From assembly GCF_004010195.1 (NCBI RefSeq), contig NC_057749.1:18135457-18199456 (forward strand): DNA of 64,000 bases, given 5' to 3'. This stretch comes from Chiloscyllium plagiosum (Eukaryota). The translations under genes and the position numbers were made by a program. This document shows, piece after piece, positions 1 through 64,000 of the stretch. Position 1 is the stretch's first letter, and every line of letters begins with the position of its first letter. Below the pieces are notes generated by a model. It saw nothing but the letters and a program-made list of their open reading frames with translations. It ran no database searches and was not told the DNA's origin.

Positions 1-260
1 TCAGTCCCTCTCTCTCTCAGGGAGATATCTGTACACTGACTGGTGTCTCTCAGTCCCCTCTCTGTCTCTGTCAGGGAGATATCTGTACACTGACTGGTGT
101 CTCTCAGTCCCCCCCCTCTCTCTCAGGCAGATATCTGTACACTGACTGGTGTCTCTCAGTCCCCCCCTCTCTCTCAGGCAGATATCTGTACACTGACTGG
201 TGTCTCTCAGTCCCCTCTCTCTCTCAGGGAGGTATCTGTACACTGACTGGTGTCTGTCAG
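1..260. repeat. Minisatellite, ~50-55 bp unit (TCAGTCCC(TC)nAGGGAGATATCTGTACACTGACTGGTGTCTC), 5 copies, truncated by window start
   Basis: ATCTGTACACTGACTGGTGTCT recurs five times, separated by variable TC tracts. Confidence 0.95.
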
Positions 261-521
261 TGCTTTTGTAGGGTAGAGGTGAAGCTTTGAGGGGCGGGTC
301 GGTTTCTCAGAGATGCCTGGCCATGACGGAGTTAACTCTGTGTTCACTTCCCGTGCGTGGATTTAATTTGGTTTGGGATCGGTGCTATCTGCATCAGCCC
401 TCCCTGATCCCGCCCCGGTGAAATGTGGGATCTGAGCAGTGTCGGTGCAGACTCTCCCCCTAAACCCCTCCTCAATCAGGCCGGAGCTTCCCTGCACCTT
501 GCAATGTTCTCCCCATTCCAG

Positions 522-680
522 GATTGATCAGGAGCTGCTCTGTGATGCCCAGCAACCAGGAGGTAACGTGGAGGAGACAGCAGCAGCTTGAGCGGGTGCA
601 GTGTGTGTGGCTGTGAGGCTGAGGCAGCCTTCCATTGGGAGCAGCGAGCAGGATGGACTAGCAGCCTCTCCATCCCCCTG
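522..680 (+). other. Candidate non-coding (5'UTR-like) exon
   Basis: Pyrimidine tract plus CAG acceptor (TTCTCCCCATTCCAG, ending 521) and consensus donor CTG|GTAAGT at 681. Lies in GC-rich, apparently unique sequence with a GC box (GGGGCGGG) at 291. All three frames contain stops. Confidence 0.3.
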
Positions 681-1061
681 GTAAGTGCCAATGCAGCAGG
701 GCACAGGACTGCAGCCCCCCCCGGCTGTACCCCCCGTCTCCCCCAGAACCCGTTTCCAATGGGAACAGGACCAGCTCCAGAGCTGGGCAGCTCTGTCTTG
801 GCTGGGGGCTGCTGCTGCTGCTGGTGGGGTGGGGAGGATTGGGGCTGAATCTTTGTGTGAATGCGGGCTCCGTGCCTCCTGTTTCACAAGCTGCTCATTC
901 GGAAATCGTTGGAAAATCCTGGGGCTGGCAGACCCGGCTGAAATTAAACGCTTTAATATTCTTGTCACATATCGGTACCTTGAATTGGTGTCTTTATGCT
1001 GCTGGGCTATTGTGGTGTGCAGCTGCAGGAGAAAAACGCAGGATTTGTAAATGTCGGACAG

Positions 1062-1490
1062 GCTGTGTGTGTGTGTGAGAGAGAGCGAGCTGGCTGGTGG
1101 AGTACACATTTCACTCGGAGCTGCGTGGGGATCTCTGTGTGTGGGTGTGTGTCCGTGTGGCTGTGTCTGTCTGTGGCTCTGTGTGTGTATCTGTGTGTCT
1201 ATGTACATGTGTGTAAATACCTGTGCCTGTGTGGAACTGTTTATGTGTGTCTGGCTGTGTATCTGTGTGTGTCTGTCTATCTGTGTGTCTAACTGTATTT
1301 CCATGCATGTGTATCTGTGTAGATATATGTGTGTGTGTGTCTGGCTGTGTATCTGAGTGTGTGTGTCTTATTGTATGTATATGCGTGTGCGTGTGTGCCT
1401 GAGGGATGGTTTGTATTGTACCACTGTGTATGGCTCTGATTGTATTGATGACTGTGGTTATCTGTGTAGGTGTGTGTGTGTGTGTGTTCT
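1062..1490. repeat. Degenerate (TG)n/(TGTA/TGTC) low-complexity tract
   Basis: Interrupted TG dinucleotide runs. Confidence 0.9.
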
Positions 1491-1549
1491 GTGCGGTAGT
1501 ATTTGGTTCAATGAGGATATGTGTACCTTCCATTGATACAAACTTACAT

Positions 1550-2110
1550 TTATGTTGTGTGACACTATCACCGTGCTAAATGGGGCAGACTTTGATCAGA
1601 TCGAGCAGCTCCAAGACTGGGCATCCATGAGGCTCTGTGGGACATCCATAGCAGCAAAATTGTACTCCAGCACAATCTGTACCCTCATGGCCTGGCATAT
1701 CCCCCACTCAACCATTACCATCAAGCCAGGGGATCAACCCTGGTGCAGGAGGGCATGCCAGGAGCAGCACCAGGTATACCTGATGGTGAGGTGTCAACCT
1801 GGTGAAGCCCCCAAACAGGATTATTTACATGCCAAACAGCATAAACAGCAAGTGGTAGGCAGAGCAAAGTGACCCCACAGCCTATGGATCAGTTCTAAGC
1901 TTTACAGTCCAATTTGGTAATGATGGTGGACAATTAAACAACTCAATGGGGGAAGAGGCTCCACAAATATCTCCATCCTCAATGATGGAAGAGCTGAGTA
2001 CATTAGTGCAAAAGATAAGACTGAGGTATTTGCAACAATCTTCAGCCAGAGAGGATACGTGGATGATCCATCTCAGCCTCCTCCAGTGCTTTGTCTGGAG
2101 ATTTAGGCCA
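1550..2110 (+). mobile_element. Decayed CR1/L2-group LINE ORF2 fragment (region between endonuclease and RT)
   Basis: Translation HIPHSTITIKPGDQPW.CRRACQEQHQ.YL..RCQPGEA..QDYLHAK resembles the LINE ORF2 linker; frameshifted. Confidence 0.65.
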
Positions 2111-2494
2111 ATACTGACCGTGCACCATGAGATACCAGAGTGTCTCTGACTTTCAGTGACTGTACATTTGCTGTCTCTGAGGATGACACTCCTTATCACC
2201 AAGTAAAGTTTTTCAACTCCCATCAAGCTCTTAGTTTACATCTGAAATTGGTTGGTTATGAAATCCATCTCTCCAGTCAGGTGATTAGGACCATTCTCTT
2301 CGCCCACTCATTCTAAACTGGTATCTTCTCACTTACGGGTGTCAGTCTCACAATCAGTGATTTGTATGGATCGCATTCTTCCCCACCCATCCCATCAATA
2401 CTGGTCTTCAGGCAATTTAACTCCACTTTCATTGAACTCAAGAAATGGCTGCATGCAAAGGCTTCCTCAACAGTATTGAAGACTTTTGAATGAG

Positions 2495-2589
2495 TCACTC
2501 CCTCAGCACTGACCCTCCGACAGTGTGGCACTCCCTCAGCACTGACCCTCCGACAGCGTGGCACTCCCTCAGCACTGACCCTCCGACAG
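2495..2589. repeat. 33-bp minisatellite segment running into an N gap
   Basis: CACTCCCTCAGCACTGACCCTCCGACAGTG units. Confidence 0.95.
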
Positions 2590-3224
2590 NNNNNNNNNNN
2601 NNNNNNNNNNNNNNNNNNNNNNNNNNNNNNNNNNNNNNNNNNNNNNNNNNNNNNNNNNNNNNNNNNNNNNNNNNNNNNNNNNNNNNNNNNNNNNNNNNNN
2701 NNNNNNNNNNNNNNNNNNNNNNNNNNNNNNNNNNNNNNNNNNNNNNNNNNNNNNNNNNNNNNNNNNNNNNNNNNNNNNNNNNNNNNNNNNNNNNNNNNNN
2801 NNNNNNNNNNNNNNNNNNNNNNNNNNNNNNNNNNNNNNNNNNNNNNNNNNNNNNNNNNNNNNNNNNNNNNNNNNNNNNNNNNNNNNNNNNNNNNNNNNNN
2901 NNNNNNNNNNNNNNNNNNNNNNNNNNNNNNNNNNNNNNNNNNNNNNNNNNNNNNNNNNNNNNNNNNNNNNNNNNNNNNNNNNNNNNNNNNNNNNNNNNNN
3001 NNNNNNNNNNNNNNNNNNNNNNNNNNNNNNNNNNNNNNNNNNNNNNNNNNNNNNNNNNNNNNNNNNNNNNNNNNNNNNNNNNNNNNNNNNNNNNNNNNNN
3101 NNNNNNNNNNNNNNNNNNNNNNNNNNNNNNNNNNNNNNNNNNNNNNNNNNNNNNNNNNNNNNNNNNNNNNNNNNNNNNNNNNNNNNNNNNNNNNNNNNNN
3201 NNNNNNNNNNNNNNNNNNNNNNNN

Positions 3225-3455
3225 ACCCAGAGGGTTGTGAATCTGTGGAATTCCCTGCCCAGGGAAGTAGTTGAGGCTTCCTTGTTGAATGTTTTTAAGG
3301 TAAAAACAATTTTTTGAACAATAAAGGAATTAAGAGATACGGTGTGAGGGCGGGTAAGTGGACTGAGGCCATGATAAGGTCAGCTATGATCTTACTGAAT
3401 GGTGGGCTAGGCTCGATGGGTTGGATGGCCTTCTCCAGCTCCTGGTTCATCAGTG
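3225..3455 (+). mobile_element. CR1 LINE 3' end fragment
   Basis: TQRVVNLWNSLPREVVEA, the typical CR1 ORF2 C-terminus, followed by a 3'UTR. Confidence 0.85.
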
Positions 3456-3596
3456 TTCTTCTAAGAAATGTTTGGTGGGATAATGGCCAGTTGGGAATCT
3501 GGGCTAAAGGTCAGCAAGGGCTACTTTGACCAAAAGTTCTGTTTCTGTGCTGTATAATTGCATCACTCCATAGCTCCACCTTGGAGTCACTAGCAG

Positions 3597-6500
3597 TCCC
3601 TCCGACAGTGCGGCGCTCCCTCAGCACTGACCCTCCGACAGTGCGGCACCCACTCAGCCCTGACCCTCCGACAGTGCGGCGCGCCCTCAGCACTGACCCT
3701 CCGACATTGCGGCACTCCCTCAGCACTGACCCTCCGACAGTGCCCATTCCATCAGCACTGACCCTCCGACAGTGCAGCACTTCCTCAGTTCTGACACTCC
3801 GACAGTGCAGCGCTTCCTCAGTACTGACACTCCGACAGTGCGGCCCTCCCTCAGCACTGACCCTCTGACAGTGCAGCATTCCCTCAGTACTGACACTCCG
3901 ACAGTGCAGCGCTCCCTCAGTACTGACCCTCTGACAGTGTGGCACTCCCTCAGCACTGACCATCTGACAATTTGGTGCTCCCTCAGCACTAACCCTCCGA
4001 CAGTCTGGCACTCCTTCAGCACTGACCTTCCGACAGTGCGGCCATCCCTCAGCACTTACCCTCCGTCTGTGCGGCCCTCCCTCAGCACTGACCTTCCGAC
4101 AGTGCCCAGTCCCTCAGTACTGACCCTCTGACAGAGCGGCGCTCCCTCAGCACTGACCCTCCGACAGTGTGGCACTCCCTCAGCACTGACCCTCCGACAG
4201 TGCGGCATTCCCTCAGCACTAACCCTCCCACAGTACGGCGCTCCCTTAGCACTGACCCACCGACAGTGCGGCACTCCGTCAGCACTGACCCACCGACAGT
4301 GCGGTACTCCGTCAGCACTGACCCCCCGACAGTGCGGCACTCCCTCAGCACTGACCTCCCGACAGTGCGGCGCTCCCTCAGCACTGACCCCCCGACAGTG
4401 CGGCACTCCGTCAGCACTGATCCTCCGACTGTGCGGCACACTCTCAGCACTGACCCTCCGACAGTGCGGCGCTCCCTCAGCACTGACCCTCCGACAGTGC
4501 GGCGCCCCCCCAGCACTGACCCTCCGACAGTGCGGCGCTCCCTCAGCACTGACCCTCCGACAGTGCGGGGCTCCCTCAGCACTGACCCTCCGACAGTGCG
4601 GGGCTCCCTCAGCACTGACCCTCCGACAGTGCGGGGCTCCCTCAGCACTGACCCTCCGACAGTGCGGGGCTCCCTCAGCACTGACCCTCCGACAGTGCGG
4701 GGCTCCCTCAGCACTGACCCTCCGACAGTGCGGGGCTCCCTCAGCACTGACCCTCCGACAGTGCGGGGCTCCCTCAGCACTGACCCTCCGACAGTGCGGG
4801 GCTCCCTCAGCACTGACCCTCCGACAGTGCGGGGCTCCCTCAGCACTGACCCTCCGACAGTGCGGGGCTCCCTCAGCACTGACCCTCCGACAGTGCGGGG
4901 CTCCCTCAGCACTGACCCTCCGACAGTGCGGGGCTCCCTCAGCACTGACCCTCCGACAGTGCGGGGCTCCCTCAGCACTGACCCTCCGACAGTGCGGGGC
5001 TCCCTCAGCACTGACCCTCCGACAGTGCGGGGCTCCCTCAGCACTGACCCTCCGACAGTGCGGGGCTCCCTCAGCACTGACCCTCCGACAGTGCGGGGCT
5101 CCCTCAGCACTGACCCTCCGACAGTGCGGGGCTCCCTCAGCACTGACCCTCCGACAGTGCGGGGCTCCCTCAGCACTGACCCTCCGACAGTGCGGGGCTC
5201 CCTCAGCACTGACCCTCCGACAGTGCGGGGCTCCCTCAGCACTGACCCTCCGACAGTGCGGGGCTCCCTCAGCACTGACCCTCCGACAGTGCGGGGCTCC
5301 CTCAGCACTGACCCTCCGACAGTGCGGGGCTCCCTCAGCACTGACCCTCCGACAGTGCGGGGCTCCCTCAGCACTGACCCTCCGACAGTGCGGGGCTCCC
5401 TCAGCACTGACCCTCCGACAGTGCGGGGCTCCCTCAGCACTGACCCTCCGACAGTGCGGGGCTCCCTCAGCACTGACCCTCCGACAGTGCGGGGCTCCCT
5501 CAGCACTGACCCTCCGACAGTGCGGGGCTCCCTCAGCACTGACCCTCCGACAGTGCGGGGCTCCCTCAGCACTGACCCTCCGACAGTGCGGGGCTCCCTC
5601 AGCACTGACCCTCCGACAGTGCGGGGCTCCCTCAGCACTGACCCTCCGACAGTGCGGGGCTCCCTCAGCACTGACCCTCCGACAGTGCGGGGCTCCCTCA
5701 GCACTGACCCTCCGACAGTGCGGGGCTCCCTCAGCACTGACCCTCCGACAGTGCGGGGCTCCCTCAGCACTGACCCTCCGACAGTGCGGGGCTCCCTCAG
5801 CACTGACCCTCCGACAGTGCGGGGCTCCCTCAGCACTGACCCTCCGACAGTGCGGGGCTCCCTCAGCACTGACCCTCCGACAGTGCGGGGCTCCCTCAGC
5901 ACTGACCCTCCGACAGTGCGGGGCTCCCTCAGCACTGACCCTCCGACAGTGCGGGGCTCCCTCAGCACTGACCCTCCGACAGTGCGGGGCTCCCTCAGCA
6001 CTGACCCTCCGACAGTGCGGGGCTCCCTCAGCACTGACCCTCCGACAGTGCGGGGCTCCCTCAGCACTGACCCTCCGACAGTGCGGGGCTCCCTCAGCAC
6101 TGACCCTCCGACAGTGCGGGGCTCCCTCAGCACTGACCCTCCGACAGTGCGGGGCTCCCTCAGCACTGACCCTCCGACAGTGCGGGGCTCCCTCAGCACT
6201 GACCCTCCGACAGTGCGGGGCTCCCTCAGCACTGACCCTCCGACAGTGCGGGGCTCCCTCAGCACTGACCCTCCGACAGTGCGGGGCTCCCTCAGCACTG
6301 ACCCTCCGACAGTGCGGGGCTCCCTCAGCACTGACCCTCCGACAGTGCGGGGCTCCCTCAGCACTGACCCTCCGACAGTGCGGGGCTCCCTCAGCACTGA
6401 CCCTCCGACTGTGCGGGGCTCCCTCAGCACTGACCCTCCGACTGTGCGGGGCTCCCTCAGCACTGACCCTCCGACTGTGCGGGGCTCCCTCAGCACTGAC

Positions 6501-6955
6501 CCTCCGACTGTGCGGGGCTCCCTCAGCACTGACCCTCCGACTGTGCGGGGCTCCCTCAGCACTGACCCTCCGACTGTGCGGGGCTCCCTCAGCACTGACC
6601 CTCCGACTGTGCGGGGCTCCCTCAGCACTGACCCTCCGACTGTGCGGGGCTCCCTCAGCACTGACCCTCCGACTGTGCGGGGCTCCCTCAGCACTGACCC
6701 TCCGACTGTGCGGGGCTCCCTCAGCACTGACCCTCCGACTGTGCGGGGCTCCCTCAGCACTGACCCTCCGACTGTGCGGGGCTCCCTCAGCACTGACCCT
6801 CCGACTGTGCGGGGCTCCCTCAGCACTGACCCTCCGACTGTGCGGGGCTCCCTCAGCACTGACCCTCCGACTGTGCGGGGCTCCCTCAGCACTGACCCTC
6901 CGACTGTGCGGGACACCCTCAGCGCTGTCCCTATGACAATTTGGCACTCCCTCCA
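3597..6955. repeat. 33-bp minisatellite (CCTCAGCACTGACCCTCCGACAGTGCGGGGCTC), ~100 units
   Basis: Direct tandem periodicity. Degenerate at 3597-4540, homogeneous at ~4550-6910. Confidence 0.99.
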
Positions 6956-6957
6956 GA

Positions 6958-7335
6958 CAGCCAGCGAGGCAGCATCTGAGAAAGAGGAGAATCGATGTTT
7001 CGAGCATAAAGTCTTCATGAGGAATGTTGTAAGATTGGTACAAGGAGACAAAGAGATAAATGGGAGGGGGGTGGGGCTGGTGGGGAAGGTAGCTCTAAAT
7101 GCAATAGGTAGATGAAGTTTGGGGTGATGGTGATAGGTCAGAGAAGAGGGTGAAGCGGATAGGTGGGAAGGAAAATAGACAGGGAGCAAAGTTCAAGGGG
7201 GCGATGCCGAGTTGGAGGGTTGGATCTGCGATGAGGTGGGGAAGGGGAGATTAGGAAACCAGTGAAATTAATGTTGATTGTGTGTGGTTGGAGGATCCAA
7301 AGGTGGAAGATGAGGTGATCTTCCTGCAGTAATTT
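6958..7335 (-). mobile_element. Penelope-like element 3' fragment (GIY-YIG C-terminus, tail and decayed hammerhead motif)
   Basis: Minus translation LLQEDHLIFHLWILQPHTININF. Tail CATTCCTCATGAAGACTTTATGCTCGAAACATCGATTCTCC matches the copies at 39601 and 49601. Confidence 0.8.
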
Positions 7336-7819
7336 GAACATCACTGGAACACACCCCCTAAACAACCCCAGTGCCCTGTGGTCCAGTAGCCATGTCACCG
7401 ATTCTTGTGACCCTCCTGCCCCGTTCCCCAATGGAACTCCACGTGCTTCCAGTAGAATCAGCAGAGAGAAGGTAACTATCAAACTTCTGAACCTATGGAA
7501 TTGTAATTTCAAAAATGAAAAAGCAGCTATAACACTCCCGAAGTTTGGGGTGTCTTTCCCAAAACAAATTAGAGGTGGATGGGTTTCACCTCAACTTGAA
7601 ATGAATTGGCTGCTGCATGGGCTTTGTCGCTACCTTGAATGAAATAAATTTAGTCGTTAGAAATGAGAAGTGGCTTTGTTTTAAAGGAGGCACTGGACAG
7701 TTGGCAGGAGGGGAGAAGGGACTTGGACAGAGATTGCTGCTGGACCGATTGTAGTGGCTTAGCATTGGGAAATCACGAGTGTCACTTCAAAACTTGCAGT
7801 TGACACAAAAGAGGGCAAC

Positions 7820-8211
7820 AAATATAAATGATTTGGATGTGATCATTGCAGGTACAGTTAGTAAGTTTGCAGATGACACCAAAATTGGAGATGTAGTGGA
7901 CAGCAAAGAAGGTTACCTCAGATTACAACAGGATCTTGATCAGATGGGCCAATGGGCTGAGGAGTGGCAGATGGAGTTTAATTCAGATAAATGTGAGGTG
8001 CTGCTGCATTTTGGGAAAGCAAATCTTAGCAGGACTTATACACCTAATGGTAAGGTCCTAGGGAGTGTTACTGAACAAAGAGACCTTGGAGTGCAGGTTC
8101 ATAGCTCCTTGAAAGTGGAGTCGCAGGTAGATAGGATTGAGAAGAAGGCGTTTGGTATGCTTTCCTTTATTGGTCAGAGTATTGAGTACAGGAGTTGGGA
8201 GGTCATGTTTA
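7820..8211 (+). mobile_element. CR1 LINE reverse transcriptase fragment
   Basis: INDLD...[10 protein letters not shown]...[26 protein letters not shown]; ends in a gap. Confidence 0.95.
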
Positions 8212-8991
8212 NNNNNNNNNNNNNNNNNNNNNNNNNNNNNNNNNNNNNNNNNNNNNNNNNNNNNNNNNNNNNNNNNNNNNNNNNNNNNNNNNNNNNNNNN
8301 NNNNNNNNNNNNNNNNNNNNNNNNNNNNNNNNNNNNNNNNNNNNNNNNNNNNNNNNNNNNNNNNNNNNNNNNNNNNNNNNNNNNNNNNNNNNNNNNNNNN
8401 NNNNNNNNNNNNNNNNNNNNNNNNNNNNNNNNNNNNNNNNNNNNNNNNNNNNNNNNNNNNNNNNNNNNNNNNNNNNNNNNNNNNNNNNNNNNNNNNNNNN
8501 NNNNNNNNNNNNNNNNNNNNNNNNNNNNNNNNNNNNNNNNNNNNNNNNNNNNNNNNNNNNNNNNNNNNNNNNNNNNNNNNNNNNNNNNNNNNNNNNNNNN
8601 NNNNNNNNNNNNNNNNNNNNNNNNNNNNNNNNNNNNNNNNNNNNNNNNNNNNNNNNNNNNNNNNNNNNNNNNNNNNNNNNNNNNNNNNNNNNNNNNNNNN
8701 NNNNNNNNNNNNNNNNNNNNNNNNNNNNNNNNNNNNNNNNNNNNNNNNNNNNNNNNNNNNNNNNNNNNNNNNNNNNNNNNNNNNNNNNNNNNNNNNNNNN
8801 NNNNNNNNNNNNNNNNNNNNNNNNNNNNNNNNNNNNNNNNNNNNNNNNNNNNNNNNNNNNNNNNNNNNNNNNNNNNNNNNNNNNNNNNNNNNNNNNNNNN
8901 NNNNNNNNNNNNNNNNNNNNNNNNNNNNNNNNNNNNNNNNNNNNNNNNNNNNNNNNNNNNNNNNNNNNNNNNNNNNNNNNNNNNNNNNNNN

Positions 8992-9098
8992 ACCCCCCTC
9001 TCATTTATCTCCGAGTCCACTTGGATCACAATGATTCTCCTGCTTCAGGGATGCTGCCTGCCCGGCTGTGCTTTTCCAGCACCACACCTTTTGATTGT
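8992..9098 (+). mobile_element. Penelope-like element 3' tail
   Basis: GATTCTCCTGCT..GGATGCTGCCTG...CTGTGCTTTTCCAGCACCACA matches 39635-39690. Confidence 0.7.
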
Positions 9099-9099
9099 T

Positions 9100-9250
9100 T
9101 CAGCACTGACCCTCTGACAGTGTGGCACTCCCTCGGTACTGACCCTCCAACAGTGTGGCACTCCCTCGGTACTGACCCTCCGACAGTGCAGCACTCCCTC
9201 AGCACTGACCCTCCGACAGTGCAGCACTCCCTCAGCACTGACCCTCCGAC
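9100..9250. repeat. 33-bp minisatellite segment (~5 units)
   Basis: Same unit as 3597-6955. Confidence 0.95.
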
Positions 9251-9380
9251 AGCAGTGCAGTGCTCCGTCAGTACTATATTGGAAGTGTGTGTATTGATTT
9301 TGCTCAGCTCTCTGGAATCATTTTTGAGCCAGAGGGTTTCTGAGTATGAGTCAAGCGCAGTAACCATTGGGACACGGTCG
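9250..9380 (-). mobile_element. Decayed tRNA-derived SINE head (Deu-domain/SacSINE1-like), contiguous with the 33-bp array
   Basis: Minus strand has a degenerate A box (TGTCCCAATGG) and B box (GGCTCAAAAA), then AGTACTGACGGAGCACTGCACTG leading into array units. Family assignment is from recalled consensus. Confidence 0.5.
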
Positions 9381-10784
9381 CTGTGGTTTATATTGCATTG
9401 TCACCAAATGCAGCTTGGAGCACTGACACTGACTGTCACATAATGCTGCAGTGTCTCTCGGGACACTGCCGGTCCACTGTGGACAGTGCAGTGCTGAGCT
9501 GAGTGAGATTTTCCCCACTCGGGAATGTTTCATTCCCACTGGAGCTCAAACAGCCTCAGGTGAAGGTATCAAGTGGATCACAGATTGTAGGATAAGGAGT
9601 ACAGGGAGACCTTGAACTGAATTATGTTGCAGAGTTTGGTCAAACGTCTGCACCATTCCACTGATTAGTCAGTGACAATCCACGCTGATTAATATTTCAT
9701 TCTGATTGGGAAACATTTCCACAGATTCTCACCCATAGATTTCTCTCACAGCCTCTTGTGTCCTAAATACTCAATGTTGAGATCAGAGTGAGTTGTACAA
9801 TTAATAAGGGCAGTAAAATTTGCCTTTGAACAGAAACCTGCAGCGAGTGTTTGAAAAAAGCTGCTGGACCCCGCTACACAGCTCAACATTGAAGCTGAAC
9901 AGTGAGTCTCCGAGACCCAGGGGTAGGGCATCCCCACCTCCCTCCTCACTCTCCCTCCCCATTCCCTCACTTTCCTCACTGACCTGCTTTGCCTGTTGTC
10001 CCAGTGTGTGTGAATATTCTGAGTGTGCACTGGGATCCCTGGAGCCAGGGAGATTCCAGTTCAGACCATTGTTCCTCTCCAACTGTGCGCAGACTCAGCT
10101 ACAGTGAAGCTTATCTTTTATCCTGTGATTCGAGGCCACGCAATGAATTTATATTCTTTACAAACTGGTCAAGGTGAAGGCAAAGTCAAGGAGGATCTTC
10201 AGACCTAGATTTCAAAGTAACTTGGTTTGTGATATGTTCACACTAAGCTGCTGTACATGGTAATCCCAGATGTACCAGGCTCTGATCTATAGTTTGATTA
10301 ATCAATATCATCTGCATCTGTTCATGTCCATGTCTTCTCAAGGCTGTCTCTCATTCCAGACTGTAGCCTAGTCTGGCCTGGTCTATGTGATCTCTGTTCT
10401 ACCTCTGTTCTAACATTGCTCTCTGTGTTATTTACACTCTGCAATGTGCAGCACTGTGACATCATCACAAGATTTCTCCAGGGTCCTGAAGTCCTTACAC
10501 AGCAGTGAGCTCCCAGTCATGGTGATTCCAGCCTCAAACTGTTAGCATTCCCTTCTGAGCTACAACCCATTCCATTTCCCTGTTGATTGGTCACTCTCTG
10601 TTACCTTCCTCACTGTGTCACATTGGTCCTTCACTTGCTAACCCTCCCTCACTCTACCATCATTTTCACTCCTCATTCACTCTTCCTTGTTCTCCTCATT
10701 TCTGTTTTAATCCCTCTCCTTCTGTCCTTCTGCTTACTATTTCCTGATGCTGCACAGTGCAGTCCAAAGTGCTGGGCAGTTTTC

Positions 10785-10885
10785 TCTGTCACTGGGCTAG
10801 TAATCCAGAAGTTCAGGCTAATGTTCTGGAAACATGGATCTGACTCCCACTGTGACATCAAATGAAATTTGAATTCAATAAAAGT
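10785..10885 (+). mobile_element. Decayed SINE head fragment
   Basis: TGTCACTGGGCTAGTAATCCAGA...GGCTAATGTTCTGG...ATGAAATTTGAATTCAATAAAA resembles a common shark SINE (recalled). Confidence 0.45.
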
Positions 10886-11059
10886 GCCTTCTGCTCATGT
10901 GCTGTAAAGAATCATTCTCTCTGTGGAACTCCCTGTCACGGGGAGAATGTGTTTCAGGGAAATCAGGATAGGTAAGAGAGGGGAAGGGGTAGTATGTCAG
11001 GCAGGTGGGGTGAGAGGTCGTCTGCAACTAATTTCTCCATAAAGTCTCTCAGTTTGAGA

Positions 11060-12090
11060 AATCACAGACTTGTCATAGTGCAGAGGGGTGGCCATTCAGC
11101 CCCTCTGTCAGTGCTAGCTCTGTGGATGAGCACCTCACTTAGTGCCATTCCATCTCCTCCCCTGCACATTCTTCCTTTTTAAATAACTGTCTTAATGAGT
11201 CGATTAAAGCTGTCTGCACCAAAATCTCCAGAATTGCATTCCAGATACTCACTGTGTTTTAAAAAAAAGCTTCCTCAGATCATTTCTGTTGCTTTTACTC
11301 TTTACTGTCAATCTGCACGCTCTCGATCTTGTGGGAACAGTTTCTCCCTTATCCTTCTGTCCAGACCTCTCTGGATCGTCTCTCAGGCTTATCTCCTGCA
11401 AGGAAGGCAATCCTAACTTCTTCAGTTTGTCCCCAGAATATGGGTTCCTGATCCCGAGAACTAATGTCTTAAACCCCTCTGCGCTTGTGGCCACAGCCTT
11501 CCCAAAGTGCAGTGCCCAGAGCTGGCTGAAGCTGAATTCAAGTTTTCTGTAACTGCAGCACAGCCTTCTTGTTCAGTGCTCTAATCCCCTACCATTAATT
11601 CTGGGATACTGTGTGCCTTATTCAATGTTGTCCTGACCTGCCTATCCTGCCTATCAATGACTTATCCTGGTCTCTCTCTGCTCCTGCACCCACTTTAGAG
11701 AAACACATTGCACAGGTCGTTCTGCAATAGTTACATTCCTCTGCATCCCCGCGCTATAGAAAATTGCACTGTAGAAGATCGTTATACCCATTCAGTAGAA
11801 TGTTCGCATTATTCAAACAGCATCCACAATTCGTCAGTCACATTATATCCAACCCGCATTGATGAAACATGCGTTATGCCAGAATAACCTGTAATTTACA
11901 TTGTCGCTACACGGTCTTCCTACCAAAATGTACCCTCACTTTCCTCTGGATTGAAGTGAGCTTCCCCATGTCTGTCCACTCCAACAGCTTGTTGATGTAC
12001 TTTGGAGTTCTACCTGCTCCTCCTTGTGGTTTACAATGCTCCCAGGGTATATATGGTCCACAGATATTAACATTGCCCCCTGTGTACCTT
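11060..12090 (-). mobile_element. Old, heavily decayed CR1 LINE
   Basis: Minus translation Y.GDKLKKLGLPSLQE.SLRDD resembles CR1 'YEERL..LGLFSLE.RRLRGD'. Confidence 0.6.
11713..11891. mobile_element. ~180 bp MITE (Tc1/mariner-pogo type) nested in old CR1
   Basis: Terminal inverted repeats CAGGTCGTTCTG / CAGAATAACCTG (10/12 match); TA on the right flank and CA on the left. Confidence 0.6.
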
Positions 12091-12214
12091 ATGTCCGGTA
12101 AAGCCCCTGGAGGGAGGGAGGGAAGGGTGGGATGGTTTGAGACTGAAGGATAATGGCCAGGGAGCCTGCAACTTCCAACTTCACTTCCCCCATTTTCCTT
12201 GGATGCATTCCCTC

Positions 12215-12540
12215 TATTCTGTGTGCCTTGTCAATTTTAAGGCAGGGAATCTCTCCAATACTGAACCTGTCTCTTAAGGGGAGGCAGATTGAAACTAGAG
12301 ATAAGGAGAAATTACTTCTTTCAAAGGATTGTGAGTCTGTGGAACTCCCTCCCACAGTGTTGTGGATGCTGGGACATTGAATAAATTTAAGGAGGAGATA
12401 GATTCTTAACTGGTTGAAGGGTTATGGAAATCAGACAGGGAAGTGGGGTGAAGCCAGAGATGAGATCAGCTTTGATTGTATCAAATGGTGGAGCAGACCC
12501 CAGGGGCTGAATGGCCAACTCTTTCCCGAGTTCTTATGAA
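12215..12540 (+). mobile_element. Decayed CR1 3' end
   Basis: TTCAAAGGATTGTGAGTCTGTGGAACTCCCT...GGGGCTGAATGGCCAACTCT, a CR1 C-terminus and 3'UTR pattern. Confidence 0.65.
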
Positions 12541-12541
12541 C

Positions 12542-12754
12542 ATCATCTTTCTCACAGCTATCAGAGTTATGAACAGACCTCTCATGTATTAGAGCTGATC
12601 TTTCTCTGCACTTTCTCTGAAGCTGTAACACTATATTCTCCATTCTGTTCTGTTACCCTGATGTACTTATGTAAGATATGATCTGTCTGGTTGACACGCA
12701 AAACAATATTTTTCACTGTTTCTCAGTCCATGTGACAATAATAAATCAAATCAA
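12542..12754 (+). mobile_element. Rex/Babar LINE 3'UTR
   Basis: Similar to the reverse complement of 23345-23560; ends GTGACAATAATAAATCAAATCAA. Confidence 0.65.
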
Positions 12755-12942
12755 GAGCAAATCAGCCAGAGAACAAAGTTAGAAAAATCTTAAAACACAA
12801 AGCAAAGCAAAATTTAAACTTATTCCTCGACATCATCACTCCACAGTAATGCAAATCCAGAGAAATTATACTTTTAAACAGTTGGGATTGAGTGAATCCT
12901 TCGAGTCTGATGGCAGTACAAGTATACTCAAGAGGGCAAAAA

Positions 12943-14179
12943 GAGGACTGATGAAGGCAGAGTGATGGATGTTGTCTATGTGGACTTCAGTAAGGCGTTC
13001 AACAAGGTTCCACATGGTAGACTGGTTAGCAAGGTTAGATCACATGGAGTCCAGAGAGAGCTAGTCATTTGGATACAAGATTGGCTTGACAGTAGAAGTC
13101 AGAGGGTTGTGTCAGAGGGTTGCTTTTTAGACTGGAGGCCTGTGACCAGCACTATGCCACAGGATTGGTGCTGGGATCCACTGCTTTTCAACATTTATAT
13201 AAATGTTTCAGATGTGATCATAGGAGGTATAGTTAGTAAGTTTGCAGATTACACCAAAATTCGAGGTGTAGTGGACAGCAAAGAGGGTTACCTCAGATTA
13301 CAATGGGATCTTGATCAGATGGGTCAAGGGGCTGAGGAGTGGCAGATGGAGTTTAGCTTAGATAAATGCGAGGTACTGCATTTTGGAAAAACAAATCAGA
13401 GCAGGACTTACACACTTAAAGGTAAGGTCCTGGGGAGTGTTGCTGAACAAAGAGACCTTGGAGTGCAGGTTCATAGCTCCTTGAAAGTGGAGTCGCAGGT
13501 AGATAGGATAGTGAAGAAGGCGTTTGATATGCTTTCCTTTTATTGGTCAGAGTACTGAGTACAGGAGTTGGGAGGTCATGTTGCAGCTGTACAGGACATT
13601 GGTTAGGCCACTGTTGGAATATTGCGTGCAATTCTGGTTTCCCTGCTATAGGAAAGACATTGAGAAACTTGAAAGAGTTCAGAAAAGATTTACAAGGATG
13701 TTGCCAGGGCTGGAGGGTTTGAGATATAGGGAGAGGCTGAATAGACTGAGGCTGTTTTCCCTGAAACGTCAGAGGTTGAGGGGTGACCTTATCAAAGTTT
13801 ATAAAATCATGAGGGGCATGGATAGGGTAAATAGCCAAGGTCTTTTTCCCAGTGTAGGGGAGTCCAAAACTAGAGAGCATAGGTTTAAGGTGAGGGGGCA
13901 AGATTTAAAAGGGACCTAAGGGACAACTTTTTCATGCAGAGTGTGGTGTGTGTGTGAAATGAGCTGCCAGAGGAAGTGGTGAAGGCTGGTACAATTGCAA
14001 CATTCAAAAGGCATCTGGATGGGTATATGAATAGGAAGGGTTTGGAATGATATGGCCCGGGTACTGCAAAATGGGACTAGATTGGGTTGGGATATCTGGT
14101 TGGCAAGAATGAGTTGGACTGAAGGGTCTGTTTCCGTACTGTACATCTCTATAACTCTAGGACTATGACTATGACTATG
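12943..14179 (+). mobile_element. 5'-truncated CR1 LINE (RT to 3' tail)
   Basis: DVVYVDFSKAFNKVPHGRL, SKFADYTK, LVRPLLEYCVQFW; frameshifted; (GACTAT)n tail. Confidence 0.97.
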
Positions 14180-14454
14180 TCAAGTCTGTAAGTTTAACTT
14201 GACCAATTCTCCCTAATTTCTGTCCTTAGAACTGTGGAGTCTCCTTTCGTGAGTACTGATAGGACTGACAGCTTAGACTTTCTCAGCTTCTAATAACCTG
14301 AAGATTTCTGGTCTGGGAGTTGCACAAGCCAATTTTTTTTTTAACTGAGCTAACTTATCCCTTAAACTGCTCTGAAAAAGAAACTCTTCTTTTCAAAGAG
14401 AGAGACAATACTTGCTCCTGACCTCAGTTAGATTTCTAAATTAAAAACAATTGT

Positions 14455-14625
14455 CTGTGCTGAAAATCTGAAACAAAATCAGAAATGTCTGGATTAATTC
14501 AACAGGTCTGACAACATGCAGTATCTGAAGAAGGGTCTCTGGACCCAAAACGTTAACTCTGTTTGTCTCTCCAAAGGTGTTACCAGACTTGCTAAGTTTC
14601 TCCAGCACTTTCTGCTCCTGTTTCC
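14455..14625. mobile_element. Short Penelope-derived element with inverted arms and a decayed hammerhead motif
   Basis: Left arm CAGAAATGTCTGGATTAATTCAACAGGTCTG is an imperfect inverse of the right arm CAGACTTGCTAAGTTTCTCCAGCACTTTCTG. CTGAAGAAGGGTCTCTGGACCCAAAACGTTAAC at 14525. Confidence 0.65.
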
Positions 14626-15139
14626 TAGTTACAGATCATCTGAACTACCCTAAAAATCTTCATATGCTGAATTTCTAAACCATTGAATCAACCCTTGATC
14701 ATTCTAAACAGCAAACAAAGTAATGGCCTTCAGTGTTTATTCCACCTGTCACAAACCCACCCTCAGCATTAAGAATGTTGCCTGAATATCTCAGGTGTTC
14801 CTGCTTTCTGACAGTTATAGAAGAACTGTCTGACTCAGCTTTGCTTTAAAAATAGCCCTTTACAAAATTAACTATGCCAATGGACCACTAGTTTGTATTC
14901 CAAACTCTAAAAGTGACATCAGTATGTAAATCATGCACCTTTCATTTACTGACCACCAATAATTGCTCTTGAACTGAGTGGCTTGTTGGACTATTTCAGA
15001 GGATGGGCAGGAGTCAATGCCGTTGGTAGGGAATCACACACAGGATAAAGGCAGCAGATTTCCTTCTTCTCTTAAGGACATGAGGGAACCAGATAGACTT
15101 TTATAACAATTGATGATAATTTTACAGTCACCAGCACTG

Positions 15140-17143
15140 AGGGTTAGGGTGAAAGACAAGGTATAGGGTATGCTGGATGATTGGAGAAATTGAGATTTTG
15201 GTTAAGAAACAAAAGGAAGCATATGTCAGGCAGAGACAGGAAAGATCGAATGAATCCTTAGAAGGGTATAAAGGCAGTAGGTGTATACTTAAGGGGGAAA
15301 TCAGGAGGGCAAAACAGGGACATGAGATAGCTTTGACAAATAGGGTTAAGGAAATTCCAAAGGGTTTTTACAAATACATTAAGGACAAAAGGGTAACGAG
15401 GGAGAGAGTAGGCCCTCTCAAAGTTCAGCAAGGCGGCCTTTGTGTGGAGCAGCAAGAGATGGGGAGATACTAAATGAGTATTTTGCATCAGTATTTACGG
15501 TGGAAAAGGATATGGAAGATATAGACTGTAGGGAAATAGATGGTGACATCTTGCAAAATGTCCAGATTACAGAGGAGGTAGTGTTGGATGTCTTGAAACG
15601 GTTAAACATGGATAAATCCACAGGACCTGATCAGGTATACCCTAGAATTCTGTGGGAAGCTAGGGAAGTGATTGCCGGGCCCCTTGTTGAGATATTTGTA
15701 TCATCGATAGTCACAGGTGAGGTGCTGGAAGACTGGAGGTTGGCTAACATGGTGCCACTATAGTAAAGACAAGCCAGGGAACTATAGACCAGTGAGCCTG
15801 GCCTCGGTGGTGGGCAAGTTGTTGGAGGGAATCCTGAGGGACAGGATTAAATGTATTTGGAAAAGTCAGGACTGATTAGAGATAGTCAACATGACTTTTA
15901 CGTAGGAAATTATGTCTTATGAACTTGATTGCGTTTTTTGAAGAAGTAACAAAGATGATTGATGAGGGCAAAGCAGTAAGGTGTTCGACAAGGTTCCCCA
16001 TGGGAGACTGATTAGCAAGGTTAGATCTCACATAATACAGGGAGATCTAGCCATTTGGATACAGATCTGGCTCAAAGGTAGAAGACGGGGGTGGTGGTAG
16101 AGGGTTGTTTTTCAGACTGGAGGCCTGTGACCAGTGGAGTGTCACAAGGATCAGTGCTTGGTCCACTACTTTTCGTCATTTATCTAAATGATTTGGATGT
16201 GAACATGGGAGGTATAGTTAGTAAGTTTGCAGATGACACCAAAATTGGAGTTGTAGTGGACAGCGAAAAAGGTTACCTCGAGAACAACAGGATCTGGACC
16301 AGATGGGCCAATGGGCTGAGAAATGGCAGATGGAGTTTAATTTAGATAATTGCGAGGTGGTGCATTTTGGGAAAGCAAAGCACAGCAGACTTATACACTT
16401 AATGGTAAAGTCCTAGGGAGTGTTGCTGAACAAAGAGATCTTGGAGTGCAGATTCATAGCTCCTTGAAAGTAGAGTCGCAGGTAGATAGGATAGTGAAGA
16501 AGGCGTTTGGTATGCTTTCCTTTATTAGTCAGAGTATTGAGTACAGGTGTTGGGAGGTCATTTTGTGACTGTACAGGACATTGGTTAGGCCACTGTTGGA
16601 ATATTGCGTGTAATTCTGGTCTCCTTCCTATCAGAAGGATGTTGCGAAACTTGAAAAGGATTCAGAAGAGATTGACAAGGATGTTGCCAGGGTTGGAGGA
16701 TTTGAGCTAAAGGGAGAGGCTGAATAGATTGGGGCTGTTTTCCCTGGAGGGTCGGAGGCAGAGGGGTGACCTTACAGAGGTTTATAAAATCATGAGGGGC
16801 ATGGCTAGGTTGAATAGACAAGGTCTTTTCCCAGGAGTGGGGAGTCCACAACTAGAGGGCATAGGTTTGGTGTGAGAGGGGAAAGATATAAAAGGGACCT
16901 AAGGGACAACTTTTTCACACAGAGGGTGGTACGTGTATGGAATGAGCTGCCAGAGAAAGTGGTGGAGATTGGTACAAATACAGCATTTAAAAGGCATTTG
17001 GATGGGTATATGAATAGGAAGGGCTTAGAGGGATGTGGGCCAAGTGCTAGCAATTGGGACTAGATTCGGTTGGGATAACTGGTCAGCATGGTTGAGTTGG
17101 ACTGAAGAGTCTGTTTCTGTGCTGTGCATCTGTGTGACTTTAT
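15140..17143 (+). mobile_element. 5'-truncated CR1 LINE, ~2 kb, multiple frameshifts
   Basis: [67 protein letters not shown]. Confidence 0.97.
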
Positions 17144-18129
17144 GTGTATACACCATGCACATGTAACTTCACCACACATAGCCCGTGCACACATGTACAC
17201 ACACTGTGCTCACGTATATAATCTGTGAATGTGTACATGCATGGAGATGGAGTATACCCGTTAACGGTTATGGGATCTATTTGCTCATGAGCTATTAACT
17301 TGCCAGTCACTCAAAGGGCCCATCGTTATTGTCCCCCACCCAGGATAGTTTCAGGGGTTCCTGCTCCCTGATGCTCAGTACCACCCCTCCCCCACCAAGA
17401 GCAGGTTCCTGTGGTAAGGATCTGGAGCGGCCTCTGATGAATCATTTACCGCAGCCTGGAACATAGACAGTGTTTCCTGATGATTTCATGCTTGTCAGGG
17501 ATATGAAAATCTCACTGTGAGTGCTGTTTCAGCACAGAAACCTGAGATTTCACAAGGCAATCCCTGGCCACAGACTGGACCACGCTCCTCTCAATCGATC
17601 GTTATCTCTGCATTGAGGATATGAGCTGACCACCTGTTACTAATGACAGACCCCAAGCACACTCAGTGGTCGTTGCACATTAACGCAGTGTGATGGTGAA
17701 TCAGGAAGATGAACAGATACCACCACCCTCCCCATTGACTGTGAGAGTGGGATCCTACCCTCAGCTCTCTCCACCAGTTGAAGCATTAGTACCTGGCCAA
17801 GTGGCTACAATAACAAACTGGGAATGTCCCTGGAGCAGTCAGCCATTGGACTGGACTCATGCTGCTCATTCCTGGGGTTGGGTTTTCCATGGGGAATGGT
17901 GGGAGCAGGTAATTTTCACGCTCAGCTCAGCTGGCTTCAGGGAGCTGGAGGTGGAAACAGGACTTTGTTGGAAACAGGTCATAGGGACTGGCGTACACTG
18001 AGCTGGCCTGGCATAACGCACCCAACTCCACTGTCTGACACTTTGCCCAAGTCAGTTTATTCAATATTAGCTCTCATTCTGTCCATGTCAACACATTCAC
18101 CTTCACCCACCCCCAAAGGCCTCTCACAG

Positions 18130-18850
18130 AATCTCGAACAGTACAGCACAGAACAGACCCTTCTGCCCCCTATGTCTCTGCTAACTATGGTGCCATTCTA
18201 AACTAATCCCACCTGCCTGCATATGGTCCATATCCCTCTATATCCTGCCTGCTCATGTATCCGTCTAAATGCCTCGTAAACATTGCTATTCTATCTGTGT
18301 CTCCCACCTCCCCTCGCAGCACATTCCAGGTACCTCCCACCCTCTGGGTAAAACACTTGCCTCACACATCACCTTTCCTCCCTCACTTTAAATCTATGCC
18401 CCCCTGGGAAAAAAAGCCATATCCACCCTCTCATTATTTTATAAACTGTCAGCTTGCCCCTTAGTTCCTGCTGCTCTAACGAAAACAATCCAAATTTGTC
18501 CAATCTCTCCTTATGGCTAATACACTCCAATCCAGGCAACATCCTGGTAACCTTCTTCTGTATCATCTCCAAAGTCTCCTATAATGTGGCACACAGTACT
18601 CTAAATGTGACCTAATTAAAGTTTTAGACAGCTGCGACATAACCTACAATAGTTTATACTCAATGCCCACACCACTGAAGGCAAGCAATGCCATATGCCT
18701 GCTTACCACCTTAGCCACTTGTGCTGTCCCTTTCAGAGAGCGGTAGTCTTGCACCCTGAGATCCCTCTGTATATCAGTGCTCATTTAGGGGCCTGCCATT
18801 TACTGTAACCCTGCGTCTAGCATTGGACCTCCCAAAGTGCATTGCCTCAC
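18130..18850 (-). mobile_element. Older CR1 LINE 3' portion
   Basis: Minus ORF IQKKVTRMLPGLECISHKERLDKFGLFSLEQ. Confidence 0.85.
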
Positions 18851-19220
18851 CTCAGCTCATACCTTCCGTTCCGTTTACCCAGTATACACTCTGTATAGAA
18901 CCATGAACCCTATAATGACAATGGAATGTATAGAAAAGCTTTAAAAATGTCATTCATAACTTCCTTTAAAGACCTGCTGTTACAGTAATCCTATTAAAGT
19001 GTCAATCAACTGGACCTTCAAATTATCAACAGCCGAAATGACAAACACTTGACAGCTCTTTATCATTTGTTAATAAGCATTGAGTAGGTGACAAAATAAA
19101 TCCAAGAAAAATGTTAGCTAATCCATGTGTTCCTTTAAGTGCTTTTGTTTTTGAACAGACTGACAGCAGTCTGGGCCCTCAGCCTGCTCAGTGAGCTCAA
19201 GCCCTTGAGAAACTGGGCCT

Positions 19221-20886
19221 GGAAAAAGAAGGAAGCATATGTCAGTTATAGACAGGAGAGATCGAGTGAATCCTTAGAAGAGTATAAAGGCAGTAGGAGC
19301 ATACCTAAGGAGGAAATCAGGAGGGCAAAAAGGGGACATGAGATCGCTTTGGCAAATAGAATTAAGGAGAATACAAAGGGTTTTTACAAATATATTAAGG
19401 ACAAAAGGGTAACTGGGGAGAGAATAGGGCCCCTCAAAGATCAGAAAGGCGGCATTTGTGTGGAGCCACAAAAAATGGGGGAGATACTAAATGAATATTT
19501 TGCATCAGTATTTACTGTGAAAAAGGATTTGGAAAATATAGACTTTAGGGAAATAGATGGTGACATCTTGCAAAATGTCCAGATTACAGAGGAGGAAGTG
19601 TTGGATATCTTGAAACGGTTAAACGTGGATAAATCCCCAGGATCTGATCAGGTGTACCTGAGAACTCTGTGGGAAGCTAGAGAAGTGATTGCTGGGCCTC
19701 TTGCTGAGATATTTGTATCATCGATATTCGCAGGTGAGGTGCCGGAAGACTGGAGGTTGGCAAACGTGGTGCCACTGTTTAAGAAGGGCAGTAAAGACAA
19801 GTCAGGGAACTATAGACCGGAGAGCCGACCTCAGTGGGGGGCAAGTTGTTGGAAGGAATCCTGAGAGACAGGATGTACATGTATTTGGAAAGGCAAGGAC
19901 TGATTTGAGGTAGTCAATATGGCTCACAAACTTGATTGAGTTTTTTTGAAGAACTAATAAAGAAGATTGATGAGGGCACAGCAGTAGATGTGATCTATAT
20001 GGACTTCAGTAAGGCGTTCGACAAGGTTCCCCATGGGAGACTGATTAGCAAGGTTAGATCTCATGGAATACAGGGAGAACTAGCCATTTGGATACAGAAC
20101 TGGCTCAAAGGTAGAAGACAGAGGGTGGTGGTGGAGGGNNNNNNNNNNNNNNNNNNNNNNNNNNNNNNNNNNNNNNNNNNNNNNNNNNNNNNNNNNNNNN
20201 NNNNNNNNNNNNNNNNNNNNNNNNNNNNNNNNNNNNNNNNNNNNNNNNNNNNNNNNNNNNNNNNNNNNNNNNNNNNNNNNNNNNNNNNNNNNNNNNNNNN
20301 NNNNNNNNNNNNNNNNNNNNNNNNNNNNNNNNNNNNNNNNNNNNNNNNNNNNNNNNNNNNNNNNNNNNNNNNNNNNNNNNNNNNNNNNNNNNNNNNNNNN
20401 NNNNNNNNNNNNNNNNNNNNNNNNNNNNNNNNNNNNNNNNNNNNNNNNNNNNNNNNNNNNNNNNNNNNNNNNNNNNNNNNNNNNNNNNNNNNNNNNNNNN
20501 NNNNNNNNNNNNNTTATAGAGGTTTACAAAATTATGAGGGGCATGGATAGGATAAATAGACAAAGTCTTTTCCCTGGGGTCGGGGAGTCCAGAACTAGAG
20601 GGCATAGGTTTAGGGTGAGAGGGGAAAGATATAAAAGAGACCTAAGGGGCAACTTTTTCATGCAGAGTGTGGTACATGTATGGAATGAGCTGCCAGAGGA
20701 TGTGGTGGAGGCTGGTACAATTGCACATTTAAGAGGCATCTGGATGGGTATATGAATAGGAAAGGTTTGGAGGGATATGGGCCGGGTGCTGGTAGGTGGG
20801 ACTAGATTGGATTGGGATATCTGGTTGGCATGGACGGGTGGGACTGAAGGTCTGTTTCCATGCTGTACATCTCTACGACTCTATGA
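19221..20886 (+). mobile_element. 5'-truncated CR1 LINE spanning an N gap
   Basis: KGFYKYIKDKRVTGERIGPL, DKSPGSDQVY, DFSKAFDKVPHGRL and a 3' tail; highly similar to 15140-17143. Confidence 0.97.
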
Positions 20887-20892
20887 CCAGAT

Positions 20893-21171
20893 TGGCAGCC
20901 TGTTGGCTCAGTGGGTAGCAGGAAACCGCAGTGCCAAGGACCCAGGTTTGAATCCACCCTCCAGCAGAGGGGGTGAAGATTGCACATTCTCCTTGTGTCC
21001 ACTTGGGTTTGCTGCGGTTTCCTCTGACCGTCCAAAGATGTGCTGGTTAGGTGAAATTGCCCATAGAGTTCAGGGATAGGGTATGGGAAGTGGGTCTGGG
21101 TGGGATGTTCTTCGGAGGGCTGATGTGGACTTGATGGGCTGAATGGCCTGCTTCCACAATGTAGGGATCCT
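20893..21171 (+). mobile_element. Diverged HE1/V-SINE-type tRNA-derived SINE
   Basis: A box TGGCTCAGTGG, B-box-like GGTTTGAATCC, V-domain TTGCACATTCTCC..GTGTC, and a CR1-like tail. Confidence 0.8.
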
Positions 21172-21259
21172 CCAACTCCACAGAAAGTTGCTTGACCCCA
21201 CAATGGGACCACTACATTTTACACACTTCCTCCATCCCAGTGCAAAATTTGGATTGTTA

Positions 21260-21500
21260 GGAATTCTGGAATCTGATTCTGTCCACTGTTTTTAAAGGGA
21301 TAGAGAGTCTCCCCCCAGTTCAGCCCTTGAGTCTATGTGACTCCACACCCACAGCAGTGTAGCTGTCTCTTGACTACACTCTGAAATGGCTGAGCAAGGC
21401 ACTCAGTTGCATTCATGAAGTCAACGCGTCACCAACTTCTCAAGAGCAGGACCGGATTGGCAAATCCTGCCCCCTCCTATCAAATGGATAAAAACAAGGA
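21260..21500 (+). mobile_element. Decayed SINE/LINE 3' portion
   Basis: ATGTGACTCCACACCCACAGCAGTGT...CTGAAATGGCTGAGCAAGGCACTCAGTT; related sequence in reverse at ~14960-15100. Confidence 0.45.
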
Positions 21501-23339
21501 AGCTGGTGTTGGAGTGGTCAGTTTCGGAAGAGTTTTTCCCACCTGCCAGAGTGTGTATGGCCCAGAGAGGGAATTGATTCACTCGCCCAGATACAGAATT
21601 CTTCCAATTCATTTCAACATCTCATTTTATCATTTTATCTGATGAGGTAAATATATGAAATTTGGAACTTTACTCGGCAGGAAAACAAGTGAATCACGGC
21701 AGGAGCACAGCCTGGAGTTTATGGCTGTTACTAAGTTTGGTTCCCTCCTTGACTTGGAGAAAATTGTAAGAGTTCTTAACGATGCTGTAGCAAATTGTGA
21801 TACCAGGAATACTTATAAAAATAAGGCTTCCTTCCCTTTCTCACAAACCTATCCCAGAACGCTATCTGAGAGCTGGGCTACCTCTCTAAAACCATTCGCT
21901 CAGAGTTGTTCGTTCAGCATCTTCATAAATATTGTCAACAAATACATCACAGCACAATAGATTGAAATGGTTATTTTGTTCAGATCTTTCTTGGAAAAGT
22001 GGTCAGTGCAAACATGAACAAAGCCCAAAGCATGGTTGTAATTGAATTGAGGAACGTGATTCCCCCTCCCCAACCCCCACCTCCCCCACTCTGACCCCCA
22101 CCCCCCTCTAACCTCCACCGCCCTCTCNNNNNNNNNNNNNNNNNNNNNNNNNNNNNNNNNNNNNNNNNNNNNNNNNNNNNNNNNNNNNNNNNNNNNNNNN
22201 NNNNNNNNNNNNNNNNNNNNNNNNNNNNNNNNNNNNNNNNNNNNNNNNNNNNNNNNNNNNNNNNNNNNNNNNNNNNNNNNNNNNNNNNNNNNNNNNNNNN
22301 NNNNNNNNNNNNNNNNNNNNNNNNNNNNNNNNNNNNNNNNNNNNNNNNNNNNNNNNNNNNNNNNNNNNNNNNNNNNNNNNNNNNNNNNNNNNNNNNNNNN
22401 NNNNNNNNNNNNNNNNNNNNNNNNNNNNNNNNNNNNNNNNNNNNNNNNNNNNNNNNCCTCTGACCCTCACCCCCCTCTCCGACCCGCACATCTCTCTCTC
22501 CGACCCCCACCTCCCCCAGCCCTACCTCCCAGCCTGAACAAGCTGGGGTAAGGGAAAGGCAGCAGCTGTGTGTCTCTGTGGGTGACTGTACCTTTATAAC
22601 TTGATACATTGTGCTGCACAATGAATGGAGCAAATATCAAACCATGATCCCAGATAAGGATAGTTCATGCTTATGAGGTAATCTCTTGCGATGATCTGGT
22701 GTTTGATTCAGAGAATTACAAAAGAAATTCTGACCCTCTCTCAAATACCCCCTGCTGTATGGAAACTGCCAAGTTTTACAAACATTGTGGTCTTGCAGCA
22801 ACATCTATCTCACATTAAAAGTAGCAACTATTAGCCAATGGTGAATAAACCTCCAGCAGATAGAAATGGATTAATTACTCTGTGAAAACATCGCATTGTA
22901 GAATCCGCAATAATCCCACACAGATACTTGAAATGACGGATTTAAATGGGAGCTTTACGTTAATGCTCAAGAAAGGATCAGTAAATATTACATTCCTGCA
23001 GCTAATTCACTCACTAACACTCAGCCTTCCAAGGCTTACATTAGCACCAGCTCAGGGCTTTTAATTAAAGAGAGCTATCAACAGTGGAAGGTGGGTTAAT
23101 ATCTGCTCTCGTCACAGCTACTCATCATCATTACAGCCCAGAAGCAAACCATTCAGCCCATCTATACAATGCAAACTCACTGTAATCCAACCAATCAGCA
23201 CCAGTCACCCATTCTATTCGACAGCCCTCAATCCTTTCAAAAGCCCAGCCAATTATTAATTCTTATTTAATGAAAGAACATGAAAGATTTATGATCAACA
23301 AGTTCAAGGATATCAGTGCAGTAATGTGGGGTATTTGGT

Positions 23340-24275
23340 TGAATGATTGATTGTTATCACATGGACCGAGATGCAATGAAAAGTTGTTTTGTGTGCTGTC
23401 CAGGCAGGTTGTACCATACAAACTGCATCAGGGTAGCAGAACGGAGTGCAGAATACAGTGTTACAGTCACTGAGAAGGTGCAGAGAGTGAGATCAACATT
23501 AATATTTGAGAAGTCCATTCAAAAGTCTGCAAACAGTGGGGAAGAAGCTGTTCTTGAATCTAACCGTATGTGTATTCAGACTTTTATGTTTACTGCATGA
23601 TGGAAGAGGGATTGGAAGAGAGTATACCAGGGTGGGAGGGCTCTGTGATGATGTTGGTTGCTTCCCTGAGGCAGTAGGAAGGGTAGACAGAGCCAATGAA
23701 TGGAAGGTTGGTTTGTGTGAGGGACTGGGCTGTGTTCACAACTCTCTGCAGTTTCTTGTGGTCCTGGGCAGAGCAGTTGCCGTACTGAGCCATGGTGTGC
23801 CCAGATCAGATGCTGTCTATGGTGCATCTACAAAAATTGGTAAGAGTCCTTGTGGATATGCTGAATTTCCCTAGCCTCCTGAGGAGGTAGAGATGTTGTT
23901 TACTAGATTAGATTACTTACAGTGTGGAAACAGGCCCTTTGGTCCGACAAGTCCACACCAACCCGCCGAAACGCAATCCACCCAGACCCATTCCCCTACA
24001 TTTACCCTTGCCGCTAACACTGCAGGCAATTCAGCATGGCTAATTCACCTAACCTGCACATTTTTGGACTGTGGGAGGAAACCGGAGGAAACCCATGCAG
24101 ACACTGGGAGAATGTGCAAACTCCACACAGACAGTTGCCAGAGGCGGGAATTGAACCCGGGTCTCTGGCGCTGTGAGGCAGCAGTGCTAACCACTGTGCC
24201 ACCGTGCCACGCCGTTGTTGTGCTTTCTTGACTAGAGTGTCAATGTGAGTGGACCAGGACAGAGTGGTGGTGGTT
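23340..24275 (-). mobile_element. Rex/Babar LINE 3' region, interrupted by a SINE
   Basis: Minus translation YGNCSAQDHKKLQRVVNTAQSLTQTNLP...PSHPG and HTVRFKNSFFP, typical Rex1/Babar C-terminus. Confidence 0.85.
23904..24210 (-). mobile_element. HE1/V-SINE-type tRNA-derived SINE, full length
   Basis: Minus head GGCACGGTGGCACAGTGGTTAGCACTGC...GGGTTCAATTCCC (A and B boxes) and (TCTAA)n tail. Confidence 0.92.
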
Positions 24276-24327
24276 GCCTGAATCTACTTTCAGGAGTATT
24301 TAACATTGAAACATTTCCTCAGAGTAC

Positions 24328-24930
24328 CAATCACTCCCAGGACAGGGACAATACGGGGTTAGATACAGAGTAAAGCTCCTTGTACACTGTCCCCCACCAA
24401 TCACTCCCAGGACAGGGACAGCACGGGGTTAGATACAGAGTAAAGCTCCTTGTACACTGTCCCCCATCAATCACTCCCAGGACAGGGACAGCACAGGGTT
24501 AGATACAGAGTAAAGCTCCTTGTACACTGTCCCCCCACCAATCACTCCCAGGACGGGGACAACACAGGGTTAGATACAGAGTAAAGTTCCCTCTACACTG
24601 TCCCTATCAATCACCCCAGGACAGGAGCAGTATGGGATTAGATACAGAGTAAAGCTCCCTCTACACTGTCCCCAAGCAAACACTCTGAAGACAGGGACAG
24701 CACAGGGTTAGATACAGAGTAAAACTCCCTGTACACTGTCCCCATCAAACACTCCCAGGACAGGGGACAGCATGGGGTTAGATACAGAATAAAGCTTACT
24801 CTACACTGTCCCCCATAAAACCCTCCCAGGGACAGGGGACAGCACGGGGTTAGATACAGAGTAAAGCTAACTCTACACTGTCCCCCATTATACACTCCCA
24901 GGACAGGAACAGCACGGGGTTAGGTACAGT
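24328..24930. repeat. ~70-bp minisatellite (CACTCCCAGGACAGGGACAGCACGGGGTTAGATACAGAGTAAAGCTCC.TGTACACTGTCCCC...), ~9 units
   Basis: TTAGATACAGAGTAAA recurs every ~70 bp. Confidence 0.95.
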
Positions 24931-25208
24931 TGAAGTTTATATCATTATTTTTACAGCCTTGTTAATGCCTTTGCAAGACTCTGCTGTTGCACTTGATGGT
25001 AATCGATGAGTGATCGGTTCTCATGTTGGTTTGAAAATGAATATCAAATGGGATTGTAAAGGAATTCCTTGTTCAGTCACAGATAAAGCCATGGGATTTT
25101 CACACTTCTTACTGCAGTTTGAGAAATCCTCATAGTAAGGTGTTAATGAGAAGGAACATATCCAAGGCAGAACTGTTTCTTACCACTGCACGGCAATGTC
25201 AGCCAAGG

Positions 25209-25292
25209 TGTCCCAGAGTGACCCTCGCTGTCCCAGAGTGACCCTCGCTGTCCCAGAGTGACCCTCGCTGTCCCAGATTGACCCCCGCTGTC
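25209..25292. repeat. 20-bp tandem repeat TGTCCCAGAGTGACCCTCGC x4
   Basis: Direct tandem copies. Confidence 0.9.
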
Positions 25293-25459
25293 TCGATGTG
25301 TCAGGGTAACACAGACTGATTGTATGTGTTCTCTACGAGAGGCCCAGTCTGTGTTCTAACTCCCATGAGTCTCCTCTGGTTCACACTGCACTAATTCTGC
25401 CAGGAAACATCACTGGTTTTCTCCCAGAATAATATTTGGGCTTAACATTCTGAGGGTTT

Positions 25460-25825
25460 GCAAACCCTTGGTTTGTACTTCCTGGAGTTTGGAACTCTGA
25501 GAGATGATCTGACTGATTGGGGTGTTTAAAATGTTACAAAGATTTGAGAGAATAGACCGAGTGTCCAGAACAAGGTGAAATAACCTTCCAATTTGGGCTG
25601 GCACATACAGGAATGATGTCAGGAAACACATGGGGATGAAATCAGGAATGCTGTTCTTCCCAAAAGCCAGCTATGGAAGGTGGAGTCAGTCGGAATTTCT
25701 AAAAGAGCTGCTGGATCTTAGCTGGGTGAGGGGTTGGGGCAGATGGATGAATGATGGGCCAGTGAAGCTGCGGTTCATGTCAGCCATAGTCTCATCAGAT
25801 GAGGGGCTGAATGGCCTTTGGCTGT
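25460..25825 (+). mobile_element. Highly decayed CR1 3' region
   Basis: CTGAGAGATGATCTGACTGATTGGGGTGTTTAAAATG...GAGGGGCTGAATGGCCT. Confidence 0.5.
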
Positions 25826-26743
25826 GAGGTCCGACTGAAGGAGGATTCCTCGTTTACAAACCCCTAATTCTGTGGATGGAAACCAACAAAACTCATGATT
25901 GTCATCTCAGGAACTGATAAACAGAAGTCAGGAAAGAGCAGATCAGAAACGTAGCGACAATAATTAGCTTCACTTTGATTAATGGTGCAGGCAACAAAAT
26001 AACAATTGAATTCTTGTTGGAAACTGAGTTAAAGCTGATGGGATCTGATCAAACCCATTGCAGTGATCAGCCAAGATCCTAATAGCTGGAGGAGCTAACA
26101 GGCCTGCTCCTGTTCCTGTGAAGGTTAATAGTGTTAATGCTCCTAATGTTCATCCTGGGTGGTTTTACCCCAGCTCTGCCCATCCACCCTGACTCAAGTC
26201 CAGCCCCATGCCCCTGGACAGGTATCTCAGTGAACCATGTGGTGGTTAGAATCACAACAAGGTCTAATCCTTCTGCTCAGCTGACCTCTCCATCCAGAGG
26301 AGTCAGGAGCATCGGTGTGGTCTGCTTTATACTTTCAAATGTGAGGAATTGTTTTATTCTGAAGTGCAGAAAGAGACAGACAGAGAGAGAGTTGGTTCAG
26401 GGAGTGCGAGTAATTAGAGAGTGAAGAAGAGAGGTGGAGAGTATATTACAACAGATACAACATTTCAAAACAGCTGCCTTAACCTCTGAAAGCCTCAGAA
26501 TATCCTGTCGCTACATAAATGCAAGTCTTCTATTTAGCAAGGACGGTAACCAAATCCATTAGTAATTTCCAATGCTGTCCATCCATGTATTGGCATAAGG
26601 AGATCGCTCTGTGTAGATTGTTGACACTTGCTTCAGGTGTAGGACATTCTCTTTACAGAATAGGTGGGCACATCAGTCCACATGGGGAGTGTCTGTGCAG
26701 CTCTGTCTCACAACAAATGGTTGTATATCTATTATTGAACCTA

Positions 26744-26963
26744 GTTAAAAATCACACAACACCAAGTTATAGTCCAACAGGTTTATTTGGAAGCACACTA
26801 GCTTTTGGAGTACTGCTCCTTTGCCAGGTGGATGTGACAACCACCTGATGAAGGAGCAGCGCTCTGAAAGCTAGTGCTTCCAATTAAACCTGTTGGACTA
26901 TATCCTGGTGTTGTGTGATTTTTAACTTTGTCCACCCCAGTCCAACACCAGCACCTCCACATT
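26744..26963. mobile_element. Palindromic Penelope-derived element (inverted pLTR arms plus 3' tail)
   Basis: ~85-bp arm GTTAAAAATCACACAACACC...CAGGTG is inverted as CACCTGATGA...GTGATTTTTAAC, followed by a tail TTTGTCCACCCCAGTCCAACACC. Confidence 0.85.
26842..26876 (+). ncRNA. Minimal type I hammerhead ribozyme motif (Penelope-type), core intact
   Basis: CAC-CTGATGA-A-GGAGC-AGC-GCTCT-GAA-AGCT-A-GTG: stem I CAC/GTG, 5-bp stem II, palindromic tetramer in place of helix III. Confidence 0.7.
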
Positions 26964-27374
26964 ATTGTTGTTGAACACTCTATCTTGCTATCAATACCAT
27001 CCAAAAAAAACACACCTGGAAAAGTGAATGAGATTGGGGAGTTGCTCAACTCTCTCCATCGCTGGATGACTGAATCTGATCAGAGAGACTGGGGACGAGT
27101 CAAATATAAGCAGGGGAGTTAATGAATGTGGAAAATTCAGCATTTATCATTTACTTGCTTTTTGTTTTGTTCTCATTTAGTGGCCTGTCCTGCTGTGGAA
27201 AAGGAATGGTACCACATGGGGATGGCCATTGGGTTCATTGTGCCTGTCCTAGCACTTTGAAACTTTTTCCCACTTAGTCCCACTCACTACCCTGTCCTCA
27301 CAACCCTTTTCCAGAGTATATCTGATGCCCTTGTGCAAGGTCCTGTTGAATCTGCATCGAGTGTCTCACATAGA

Positions 27375-28270
27375 CAGGGCAGTTAAGAAGGTGTTTAGCA
27401 CACTTACTTTCATTGCTCAGTCCTCTTGAGTATACAAGTTGGGATGTCATGTTGAGGTTGTGCAGGATATTGGTGGAATACTGTGTCCAGTTCTGGTCAC
27501 CCTGCTATTGGAAGGATACTGTTTAAGCCGGGAATGGCTCAGAAGAGAGTTACCAAATGTTGCCGGTTATGGAGGGTTTGAGTTATAATGAGAGGCTGGA
27601 TAGGCTGGGACTTTTTTCACGCAAGTGTAGGAGGTTGAGAGATGACCTGATAGAAATTTATAGCATCATGAGGGTTATAGATAGGGTTTTTGGTGGTTAA
27701 CCTTTTAGGGGCACATTTTTAAGGTGAGAGGAGTGAGATTTAAAAAAGACAAGGGGCAAATATTTCACGCAGAGGGTGGTCTGCCTGGGAATGAACTTCC
27801 TGAGTGGTGGGCATGGGTACAGTTACAATGATTAACAGACATTTGGAGAAGTACATGAATAGGAAAGGTTTGGAGGGATATGGCCAGGAGCAGGCAGCTG
27901 GGACTAGTTTAGATTAGATTACTTACAGTGTGGAAACAGGCCCTTCGGCCCAACAAGTCCACACCGACCCGCCGAAGCGCAACCCACCCATACCTACATT
28001 TACCCCTTACCTAACACTACGGGCAATTTAGCATGGCCAATTCACCTGACCTGCACATCTTTGGATTGTGGGAGGAAACCGGAGCACCCGGAGGAAACCC
28101 ACGCAGACACGGGGAGAATGTGCAAACTCCACACAGTCAGTCGCCTGAGGCGGGAATTGAACCCGGGTCTCTGGCGCTGTGAGGCAGCAGTGCTAACCAC
28201 TGTGCCACCGTTTAGTTTGGGATTGTGTTAGGAATGGACTGGTTGGGCCGAAGGGTCTGTTTCCGTGCAA
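27375..28270 (+). mobile_element. Diverged CR1 LINE 3' region, interrupted by a SINE
   Basis: GAATACTGTGTCCAGTTCTGGTC, TTCACGCAGAGGGTGGT...GGAATGAACTTCCTG; tail resumes after 28210. Confidence 0.85.
27913..28210 (-). mobile_element. HE1/V-SINE-type SINE, young copy
   Basis: Near-identical to 52031-52349; flanked by a GTTTAG direct repeat. Confidence 0.92.
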
Positions 28271-29182
28271 CCACCTAATGTGTAAGAAAAATGTATTCCC
28301 ATCTTCCCTCCAGTTCTTCGGTCAACCACCCTCCATCTGTTCTTGCACCTCCTCGTCAGTGAGAGCACTGACTCCTTATTTACTTTAAGAAAACCCTTTG
28401 AGGTGTGGGAAAACTCGATCAGCACTCCTCTTAACCTCTCTCCACCATTACAGCACTCTGTTGTGTTGTGCCTGATATCATCTTCAAGGCTTTGGGCTAA
28501 AACGGTGGGGAAGATGAGAAACTTCTGAAACCAGGACTCAATCATGTCTCTGTGTGAAAATAAGGAGGGCTTCAAATCCTTTCGACTAAGACAGATTTGT
28601 AGATATCAAAAGACACAAAAGGTCTAGTTTGACATTTTAATGTCAAGCTGAATGCTGCAATGCATCAAAAGACAGAGACAACACAAAGCAACAACTCTGT
28701 CACAGTCTCCATGGGAAATGTTGCACAATTCTGGATAACTCGGAGCCACAATAGATAAAGAATGTTGAGGGTGGTTACTGGCCGTTCGATTAAATTGTCA
28801 AGCTATTACCATCCTGCTTTCTCAAGGAGTGTCAGATATCTAAACACCATTAGATTAGGAGTCATAACCACACGTCCTAACCTTTGAAAGGTCTCTGGTG
28901 GGGCCATGGTTTGAATATGGTGTGAAGTTCAGAGGCTGCTATTTTCTAGTCATTAAATCTGCACTCTGCTGAATTTATAAGTGATTTGGAGGAGCCTGTT
29001 TCTGCCATTGTTTTAATTTTCACAAGTTGTTCAGCATTTGTATGGCTTTCAGAAGTAGAGTTAGTGGAAGATTGAGTAGTCATTTAAAATCGGAAACTAA
29101 AAACTACCCCTGGAGGAGGTCAGGGAAACCAATTAGTCTCAACATCTCTGGGCTCCTGAACCTGCTGCTCTGTCTCACAGAG

Positions 29183-29445
29183 ACCATCTTTCATCTGTGA
29201 TATTAAACTGAGACCCCCTCTACCTGCCCAGGGCACTATTCACATGAAGAACAGGGGAATTCTCCATGGTGCCCAACCAATATTTATCCTTCAATCAACA
29301 AAAGCAATGACCAGCTAATGTCACTTTGGTTTGTGGGATCTTGCTGTGCACAAATTTATTGCTACGCTTAGGACAAGACTGGAAAGAGCTCTTTGAGTTA
29401 TCATGAAAGGCGCTCTATAAATGCAAGCCCTTTCTCTCTCTCTCT
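29183..29445 (+). mobile_element. Decayed Deu-domain SINE body and tail (SacSINE1/AmnSINE-like)
   Basis: GGCACTATT...GAAGAACAGGGGAATTCTCC, GTTTGTGGGATCTTGCTGTGCACAAAT, tail GAAAGGCGCTCTATAAATGCAAG. Family is from recalled consensus. Confidence 0.65.
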
Positions 29446-29604
29446 TTTTCTCTCTCTCTCTGTCTTTATGACTATATTCCGAGTTTGAGAATGTAGAACT
29501 CATCTCCACAGGATCTGCTTTCGCAGCAAAACCAGCAAAGGAGACGAGCTGGGAGCTTGAGAGATAACGGGAATGGTGAAATACAAACCTTAGCACAGAG
29601 TAAA

Positions 29605-29736
29605 ATCAAACGACCATGGATACTGGAAATCTGAAACAAAGACAGAAATTGCCAGAGAATTTCAGCAGGTCTGGCAGCATCTATGGAGAGAGAAACAGAG
29701 CTAATGTTTCAGGTCTGGTGACCCTTGCTCAGAGCT
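29605..29736 (-). mobile_element. Penelope-derived short element with a decayed hammerhead motif
   Basis: Minus strand GCT-CTGAGCA-A-GGGTC-ACCA-GACCT-GAA-ACAT-T-AGC; same family as 14455-14625. Confidence 0.65.
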
Positions 29737-29758
29737 AGTACAGAATAGTTGGGCGGAA

Positions 29759-29923
29759 TTACAATTGCAACATTTAAGAGGCGTTTGGATGGGTATGTGA
29801 ATAGGAAGGGTTTGGAGGGATATGGGCCAGGTGCTGGCAGGTGGGACTAGATTGGGTTGGGGTATCTGGTCGGCATGGACGGGTTGGACCGAAGGGTCTG
29901 TTTCCGTGCTGTACATCTCTATG
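29759..29923 (+). mobile_element. CR1 3' terminal fragment
   Basis: Closely matches 13990-14155. Confidence 0.9.
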
Positions 29924-30036
29924 GCCGAATGCCCTATCATATCTCACTCCGAGCCAACATCATTTATCACTTGAAAGGGAATTCTGATGGGTCTGATCTT
30001 TACTAATCACATCACAGTAATGCCAGTGCTACTGTC

Positions 30037-30215
30037 TGGTTGGTTAGCTCGGTTGGCTGGATGGCTGGTTTGCAGTGCAGAGTGATACCAGCAGCATGGC
30101 AGCGGTTACCCATGAAGGGCTCTCCTTCTCAGGTTTCCCTTTACATGAGGTGTGGTGAGCCTCAGATTCAATCAGACCCACTTGTCTCTTCTCTCTGGGA
30201 GAGCAAGGCTGGGCG
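30037..30215 (+). mobile_element. Decayed tRNA-derived SINE
   Basis: Head TGGTTAGCTCGGTTGGCTGGATGGCTGGTTTGCAGTGCAGAGTGA with an A-box-like motif. Confidence 0.5.
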
Positions 30216-30254
30216 AGCTAGTAAAGGTCTTTCCTTATTTACCCTGTTTTACTT

Positions 30255-30543
30255 AGACTCATAGAGTCATACAGAACAGAAACAGACCCTTCAGTCCAAT
30301 TTGTCCATGCTGACCAGATATCCCAATCTGACCCAGTCCCATTTGCCACATTTGGTCCATATCCCTCTAAATTCTTCCTTTTCCTATGTCCATCCAAAAG
30401 CCTTTTTAATGTTGTAATTGTAATCACCTCCACCACCCCGTCTGGCAGCTCGTTCCGTACATGCACCACCCTCTGGGTGAAAAGGTTTCCCTCCAGGTCC
30501 CTTTCAAATCTTTCCCCTCTCACCCTAAACCCATGCCCTCTAC
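30255..30543 (-). mobile_element. CR1 3' terminal fragment
   Basis: RGHGFRVRGERFERDLEGNLFTQRVVHVRNELP. Confidence 0.9.
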
Positions 30544-30654
30544 AGGTACAGGTCATGATATGAGTTAAGAGAACCACTGATGGTTTTACAGTTAGTTTGC
30601 CTGATATCTCAATGAGTAACGAACGCTCAATTCAGACATAAACATTCTGCAACA

Positions 30655-31288
30655 TAGACTCATAGAGATATACAACACAGATGCCTTTTAAATGTTGTAA
30701 TTGTACCAGCCTCCACCACTTCCTCTGGCAGCTCATTCCATACACACACCACCCTCTGCATGAAAAGGTTTCCCCTTAGATCCCTTTCAAATGTTTCCCC
30801 TCTCACCCTAAACCCATGCCCTCTAGTTTTGGACTCCCCCACCCTCGGATACTCCTTGTCTAATTACACTATCCATGTCCCTTATAATTAAAAATCACAC
30901 AACACCAGGTTATAGTCCAACAGGTTTAATTGGAAGCACACTAGCTTTCGGAGAGACGCTCCATCAGGTGACCCTCACCCGATGAAGGAGCGTCACTCTG
31001 AAAGCTAGTGTGCTTCCAATTAAACCTGTTGGACTATAACCTGGTGTTGTGTGATTTTTAACTTTGTACACCCCAGTCCAATAGCAGCATCTCCGAATCA
31101 TGTCCCTCATGATTTTATAAACCTCTATAAGGTCACCCCTCAGCCTCCGACGCTCCAGGGAAAACAGCCCCAGCCTATTCAGCCTCTCCCGAGAGCTCAA
31201 ATCCTCCAAACCCGGCAACATCCTTGTAAATCTTTTCTGAACCCTTTCAAGTTTCACGACTTTCTTCTGATAGGAGGGAGACCAGATT
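30655..31288 (-). mobile_element. CR1 3' region with an internal deletion, interrupted by a palindromic element
   Basis: KLERVQKRFTRMLPGLEDLS.RERLNRLGLFSLERRRLRGDLIEVYKIMR ... NLFMQRVVCVWNELPEEVVEAG. Confidence 0.92.
30888..31098. mobile_element. Palindromic Penelope-derived element with a ~16-bp TSD
   Basis: Same arms as 26744-26963; flanked by CATGTCCCTTATAATT (30874-30889) and CATGTCCCTCATGATT (31099-31114). Confidence 0.88.
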
Positions 31289-31752
31289 ATGTATGCATCT
31301 GTAACAAAATAGAGATTTCATCTTCCTAAAGGCTATTGGGCAGACTCGGATTTTCAGTCCCTAATTTCTTCACTGTATTAATCAAAACCAGGGATCTATT
31401 CATCAGCTTTAAGGTGAAATAATCAGATAATTATCGAAAGTAATGAAGCAAATGAAATATAAAAGTGCAGCTTTGAATGTGAAATATTCTTTATTCAAGT
31501 CTACATGAAGACTTAACCATTGATGATGACTGCATTTGATGTTGTAAATATCATAGAGTTTCACAACACGGACTGTCAGAATTTATCCCTGAGCTACCAG
31601 AAAACAGCTGAGCAAAGACTCCATCAAACAGCTACATCACCAGGAGCAACTCGAAATGAGAAACTACCCTGAGTATAAACCCCAAGGCAACACCCCATGG
31701 TCAAGGCTTTGAAACAGAAGGTGCTCAAGAGATGTAGAATTACAGCAATAAC

Positions 31753-32020
31753 AGAGATAGGGAGGGTATGGAGGAGGTGATGGAGATAGGGAGGGGTGTA
31801 GGGGCTGGAGGAGGTGATGGAGATAGGGAGGGGTGTAGGGGCTGGAGGAGGTGATGGAGATAGGGAGAGGAGGAGGGGCTGGAGGAGGTGATGGAGATAG
31901 GGAGGGGTGTAGGGGCTGGAGGAGGTGATGGAGATAGGGAGGGGTGTAGGGGCTGGAGGAGGTGATGGAGATAGGGAGGGATGTGGGAGCTGGAGGAGGT
32001 GACAGAGATAGGGAGGGATG
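31753..32020. repeat. 37-bp purine/G-rich minisatellite (GAGATAGGGAGGGGTGTAGGGGCTGGAGGAGGTGATG), ~7 units, running into a gap
   Basis: Direct tandem copies. Confidence 0.92.
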
Positions 32021-32520
32021 NNNNNNNNNNNNNNNNNNNNNNNNNNNNNNNNNNNNNNNNNNNNNNNNNNNNNNNNNNNNNNNNNNNNNNNNNNNNNNNN
32101 NNNNNNNNNNNNNNNNNNNNNNNNNNNNNNNNNNNNNNNNNNNNNNNNNNNNNNNNNNNNNNNNNNNNNNNNNNNNNNNNNNNNNNNNNNNNNNNNNNNN
32201 NNNNNNNNNNNNNNNNNNNNNNNNNNNNNNNNNNNNNNNNNNNNNNNNNNNNNNNNNNNNNNNNNNNNNNNNNNNNNNNNNNNNNNNNNNNNNNNNNNNN
32301 NNNNNNNNNNNNNNNNNNNNNNNNNNNNNNNNNNNNNNNNNNNNNNNNNNNNNNNNNNNNNNNNNNNNNNNNNNNNNNNNNNNNNNNNNNNNNNNNNNNN
32401 NNNNNNNNNNNNNNNNNNNNNNNNNNNNNNNNNNNNNNNNNNNNNNNNNNNNNNNNNNNNNNNNNNNNNNNNNNNNNNNNNNNNNNNNNNNNNNNNNNNN
32501 NNNNNNNNNNNNNNNNNNNN

Positions 32521-33000
32521 CTCCCACATCTGACAAGCAGTACATATCACTGCAAAGGTCATTTTTGCTCCTTCACAATCTACAGACCCAGAAAATAACA
32601 CCGTTGTATTCCTCTACAAACACTACCCCAGGTTAAATTAATAGCTATGGCTTATATTTTAAATTTAATCAAGAGACTTATCTCCAAAAACATATAATCA
32701 AGAAAGAATCCACTATACTCACTACTGCAGCCTTTCTCTTGGACAGACTTAAAACAACAATTAACTTATCTGATTCTGTGTTGTGAACTTCGCCCAACAG
32801 TTCCTCCAAGATTAGTTGTGAATTTCACTGTTTGTTAATTTTCCCAGAAGCACTCCAATGTCCAGCGATATATGAATTCAAACAGCAAAGGCAGTAACTG
32901 TGCAGGTTCTCTCTCTCTCTCTCCTGTACTGTCCTCACCATGTACTTCCTTTGTCTGCTCTTCTCCCTTTTAAACTGCTGTTTTTGGAGATATTTTAAAG
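32521..33000 (-). mobile_element. CR1 LINE 5'UTR and start of ORF1 (CxxC zinc finger)
   Basis: Minus translation MTFAVICTACQMWE at the gap edge resembles the shark CR1 ORF1 N-terminus. Confidence 0.6.
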
Positions 33001-33769
33001 AAAACAAACAAAATTCGTAAAGAAGCCAGATTTAACAAATGTTCAGCTTTTGTCAGAATTCAAAGAGAAATTTGTAAATGGTCTCTACAGAATAAATAAA
33101 TGTGATGACTTGCCTTCCTCTCTGTCACTACCCAACACACACTCTCTCTCTCTATTTCTCTTCCCCCCCATCCCTCAGTTGAATCCAAGGTAATGTTTTG
33201 ATATGGTTTAGAGTTGAATTTGTTTTGGAGAATCTGAAACATCAATGAAACAGGAGGTAAGTGCAGCACCAGATTGTGATGCACTTCACGGTCAGGCATA
33301 GTGGAAGTTCAGTGTTCAGGAGGAAGTGTGATAGTTTGGGAGGTATTACACAAAGTTCAAAGGAAAGAAGGGCTTGCAGTGACACGTTGGTGTTTGTAGC
33401 TGCAGATGCCTGATCTGCTGTCACAGTCCATCCTCGTCAGTCTCACCCCATCCTCACAATCCACTGGAACCCATCCCTAACCGCTCTGTAACATCATTAC
33501 CCAGGGCAGTCCCCTCCAGCCCCCACATTCCCCTCTCGGAGAGATCTCTGTAGCTCTGCCACTCTGATTAAAAGCCTAAAGCACTGCAATTAACCTTCCT
33601 GGATATCACTCTTTAAAGTCCCTTCTGTACCTGCAGCTTCAACCAAATCCAGCTTGTGGATTTGGAATTTGCTGTGGATATCTTTGCATTTATATTTCAA
33701 AGGCTTCTATTTTCTTCTGCAGACCTTTCCGTATTCTGCAGGTTTCTGAGTCAGACAGGAGGCTGGAAT

Positions 33770-34060
33770 TTATATGTATTCTCCTTGTTGTGAGCTTGAG
33801 TTTTCTTGTTATTAACATGTCCTTCATCTTCACAAAGTTACTTCTAGCTCAGTCGAGTCCTCTTCAGCATCAATCTGACATTGTCTGATACCGTTTGTCC
33901 TGAATAAACAATCACATCCAATGGTTCAATGTGATACCATCTCCCGCGATCTTCACTCGTTTCTGCAAATGTTTCTTCTCCGAATGACCATTCTTTGTCT
34001 TGTCAGTGTCATTCAGAACCTCTGGACCTCACTTAATCTACAATATTTTGTGATTCCTGA
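33770..34060 (-). mobile_element. Ancient RTE-clade LINE fragment
   Basis: Frameshifted minus peptides NDTDKTK..., LDVIVYSGQTVSDN and ARSNFVKMKDMLITRKLKLTTR resemble the RTE post-RT region. Confidence 0.55.
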
Positions 34061-35059
34061 ACTGATTCTGTAGGAGGTGCTGTGTGGTCAGTTTACAGTG
34101 AGTTTCTGACCTTGTGTGAGTAAAAGAGGATGAGATAGTGAAGCCTTTTGTCTGACACCGAACAGAACGAGAACCAAGAAATAGACGAGAAAAACAAAAG
34201 AGGCAGCATTTCATACAGCATGAGAAACAGGTGCTGATTGGTTGGCATGAGATGCAGTTAAACTGTCGCTCCTAATTCTCAGAGCAGAGTGGGGGATTCT
34301 GATTGGTCAGTGCATTGCCGTGGAAGTCAAGGTTTATTAAAAGTGTGCAATATCTGTATAAATGCCTCTTGGCCACATTAAACAGGGTCCTGAATATTGA
34401 TGAATGTAGTTTCCAACATCTGAGCATATATCACTCTGTGAGCCTGGTCAATGATCCTACATCAGTTTCCTGTGTTACTTGTAGCGCAGTCTGGATTATT
34501 TATGAAGTGATGTCCAGTAGCAGAATCACATTGAATGGTGACTATACCTCTCTGGGGCTCGTGGGCCTGGACTGGTTAAACACTTGTAGCCTGTAGCCAG
34601 TTGTTAGATACAGCCTGCCAATTGTTAGATCATATGGCCTATATACCTGGCATCACACTGGTACTAAAACTCACATATCACCTTACTGATCTGTGTGGTG
34701 GTGGGCAAAATATACTTTTCTCTTGGGGCCATCATTGTGTCAGTGGAGCTTGCAGATTTACTCCACAATAGCAGGATGGGACAACTAACTTTAGCCTTTG
34801 TTCAAAGTGATCAATTCACTTTCCTTTCTCAAATAATCTGAGGGAACCATTCAGGGCCAAGGTAGTGAATGAGGTCCTTTTGTGAGGTTTTGCAATGTAC
34901 AGGAAGTGATCAGAGTATCCAGCATCTCACAGGATGGTATTGATATGTCCCTATATCTGCATCAAACTTCCATACTGCGCAGATAGCTTGGGTTATTCTC
35001 AGTAAATGGCAAGCAGGTTTGATCCTGTGGCATGTGGGACATTAGGAACCTCAGAGTGT

Positions 35060-35810
35060 ATATTGAACAGTGACTGTAGGCTCCAAGCAGATACATGTGT
35101 TTGCAGGGAGAATAAAAAGAACAGTGTACTACTTAATGCAGAATGAGTGCAGAATTCCAAGGTGCAGAGGGATCTCTGTGCCCTGCTGCATAGACAATAG
35201 TACAAAGATATAGCAAGTAATCAAGAAACTAATGGATCCAACCCTTTACTTTGAGAGGAATTGAACATAAATTTAAAGGATGTTGTGCTTCAGTTCCACA
35301 CAGCATTGGTGAGATCATGTCTCCAATACTGTGGGCTGGTTTGGTCTCCTTATTGAAGGAAGGATGTAAATACATTGGTTCAGAGGAGGTTTACCAGAGG
35401 GAGAGCTGGAATGAGTGGGTTGTGTTATGGGGAAAGGGGGGACAGACTGGGCTTGTTTCCATGGGGGGGGGGGGGGGGGAGGTGACTGACTGAAGTGGAT
35501 AAGATCCTGATGGTCTGGACAAGGTGACCATGAAAAGGATCTTCCTGTGGGTCAGTCTAGAGCAAAGGGGGCACTGTTTTAAAATTAAGGGATGACCAGA
35601 AACTGAGAATTTTGTCTGTCTAGGTTGTGCACTGGAGGTAGGTCATTGAATAATTGTAAGACTGAGGTGAATAGAGTCATGTTAATCAGGAAAACTGAAG
35701 GTTATAGGAATAGATGGAACATAGAATTTGACTCAAACTGATCAGCACTGATCTTATTGAATGGTGGAATAGGATGAAGGAGCTGAATGGCCTATTTCTG
35801 TTTGTAATGT
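35060..35810 (+). mobile_element. Old CR1 3' region
   Basis: GTGCAGAGGGATCTCTGTGCCCT, GGTTCAGAGGAGGTTTACCAG, GAGCTGAATGGCCTATTTCTG. Confidence 0.65.
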
Positions 35811-35984
35811 ATATGGTGGTAGGATCATTTTGAGGAGAGGACTCATTAACGGCATAATTCTAAATTGATTGCTTTTGGTTTCTTTCAGTAAATTAATGAA
35901 TAAGGCATGAAAGTCACTTGCAATGTGTCCTTGGTTTATATTTTATCACAGATTTGTCTTATCACTTCAGTTTCAGGTCCTCCG

Positions 35985-37965
35985 AGAGTTCTGAGAGTCC
36001 CAAAAGCTGTGTTGCCTGATACCCCGGTTCAGGATATCTCCTCTGAGTGGCAGAGAAAATTGGAGTGGGAGGGGAAAGGTCCAGTCATCGTGGTTCATGT
36101 AGCTACCAACAATGTGGGTAGGAAGAGGAAAGAGATTCTGCGGAAGGTATATGAGGCCTGTGACCAGTGGAGTGCCACAAGGATCGATGCTGGGTCCATT
36201 ACGTTTTATCATTTCTATAAATGATTTGGATATGAGCATAGGAGGTATGGTTAGTAAGTTTGCAGATGACACCAAGATTGGAGGTGTAGTGGACAGCAAA
36301 GAAAGTTACCTCAGATGGGCCAATGGGCTGAGGAGTGGCAGATGGAGTTTAATTCAGATAAATGCGAGGTGCTGCATTTTGGAAAGGCAAATCAAAGCAG
36401 GACTTGTACACCTAATGGTAAGGTCCTAGGAAGTGTTCCTGAACAAAGAGACCTTGGAGTGCAGTTTCATAGCTCCCTGAAAGTAGAGTCATAGGTAGAT
36501 AGGATAGTGAAGAAGGCGTTTGGTATGCTTTCCTTTATTGGTCAGAGTATTGAGTACAGGAGTTGGGAGGTCATGTTGCAGCTGTACAGGAAATCGGTTA
36601 GGCCAGTTTTGGAGTTTGCATGCAATTCTGGTCTCCTTCCTATTGGAACGATGTTGTGATAATTGAAAGGGTTCAGAAAAGATTTACAAGGATGTTGCCA
36701 GGGTTGGAGGATTTGAGCTTTGGGAGATGTTGAATAGGCTGCAGCTGTTTTCCATGGGACATCGGAGGCTGAAGGGTGACCTTATAGAGGTTTATAAAAT
36801 CATGAGGGGCATGGATAGGATAAATAGACAAGGTCTTTTCCCTGGGGTAGGGGGGGTCCAGACTAGAGGGCATAGGTTGAAGGTGAAAAGAGAAAATTTT
36901 AAAAGGGACATAAGGGGCAATGTTTTCACGCAGAGGGTGGGGCGTGTATGGAATGAGCTGCCAGAGGAAGTGGTGGAGGCTGGTACAATTGCAACATTTA
37001 AAAGGCATTTGGATGGGTATATGAATAGGAAGGGTTCAGAGGGATATGGGCCAAGAGTTGGTCAATGGGACTAGATTTGGGATAGGATATCTGGTTGGCA
37101 TGGAGACGTTGGACCAAAAAGTGTTTCTGTGCTGTACCTCTCTGTGACTCTGTGAGCAGCAGGTGATTAAAGTAAAAAGCAGGACCCAAAGGGTAATAGT
37201 CTCTGGATTACTAACTGAGTCATGAGCAAATTGTCACAGGGCCTTTAAGATCAAAGAGGTAAATGTGTGGCTCAAAGGTTGGTGTGGGAGGGACAGATTT
37301 GAATTCATGGAACAGTTCTGGGGAAGGAGGGAGCTGTTCCAATGGGACAGAGTCCACCTGAATCACGCTGGTACCAGAGTCCTGGCCAATCGCATATCTA
37401 GGGCTGTGGATAGGGAGTTCAAATAATGGGTGGGGGGAGGTTCATTTTCATGGAAAATTATGAAAAAGTTAAAGGAGGGGAACGGCTCATCAGAGGTTAT
37501 TAAAGTTTCCCGAACAAGTAATAGGACAGAATATGGAAAGGGGAATTGAACTTCAGGCACAGCAGATAAGGGGGCAACAATGGGAAGGGGTGCAGTCCGT
37601 GTAAGGTCATCTGATGGTTTTCTGCTGAAATGTACACAGTACATGAAACAAGGGGAATTAGCTTGTGCTGCAGATTGAAATTGGCAGCTATGATGCTGTG
37701 GGTATGACAGGTGTGGCTCCAAGGGGGTCAGGGCTGGGAAATAAATATCCAGGCTACACGGCCTATCAGATAGGACAGGCAGATGGGCAGAAGGTTCCCT
37801 TATTGGTAAGAAATGAAATTAAACCAATAGCAAGAAGTGAAATGGAGTCGGAAGGTATAGAATCTGTGTAGGTAAAGTTGAGGAACCACAAAGGATAAAA
37901 GACCCTGATGGGAGTTGTCTGTAGGCCCCGAGCAATTGTCAGGATGTGATCAGCAATATGTGACA
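35985..37965 (+). mobile_element. Old CR1 ORF1 (SGNH/GDSL esterase) plus decayed AP-endonuclease start, split by a younger CR1
   Basis: LPDTPVQDISS...[14 protein letters not shown] before the insert. After it: KSRTQRVIVSGLL...NVWLKGWC...WDRVHLNHAGTRVLA, then IEIGSYDAVGMT...LLVRNEIK...IESV. Confidence 0.75.
36155..37153 (+). mobile_element. Young 5'-truncated CR1 nested in CR1 ORF1
   Basis: [36 protein letters not shown]; tail CTCTGTGACTCTG. Confidence 0.95.
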
Positions 37966-38067
37966 ATAGTTTTGATCTGATTGGTTGGTGTTATTTGATT
38001 GTTCCAAAATCAATCCACAACCATTTCTTGATTTGCAGTTAGATTTTACGTTTCACACCCAAACCCC

Positions 38068-38340
38068 CATCTCTCTGTCTCTCTCTCTATCTATCTATCT
38101 ATCCATCTGTCTACTCTGTCACTTCCTCTGTGTCTCCATTTCTATCTATCTATTTATCTGTGTCTCTCTTTGTCTCTGTCTCTCTTTCTCTGTCTGTCTC
38201 TCTCCCTTTGTTTCTGTCACTCTCTCTGTCTCTGTCTCTCTCTCTTTCTCTCTCTCTCACACACACTCTCCCTTTGCCTCTTTCTCACACNNNNNNNNNN
38301 NNNNNNNNNNNNNNNNNCTCTCTCTCTCTCTCTCTCTCTC
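38068..38340. repeat. (TC)n/(TCTG/TCTA) low-complexity tract with a small gap
   Basis: Pyrimidine-rich simple repeats. Confidence 0.9.
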
Positions 38341-38796
38341 AACGACAGTCAACTTCCATTCCCTGGCCATTGGGCCAGATCCTTAAACTCGTTCAGATGG
38401 ATAGTCACTTCCTGATCACTAAAACCCAAACCCCCAATCTCCCCGATCAATCAGAATGGGCAAGGTTTAGTGACCAGGCAGGGGCTGAGGGGAAAGAGAG
38501 GTGAGAGCTAGGGGACGAAAAGTGGGGAAGATGAGTGGATAGAAATTGGGAATACAGGGGAGGGGCCTAGGACAGGACTTAATGTCTTTGATTGCTGCAC
38601 TCACACAGTGTACTTACATCGTTATTCAATTGATTTTTCAGGAGTGTCCAGGGGATTTTCCGGCAGATTAAACAGCCTCGATTCCTCGCCTCAAACCATA
38701 CAGTTTCATCATCTATTCCATTTGTTGCTTACATTTCAATCAAAGTCTCTTTGCAAATCTCCCCAAAACCCAGACTGTTACCAAAGAGGGATTGTC

Positions 38797-39145
38797 CAGT
38801 CACAGGACAGGCATAACACAGGCACAGGATAAGCGTAGGACAGGCACAGGACAGGCGTAGGACAGGCACAGGGCAGTCACAGAACTGGTGCAGGACAGGC
38901 GTAGGACAGGCACAGGACAAGCATAGGACAGGCATAGGACAGGCGTAGGACAGGCGCAGGGCAGTCACAGAACTGGTGCAGGACAGTCACAGGACAGGCG
39001 TAGGACAGGCACAGGACAGGCACAGGACAGGCGCAGGACAGGCGCAGGACAGGCGCAGGGCAGTCACAGAACTGGTGCAGGACAGGCGCAAGGCAGTCAC
39101 AGGACAGGAACAGGACAGTCACAAATCTGGTGCAGGACAGTCAGT
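38797..39145. repeat. Compound minisatellite: ~11-bp CAGGACAGGC(A/G) units with a recurring CAGTCACAGAACTGGTG module
   Basis: AGGACAGGC repeats; GGCAGTCACAGAACTGGTGCAGGACAG at ~38872, 38960 and 39059. Confidence 0.9.
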
Positions 39146-39267
39146 CAGCAAGGTGCAGAATCAAAGCCTCTGCTCCTACTCCCCAAACTTTCACCGTAGA
39201 CTCATAGAGGTGTACAGAACAAAGCCATGTTGACTATCCCAAATCAATCCTTGCCTTTCTACCTGCA

Positions 39268-39698
39268 AATCCTAGCCACTCAATGCCTGGAGGAAGAACA
39301 CCTCATCTTCCACCTTGGGACCCTCCAACCACACTGGATCAATATGGATTTCACCAGTTTCTGCATCTCCCCTCCCACCACCTCATCCCAGATCCAACTC
39401 TCCAACACGGCACTGCCCCCTTGAACTTCCCTACCTGTCCATCTTCCTTCCCACCTATCCACTCCACCCTCCTCTCTGACCTATTACCATCACACTCCCA
39501 CCTGCAAGTACCTATCGCTTTCCCAGCTACCTTCCCACCCCCAGCCCCACCCCCTCCTATTTATCACTCAGCCCCTTTCCCTCCAGCACCCCCACCACCA
39601 ACATTCCTGATGAAGGGCTTATGTCCAAAATGTCAATTCTCCTGCTCCTCAGATGCTGCCTGACCGCCTGTGCTTTTCCAGCACCACACTTTTCGACT
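39268..39698 (+). mobile_element. Penelope-like element 3' fragment (GIY-YIG C-terminus, tail, decayed hammerhead)
   Basis: ATQCLEEEHLIFHLGTLQPHWINMDF; CATTCCTGATGAAGGGCTTATGTCCAAAATGTC at 39602. Confidence 0.82.
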
Positions 39699-40055
39699 TT
39701 CCAAATACATGTGCATCCTGTCCCTCAGGATTCCCTCCAACAACTTGCTCACCACCGACTTCAGACTCACTAATCTATAGTTCCCTGGCGTGTCCTTACC
39801 ACCTTTCTTAAACAGTGGCACCACATTAGCCAACCTCCAGTCTTCTGGTAACTCACCTGTGACTATCGATGACACAAATATCTCAGCAAGAGGCCCAGCA
39901 ATCACTTCTCTAGCTTCCCACAGAGTTCTCGGGTACACCTGATCAGGTCTTGGGGATTTATCCACTTTAACCATTTCAAGACATCCAGCACTTCTTCCTC
40001 TGTAATCTGGACATTTTGCAGGATGTCACTATTTCTTTCTCCATGTTCTATATCC
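39698..40055 (-). mobile_element. CR1 ORF2 internal fragment
   Basis: KVDKSPRPDQVYPRTLWEAREVIAGPL...GNYRLVSLKSVVSKLLEGILRD. Confidence 0.93.
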
Positions 40056-40904
40056 GCCAGCTTTTCTCTCTGTTAATGTGATGTGGCCATCGCTGGCTGG
40101 TTCAGCATTTATTGCCCATCCCTAATTACCCTGGAAAGGCTACGGTCACCCGCTCCCTTCCTGTGCCTTAGAAATGGTGGACAGGCTTTCAGGAGCCAGA
40201 AAGTGAGTTACTCGCTGCAAAATTCCCAGCCTCTGACAATCAGAAATAAGTGGGAGAGTGTTCCCCGGGGCTGTGGGAGTGGATTAAATGGGTGGGTGGG
40301 TCAGTGATGGGGGAGTGGGGGATGGTTTAGGGGAGGGAGGGTGTGATACTGAGAGCTGATTACCTTTTTCAGTGGATTCCGATTTCCTGGCCAAAGGTGA
40401 ATTGTGTGTTCAGATTCAATCTGCAATTTCAATGCTGATTTATTTGTTGATGGTTTCTACAGGGGTTTGAGTGCATTCCACAGTGTGAAGGTTAAATTTA
40501 TTTCACTGTCGAGGAGAAAGCTGGATCTGTGCAATGATTAAAATAGGACCCGCATCTGTTCATTGTTGCTATGCACTTTATTTTACTGCACCATCACTGC
40601 AGAATAATGAAGTGCTAATTTAATTATTTCTCCAATTTTATAGCAAACAGTTGTCATTACTTGTGCTCCACATCCTATTAATCATACGTTACTAATTTGG
40701 CTCTGGCTTGAATGGGGGGAGATCCATTTACTGGAAGGAATTTCAATATTCCAACGATTGCCATGTTTCAGATTGACTCATCCTCTTAACTACAGCAGTT
40801 ACAGCTTTCCCAGGACCATACTCCTCAGCCTTCACTACCCACCCACTTTCTCCTCTCATCACTCTGCCCTTACTCCCCCCCTCATAGCCCCTTAACCTGC
40901 TTCA

Positions 40905-41091
40905 CTGTTGTCTGTCTGTGTGTGTCTATGTGTATAGCTGCCTGCGTGTGTGTATCTGTCTGTGTGTCTATATGTATAACTGTTTGTGTGTGTGTTTGTC
41001 TGTATGTCAGTATGTCTCTATGTGTATAACGGGGTGTGTGTGTGTCTATGTGTATAACAGGGTGTGTGTGTGTGTGTGCGGGCGCGCGCGC
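40905..41091. repeat. (TG)-rich tract ending in a (GC)n run
   Basis: Interrupted TG repeats, then GTGTGTGTGCGGGCGCGCGCGCA. Confidence 0.85.
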
Positions 41092-41892
41092 AATCTCATG
41101 GTGATTATCCAAGCAAAGTCCAAGCTGACAGATTGCCTGGTGTCTCTGAAGCAATGCAGAAAAGAAAGACAGAGAAGGAGAGAGTGAGGGAGAAAAGACG
41201 GAGGGAGGAGTGGAAGGTGTACAAAGAGGAGACAAGGTCTGTGATTGTGTTTATGACAAAGAGCATTGGGTGGGCTGGTATTTAGCTCTGAACCTGGGGA
41301 GAGCAGACAGATGGTATAAAAACCTGGCAGCTCCAAACATGGCACTGCCCCCGTCCCAGAGCACAGGGCAGTAATCTATTATCACTGCCCTCTTGCACCC
41401 ACGCTGTTTGCTATTCCACAACAGTCTTCCAAGTGTTGGAATGAATAATGGAAGAAATCTCGCACAGACCATGTCTCTTCAAATCCATCACTTTATTTCA
41501 ATAAGAGCATGCAGCAAGGCCAGTGGGGAGACACTGCCCAAGGCAGACATTTCTGAGCGACCAACCCAGGGCATATCCTGGGGCAGGTGGCACTAGAACC
41601 CAGGCCTTTTGGCTCAGAGTAGGGACAATACAACTGCACCGTAAAAGCTCTTCAGTGCAAGATGAATACAAAGAAAGAGACAACCTGAGGGAGACATTGA
41701 GGCAGACATGAGAGAGAAATACTGAAGGAGAGAGGAAAAGAGGGAGAGAGAGAAGCAGGAAGAGAAACGCACAGTTCCTGCACTTGTTGTTGATAAGCAA
41801 AATTACAAAACAAACAATATATTCCCATCATTGCAGTTTTCAAAACCCATGAAGTCTTAGGTGAGTTAATACTGGAATGCAATTCAGGAAAA

Positions 41893-42888
41893 TAGCAGAT
41901 ACTTGAGAGTGTGTTACAGACTGGAATCGAATCGAGGGGTTTGGGGGATTTATTTACAGAATAATACATACCCGGGAGTGTGCTACAGACTGGAATCTAA
42001 TCGAGGGGTTTGAGGGGTTTATATACAGAATAATACATACCCGGGAGTGTGTTACAGACTGGAATCTAATCGAGGGGTTTGAGGGGTTTATATACAGAAT
42101 AATACATATCCGGGAGTGTGTTACAGACTGGAATCTAATCAAGGGGTTTATATACAGAATAATACATATCCGGGAGTGTGTTACAGACTGGAATCTAATC
42201 GAGGGGTGTGGGGGACATATCCGGGAGTGTTGGAAAGACAGGAAGGGGTTTGAGGGGTTTATATACAGAATAATACATATCCGGGAGTGTGTTACAGACT
42301 GGAATCTAATCAAGGGGTTTATATACAGAATAATACATATCCGGGAATGTGTTACAGACTGGAATCTAATCGAGGGGTTTGAGGGGTTTATATACAGAAT
42401 AATACATACCCGGGAATGTGTTACAGACTGTAATCTAATCGAGGGGTGTGGGGGGTTTATATACAGAATAACAGATACCCGGGAGTGTGTTACAGACTGG
42501 AATCTAATCGAGGGGTTTGGGGGGTTTATATACATAATAATACATACCCAGGAGGGTGTTACAGACTGGTTTCTAATCGAGGGGTTCGGGGTGGATTATA
42601 TACAGAATAACAGATACCCTGGGGAGTGAATTACAGACTGGAATCTAATTGAGGGGTTCGGGTGGGTGGTTTATTTACAGAATAACAGATACCCGGGAGG
42701 GAGTTACAGACTGGAATCTAATTGAGGGGTTCGGGTGGGTGGTTTATATACAGAATAACGGATACCCGGGAGGGAGTTACAGACTGGAATCTTATTGAGG
42801 GGTTCAGGGCGGGGTTTATATTTGGAATAACACATACCTAGGGGAATAGGCTACAGACTGGAACCTACTGGAGGGGTTTGGTGGGTTA
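41893..42888. repeat. ~60-70 bp minisatellite (TATATACAGAATAATACATACCCGGGAGTGTGTTACAGACTGGAATCTAATCGAGGGGTTTGAGGGGTT), ~14 units
   Basis: TTACAGACTGGAATCTAAT recurs with ~60-70 bp period. Confidence 0.95.
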
Positions 42889-44291
42889 TGTATCTGTTGT
42901 TGGAAATGTGATGAACCCAGTTTGGTGATATTGACATTTGCTGTGATATCTAGTCAATGTGAGGAAACTGCTTGACCACACAGTGTTATGTGGTACACGG
43001 CATTCCATCAGGAATATATGATGTCGGTGTAAATGGCCTCCAGTTTTTATTGTAGATTGAGGGTGAAACACGTTGCTACTGACATGGGTCAAACTGTTTC
43101 TCTTGAACTAAGCTACCTTGCCAACTGGGGGTAATATTAAACTTTGCAATAAAGTGAAAATTGAGACAGATGTTTCTCGTGCCGTTTAGGACCCACATGA
43201 ATGGCTCAGACCCGTGATGCACAACTGAAGCAAGACTGAAAGCAGCAGGAGAGAGGCAAGTTAATTCCACTGACCGTGATTAAATGCCAGTAATAAAGGA
43301 TCAGAGAGGCTGGGGCAGGGTGGGTGGCATGCTGAATGTTCCCAGAGAAGGAATTGCTCAGATTGCAGATACTTGCAGCTCATGAATTAAAATAATCAGA
43401 CGGTGTAATGAGTCTTAAAGAGTCACACTTGGGAATAAGATGGAGGCAGTACATTGTTGAGCAGCTCCTGTTTGCCCAGGGAAGAGGGGGGACTTTGAAA
43501 TAATTTATAAATTATTAATTTACTTCAAAAATGGGCTGGACCTGTCACTGGCTGTAAAAGCGGTCACTTCATCCAACCAGGTGATGTCAGGTTCAATCTG
43601 ATCGCTGAACAGAAACTTTCTGTCCACGAATGGTCTTGTGTCTCCAGGAGGATGTATCCCTGGGTTGGTTTGATCTGATAGGTTTAGGGCTGGGGAGAGG
43701 TGCAGGTTGGGTGGAGCAGACAGCCTTTGGCTTATCCTTACTCTGCTATTATCTGTGTCTGATTTCAACACAGTGAGGACAGAGCAAGAGAACGAAGGCG
43801 CAGGCAGGAGGAACACTTAGGGTGGAGAATTGCAAGCTCAAGAGAACCAGCAATGTTCAGAGGAGCACAGGGAAAATGGAGACAAGAACACCTCTAAAGG
43901 GAAGGTGCATTTGGAGGTGAGAGCCAGGAAATTAATCCGCTTTGTGACACAACTCTTGCCACGAAGATCCAACTTCTGTTCAGTTATCTCCATAACTCGC
44001 TCACTGTCCCAGGGGAAGGTCAGAGAGGGCAGCTTCCCTTACCAGGTCTCCACCTGGAAGGGGGTAGCCAATGTTTTGCCAATCTGGGAATGTGCCCAAG
44101 ATGACAGACAAGGGGAGCAATGAGGAACTGACTGTTAACAAACTTCCTCATCCCTGATTTCACGCTGATTTTCAGCGATTATATTTCACAGCAGTGATAT
44201 AATAACATACATTAACCCAGTGATGTGGTAATCCATTAACACAAACCATGGGATTAGGTTCATAGCAATATGATAGTTCTCTATTAACATG

Positions 44292-44483
44292 GTTAAAAAA
44301 TCACACAACACCTGGTTATAGTCCAACAGGTTTATTTGGAAGCACTGGCTTTCGGAGAGCTGCCTGATGAAGGAGCAGCGCTCCAAAATCTAGTGCTTCC
44401 AATTAAACCTGTTCGACTATAACCTGGTGTTGCATGATTTTTAACTTTGTCCACCCCAGTCCAACACCGTCATCTCCACATTA
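44292..44483. mobile_element. Palindromic Penelope-derived element with a perfect 14-16 bp TSD
   Basis: Same arms as 26744 and 30888; TCTCTATTAACATGGT at 44278-44293 and 44484-44499. Confidence 0.88.
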
Positions 44484-44599
44484 TCTCTATTAACATGGTG
44501 ATAGTGTTATTAAAATGTCATTATATGATGGTATTATATTAATACAGGTATAGTTTGATATTCACACAATGATAGGATAGTATTTCATTAACATCAAAA

Positions 44600-45565
44600 T
44601 ATAGAAACTAGGAGCAGGCCATTTGTCCCATTGAGACTGCTGTCCCATTCAGTATGTCATTGGCTGATCCTCTATCTCAGTGATGTTTTCTCTCCATCAC
44701 CTTTAAAATCTCGAAAACAAATTTTCAATATCTTTCTGGAGTATACTCAGTGATCCATCCTCCACAGCCTTCTCAGTGTAGAAATATTTCCTCATCACAT
44801 TCCAAAATGGTCCACCCGTTATCCCCCGCGACTGTGTCCCTGGTTCAGCACTCCCCCAACCAGGGGAAACTTGTACTGACATCCAGTCTGTCCACCCCTA
44901 TTGGCTTTTACATGTTCCATTGAAGCAAGAGTAGGCCATTCAGCCCGTCAAGCCTGCTCTGCCTTTCATCATAAGCATGGCTGGCTATCCAACTATTCCT
45001 GCTTTTCCCTCACATCCTTTGACAACTTGAGTCCCAGTTTCTATGTTCAACTCCTTCTTGCAATCAGATAAAGTTCTAGCCGTGACTGTTTTCTGTGCTA
45101 GTGAATTCTGCCATTCTTTGGGCGAACACATTTCTCCTCATCTCAGTCTAAAATGGTTTCACCTGTGTTCTGAGACTGTGACCCCTGACTCTGGACCCCT
45201 CTGCCATTGAGAACGTCCTTCCTGCATTTACCTACCTAGTCCTGTTAGAACTGTATACATTTCAATCAGATCTCATTTTCTTAACGTCGGGTGGAAACAG
45301 GTCCAATCAAACCAATCTCTCTCTCCCCGTGGTACAATCCCACGATGCCCAATATCAGTTTAATGAACTGCTGCTGCAGTTTGTCTATGGCAAGTATATC
45401 TTTCTTAAGAGGGGGACTGAAACTGCGCAGAGTACTCCAGTGTGGTCTCACCAAACCCCTGTATAACTGCGGTAACACATCCCTATTCCTGAACTCCAAC
45501 CCATTTCCAATGAAGGTCAAAGTATTGTTTGCCTACCTAATTGCTTGTTGCACTGGCCTGTCTCC
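44600..45565 (-). mobile_element. Old CR1 3' fragments (probably two nested copies)
   Basis: Minus ORF GLEFRNRDVLPQLYRGLVRPH...KKDILAIDKLQQQFIKLILG; two 3'-tail-like segments at ~44605 and ~44925. Confidence 0.7.
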
Positions 45566-48500
45566 ATTCATTAATGGTGATATAATATTATTACATTAAC
45601 AGAGGAATATGATAAGATAGAAGTATATCATGGTGGTATAGAAGTCTTTTATTAACACAGTGATAAAATTGTGTTAAAAGTGATATATTAATACAGAGTT
45701 TTGATAGCGTTATATGTATTTATATTGTATTTATGTGGTAATATATTAATGGTGATCAGATGGTATTTATATAACACTGATACTGCAGAAACACTGTACT
45801 GTAATCATTATATTAATGCTAATGTCACAGTGTCACATCAAGACTATGATATGTGAGTATTAACACAGTCACACAATTATGTAACATGAACAGCATGATT
45901 TGAGAGTGTTACATTACTAGGGTGAAATGAGAGTTTTGTATTAATGGGGACATGAGAGTGTTGTATTAACATGGGTATATGCAAATGTTACATTAACAGG
46001 GTAATATGAGAATGCTGTATTAACAGGGGGATATGAGAGTGATGTATTAACAGGGTGATATGGGAGTGTTACATTAACAGGGGGATATGAGAGTGTTGTA
46101 CGAACAGGGGGATATGAGAGTGCTGTATTAACAGGGTGATATGAAAGAGTTACATTAATACGGTGATATGAGAGTGTTACATTAACGGGGGATATGAGAA
46201 TGCTGTATTAACAGGGGGGATATGAGAGTGATGTATTAACAGAGGGGATATGAGAGTGATGTATTAACAGGGTGTTATGAAAGAGTTACATTAATAGCGT
46301 GACATGAGAATGTTACATTAACTGGGGGATATGGGAGTGCTGTATCAACAGGGTGATATGGGAGTGTTACATTAACAGGGAGATATGAGAGTGCTGCATT
46401 AACAGGGGGATATGCGAGTGTTGTATTAACAGGGGGATATGAGAGTGCTGTATAAACAGTGAGATATGAGAGTACTGTATTAAATGGGGAATATGCGAGT
46501 GTTACATTAACAGCGTGACATGAGAATGTTACATTAACTGGGGGATATGGAGTGTTATATTAACAGGGTGATAAGAGTGTGTTACATTAACAGGGGGATA
46601 TGAGAGTGCTGTATTAACAGGGTGATGTGAGAGTGTTGTATTAACAGGGTGATGTGAGAGAGTGTTACATTAGCAGGGTGATAAGGAAGTGTTAAATTCA
46701 CGGGGGATATGAGAGTGTTACATTAACAGGGGGATATCAGAGTGTTGTATTAACAGGGGAATTTGAAAGTGTTACATTAACAGGGTGCAATGTGAGTGCT
46801 ATATTAACAGTGTGATAGGAGACTGCTGTATTAACAAGGGGATATGCGAGTGCTGTATTAATAGGGTGATGTGAGAGTGTTACATTAACAGGATGATAAG
46901 AGTGCGTTTCATTAACAGGGAGTTATGAGAGTGTTATATTAACAGTGATATGAGAGTGTTACACTAATGGGGGATATGAGAGTGCTGTATTAACAGGGTT
47001 TTATGGGAGTGTTACATTAACAGGGGGATATGAGAGTGTTGTACTAACAGGGGGATATGAGAGTGCTGTATTAACAGGGGGATAACAGAGTGTCGTATTA
47101 ACAGGGGAATGTGAGAGTGCTGTATTAACAGGGGGATATGAGAGTGTTGCATTAACAGGGGGATATGAGATTGCTGCATGAACGGGGATATGAAAGTGCT
47201 GTATTAAATGGGGAATATGCAAGTGTTACATTAACAGCATGATATGAAAATGTTACACTAACTGGGGAATATGGGAGTGTTGTATCAACAGAGTGATAAG
47301 AGTTTGTTACATTAACAGGGAGTTATGAGAGTGCTAACAGGGGGATGTGAGAGTGTTACATTAACGGGATATGAGAGTGCTGTATTAACAGGGTGATATG
47401 AGAGTTACATTAACAGTGGGTTATGAGAGTGTTGTATTAACAGAGGGTCATGAGTGTGTAACGTTAACAGGGTGATATGAGGATGTTCTATTAACAGGGG
47501 ATATGAGAATGTTACATTACTGGGGGAATATGAGAATGCTGTATTAACAGGTGGATATGAGAGTGTTAAATTAACAGGGGATATGAGAGTGTTTCATTAA
47601 CGGGGAATATGAGAATGCTGTATTAGCAGCGGGATATGTGTGTGCTGTATTTACAGGATGATATGAAAGTGTTACATTTACAGGGGAATATGAGAGTGTT
47701 GTATTAAAAGCATGTATTAACACGTTGATATGAGAGTGTTAGATTAGCAGGGGGATACGAGAATGCTGCATTTAGCTGGGGAATATGAGAGTTCTGTAAT
47801 AACAGGAGGATATGAGCGTGGTAGAATAGCATTAACAGGGTGATAAGAGTGTGTTACATTAACAGGGGGATATGAGAGTGCTGCATTAACAGGGTGATGT
47901 GCGAATGTTACATTAGCAGGGTGATAAGAGAGTGTTAAATTCACGGGGGATATGAGAATGTTACATTAATGGGGGATATCAGAGTGCTGTATTAACAAGG
48001 GGATATCAGAGTGTCGTATTAACAGGGGAATGTGAGAGTGCTGTATTAACAGGGGGGATATGAGAGTGTTACATTAACAGGAGGATATGAGAGTGTTTCA
48101 TTAATGGGGAATATGAGAATGCTGTATTAGCAGCGGGATATGTGTGTGCTGTATTTACAGGATGATATGAGAGTGTTACATTAACAGGGGAATATGAGAG
48201 TGTTGTATTAAAAGCATGATATGAGACTGCTGTATTAACAGGGTGATATGAAAGTGTTACATTAACTAGGGAATATCAGGATGTTACATTATCTGAGGGA
48301 TACGACAGTGTTGTATTAGCAGGTGATAAGAGTGTTACATTAACGGGGGATATGAGAATGTTGTATTAACAGGATGATATGAGAGTGTTACATTAACAGG
48401 AGAAATATGAGAGTGCTGTATTAACACGTTGATATGAGAGTGCTATATTAACAGGGGATATGAGAGTGCTGTATTAACATGTTGATATGCGAGTGCCATA

Positions 48501-49505
48501 TTAACAGGGGATATGAGAGTGCTGTATTAACACGTTGATATGAGAGTGTTAGATTAGCAGGGGGATATGAGTGTGCTGCATTTAGCTGGGGAATATGAGA
48601 GTCCTATAATAAGCAGGGGTATGAGCATGGTAGATTAACATGGTGATATGAGAGTATGACATTAACAGGTTGATATGAAAGTGTTACATTAACAGGGGGA
48701 GATGAGAGTGCCATATTTATAGTAGGAGATGAGAGTGCTATATTAACAGGGTGATAAGACAGTGTTACATTAACAGGTGAATATGAGAGTCCTGTATTAA
48801 CAGGGTGATGTGAGAATGTTACATTAACCGAGGGATATGAGAGTGTTACATTAACAGTGGAATATGAGAGTGTTACATTACTAGGGTGATATGAGAGTGC
48901 TGTATTAACAGTGTGATGAGAGTGTTACATTAACTGGAAGATATGAGTGTGCTGTATTAACAGGATGATATGAGAGTGCTGTATTAACAGGGAGATATGA
49001 CAGTGTTACATTAACAGGGGAATATGAGGGTGTTAAATTAATTTGGGATATAAGAATTCTGTCATAACAGTGGAATTTGAGAGTGGTATTTTTACAGGGG
49101 GAGCTGAGAGTGCTATATTAGCAGTGTGATATGAGAATGTTATATCAACAGGGGATATGAGAGTGCTGTATTAACAGGGGGAAATGAGAGTGCCATATTA
49201 ACAAGGGGATATAAGAGTGTTATGTTAACAGGGTGATATGAGGGTGTTATATTAATGGGGGTTAGAGAGCGTTGTATTATCAGGGTGATGTAAGAGTGTT
49301 ACATGAACAAGGTGAAATGAGAGTGTTGTATTAACAGTGGGATATGAGAGTGTTACATTAACAGGGTGATATGAAAGTGCTGTATTAAAAGGGAATATGA
49401 GAATGTTAACAGGGAATCTGAGAGTGTTGTATTAACAGGGGGATGCAGAGTCTTACATTAACAGGGGAATGTGAGAGTGCTGTATTAACAGGGTGATATG
49501 AGAGT

Positions 49506-49826
49506 GTGGAGAAAGTGAGGGCTGCAGATGCTGGAGATCAGAGCTGAAAATGTGTTGCTGGAAAAGCGCAGCAGGTCAGGCAGCATCCAAGGAGCAGGAG
49601 AATCGATGTTTCGGGCATAAGCCCTTCTTCAGGAATGAGGAAAGTGTGTCCAGCAGGCTAAGATAAAAGGTAGGGAGGAGGGACTTGGGGGAGGGGCGTT
49701 GGAAATGCGATAGGTGGAAGGAGGTCAAGGTGAGGGTGATAGGCCGGAGTGGGGGTGGGGGCGGAGAGGTCAGGAAGAAGATTGCAGGTGAGGAAGACGG
49801 TGCTGAGTTCGAGGGATTTGACTGAG
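49506..49826 (-). mobile_element. Penelope-like element 3' tail inserted in the satellite
   Basis: Related to 39400-39698 and 6958-7250; contains a hammerhead motif. Confidence 0.82.
49601..49637 (-). ncRNA. Minimal hammerhead ribozyme motif, core intact
   Basis: Minus strand CATTC-CTGAAGA-A-GGGC-TTAT-GCCC-GAA-ACAT-C-GATT. Confidence 0.65.
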
Positions 49827-52030
49827 ATATGAGGGTGTCATATTAATGGGGGTTAGACAGCGTTGTATTATCAGGGTGATGTAAGAGTCTTACATGAACA
49901 GGGGAATATGAGAGTGCTGTATTAATGGGGGATATTAAAAATGCTGCATTAACTGGGTGATATGAGAGTGTTTCCGAACAGGGGGTTTGGAGTGTCACAT
50001 TAACAAGGGGATATGAGAGTGCTGTATGGACAGGGGGATATGAGAGTTCAGTAATAACAGTGTAATATGAGAGTGTTGTATTAACAGGGAGATATAAGAG
50101 TATTGTATTAACAGGGGAATTTGAGAGTGTTGTATTAATAGGATGATAGAGTGCTGTATTAACAGGGGGATATGAAAGTGTTGCATTAACAGGGGGCTAT
50201 CAGAGTGTTACATTAACAGGGAAATATGCGAGTGCTGTATTAACAGGGGAATATTAGAGTGCTGTATTAACAAGGGGATATGAGAGTGTTAACTTAACAG
50301 GGAGTCTGAGTGTGTTGTATTAATGGGGGAATGCAAGAGTTGTACATTATCAGGAGAATATGAGTGTTACATTAACAGAGGATGTGAGAGTGTTGTATTA
50401 ACAGGGGGATATGAGAGTGTTGTATTCACAGGGGGATATGATAGTGCTATATTAAGAGGGTGATATGAGAGTGCTGCATTAACAGCGTGATATGACAGTG
50501 ATTCATTAACGGGGGATGCGAGACGGCTGTATTAACGGTGATATTAGAGAGTTAAGTGTGATATGAGAGTGCTATATTAACAGGGGGAGATGACATTGCT
50601 GAATTACCGGGGGATATGAGAGTGTTATATTAACTGGGATATGAGAATGTTGTATTAACAGAAAGGTATGAGAGTGTTACATTAACGGAGATTATGACAG
50701 TGCTGTATTAGCAAGGGAATATGAGAGTGTTGTATTAACAGGAAGATATGAGAGTGCTGTATTTAAAGGGGGATATGAGAGTGTTAAATTAACAGGGAAT
50801 CTGGGAGTGTTGTATTAACAGGGGGATATGAGAGTGTTAAATTCACAGAGGGATGTGAGAGTGTTGTATTATCAGGAAGATATGAGAGTACTGTATTTAA
50901 AGGGGGATATGAGAGTGTTAAATTAACAGGGAATCTGGGAGTGTTGTATTAACAGGGGGATATGAGAGTGTTGTATTCAGGGGATATGAGGGTGTTGTAT
51001 TCACAGGTGGATATGATAGTGCTATATTAAGAGGGTGATATGAGAGTGTTTCATTAATGGGGGATATGAGAGGCCTGTATTAACAGTGATATTAGAGTGT
51101 TAAGTGTGATATGAGAGTGCTGTATTAACAGGGTATATGAGAGTGTTACATTAACAGAGGGAGATGACATTGCTGAATTACCAGAGGGATATGAGAGTGT
51201 TATATTAACTGGGGATATGAGAGCGTTGTATTAACAGGAAGATATGAGAGTGTTACATTAACGGGGGTTATGACTGTATTAGCAAGGGAATATGAGAGTG
51301 TTGTATTAACAGGGTGATATGAGAGTGTTGCATTAACAGAGGGATGTGAGAGTGTTGTATTAACAGGGTGATATGATAGTGCTGTATTTAAAGGCGGATA
51401 TGAGAGTGTTAAATTAACAGGGAATCTGGGAGTGTTGTATTAACAGGGTGAAATGAGAGTGTTGCAATAACAGGGGGATATGAGAGTGCTGTGTTAACAG
51501 GGGGAAATGAGAATGCTGTATTAACAGGGGATATGAGAGTGTTACATTAATGGGGCGATATGAGAGTGCAGTATTAACAGTGTAATATGAGTGCTGTATT
51601 AACAGGGGGATATGAGAGTGCAATATTAACAGTTTAATATGAGAGTGCAGCATTAACAGGGGGATATGAGAGTGCTGTATTAACAAGGTGATGAGAGTGC
51701 TACATTAACAGGGAGACATTAGAGTGTTACATTAACAGGGGGATGTGAGAGTGTTGTATTAACAGGGTGATATGAGAGTGTTGCAATAACAGGGGGATAT
51801 GAGAGTGCTGTGTTAACAGGGAGAAATGAGAATGCTGTATTAACAGGGGGATATGAGAGTGTTGCATTAACAGGGTGATATGAGAGTGTTACATTAACAG
51901 GGGAAGATAAGAATGTTACCTTAACAGGGGGATTTGAGAATTATGTATTAACACAGGAATAGGAGAGTGTCACATTAACGGGGGATATGAGGGTGTTGTA
52001 CTAACGGTGATATAAGAGTGCTGTATTAAA

Positions 52031-52349
52031 ATTAGATTAGATTAGATTACTTTACAGTGTGGAAACAGGCCCTTCGGCCCAACAAGTCCACACCGCCCCG
52101 CCGAAGCGCAAACCACCCATACCCCTACATTTACCCCTTACCTAACACTATGGGCAATTTAGCATGGCCAATTCACCTGACCTGCACATCTTTGGCCTGT
52201 GGGAGGAAACCGGAGCACCCGGAGGAAACCCACGCAGACACGGGGAGAATGTGCAAACTCCACACAGTCAGTCGCCAGAGGCGGGAATTGAACCCGGATC
52301 TCTAGCGCTGCGAGGCAGCAGTGCTAACCACTGTGCCACCGTGCCGCCC
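52031..52349 (-). mobile_element. HE1/V-SINE-type SINE, full length, inserted in the satellite
   Basis: Minus head GGGCGGCACGGTGGCACAGTGGTTAGC...GGGTTCAATTCCCGCC and (TCTAA)4 tail. Confidence 0.93.
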
Positions 52350-55116
52350 AATGGGGGATCTGAGAGTGCTGCATTAACAGGATGTTATCAGAGAGTTACA
52401 TTAATAGCGGGTTATGAGAGTGTTCATTAGCAGGAGTATATGAGGGTGCTGTATTAATAGAGTGATATGAGAATGTTACATTAACAGGGTGATATGAGAG
52501 TTTTACACTAACAGGGTGATATGAGGATGATGTACTAACAGGGTGATATGAGAGTGCTGTATTAACAGGGGGATATGAGACTGCTGTATTAACATGGTGA
52601 TATGAGGGTATTAACGGGGAATATGAGAGTGCTATATTAGCAGAGTATATGAGAGTGTTCATTAATTGGAGATATGGCAGTGTTGGAGTAACAGGAGGAT
52701 ATGTGAGTGTTACATTAAGAGGGGATATGAGAGTGCTATATTAACAGGGTGATGTGAGAGTGCTGTATTAACAGGGGGATATGAGAGGGTTATATTAACG
52801 GTGGGATAAATGAGTATTGTATTAACAGGGTGATATGAGAGTATTAGATTAACAGAGTGATGTGGAGTGCTGAACCAACTGGGTGATTTGAGAGTGCTGT
52901 ATTAACAGGGTGATATGAGAGTGCTCTACTAACAGAATGATTTGAGGGTGTTACATTAACTGGAAGATATGCGAGTGCTGTACTAACAAGGTGATAAGAG
53001 AGTGTTACATTAACAGGGGGATATGAGGGAGTCATATTAACAGCAGGATATGAGAGTGCTCTATTAGCTGGGTGATATGAGAGTGCTGTATTAACAGGGT
53101 GATATGAGAGTGTTACATTACTGGGGGATGTGAGAGTGCTGTACTAACAGGGTGATATGAGAGTGTTACATTAACAGGGAGATATGAGAGGGCTGTATTA
53201 ACAGCATGATATGAGAGTACAATATTAACAGGTGGTATGGAAGTGCTGTACTAACAGCGTGATAGGAGGGTGCTGTATTAAAATGGAGATATGAGAGTGT
53301 TACATTAACAGGGAATCTAAGAGTGTTGTATTAATGATGGGATGCAAGAGTCTTACATTATCAGGGAGATATGAGAATGCTGTATTAACAGTGGAATATG
53401 GGAGTGTTACATTAACATGGGGATATGGGAGTATTACATTAACATGGGGATATGGGAGTGTTACATTAACATGGGGATATGAGAGTGTTGTATTAACAGA
53501 GGGATATAAGGGAGTCATATTAACAGCAGGATATGAGAGTGCTCTATTAACTGGGTGATATGAGAGTGCTGTATTAACACGGTGATATGAGAGTGTTACA
53601 TTAACAGGGATATATGAGAGTGCTGTATTAACAGGGTGATATTAGAGTGTTACATTAACGGGGATGTGAGAGTGCTGTATTGACAGGGGGATATGAAAGT
53701 GCTGTATTAACAGGGTGATATGAGAGTGCTGTATTAACAGGGTGATATGAGGGTCCTGTATTAAAAGGGGGATATGAGAGTGTTACATTAACAGGGAATC
53801 TAAGAGTGTTGTATTAATGATGGGATGCAAGAGTCTTACATTAATAGGGAAATATGAGAATGCTGTATTAAAAGGGGGATATGAGAGTGTTACATTTACA
53901 TGGGGAAATGGGAGTGTTACATTAACAGGGGGATATGAGAGTGTTCATTAACAGAAGGATACGAGGGTGCTGTATTAACAGGGTGATATGAGAATGTATT
54001 ATTAATGGAGGGATATGAGGGTGTTGTATTCACAGGGGAATATGAGGGTGCTGCATTAACAGCGAGATATGAGAGTGTTGTATTAACAGGGGAATATAAG
54101 GGTGTTGTATTAACAGGGAGACATGAGAGAGCTATATTAACAGGGTGATATGAGAGTGTTGTATTAGCAGGGAAATATGAGAGTGCTGTATTAACAGGGT
54201 ATATGAAAGTGTTCCATTAACTGGGGATATGGCAGTGTTGTATTAATAGGAGGATATGAGAGTTTTACATTCAGAGGGATATGAGAGTGCTGTATTAATA
54301 GAGGAATATGAGAGGCTTATATTAACAGAGGGATATATGAGTATTGTATTAACAGGGTGATATGAGAGTATTAGATTAACAGAGTGATATGGAGTGCTGA
54401 ATTAACAGGGGTATATGAGAGTACTGTATTAATGGGGGTTATGAGAGTGCTGCATTAACAGGGTGATATGAGAGTGCTCTACTAACAGAATGATTTAAGG
54501 GTGTTACACTAACTGGAAGATATGAAAGTGCTGTACTAACAGGGTGATAAGAGAATGTTACATTAACAGCAGGATATGAGAGTGCTGTACTAACAGGGTG
54601 ATAAGAGAGTGTTACACTAACAGCAGGATATGAGAGTGCTATATTAACAGGGGAATATGAGAGTGCTGAATTAACGGGGGATATGAAAGTGCTGTATTAA
54701 AAGGGGGATATGAGAGTGTTAAATTAACAGGGAATCTGAGAGTGTTGTATTAACGAGGGGGTGCAAGAGTCTTACATTAACAGGGGATATGAGAAAGCTC
54801 TATTAACAGGGGGATATGAGAGTGCTGTATTGTCAGGGGGAAATGAGAGTGCTATATTATCAGGGGTATATGAGAGTGCTGTTCTGACGGGGTGATATGA
54901 GAGTGTTATGTTAACAGGGGGATATGATAAGTGCTGTATTAACAGGGGATCTGAGAGTGCTTTGTTAACAGGGTGATATGAGGGTGTTATATTAACAGGA
55001 GGATCTGAGAGTGCTTTGTTAACAGGGTGATATGAGGGTGTTGTATGAACAGGGTGGTATGAGACTGCTGTATTAACAGGGTGATATGAGGGTGTTGTAT
55101 TAACAGGGTGATATGA

Positions 55117-55517
55117 GAATTTTGAGAAGATTTGTAGCTCAGGTTGATGTTCTGAATGTTGGTTTGCTCGCTGTTCATTTCCAGACGTTTTCATCACCCT
55201 ACTAGGTAACATCTTCAGTGGGCCTCCAGGTGAAGCACTGCTGATAATTCCTGCTTTCTATTTGTATGTATGGGTTTCTTTGGGTTGGTGATGTCATTTC
55301 CTGTGCTGATGTCATTTCCTGCTGTTTTCTCTCTCAAGGATGGTAGATGGGGTCTAACGCGATGTGTTTGTTGATAGAGATCTGGTTGGAATACCATGCT
55401 TCTAGGAATTCTCGTGCATGTCTCTGTTTGGCTTGTCCTAGGATGGATGTGTTGCCCTAGTTGAAGTGGTGTTCTTCCTTATGTGTATGTAAGGATACTA
55501 GCGAGAGAGGGTCATGT
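55117..55517 (-). mobile_element. Penelope element 3' fragment from a different family (GIY-YIG C-terminus plus hammerhead)
   Basis: Minus translation SLVSLHTHKEEHHFN*GNTSILGQAKQRHAREFLEAWYSNQISINKH; CCA-CTGAAGA-T-GTTACC-TAGTAG-GGTGAT-GAAAACGTC-TGG at 55181-55221. Confidence 0.82.
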
Positions 55518-55534
55518 ATTAGCAGGGTGATAAC

Positions 55535-57636
55535 AGTGTCCTGTTACTGCCTTATCCCAAACCCTTGATTCCACTATCCTTAAGAGCTCTATCCATCTCT
55601 TTCTTGAAAGTATCCAGAGACTTGGCCTCCACTGCCTTCTGGGGAAGAGCATTCCACACACCCACCACTCTCTGGGTGAAGACGTTTCTCCTCAACTCTG
55701 TTCTAAATGGCCTACCCCTTATTTTTAAACTGTGTCCTCTAGTTCGGGACTCACCCATCAGCGGAAACATGCTTCCTGCTTCCAGAGTGTCCAATCCTTT
55801 AATAATCTTATACGTCTCAATCAGATCCCCTCTCATCCTTCTAAACTCAAGTGTATACAAGCCCAGTCACTCCAATTTTTCAACATATGATAGTCCTGCC
55901 ATTCTGGGAATTGACCTCATGAACCTACGCTGCACTCCCTTAATAGCCAGAATGTCCTTCCTCAAATGTGGAGACCAAAACTACACACAAAAGTCCAGGT
56001 GCGGTCTCACCAGGGCACTGGACAGCTGAAGAAGGACCTCTTTGCTCCTATACTCAATTCCTCTTGTTATGAAGGCCAGCATGCCATAGGCTTTCTTCAC
56101 TGTCTGCTGTACCTGCATGCTTGCTTTCATTGACTGATGTACAAGAACACCCAGATCTCGTTGTCCTTCCCCTTTACCTAACTTGACTCCATTTAAATAG
56201 TAATCTGTCTTCCTGTTCTTGCCACCAAAGTGGATAACCACACATTTATCCACATTAAACTGCTTCTGTCATGCATCTGTCCACTCACCTAGCCTGTCCA
56301 AGTCATCCTGTATTCTCATAACATCCTCCTCACATTCACCCTACCACCCAGCTTTGTGTCATCAGCATATTTGCTAATATTACTTTTAATGCCTTCATCT
56401 ATATCATTAATGTAGTCCCAGCACCGAACCTTGTGGTAACCCACTGGTCACCGCCTGCCATTCCGAAAGGGACCCGTTTATCACTACCCTTTGCTTCCTG
56501 TCAGCCAGCCAATTTTCAATCAAAGTCAATATTTTGCCCCCAGTACCATCTGCCCTAATTTTGCTCTCTAATGTCCCATGCGGGACTCTATCAAAGGCTT
56601 TCTGAAAGTCCAGGTACACTACATCCGCTGGCTCTCCCTTGTCCATCTTCATAGTTACACACTGAAAACATTCCAGAAGATTAGTCAAGCACGATTTCCC
56701 CTTCATAAATCCATGCTGATTCTGACCTCTCCTGTTACTGCTATCCAAATGAGTCATAATTTCATCTTTTATAATTGACTCCAGCATCTTTCCCACTATT
56801 GACGTCAGGTTAACTGGTCTATAATTCCCTGTTTTCTCTCTCCCTCCTTTCTTGAAAAGTGGGACAACATTAGCCACTCTCAATTCCATAGGAACTGATC
56901 CTGAATTTATAGAACATTGGAAAATGATTACCAATGCATCCACAATTTCTAGAGCCACCTCCTTAAGTACCCTGGGATGCAGATCATCAGGTCCCGGGGA
57001 CTTCTCAGCCTTCAGACCTAACAGTCTATCCAACACCATTTCCTGCTTAATATAAACCCTTCAGTTCATCCATTACCCTAGGTGCTTCAGCCACTATTAT
57101 ATCTGGGAGGTTGCTTGTGTCTTCCCCAGTGAAGACAGATCCAAAGGACCTATTCAACTCTTCTGCCATTTCCTTGTTCCCCATAATAAATTCACCCAAT
57201 TCTATCTTCAAGGGCCCGATTTTAGTCTTAACCATTTTTTTTCTTTGCACATACCTAAAAAAGCTTTTACTATCCTCCTCTATATTTTAGGCCAGTTTGC
57301 CTCCGTACCTCAATTTTTCTCCACGTATTGCGTTTTTAGTTATCCTCTGTTACTCTTTAAAAGTTTCCCAGTCCTCTGATTTCCTGCTCACCTCTGCTAT
57401 GTTATACTTCTTCTCTTTTATCTTTATACAGTCCTTAACTTCCCTTGTCAGCCACAGCCACCCCTGACTCCCCTTCGGATCTTTCTTCCTCTTTGGAAAG
57501 GACCATCTGCATTATATCCAGAAATACCTGCCGTTGTTGTTCCACTGCCATCCCTGCTAGGGTATTGTACCATTGAACTTAGGCCTGCTCCTCCCATAGC
57601 TCCATAGTTCCCTTTGTTCAACTGCAATACTGACAC
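55535..57636 (-). mobile_element. CR1 LINE (second subfamily), ~2.1 kb, inserted in the satellite
   Basis: KSPGPDDLHPRVLKE, GNYRPVNLTSIVGKMLE, QHGFMKGKSCLTNL, YLDFQKAFDRVPH, SGLPQGSVLG, NVFTQRVVGVWNALP. Confidence 0.97.
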
Positions 57637-59232
57637 ATATCAGTGTGTTACATTAACTGGGGGGATTTGAGAATGCTGTATTAACAGGGGGATATGAGAG
57701 TGTTACATTAGCGGGGGATATGAGAGTTTTACATTAGCAGGATGATATGAGAATGCTGTACTAACAGGGTGACATGAGAGTGTTACATGAACAGAAGGAT
57801 ATGAGGGAGTTGTATTAACAACAAGATATGAGAGTGCTGTATTAACAGGGTGATATGAGAGTGTTACATTAACAAGGGATAAGAGAGTGCTGTATTATCT
57901 GGTGATATGAGAGTTTTACATTAACAGAGGGATATGAGGGAGTCGTATTAACAAGAGGATATGAGAGTGTTACATTAACAGGGGGATATGAGAGTGCTGA
58001 ATTAACGGGGGATATGAAAGTGCTGTACTAAAAGAGAGATATGAGAGTATTAAATTAACAGGGAATCTGAGAGTGTTGTATTAATGGGGGATGCAAGAGT
58101 CTTACATTAACGGGAGATATGAGAGTGCTGTATTACAGGGTGATATGAGAGTGCTGTATTAACAAGGAGATATCAGAGTGTTTCATTAACAGGCAAATAC
58201 GAGATTGCTGTATTAACAGGGTGATATGCGAGTGTTATATTAACAGGGTCATATCAGAGTTTTACACTATCAGAGTGATATCACAGTGTTGTATTAACAT
58301 GGTGAAATGGGAGTGCTACATTAACAGGATGATGACCCTGTCTTCACAGAGATGTGTGGGCGTTGTACTAACAGGGTGACATGAGAGTACTATAACAGCT
58401 TCCCATGAGGGTATTGTACTTACAGGGTAATATTAACAGTATGATATGAGGGTGCTATACTAACAGCATGATATGAAGGTGTTGTACTAACAGGGTGATA
58501 TGAGCGTGTTGTACTAACAGGGTAATCTGACGGTGTTGTACTAACAGGGTGATATGAAGGTGTTGTACTAACTGGGTGATCTGAGGGTGTTGTACTAACA
58601 GGGTGATATGAAGGTGTTGTACTAACTAGGTAATCTGAGGGTATTGTACTAACAGGGTAATCTGAGGGTGTTGTACTAACTGGGTGATCTGAGGGTGTTG
58701 TACTAACAGGGTGACATGAGGGTGTTGTACTAACAGGGTGACATGAGGGTGTTGTACTAACAGGGTGATATGAAGGTGTTGTAGTAACAGGGTAATCTGA
58801 GGGTGTGTACTAACTGGGTGATCTGAGGGTGTTGTACTAACAGGGTGATCTGAGGGTGTTGTACTAACAGGGTGATATGAGGGTGTTGTACTAACAGGGT
58901 GATCTGAGAGTGTTGTACTAACAGGGTGACATGAGGGTGTTGTACTAACAGGGTGACATGAGGGTGTTGTACTAACAGGGTGACATGAGGGTGTTGTACT
59001 AACAGGGTGACATGAGGGTGTTGTACTAACAGGGTGACATGAGGGTGTTGTACTAACAGGGTGACATGAGGGTGTTGTACTAACAGGGTGACATGAGGGT
59101 GTTGTACTAACAGGGTGACATGAGGGTGTTGTACTAACAGGGTGACATGAGGGTGTTGTACTAACAGGGTGACATGAGGGTGTTGTACTAACAGGGTGAC
59201 ATGAGGGTGTTGTACTAACAGGGTGATATGAG

Positions 59233-62200
59233 GAGTGAGGGTGTTGTGTTAATTTGGAGTGAGGGTGTTGTGTTAATTTGGAGTGAGGGTGTTGTGTTAA
59301 TTTGGAGTGAGGGTGTTGTGTTAATTTGGAGTGAGGGTGTTGTGTTAATTTGGAGTGAGGGTGTTGTGTTAATTTGGAGTGAGGGTGTTGTGTTAATTTG
59401 GAGTGAGGGTGTTGTGTTAATTTGGAGTGAGGGTGTTGTGTTAATTTGGAGTGAGGGTGTTGTGTTAATTTGGAGTGAGGGTGTTGTGTTAATTTGGAGT
59501 GAGGGTGTTGTGTTAATTTGGAGTGAGGGTGTTGTGTTAATTTGGAGTGAGGGTGTTGTGTTAATTTGGAGTGAGGGTGTTGTGTTAATTTGGAGTGAGG
59601 GTGTTGTGTTAATTTGGAGTGAGGGTGTTGTGTTAATTTGGAGTGAGGGTGTTGTGTTAATTTGGAGTGAGGGTGTTGTGTTAATTTGGAGTGAGGGTGT
59701 TGTGTTAATTTGGAGTGAGGGTGTTGTGTTAATTTGGAGTGAGGGTGTTGTGTTAATTTGGAGTGAGGGTGTTGTGTTAATTTGGAGTGAGGGTGTTGTG
59801 TTAATTTGGAGTGAGGGTGTTGTGTTAATTTGGAGTGAGGGTGTTGTGTTAATTTGGAGTGAGGGTGTTGTGTTAATTTGGAGTGAGGGTGTTGTGTTAA
59901 TTTGGAGTGAGGGTGTTGTGTTAATTTGGAGTGAGGGTGTTGTGTTAATTTGGAGTGAGGGTGTTGTGTTAATTTGGAGTGAGGGTGTTGTGTTAATTTG
60001 GAGTGAGGGTGTTGTGTTAATTTGGAGTGAGGGTGTTGTGTTAATTTGGAGTGAGGGTGTTGTGTTAATTTGGAGTGAGGGTGTTGTGTTAATTTGGAGT
60101 GAGGGTGTTGTGTTAATTTGGAGTGAGGGTGTTGTGTTAATTTGGAGTGAGGGTGTTGTGTTAATTTGGAGTGAGGGTGTTGTGTTAATTTGGAGTGAGG
60201 GTGTTGTGTTAATTTGGAGTGAGGGTGTTGTGTTAATTTGGAGTGAGGGTGTTGTGTTAATTTGGAGTGAGGGTGTTGTGTTAATTTGGAGTGAGGGTGT
60301 TGTGTTAATTTGGAGTGAGGGTGTTGTGTTAATTTGGAGTGAGGGTGTTGTGTTAATTTGGAGTGAGGGTGTTGTGTTAATTTGGAGTGAGGGTGTTGTG
60401 TTAATTTGGAGTGAGGGTGTTGTGTTAATTTGGAGTGAGGGTGTTGTGTTAATTTGGAGTGAGGGTGTTGTGTTAATTTGGAGTGAGGGTGTTGTGTTAA
60501 TTTGGAGTGAGGGTGTTGTGTTAATTTGGAGTGAGGGTGTTGTGTTAATTTGGAGTGAGGGTGTTGTGTTAATTTGGAGTGAGGGTGTTGTGTTAATTTG
60601 GAGTGAGGGTGTTGTGTTAATTTGGAGTGAGGGTGTTGTGTTAATTTGGAGTGAGGGTGTTGTGTTAATTTGGAGTGAGGGTGTTGTGTTAATTTGGAGT
60701 GAGGGTGTTGTGTTAATTTGGAGTGAGGGTGTTGTGTTAATTTGGAGTGAGGGTGTTGTGTTAATTTGGAGTGAGGGTGTTGTGTTAATTTGGAGTGAGG
60801 GTGTTGTGTTAATTTGGAGTGAGGGTGTTGTGTTAATTTGGAGTGAGGGTGTTGTGTTAATTTGGAGTGAGGGTGTTGTGTTAATTTGGAGTGAGGGTGT
60901 TGTGTTAATTTGGAGTGAGGGTGTTGTGTTAATTTGGAGTGAGGGTGTTGTGTTAATTTGGAGTGAGGGTGTTGTGTTAATTTGGAGTGAGGGTGTTGTG
61001 TTAATTTGGAGTGAGGGTGTTGTGTTAATTTGGAGTGAGGGTGTTGTGTTAATTTGGAGTGAGGGTGTTGTGTTAATTTGGAGTGAGGGTGTTGTGTTAA
61101 TTTGGAGTGAGGGTGTTGTGTTAATTTGGAGTGAGGGTGTTGTGTTAATTTGGAGTGAGGGTGTTGTGTTAATTTGGAGTGAGGGTGTTGTGTTAATTTG
61201 GAGTGAGGGTGTTGTGTTAATTTGGAGTGAGGGTGTTGTGTTAATTTGGAGTGAGGGTGTTGTGTTAATTTGGAGTGAGGGTGTTGTGTTAATTTGGAGT
61301 GAGGGTGTTGTGTTAATTTGGAGTGAGGGTGTTGTGTTAATTTGGAGTGAGGGTGTTGTGTTAATTTGGAGTGAGGGTGTTGTGTTAATTTGGAGTGAGG
61401 GTGTTGTGTTAATTTGGAGTGAGGGTGTTGTGTTAATTTGGAGTGAGGGTGTTGTGTTAATTTGGAGTGAGGGTGTTGTGTTAATTTGGAGTGAGGGTGT
61501 TGTGTTAATTTGGAGTGAGGGTGTTGTGTTAATTTGGAGTGAGGGTGTTGTGTTAATTTGGAGTGAGGGTGTTGTGTTAATTTGGAGTGAGGGTGTTGTG
61601 TTAATTTGGAGTGAGGGTGTTGTGTTAATTTGGAGTGAGGGTGTTGTGTTAATTTGGAGTGAGGGTGTTGTGTTAATTTGGAGTGAGGGTGTTGTGTTAA
61701 TTTGGAGTGAGGGTGTTGTGTTAATTTGGAGTGAGGGTGTTGTGTTAATTTGGAGTGAGGGTGTTGTGTTAATTTGGAGTGAGGGTGTTGTGTTAATTTG
61801 GAGTGAGGGTGTTGTGTTAATTTGGAGTGAGGGTGTTGTGTTAATTTGGAGTGAGGGTGTTGTGTTAATTTGGAGTGAGGGTGTTGTGTTAATTTGGAGT
61901 GAGGGTGTTGTGTTAATTTGGAGTGAGGGTGTTGTGTTAATTTGGAGTGAGGGTGTTGTGTTAATTTGGAGTGAGGGTGTTGTGTTAATTTGGAGTGAGG
62001 GTGTTGTGTTAATTTGGAGTGAGGGTGTTGTGTTAATTTGGAGTGAGGGTGTTGTGTTAATTTGGAGTGAGGGTGTTGTGTTAATTTGGAGTGAGGGTGT
62101 TGTGTTAATTTGGAGTGAGGGTGTTGTGTTAATTTGGAGTGAGGGTGTTGTGTTAATTTGGAGTGAGGGTGTTGTGTTAATTTGGAGTGAGGGTGTTGTG

Positions 62201-64000
62201 TTAATTTGGAGTGAGGGTGTTGTGTTAATTTGGAGTGAGGGTGTTGTGTTAATTTGGAGTGAGGGTGTTGTGTTAATTTGGAGTGAGGGTGTTGTGTTAA
62301 TTTGGAGTGAGGGTGTTGTGTTAATTTGGAGTGAGGGTGTTGTGTTAATTTGGAGTGAGGGTGTTGTGTTAATTTGGAGTGAGGGTGTTGTGTTAATTTG
62401 GAGTGAGGGTGTTGTGTTAATTTGGAGTGAGGGTGTTGTGTTAATTTGGAGTGAGGGTGTTGTGTTAATTTGGAGTGAGGGTGTTGTGTTAATTTGGAGT
62501 GAGGGTGTTGTGTTAATTTGGAGTGAGGGTGTTGTGTTAATTTGGAGTGAGGGTGTTGTGTTAATTTGGAGTGAGGGTGTTGTGTTAATTTGGAGTGAGG
62601 GTGTTGTGTTAATTTGGAGTGAGGGTGTTGTGTTAATTTGGAGTGAGGGTGTTGTGTTAATTTGGAGTGAGGGTGTTGTGTTAATTTGGAGTGAGGGTGT
62701 TGTGTTAATTTGGAGTGAGGGTGTTGTGTTAATTTGGAGTGAGGGTGTTGTGTTAATTTGGAGTGAGGGTGTTGTGTTAATTTGGAGTGAGGGTGTTGTG
62801 TTAATTTGGAGTGAGGGTGTTGTGTTAATTTGGAGTGAGGGTGTTGTGTTAATTTGGAGTGAGGGTGTTGTGTTAATTTGGAGTGAGGGTGTTGTGTTAA
62901 TTTGGAGTGAGGGTGTTGTGTTAATTTGGAGTGAGGGTGTTGTGTTAATTTGGAGTGAGGGTGTTGTGTTAATTTGGAGTGAGGGTGTTGTGTTAATTTG
63001 GAGTGAGGGTGTTGTGTTAATTTGGAGTGAGGGTGTTGTGTTAATTTGGAGTGAGGGTGTTGTGTTAATTTGGAGTGAGGGTGTTGTGTTAATTTGGAGT
63101 GAGGGTGTTGTGTTAATTTGGAGTGAGGGTGTTGTGTTAATTTGGAGTGAGGGTGTTGTGTTAATTTGGAGTGAGGGTGTTGTGTTAATTTGGAGTGAGG
63201 GTGTTGTGTTAATTTGGAGTGAGGGTGTTGTGTTAATTTGGAGTGAGGGTGTTGTGTTAATTTGGAGTGAGGGTGTTGTGTTAATTTGGAGTGAGGGTGT
63301 TGTGTTAATTTGGAGTGAGGGTGTTGTGTTAATTTGGAGTGAGGGTGTTGTGTTAATTTGGAGTGAGGGTGTTGTGTTAATTTGGAGTGAGGGTGTTGTG
63401 TTAATTTGGAGTGAGGGTGTTGTGTTAATTTGGAGTGAGGGTGTTGTGTTAATTTGGAGTGAGGGTGTTGTGTTAATTTGGAGTGAGGGTGTTGTGTTAA
63501 TTTGGAGTGAGGGTGTTGTGTTAATTTGGAGTGAGGGTGTTGTGTTAATTTGGAGTGAGGGTGTTGTGTTAATTTGGAGTGAGGGTGTTGTGTTAATTTG
63601 GAGTGAGGGTGTTGTGTTAATTTGGAGTGAGGGTGTTGTGTTAATTTGGAGTGAGGGTGTTGTGTTAATTTGGAGTGAGGGTGTTGTGTTAATTTGGAGT
63701 GAGGGTGTTGTGTTAATTTGGAGTGAGGGTGTTGTGTTAATTTGGAGTGAGGGTGTTGTGTTAATTTGGAGTGAGGGTGTTGTGTTAATTTGGAGTGAGG
63801 GTGTTGTGTTAATTTGGAGTGAGGGTGTTGTGTTAATTTGGAGTGAGGGTGTTGTGTTAATTTGGAGTGAGGGTGTTGTGTTAATTTGGAGTGAGGGTGT
63901 TGTGTTAATTTGGAGTGAGGGTGTTGTGTTAATTTGGAGTGAGGGTGTTGTGTTAATTTGGAGTGAGGGTGTTGTGTTAATTTGGAGTGAGGGTGTTGTG
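59233..64000. repeat. Perfect 24-bp tandem array GAGTGAGGGTGTTGTGTTAATTTG, ~198 copies, continuing past the window end
   Basis: Every second 60-base line is identical; no variant units seen. Confidence 0.99.

Follow-up and report, generated by a model that had tools for sequence, protein, structure and literature searches.

Decayed minimal hammerhead motifs in Penelope-like insertions of a Chiloscyllium plagiosum sequence, and their abundance in the genome

Minimal hammerhead motifs of metazoan Penelope-like elements (PLEs) have been surveyed across animal genomes, and the highest vertebrate counts in the accessible portions of that survey are about 4,000 for the coelacanth and 9,000 for Xenopus (PMC4209133). 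Insertions of endonuclease-bearing (EN+) PLEs are described as carrying an inverted, 5'-truncated pLTR, a one-sided tail of 30-40 bp and a target-site duplication (TSD) of 8-10 bp (PMC3846280, PMC8557442). PLE clades are distinguished by cysteine marks in the linker and within the GIY-YIG domain (PMC8557442). For the Anolis Poseidon element PAc, the accessible part of the in vitro work explains the tail by two adjacent internal starts of reverse transcription; each of the two DNA strands is cut and extended, the hammerhead depends on the protein, and insertion does not require the hammerhead (PMC11167929). Animal non-LTR retrozymes contain a type I hammerhead from PLE pLTRs, with one chondrichthyan genome recorded in the accessible part of the source (bioRxiv 10.64898/2026.07.22.740005). 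The kind of motif and its architecture, that is, a minimal hammerhead in the pLTR, a head-to-head arm, a tail and a TSD, are already in print as far as these sources are accessible (PMC4209133, PMC3846280, PMC11167929). Since the kind has been known since 2014, its presence in a fish-like vertebrate would be expected by specialists. A title-level literature search, with subscription journals, Repbase and Dfam outside its scope, yielded no report on shark PLE hammerheads; the one paper combining these subjects mentions a shark merely to describe the shape.

The window analysed here is a stretch of 64 kb (61,354 non-N bases) of C. plagiosum, in which a sequence-only reading had proposed 12 hammerhead motifs. 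By homology comparison, family-homologous hammerhead remnants are found at all 12 places, and they belong to nine PLE insertions, so that the proposed density of one insertion per ~7 kb is right. The motifs represent what is left of minimal type I hammerheads in PLE insertions, and are for the most part decayed fossils and not ribozymes. Very probably, these are fossil insertions of endonuclease-bearing PLEs of the Neptune type (families B, D and probably A) and of the Poseidon type (family C). The features are the following:

6967..7329, minus strand: 5'-truncated family B PLE with the last codons of the GIY-YIG ORF, 3' UTR and pLTR; a 33-bp tandem array adjoins its 3' end
6990..7025, minus strand: minimal hammerhead remnant of family B (putatively Neptune-type), core CTCATGA, tetramer ACAT
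9033..9094, plus strand: hammerhead-less family B pLTR body, a tenth piece absent from the earlier list; UTR-like sequence runs directly into the 3' strand of stem I, the pLTR resuming exactly at the cut site
14460..14517, minus strand: family D pLTR arm, partial and inverted, lying upstream of the 14525 motif
14522..14557, plus strand: minimal hammerhead remnant of family D, AAAA for GAAA, stem I partly broken
26737..26962, no strand assigned: family A head-to-head insertion with inverted arm, direct arm, one-sided tail of about 35-40 nt and imperfect TSD
26796..26830, minus strand: minimal hammerhead remnant of family A in the inverted arm, core broken
26842..26876, plus strand: best motif of the window, CAC/CTGATGA/A/5-bp stem II (G.U at its base)/GAA/AGCT/A/GTG, predicted cut after 26873
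29700..29735, minus strand: minimal hammerhead remnant of family D, core CTGAGCA, tetramer ACAT; the pLTR body continues to about 29590
30885..31094, no strand assigned: head-to-head insertion of family A, tailed, with one mismatch in its 12-bp TSD
30938-30970, minus strand: family A motif in 30885..31094, 2-nt core deletion
30976-31010, plus strand: family A motif in 30885..31094, CCGATGA
39277..39697, plus strand: 5'-truncated family B PLE with C-terminal GIY-YIG codons, 3' UTR and pLTR
39603-39638, plus strand: family B motif in 39277..39697, AAAA for GAAA
44282..44484, no strand assigned: head-to-head insertion of family A, tailed, its TSD measuring about 16 bp
44343-44363, minus strand: inverted-arm motif in 44282..44484, 5' half of the hammerhead missing
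44361-44395, plus strand: direct motif in 44282..44484, AAAA, 5' strand of stem I lost
49601..49636, minus strand: minimal hammerhead of family B with a strict core, a stem II of 4 bp, a stem I of 2 bp and the tetramer ACAT; it sits in a family B insertion (about 49500-49749) inside a 27-bp tandem array
55110..55500, minus strand: 5'-truncated family C PLE with C-terminal GIY-YIG codons (stop-free piece 55337-55456), 3' UTR and pLTR
55181..55221, minus strand: minimal hammerhead of family C (putatively Poseidon-type), 7-bp stem II, extra A after GAAA

A common form had been ascribed to all 12 motifs; the likeness stands throughout, but the strict core (CUGANGA, GAAA, U, H) is kept in only two of them, at 26842(+) and 49601(-). 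Core, palindrome and both stems occur together at 26842(+) only, with a G.U pair at the base of stem II, and at 55181(-) the core is present with one extra A after GAAA. Broken cores are found at 7000 (CTCATGA), 26800 (CTGGCAA together with AAAA), 29700 (CTGAGCA), 30977 (CCGATGA) and 30950 (2 nt missing), and the 44350 motif lacks its 5' half. At 14525, 39602 and 44361, AAAA replaces GAAA, which is CpG decay of G12. The palindromic tetramer said to stand in place of helix III is confirmed by the family majorities, AGCT in A and ACGT in B, C and D, but it is decayed in several window motifs (ACAT at 7000, 29700 and 49601; ATGT at 39602; ATCT at 44361). Two further CTGATGA strings, at 21639 and 56365, have no stem I and were rejected as chance.

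When the window copies are taken together with fetched loci, the strict core is present in 39/64 copies of A, 30/67 of B, 30/42 of C and 1/4 of D, and the core-intact copies have a palindromic tetramer in 37 of 39 (A), 16 of 30 (B) and 10 of 30 (C) cases. The unpaired base before stem II is present, and the pair G10.1-C11.1 is G-C in 50/64 (A), 45/67 (B) and 24/42 (C) copies, the others being mostly G.T from CpG decay. Stem I comprises 3 bp in A and C and 3-4 bp in D; in B it consists of 2 bp, a mismatch and 1 bp, with pair 3 being T.T in 37, T.C in 17 and T-A in 1 of 67 copies. The claim that stems keep pairing across families thus fails for the ATTC/GATT stem I of B at pair 3, while compensatory changes are indeed seen, such as at pair 2 of stem II in family B (G-C 40/67, A-T 13/67). 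Between D and its sister E, a switch at pair 2 of stem I is apparent by eye in 100 listed matches (T-A 64, C-G 18, T.G 8, C.A 6, other 4), and another at pair 2 of stem II, likewise by eye. The covariation is limited to a few switches between subfamilies and does not amount to many independent events. In nearest-neighbour folding of 26842-26876, the active dimer reaches -11.1 kcal/mol, a non-hammerhead dimer -21.7 and the monomers -7.2 each; this is weak counter-evidence, because such models ignore tertiary contacts of the core and the protein. Non-CpG core sites are changed in 12/619 cells versus 93/2,776 downstream, a comparison uninformative on selection since the core served as anchor of the alignment and the matches were chosen by score; G12 is mutated in 12/64 arms.

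The assignment of the motifs to PLE pLTRs is borne out by the coding regions of families B and C. Genomic family C copies (L058, L053) contain an RT (PF00078, E 2.6e-7) followed by a C-terminal GIY-YIG (PF01541, E 7e-4), with two Cys between GIY and YIG and the linker CxxC absent, while the genomic family B copy L087 has a CX4CxxC linker and a GIY-YIG (PF01541, E 3e-3), the GIY-YIG scores of both families lying below Pfam's curated cut-off. An RT was not recovered within the 1.5-kb flanks of family B copies. Judged by Cys marks, family C would be of the Poseidon type (Penelope/Poseidon clade), and family B, by its linker CX2-5CxxC, of the Neptune or perhaps the Nematis type. On the three GIY-YIG remnants of the window Pfam gives nothing credible (best E 0.15); they match the C-terminal ends of same-family genomic ORF pieces, the family C remnant being 35/39 identical to L053 and the family B remnants matching L073. 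They had been placed directly upstream of three motifs; the match to the family ORF ends supports the association, but the distance is about 120-250 nt. The position of the motif 3' of GIY-YIG is fixed in 30/30 family C and 30/30 family B loci fetched, all of them picked by likeness to the window copies. For family A, a pLTR in L057, a sister-subfamily copy with a rearranged middle, has an ORF piece with a CX4CxxC linker upstream. In 3/39 other scored places this piece recurs on the same strand, 650-900 bp upstream of the pLTR. It shares 27% identity with the B linker (E 1e-6), and no GIY-YIG was seen with it; through this indirect ORF link, family A would probably be of the Neptune type. Since families B and D have a common pLTR body, D is not an independent family; it would be an older relative of B, tied to PLEs through that body only. 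Of the at least four families proposed, three are clearly separate lineages. No full-length intact PLE was seen among the copies examined.

As regards architecture, a TSD score of >=9 is reached in 25/32 family A palindromes versus a mean of 1.4 in mismatched pairs, the tail is one-sided and located on the direct arm, and inverted arms are present in families B and C, too. Among 59 unselected B-type flank arms none starts at the cut site; 23 start upstream of the core at a distance of up to 20 nt, 18 in the motif, 10 downstream (4 of these being D-type cross-matches) and 8 in the UTR, positions that derive from local alignments and shift with decay. Because copies start at or inside the hammerhead and, in this set of 59, not at the cut site, the copied RNA looks uncleaved, with a stall of the RT at the hammerhead structure explaining the start positions equally well as a true RNA 5' end.

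In the proposed mechanism, the pLTR of each family would open with a minimal type I hammerhead without a helix III of its own, which would fold only via a second copy, through the palindromic AGCT or ACGT, or with the help of the element's protein. The RT/GIY-YIG protein would nick the two DNA strands at positions about 10-15 bp from each other, and reverse transcription would begin inside the pLTR RNA at two sites close together, as published for Anolis Poseidon. Two arms meeting head to head would result, the direct one longer and tailed, the inverted one shorter, with a junction that differs from copy to copy; copies starting from a downstream pLTR would carry part of the ORF. With most copies ending in or just 5' of the hammerhead, the template would be uncleaved RNA having its 5' end, or stalling the RT, there. 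Inserted copies would subsequently decay, mainly at CpG, without visible protection.

A stronger version, which we regard as possible but doubtful, has two priming events per palindrome, one per nicked strand, often from two uncleaved RNA templates in one complex. The templates would perhaps be joined via the palindromic tetramer of the hammerhead and a dimeric RT, and the hammerhead would be mainly an RNA pairing or assembly module and less a cutter. The arms differ at subfamily markers in 9/32 family A palindromes, and an A/T marker differs between arms in 6/32, where the background of 15/1,231 predicts 0.4 (p 2e-6) and independent draws 16. Such differences may alternatively come from a single transcript with two pLTRs, from subsequent gene conversion or from a mutational hot spot.

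It is improbable that the short palindromes are non-autonomous, MITE- or retrozyme-like units copied as whole hairpins and not rebuilt at each insertion. The best 30 genomic matches of family A are all palindromes, 9 of them sharing exactly one junction and about as many having near variants of it, yet these 30 were selected by likeness to that junction, and pattern lists chosen otherwise show many different junctions. Divergence of arms is 5.1% within versus 5.8% between copies (permutation p 2e-4), and 9 private variants are common to both arms in 8/32 copies, as copying of whole units would have it; however, no marker is fixed between short and long arms, the read-through folds to a -131.6 kcal/mol hairpin burying the hammerhead, and the 47 tandem-repeat rows of the window include no head-to-tail tandem hammerhead units.

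R2 elements have the 5' end of their copied RNA set by ribozyme cleavage. That efficient hammerhead cleavage in vivo would likewise set this end in the present families is quite unlikely, even though all families preserve the core and differ in their stems. By eye, the cut site is the end point of 8 of the 100 first-listed truncated A junctions, but all 8 have CAC or AC in common with the other arm as microhomology, and roughly 15 of these 100 stop instead at the 3' terminus of stem II; the truncated-arm pattern has 899 matches versus 6,394 for longer arms. The 9033 fragment does pick up precisely at the cut site, but the UTR-like sequence kept upstream makes it look like an internal deletion. 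Against cleavage stand also the 59 unselected B-type arms, with 0 beginning at the cut, and, in the accessible part of the Anolis work, a main substrate of uncleaved RNA with no reads ending at the site (PMC11167929).

The high density noted for the window holds genome-wide when checked with a core-only descriptor, which gives 386,087 matches versus 28,530 for a control pattern. Background accounts for about 7% of these matches, and 87 of the first 100 listed are of A, B or C type by eye. Core-intact motifs above control number about 357,000, or one per 10 kb. Near-complete motifs amount to 12,186 for family A, 73,125 for B, 11,437 for C-type and 328 for D plus E, about 97,000 in sum, with a control count of 0 for each. 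In the window, the strict stemI-core-stemII descriptor has 2 matches versus 0 in each of 15 block-shuffled windows, with one core mismatch 5 versus 0 in each of 15, and with two 11, where 6 shuffles average 3. An Rfam search with E values of up to 10 returns 8 window matches, none of a hammerhead family; those to MIR821 and bantam, far under gathering scores, are just the long family A hairpins and were rejected. The idea of chance matches or ordinary hairpins in LINE/SINE debris, to which the failing strict core in 10/12 motifs, the Rfam result and the 7% background could be credited, is refuted by the shuffles, by the family patterns and by the locus counts of 30/30 for both C and B.

Indexed RNA has no entry for 26300-31150, which carries no weight either way. 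PolyA single-cell reads X19 on L012:300-2700 (85% likeness) number 6,701, from repeats only and on both strands; 97% continue into unlike sequence, and there is no site where many molecules start or stop. This pattern fits passive read-through of paralogues, uninformative on cleavage, and X20 polyA single-cell reads gave none on the same interval at 85% likeness. A core-intact motif does not equal an active ribozyme, and neither a new ribozyme nor a host function is shown. The notable point is scale, with six-figure motif numbers in one genome, which thereby offers a large natural collection of cases for studying PLE insertion as regards starts relative to the cut site and one or two templates per palindrome. 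If the two-template reading were true, tens of thousands of palindromes would make the origin of the inverted pLTRs of PLEs directly testable.

Summarizing the comparison with known systems, as far as the accessible portions of the sources go, the motifs agree with the minimal hammerheads of metazoan PLEs in CUGANGA, one unpaired base, G10.1-C11.1 and GAAA-N-N-U-H, in a palindromic 15.2-16.2, a short stem I (3-5 bp in that class, which family B, with 2 bp, a mismatch and 1 bp, matches less clearly) and several families per genome, and in occurring mostly as solo truncated copies and opposite-strand pairs (PMC4209133). Family B is near in form to the Acropora Neptune motif and the AGCU tetramer of family A is that of the shrimp motif, whereas the covered portions of the Table S1/Fig. 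S3 lists include no cartilaginous fish (PMC4209133). Compared with the 4,000-9,000 given there (PMC4209133), this genome has about 97,000 near-complete motifs and about 357,000 core-only motifs above control, a rough ratio as the descriptors differ. Head-to-head arms, a one-arm tail, a TSD and varied junctions are common to EN+ PLEs (PMC3846280, PMC8557442); unlike these, many insertions here consist of two pLTR stubs only, of about 200-230 bp, and TSDs measure about 10-16 bp versus 8-10 bp (PMC3846280). PAc of Anolis belongs to a different element family and is known from in vitro assays, the families described here from sequence alone (PMC11167929). Non-LTR retrozymes are head-to-tail tandem units (bioRxiv 10.64898/2026.07.22.740005), whereas the copies of the present families are dispersed solo or head-to-head stubs.

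Judged from their sequence, the hammerhead motifs of the window are minimal hammerhead ribozymes (min-HHRs) in the pLTRs of Penelope-like elements (PLEs), that is, of an already known kind, and are mostly decayed; their cleavage ability is putative. They lie among abundant LINE debris and tandem arrays, in an assembly of 3.56 Gb. The approximately 12 sites proposed in the sequence-only reading were borne out, hammerhead-like remnants being present at all 12 and spread over nine insertions, while the canonical form ascribed to them holds in part. A descriptor ordered as stem I, CUGANGA, stem II and GAAA-NN-U-H gave two strict matches (26845+ and 49632-), and five with one core mismatch allowed, versus none in each of 15 shuffled windows at either setting. 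The strict core is thus found at 2 of the 12 sites, and core, palindrome and both stems are all intact only at 26842-26876(+); the remaining motifs are damaged by core changes, CpG decay of G12, deletion, insertion or a missing 5' half. An Rfam search of the window returned no hammerhead match. A search of the literature turned up no paper describing min-HHRs of PLE pLTRs in cartilaginous fishes; tandem retrozymes in one chondrichthyan are described in a 2026 preprint (bioRxiv 10.64898/2026.07.22.740005). The copies are assigned to families as follows.

26737, 30885, 44282: head-to-head pairs of family A
7000, 39602, 49601: motif sites of family B
55181: motif site of family C
14525, 29700: motif sites of family D
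L036:2680-2790, L041:830-900 (comparison loci), plus whole-genome pattern matches: family E

In families B and C alike, the motif occupies the identical place in 30 of the 30 best genomic places (for C, the window copy included). The longest family C copies extend to RT (PF00078, E 2.6e-7); GIY-YIG matches in family C copies (PF01541, E 7e-4 and 2e-3) both stay below the cut-off, and the linker CxxC looked for in the longest copies is absent. RT plus GIY-YIG without the linker CxxC is the Poseidon layout (PMC8557442), which is the predicted layout of family C; its window remnant is identical to genomic locus L053 at 35 of 39 positions. Family B has a predicted Neptune layout, based on the CX4CxxC linker and GIY-YIG (E 3e-3) of one genomic copy, L087, and both of its ORF remnants in the window match another, L073. 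For family A, a sister-subfamily copy (L057) carries a CX4CxxC linker ORF piece upstream, and such a piece is seen again, on the same strand and 650-900 bp upstream, in 3 of 39 other scored places. For family D, the genome gave 4,310 first-look candidates, and no ORF was seen. Its pLTR body can be aligned with that of B, so that D is a relative of B and no independent lineage. The proposal of at least four families and of several independent lineages is retained for the presence of the A, B, C and D motif sets and given up for the independence of D.

Further motif types were encountered. Family E, a sister of D, has stem I GCT/AGC, stem II GAGTC/GACTC and a 5-nt loop. Most of the near-complete C-type motifs genome-wide belong to a sister of family C that has stem II GTCACC/GGGGAC; this sister does not occur in the window, and it looks young and uniform. 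A recurring core-pattern match at C1:713556 and C1:1272411 (one contig; middle GTGGGG...CTGCA, tetramer AGAT) fits none of A to E; it could represent a separate repeat family or a chance occurrence within a LINE. At L055:1430-1500 (as fetched, minus strand) and L049:3100-3150, a family C-type 3' end abuts a partial family A-type arm, possibly by nested insertion or by a template switch between families.

Across families, the stem sequences are unrelated and pairing is kept. Within family B, 67 copies were compared at the second pair of stem II, and 40 have G-C there and 13 have A-T; the set excludes L072, a near duplicate of L065, and three loci repeating the window; A-T occurs in none of the first 100 near-complete B matches. 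Between D and E, stem I pair 2 was read by eye in 100 listed matches as T-A (64), C-G (18), T.G (8), C.A (6) or other (4), and stem II pair 2 likewise differs by eye. True compensatory switches exist within lineages, as few events spread over many copies; the covariation claimed earlier is upheld by these switches and weakened by the small number of independent events. The pairing stated for family B stem I, ATTC/GATT, was not confirmed: of 67 copies, 54 show a T.T or T.C mismatch at the third pair.

Genome-wide, the core-only pattern matched at 386,087 places and its reversed control at 28,530; among the first 100 matches listed, 87 were judged by eye to be family-type (B 72, A 8, C type 7). 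Near-complete patterns, each with zero control matches, yielded 12,186 for A, 73,125 for B, 11,437 for C plus its sister and 328 for D plus E, in sum 97,076. Comparison with approximately 4,000 motifs in coelacanth and 9,000 in Xenopus (Cervera and De la Pena, PMC4209133) is rough, since an RNAmotif descriptor was used there. Two loci on different contigs, L065 and L072, are near-identical for 1.9 kb beyond the repeat, so that the assembly contains duplicated or unplaced haplotype sequence, which may slightly inflate the counts.

Other repeats of the window comprise arrays of a 33-bp unit (the main one of approximately 101 copies, 95% match, with smaller ones alongside), a 27-bp array (approximately 347 copies) broken up by family B and C insertions, a perfect 24-bp array (approximately 199 copies) that continues past the window end and could be an assembly artefact, and many decayed LINE 3' ends, some with SINE-like tails (e.g., 23904-24205), which from translated motifs we take to be CR1/L2-type. 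Stop-free frames of approximately 1,000 codons on both strands of the 33-bp array are a by-product of the unit.

3598-6932, 2496-2589, 9100-9252: 33-bp unit arrays
45889-55118, 57637-59233, 59232-64000: 27-bp and 24-bp arrays
12988-14160, 15206-17142, 19222-20890, 27363-27915, 36153-37151, 55480-57060: decayed LINE 3' ends

For the best motif, 26842-26876(+), the hammerhead-competent dimer has a folding energy of -11.1 kcal/mol versus -21.7 kcal/mol for a non-hammerhead dimer, and read-through RNA of a palindrome is predicted to form a hairpin of -131.6 kcal/mol. For min-HHRs in the literature, weak cleavage is reported for dimers and none for monomers (PMC4209133); another, of Anolis Poseidon, is described as cleaving only with protein (PMC11167929). 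At one locus that carries both A and B copies, one run gave RNA reads from both strands and no pile-ups of read starts or ends, a pattern that bears neither for nor against cleavage.

Insertion anatomy was studied on 32 family A palindromes, namely the 30 best genomic matches (window copy 26737 included) and the other two window copies, a small sample for questions of template and picked by likeness to one copy. The tail is on the direct arm and none is on the inverted arm; the target-site duplication score is at least 9 in 25 of 32, the corresponding mean for mismatched pairs being 1.4. Junction position is variable in match lists gathered without regard to it. Outside CpG and marker columns, arms diverge by 5.1% within a copy versus 5.8% between copies (p 2e-4), and nine private variants are common to both arms versus 105 unshared. 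The two subfamily markers are concordant between arms in 27/32 and 26/32; nine palindromes are discordant at one or both, and the A/T marker is discordant in six, versus 0.4 expected from background and 16 under independence. This pattern fits a mixture of one-template and two-template events. The discordance would also be accounted for by two pLTRs of one transcript, by gene conversion or by a mutational hot spot.

Start positions were taken from 59 B-type arms in flanks, not query-selected, and none of them starts at the predicted cut site. The start falls in the 20 nt before the core in 23 arms, within the motif in 18, further downstream in 10 (of which four are D-type cross-hits) and in the UTR in 8. 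In family A, a strongly shortened arm occurs in 899 matches versus a longer arm in 6,394; by eye, among the first 100 shortened arms listed, eight stop at the cut site, each of them sharing a microhomology with the opposite arm, and approximately 15 stop where stem II ends on its 3' side. At 9005-9094(+), a family B piece has UTR-like sequence joined to the 3' strand of stem I, the whole hammerhead missing; the join coincides with the predicted cut site, and internal deletion is likelier because of short microhomology there.

Summarizing, the tail, target-site duplication and head-to-head arms of the family A palindromes equal the layout of PLE insertions in print (PMC3846280, PMC8557442). Arm starts and ends lie mostly away from the cut site and suggest that uncleaved RNA was copied, in line with the work on Anolis Poseidon, where the tail is accounted for by two adjacent internal RT starts (PMC11167929).
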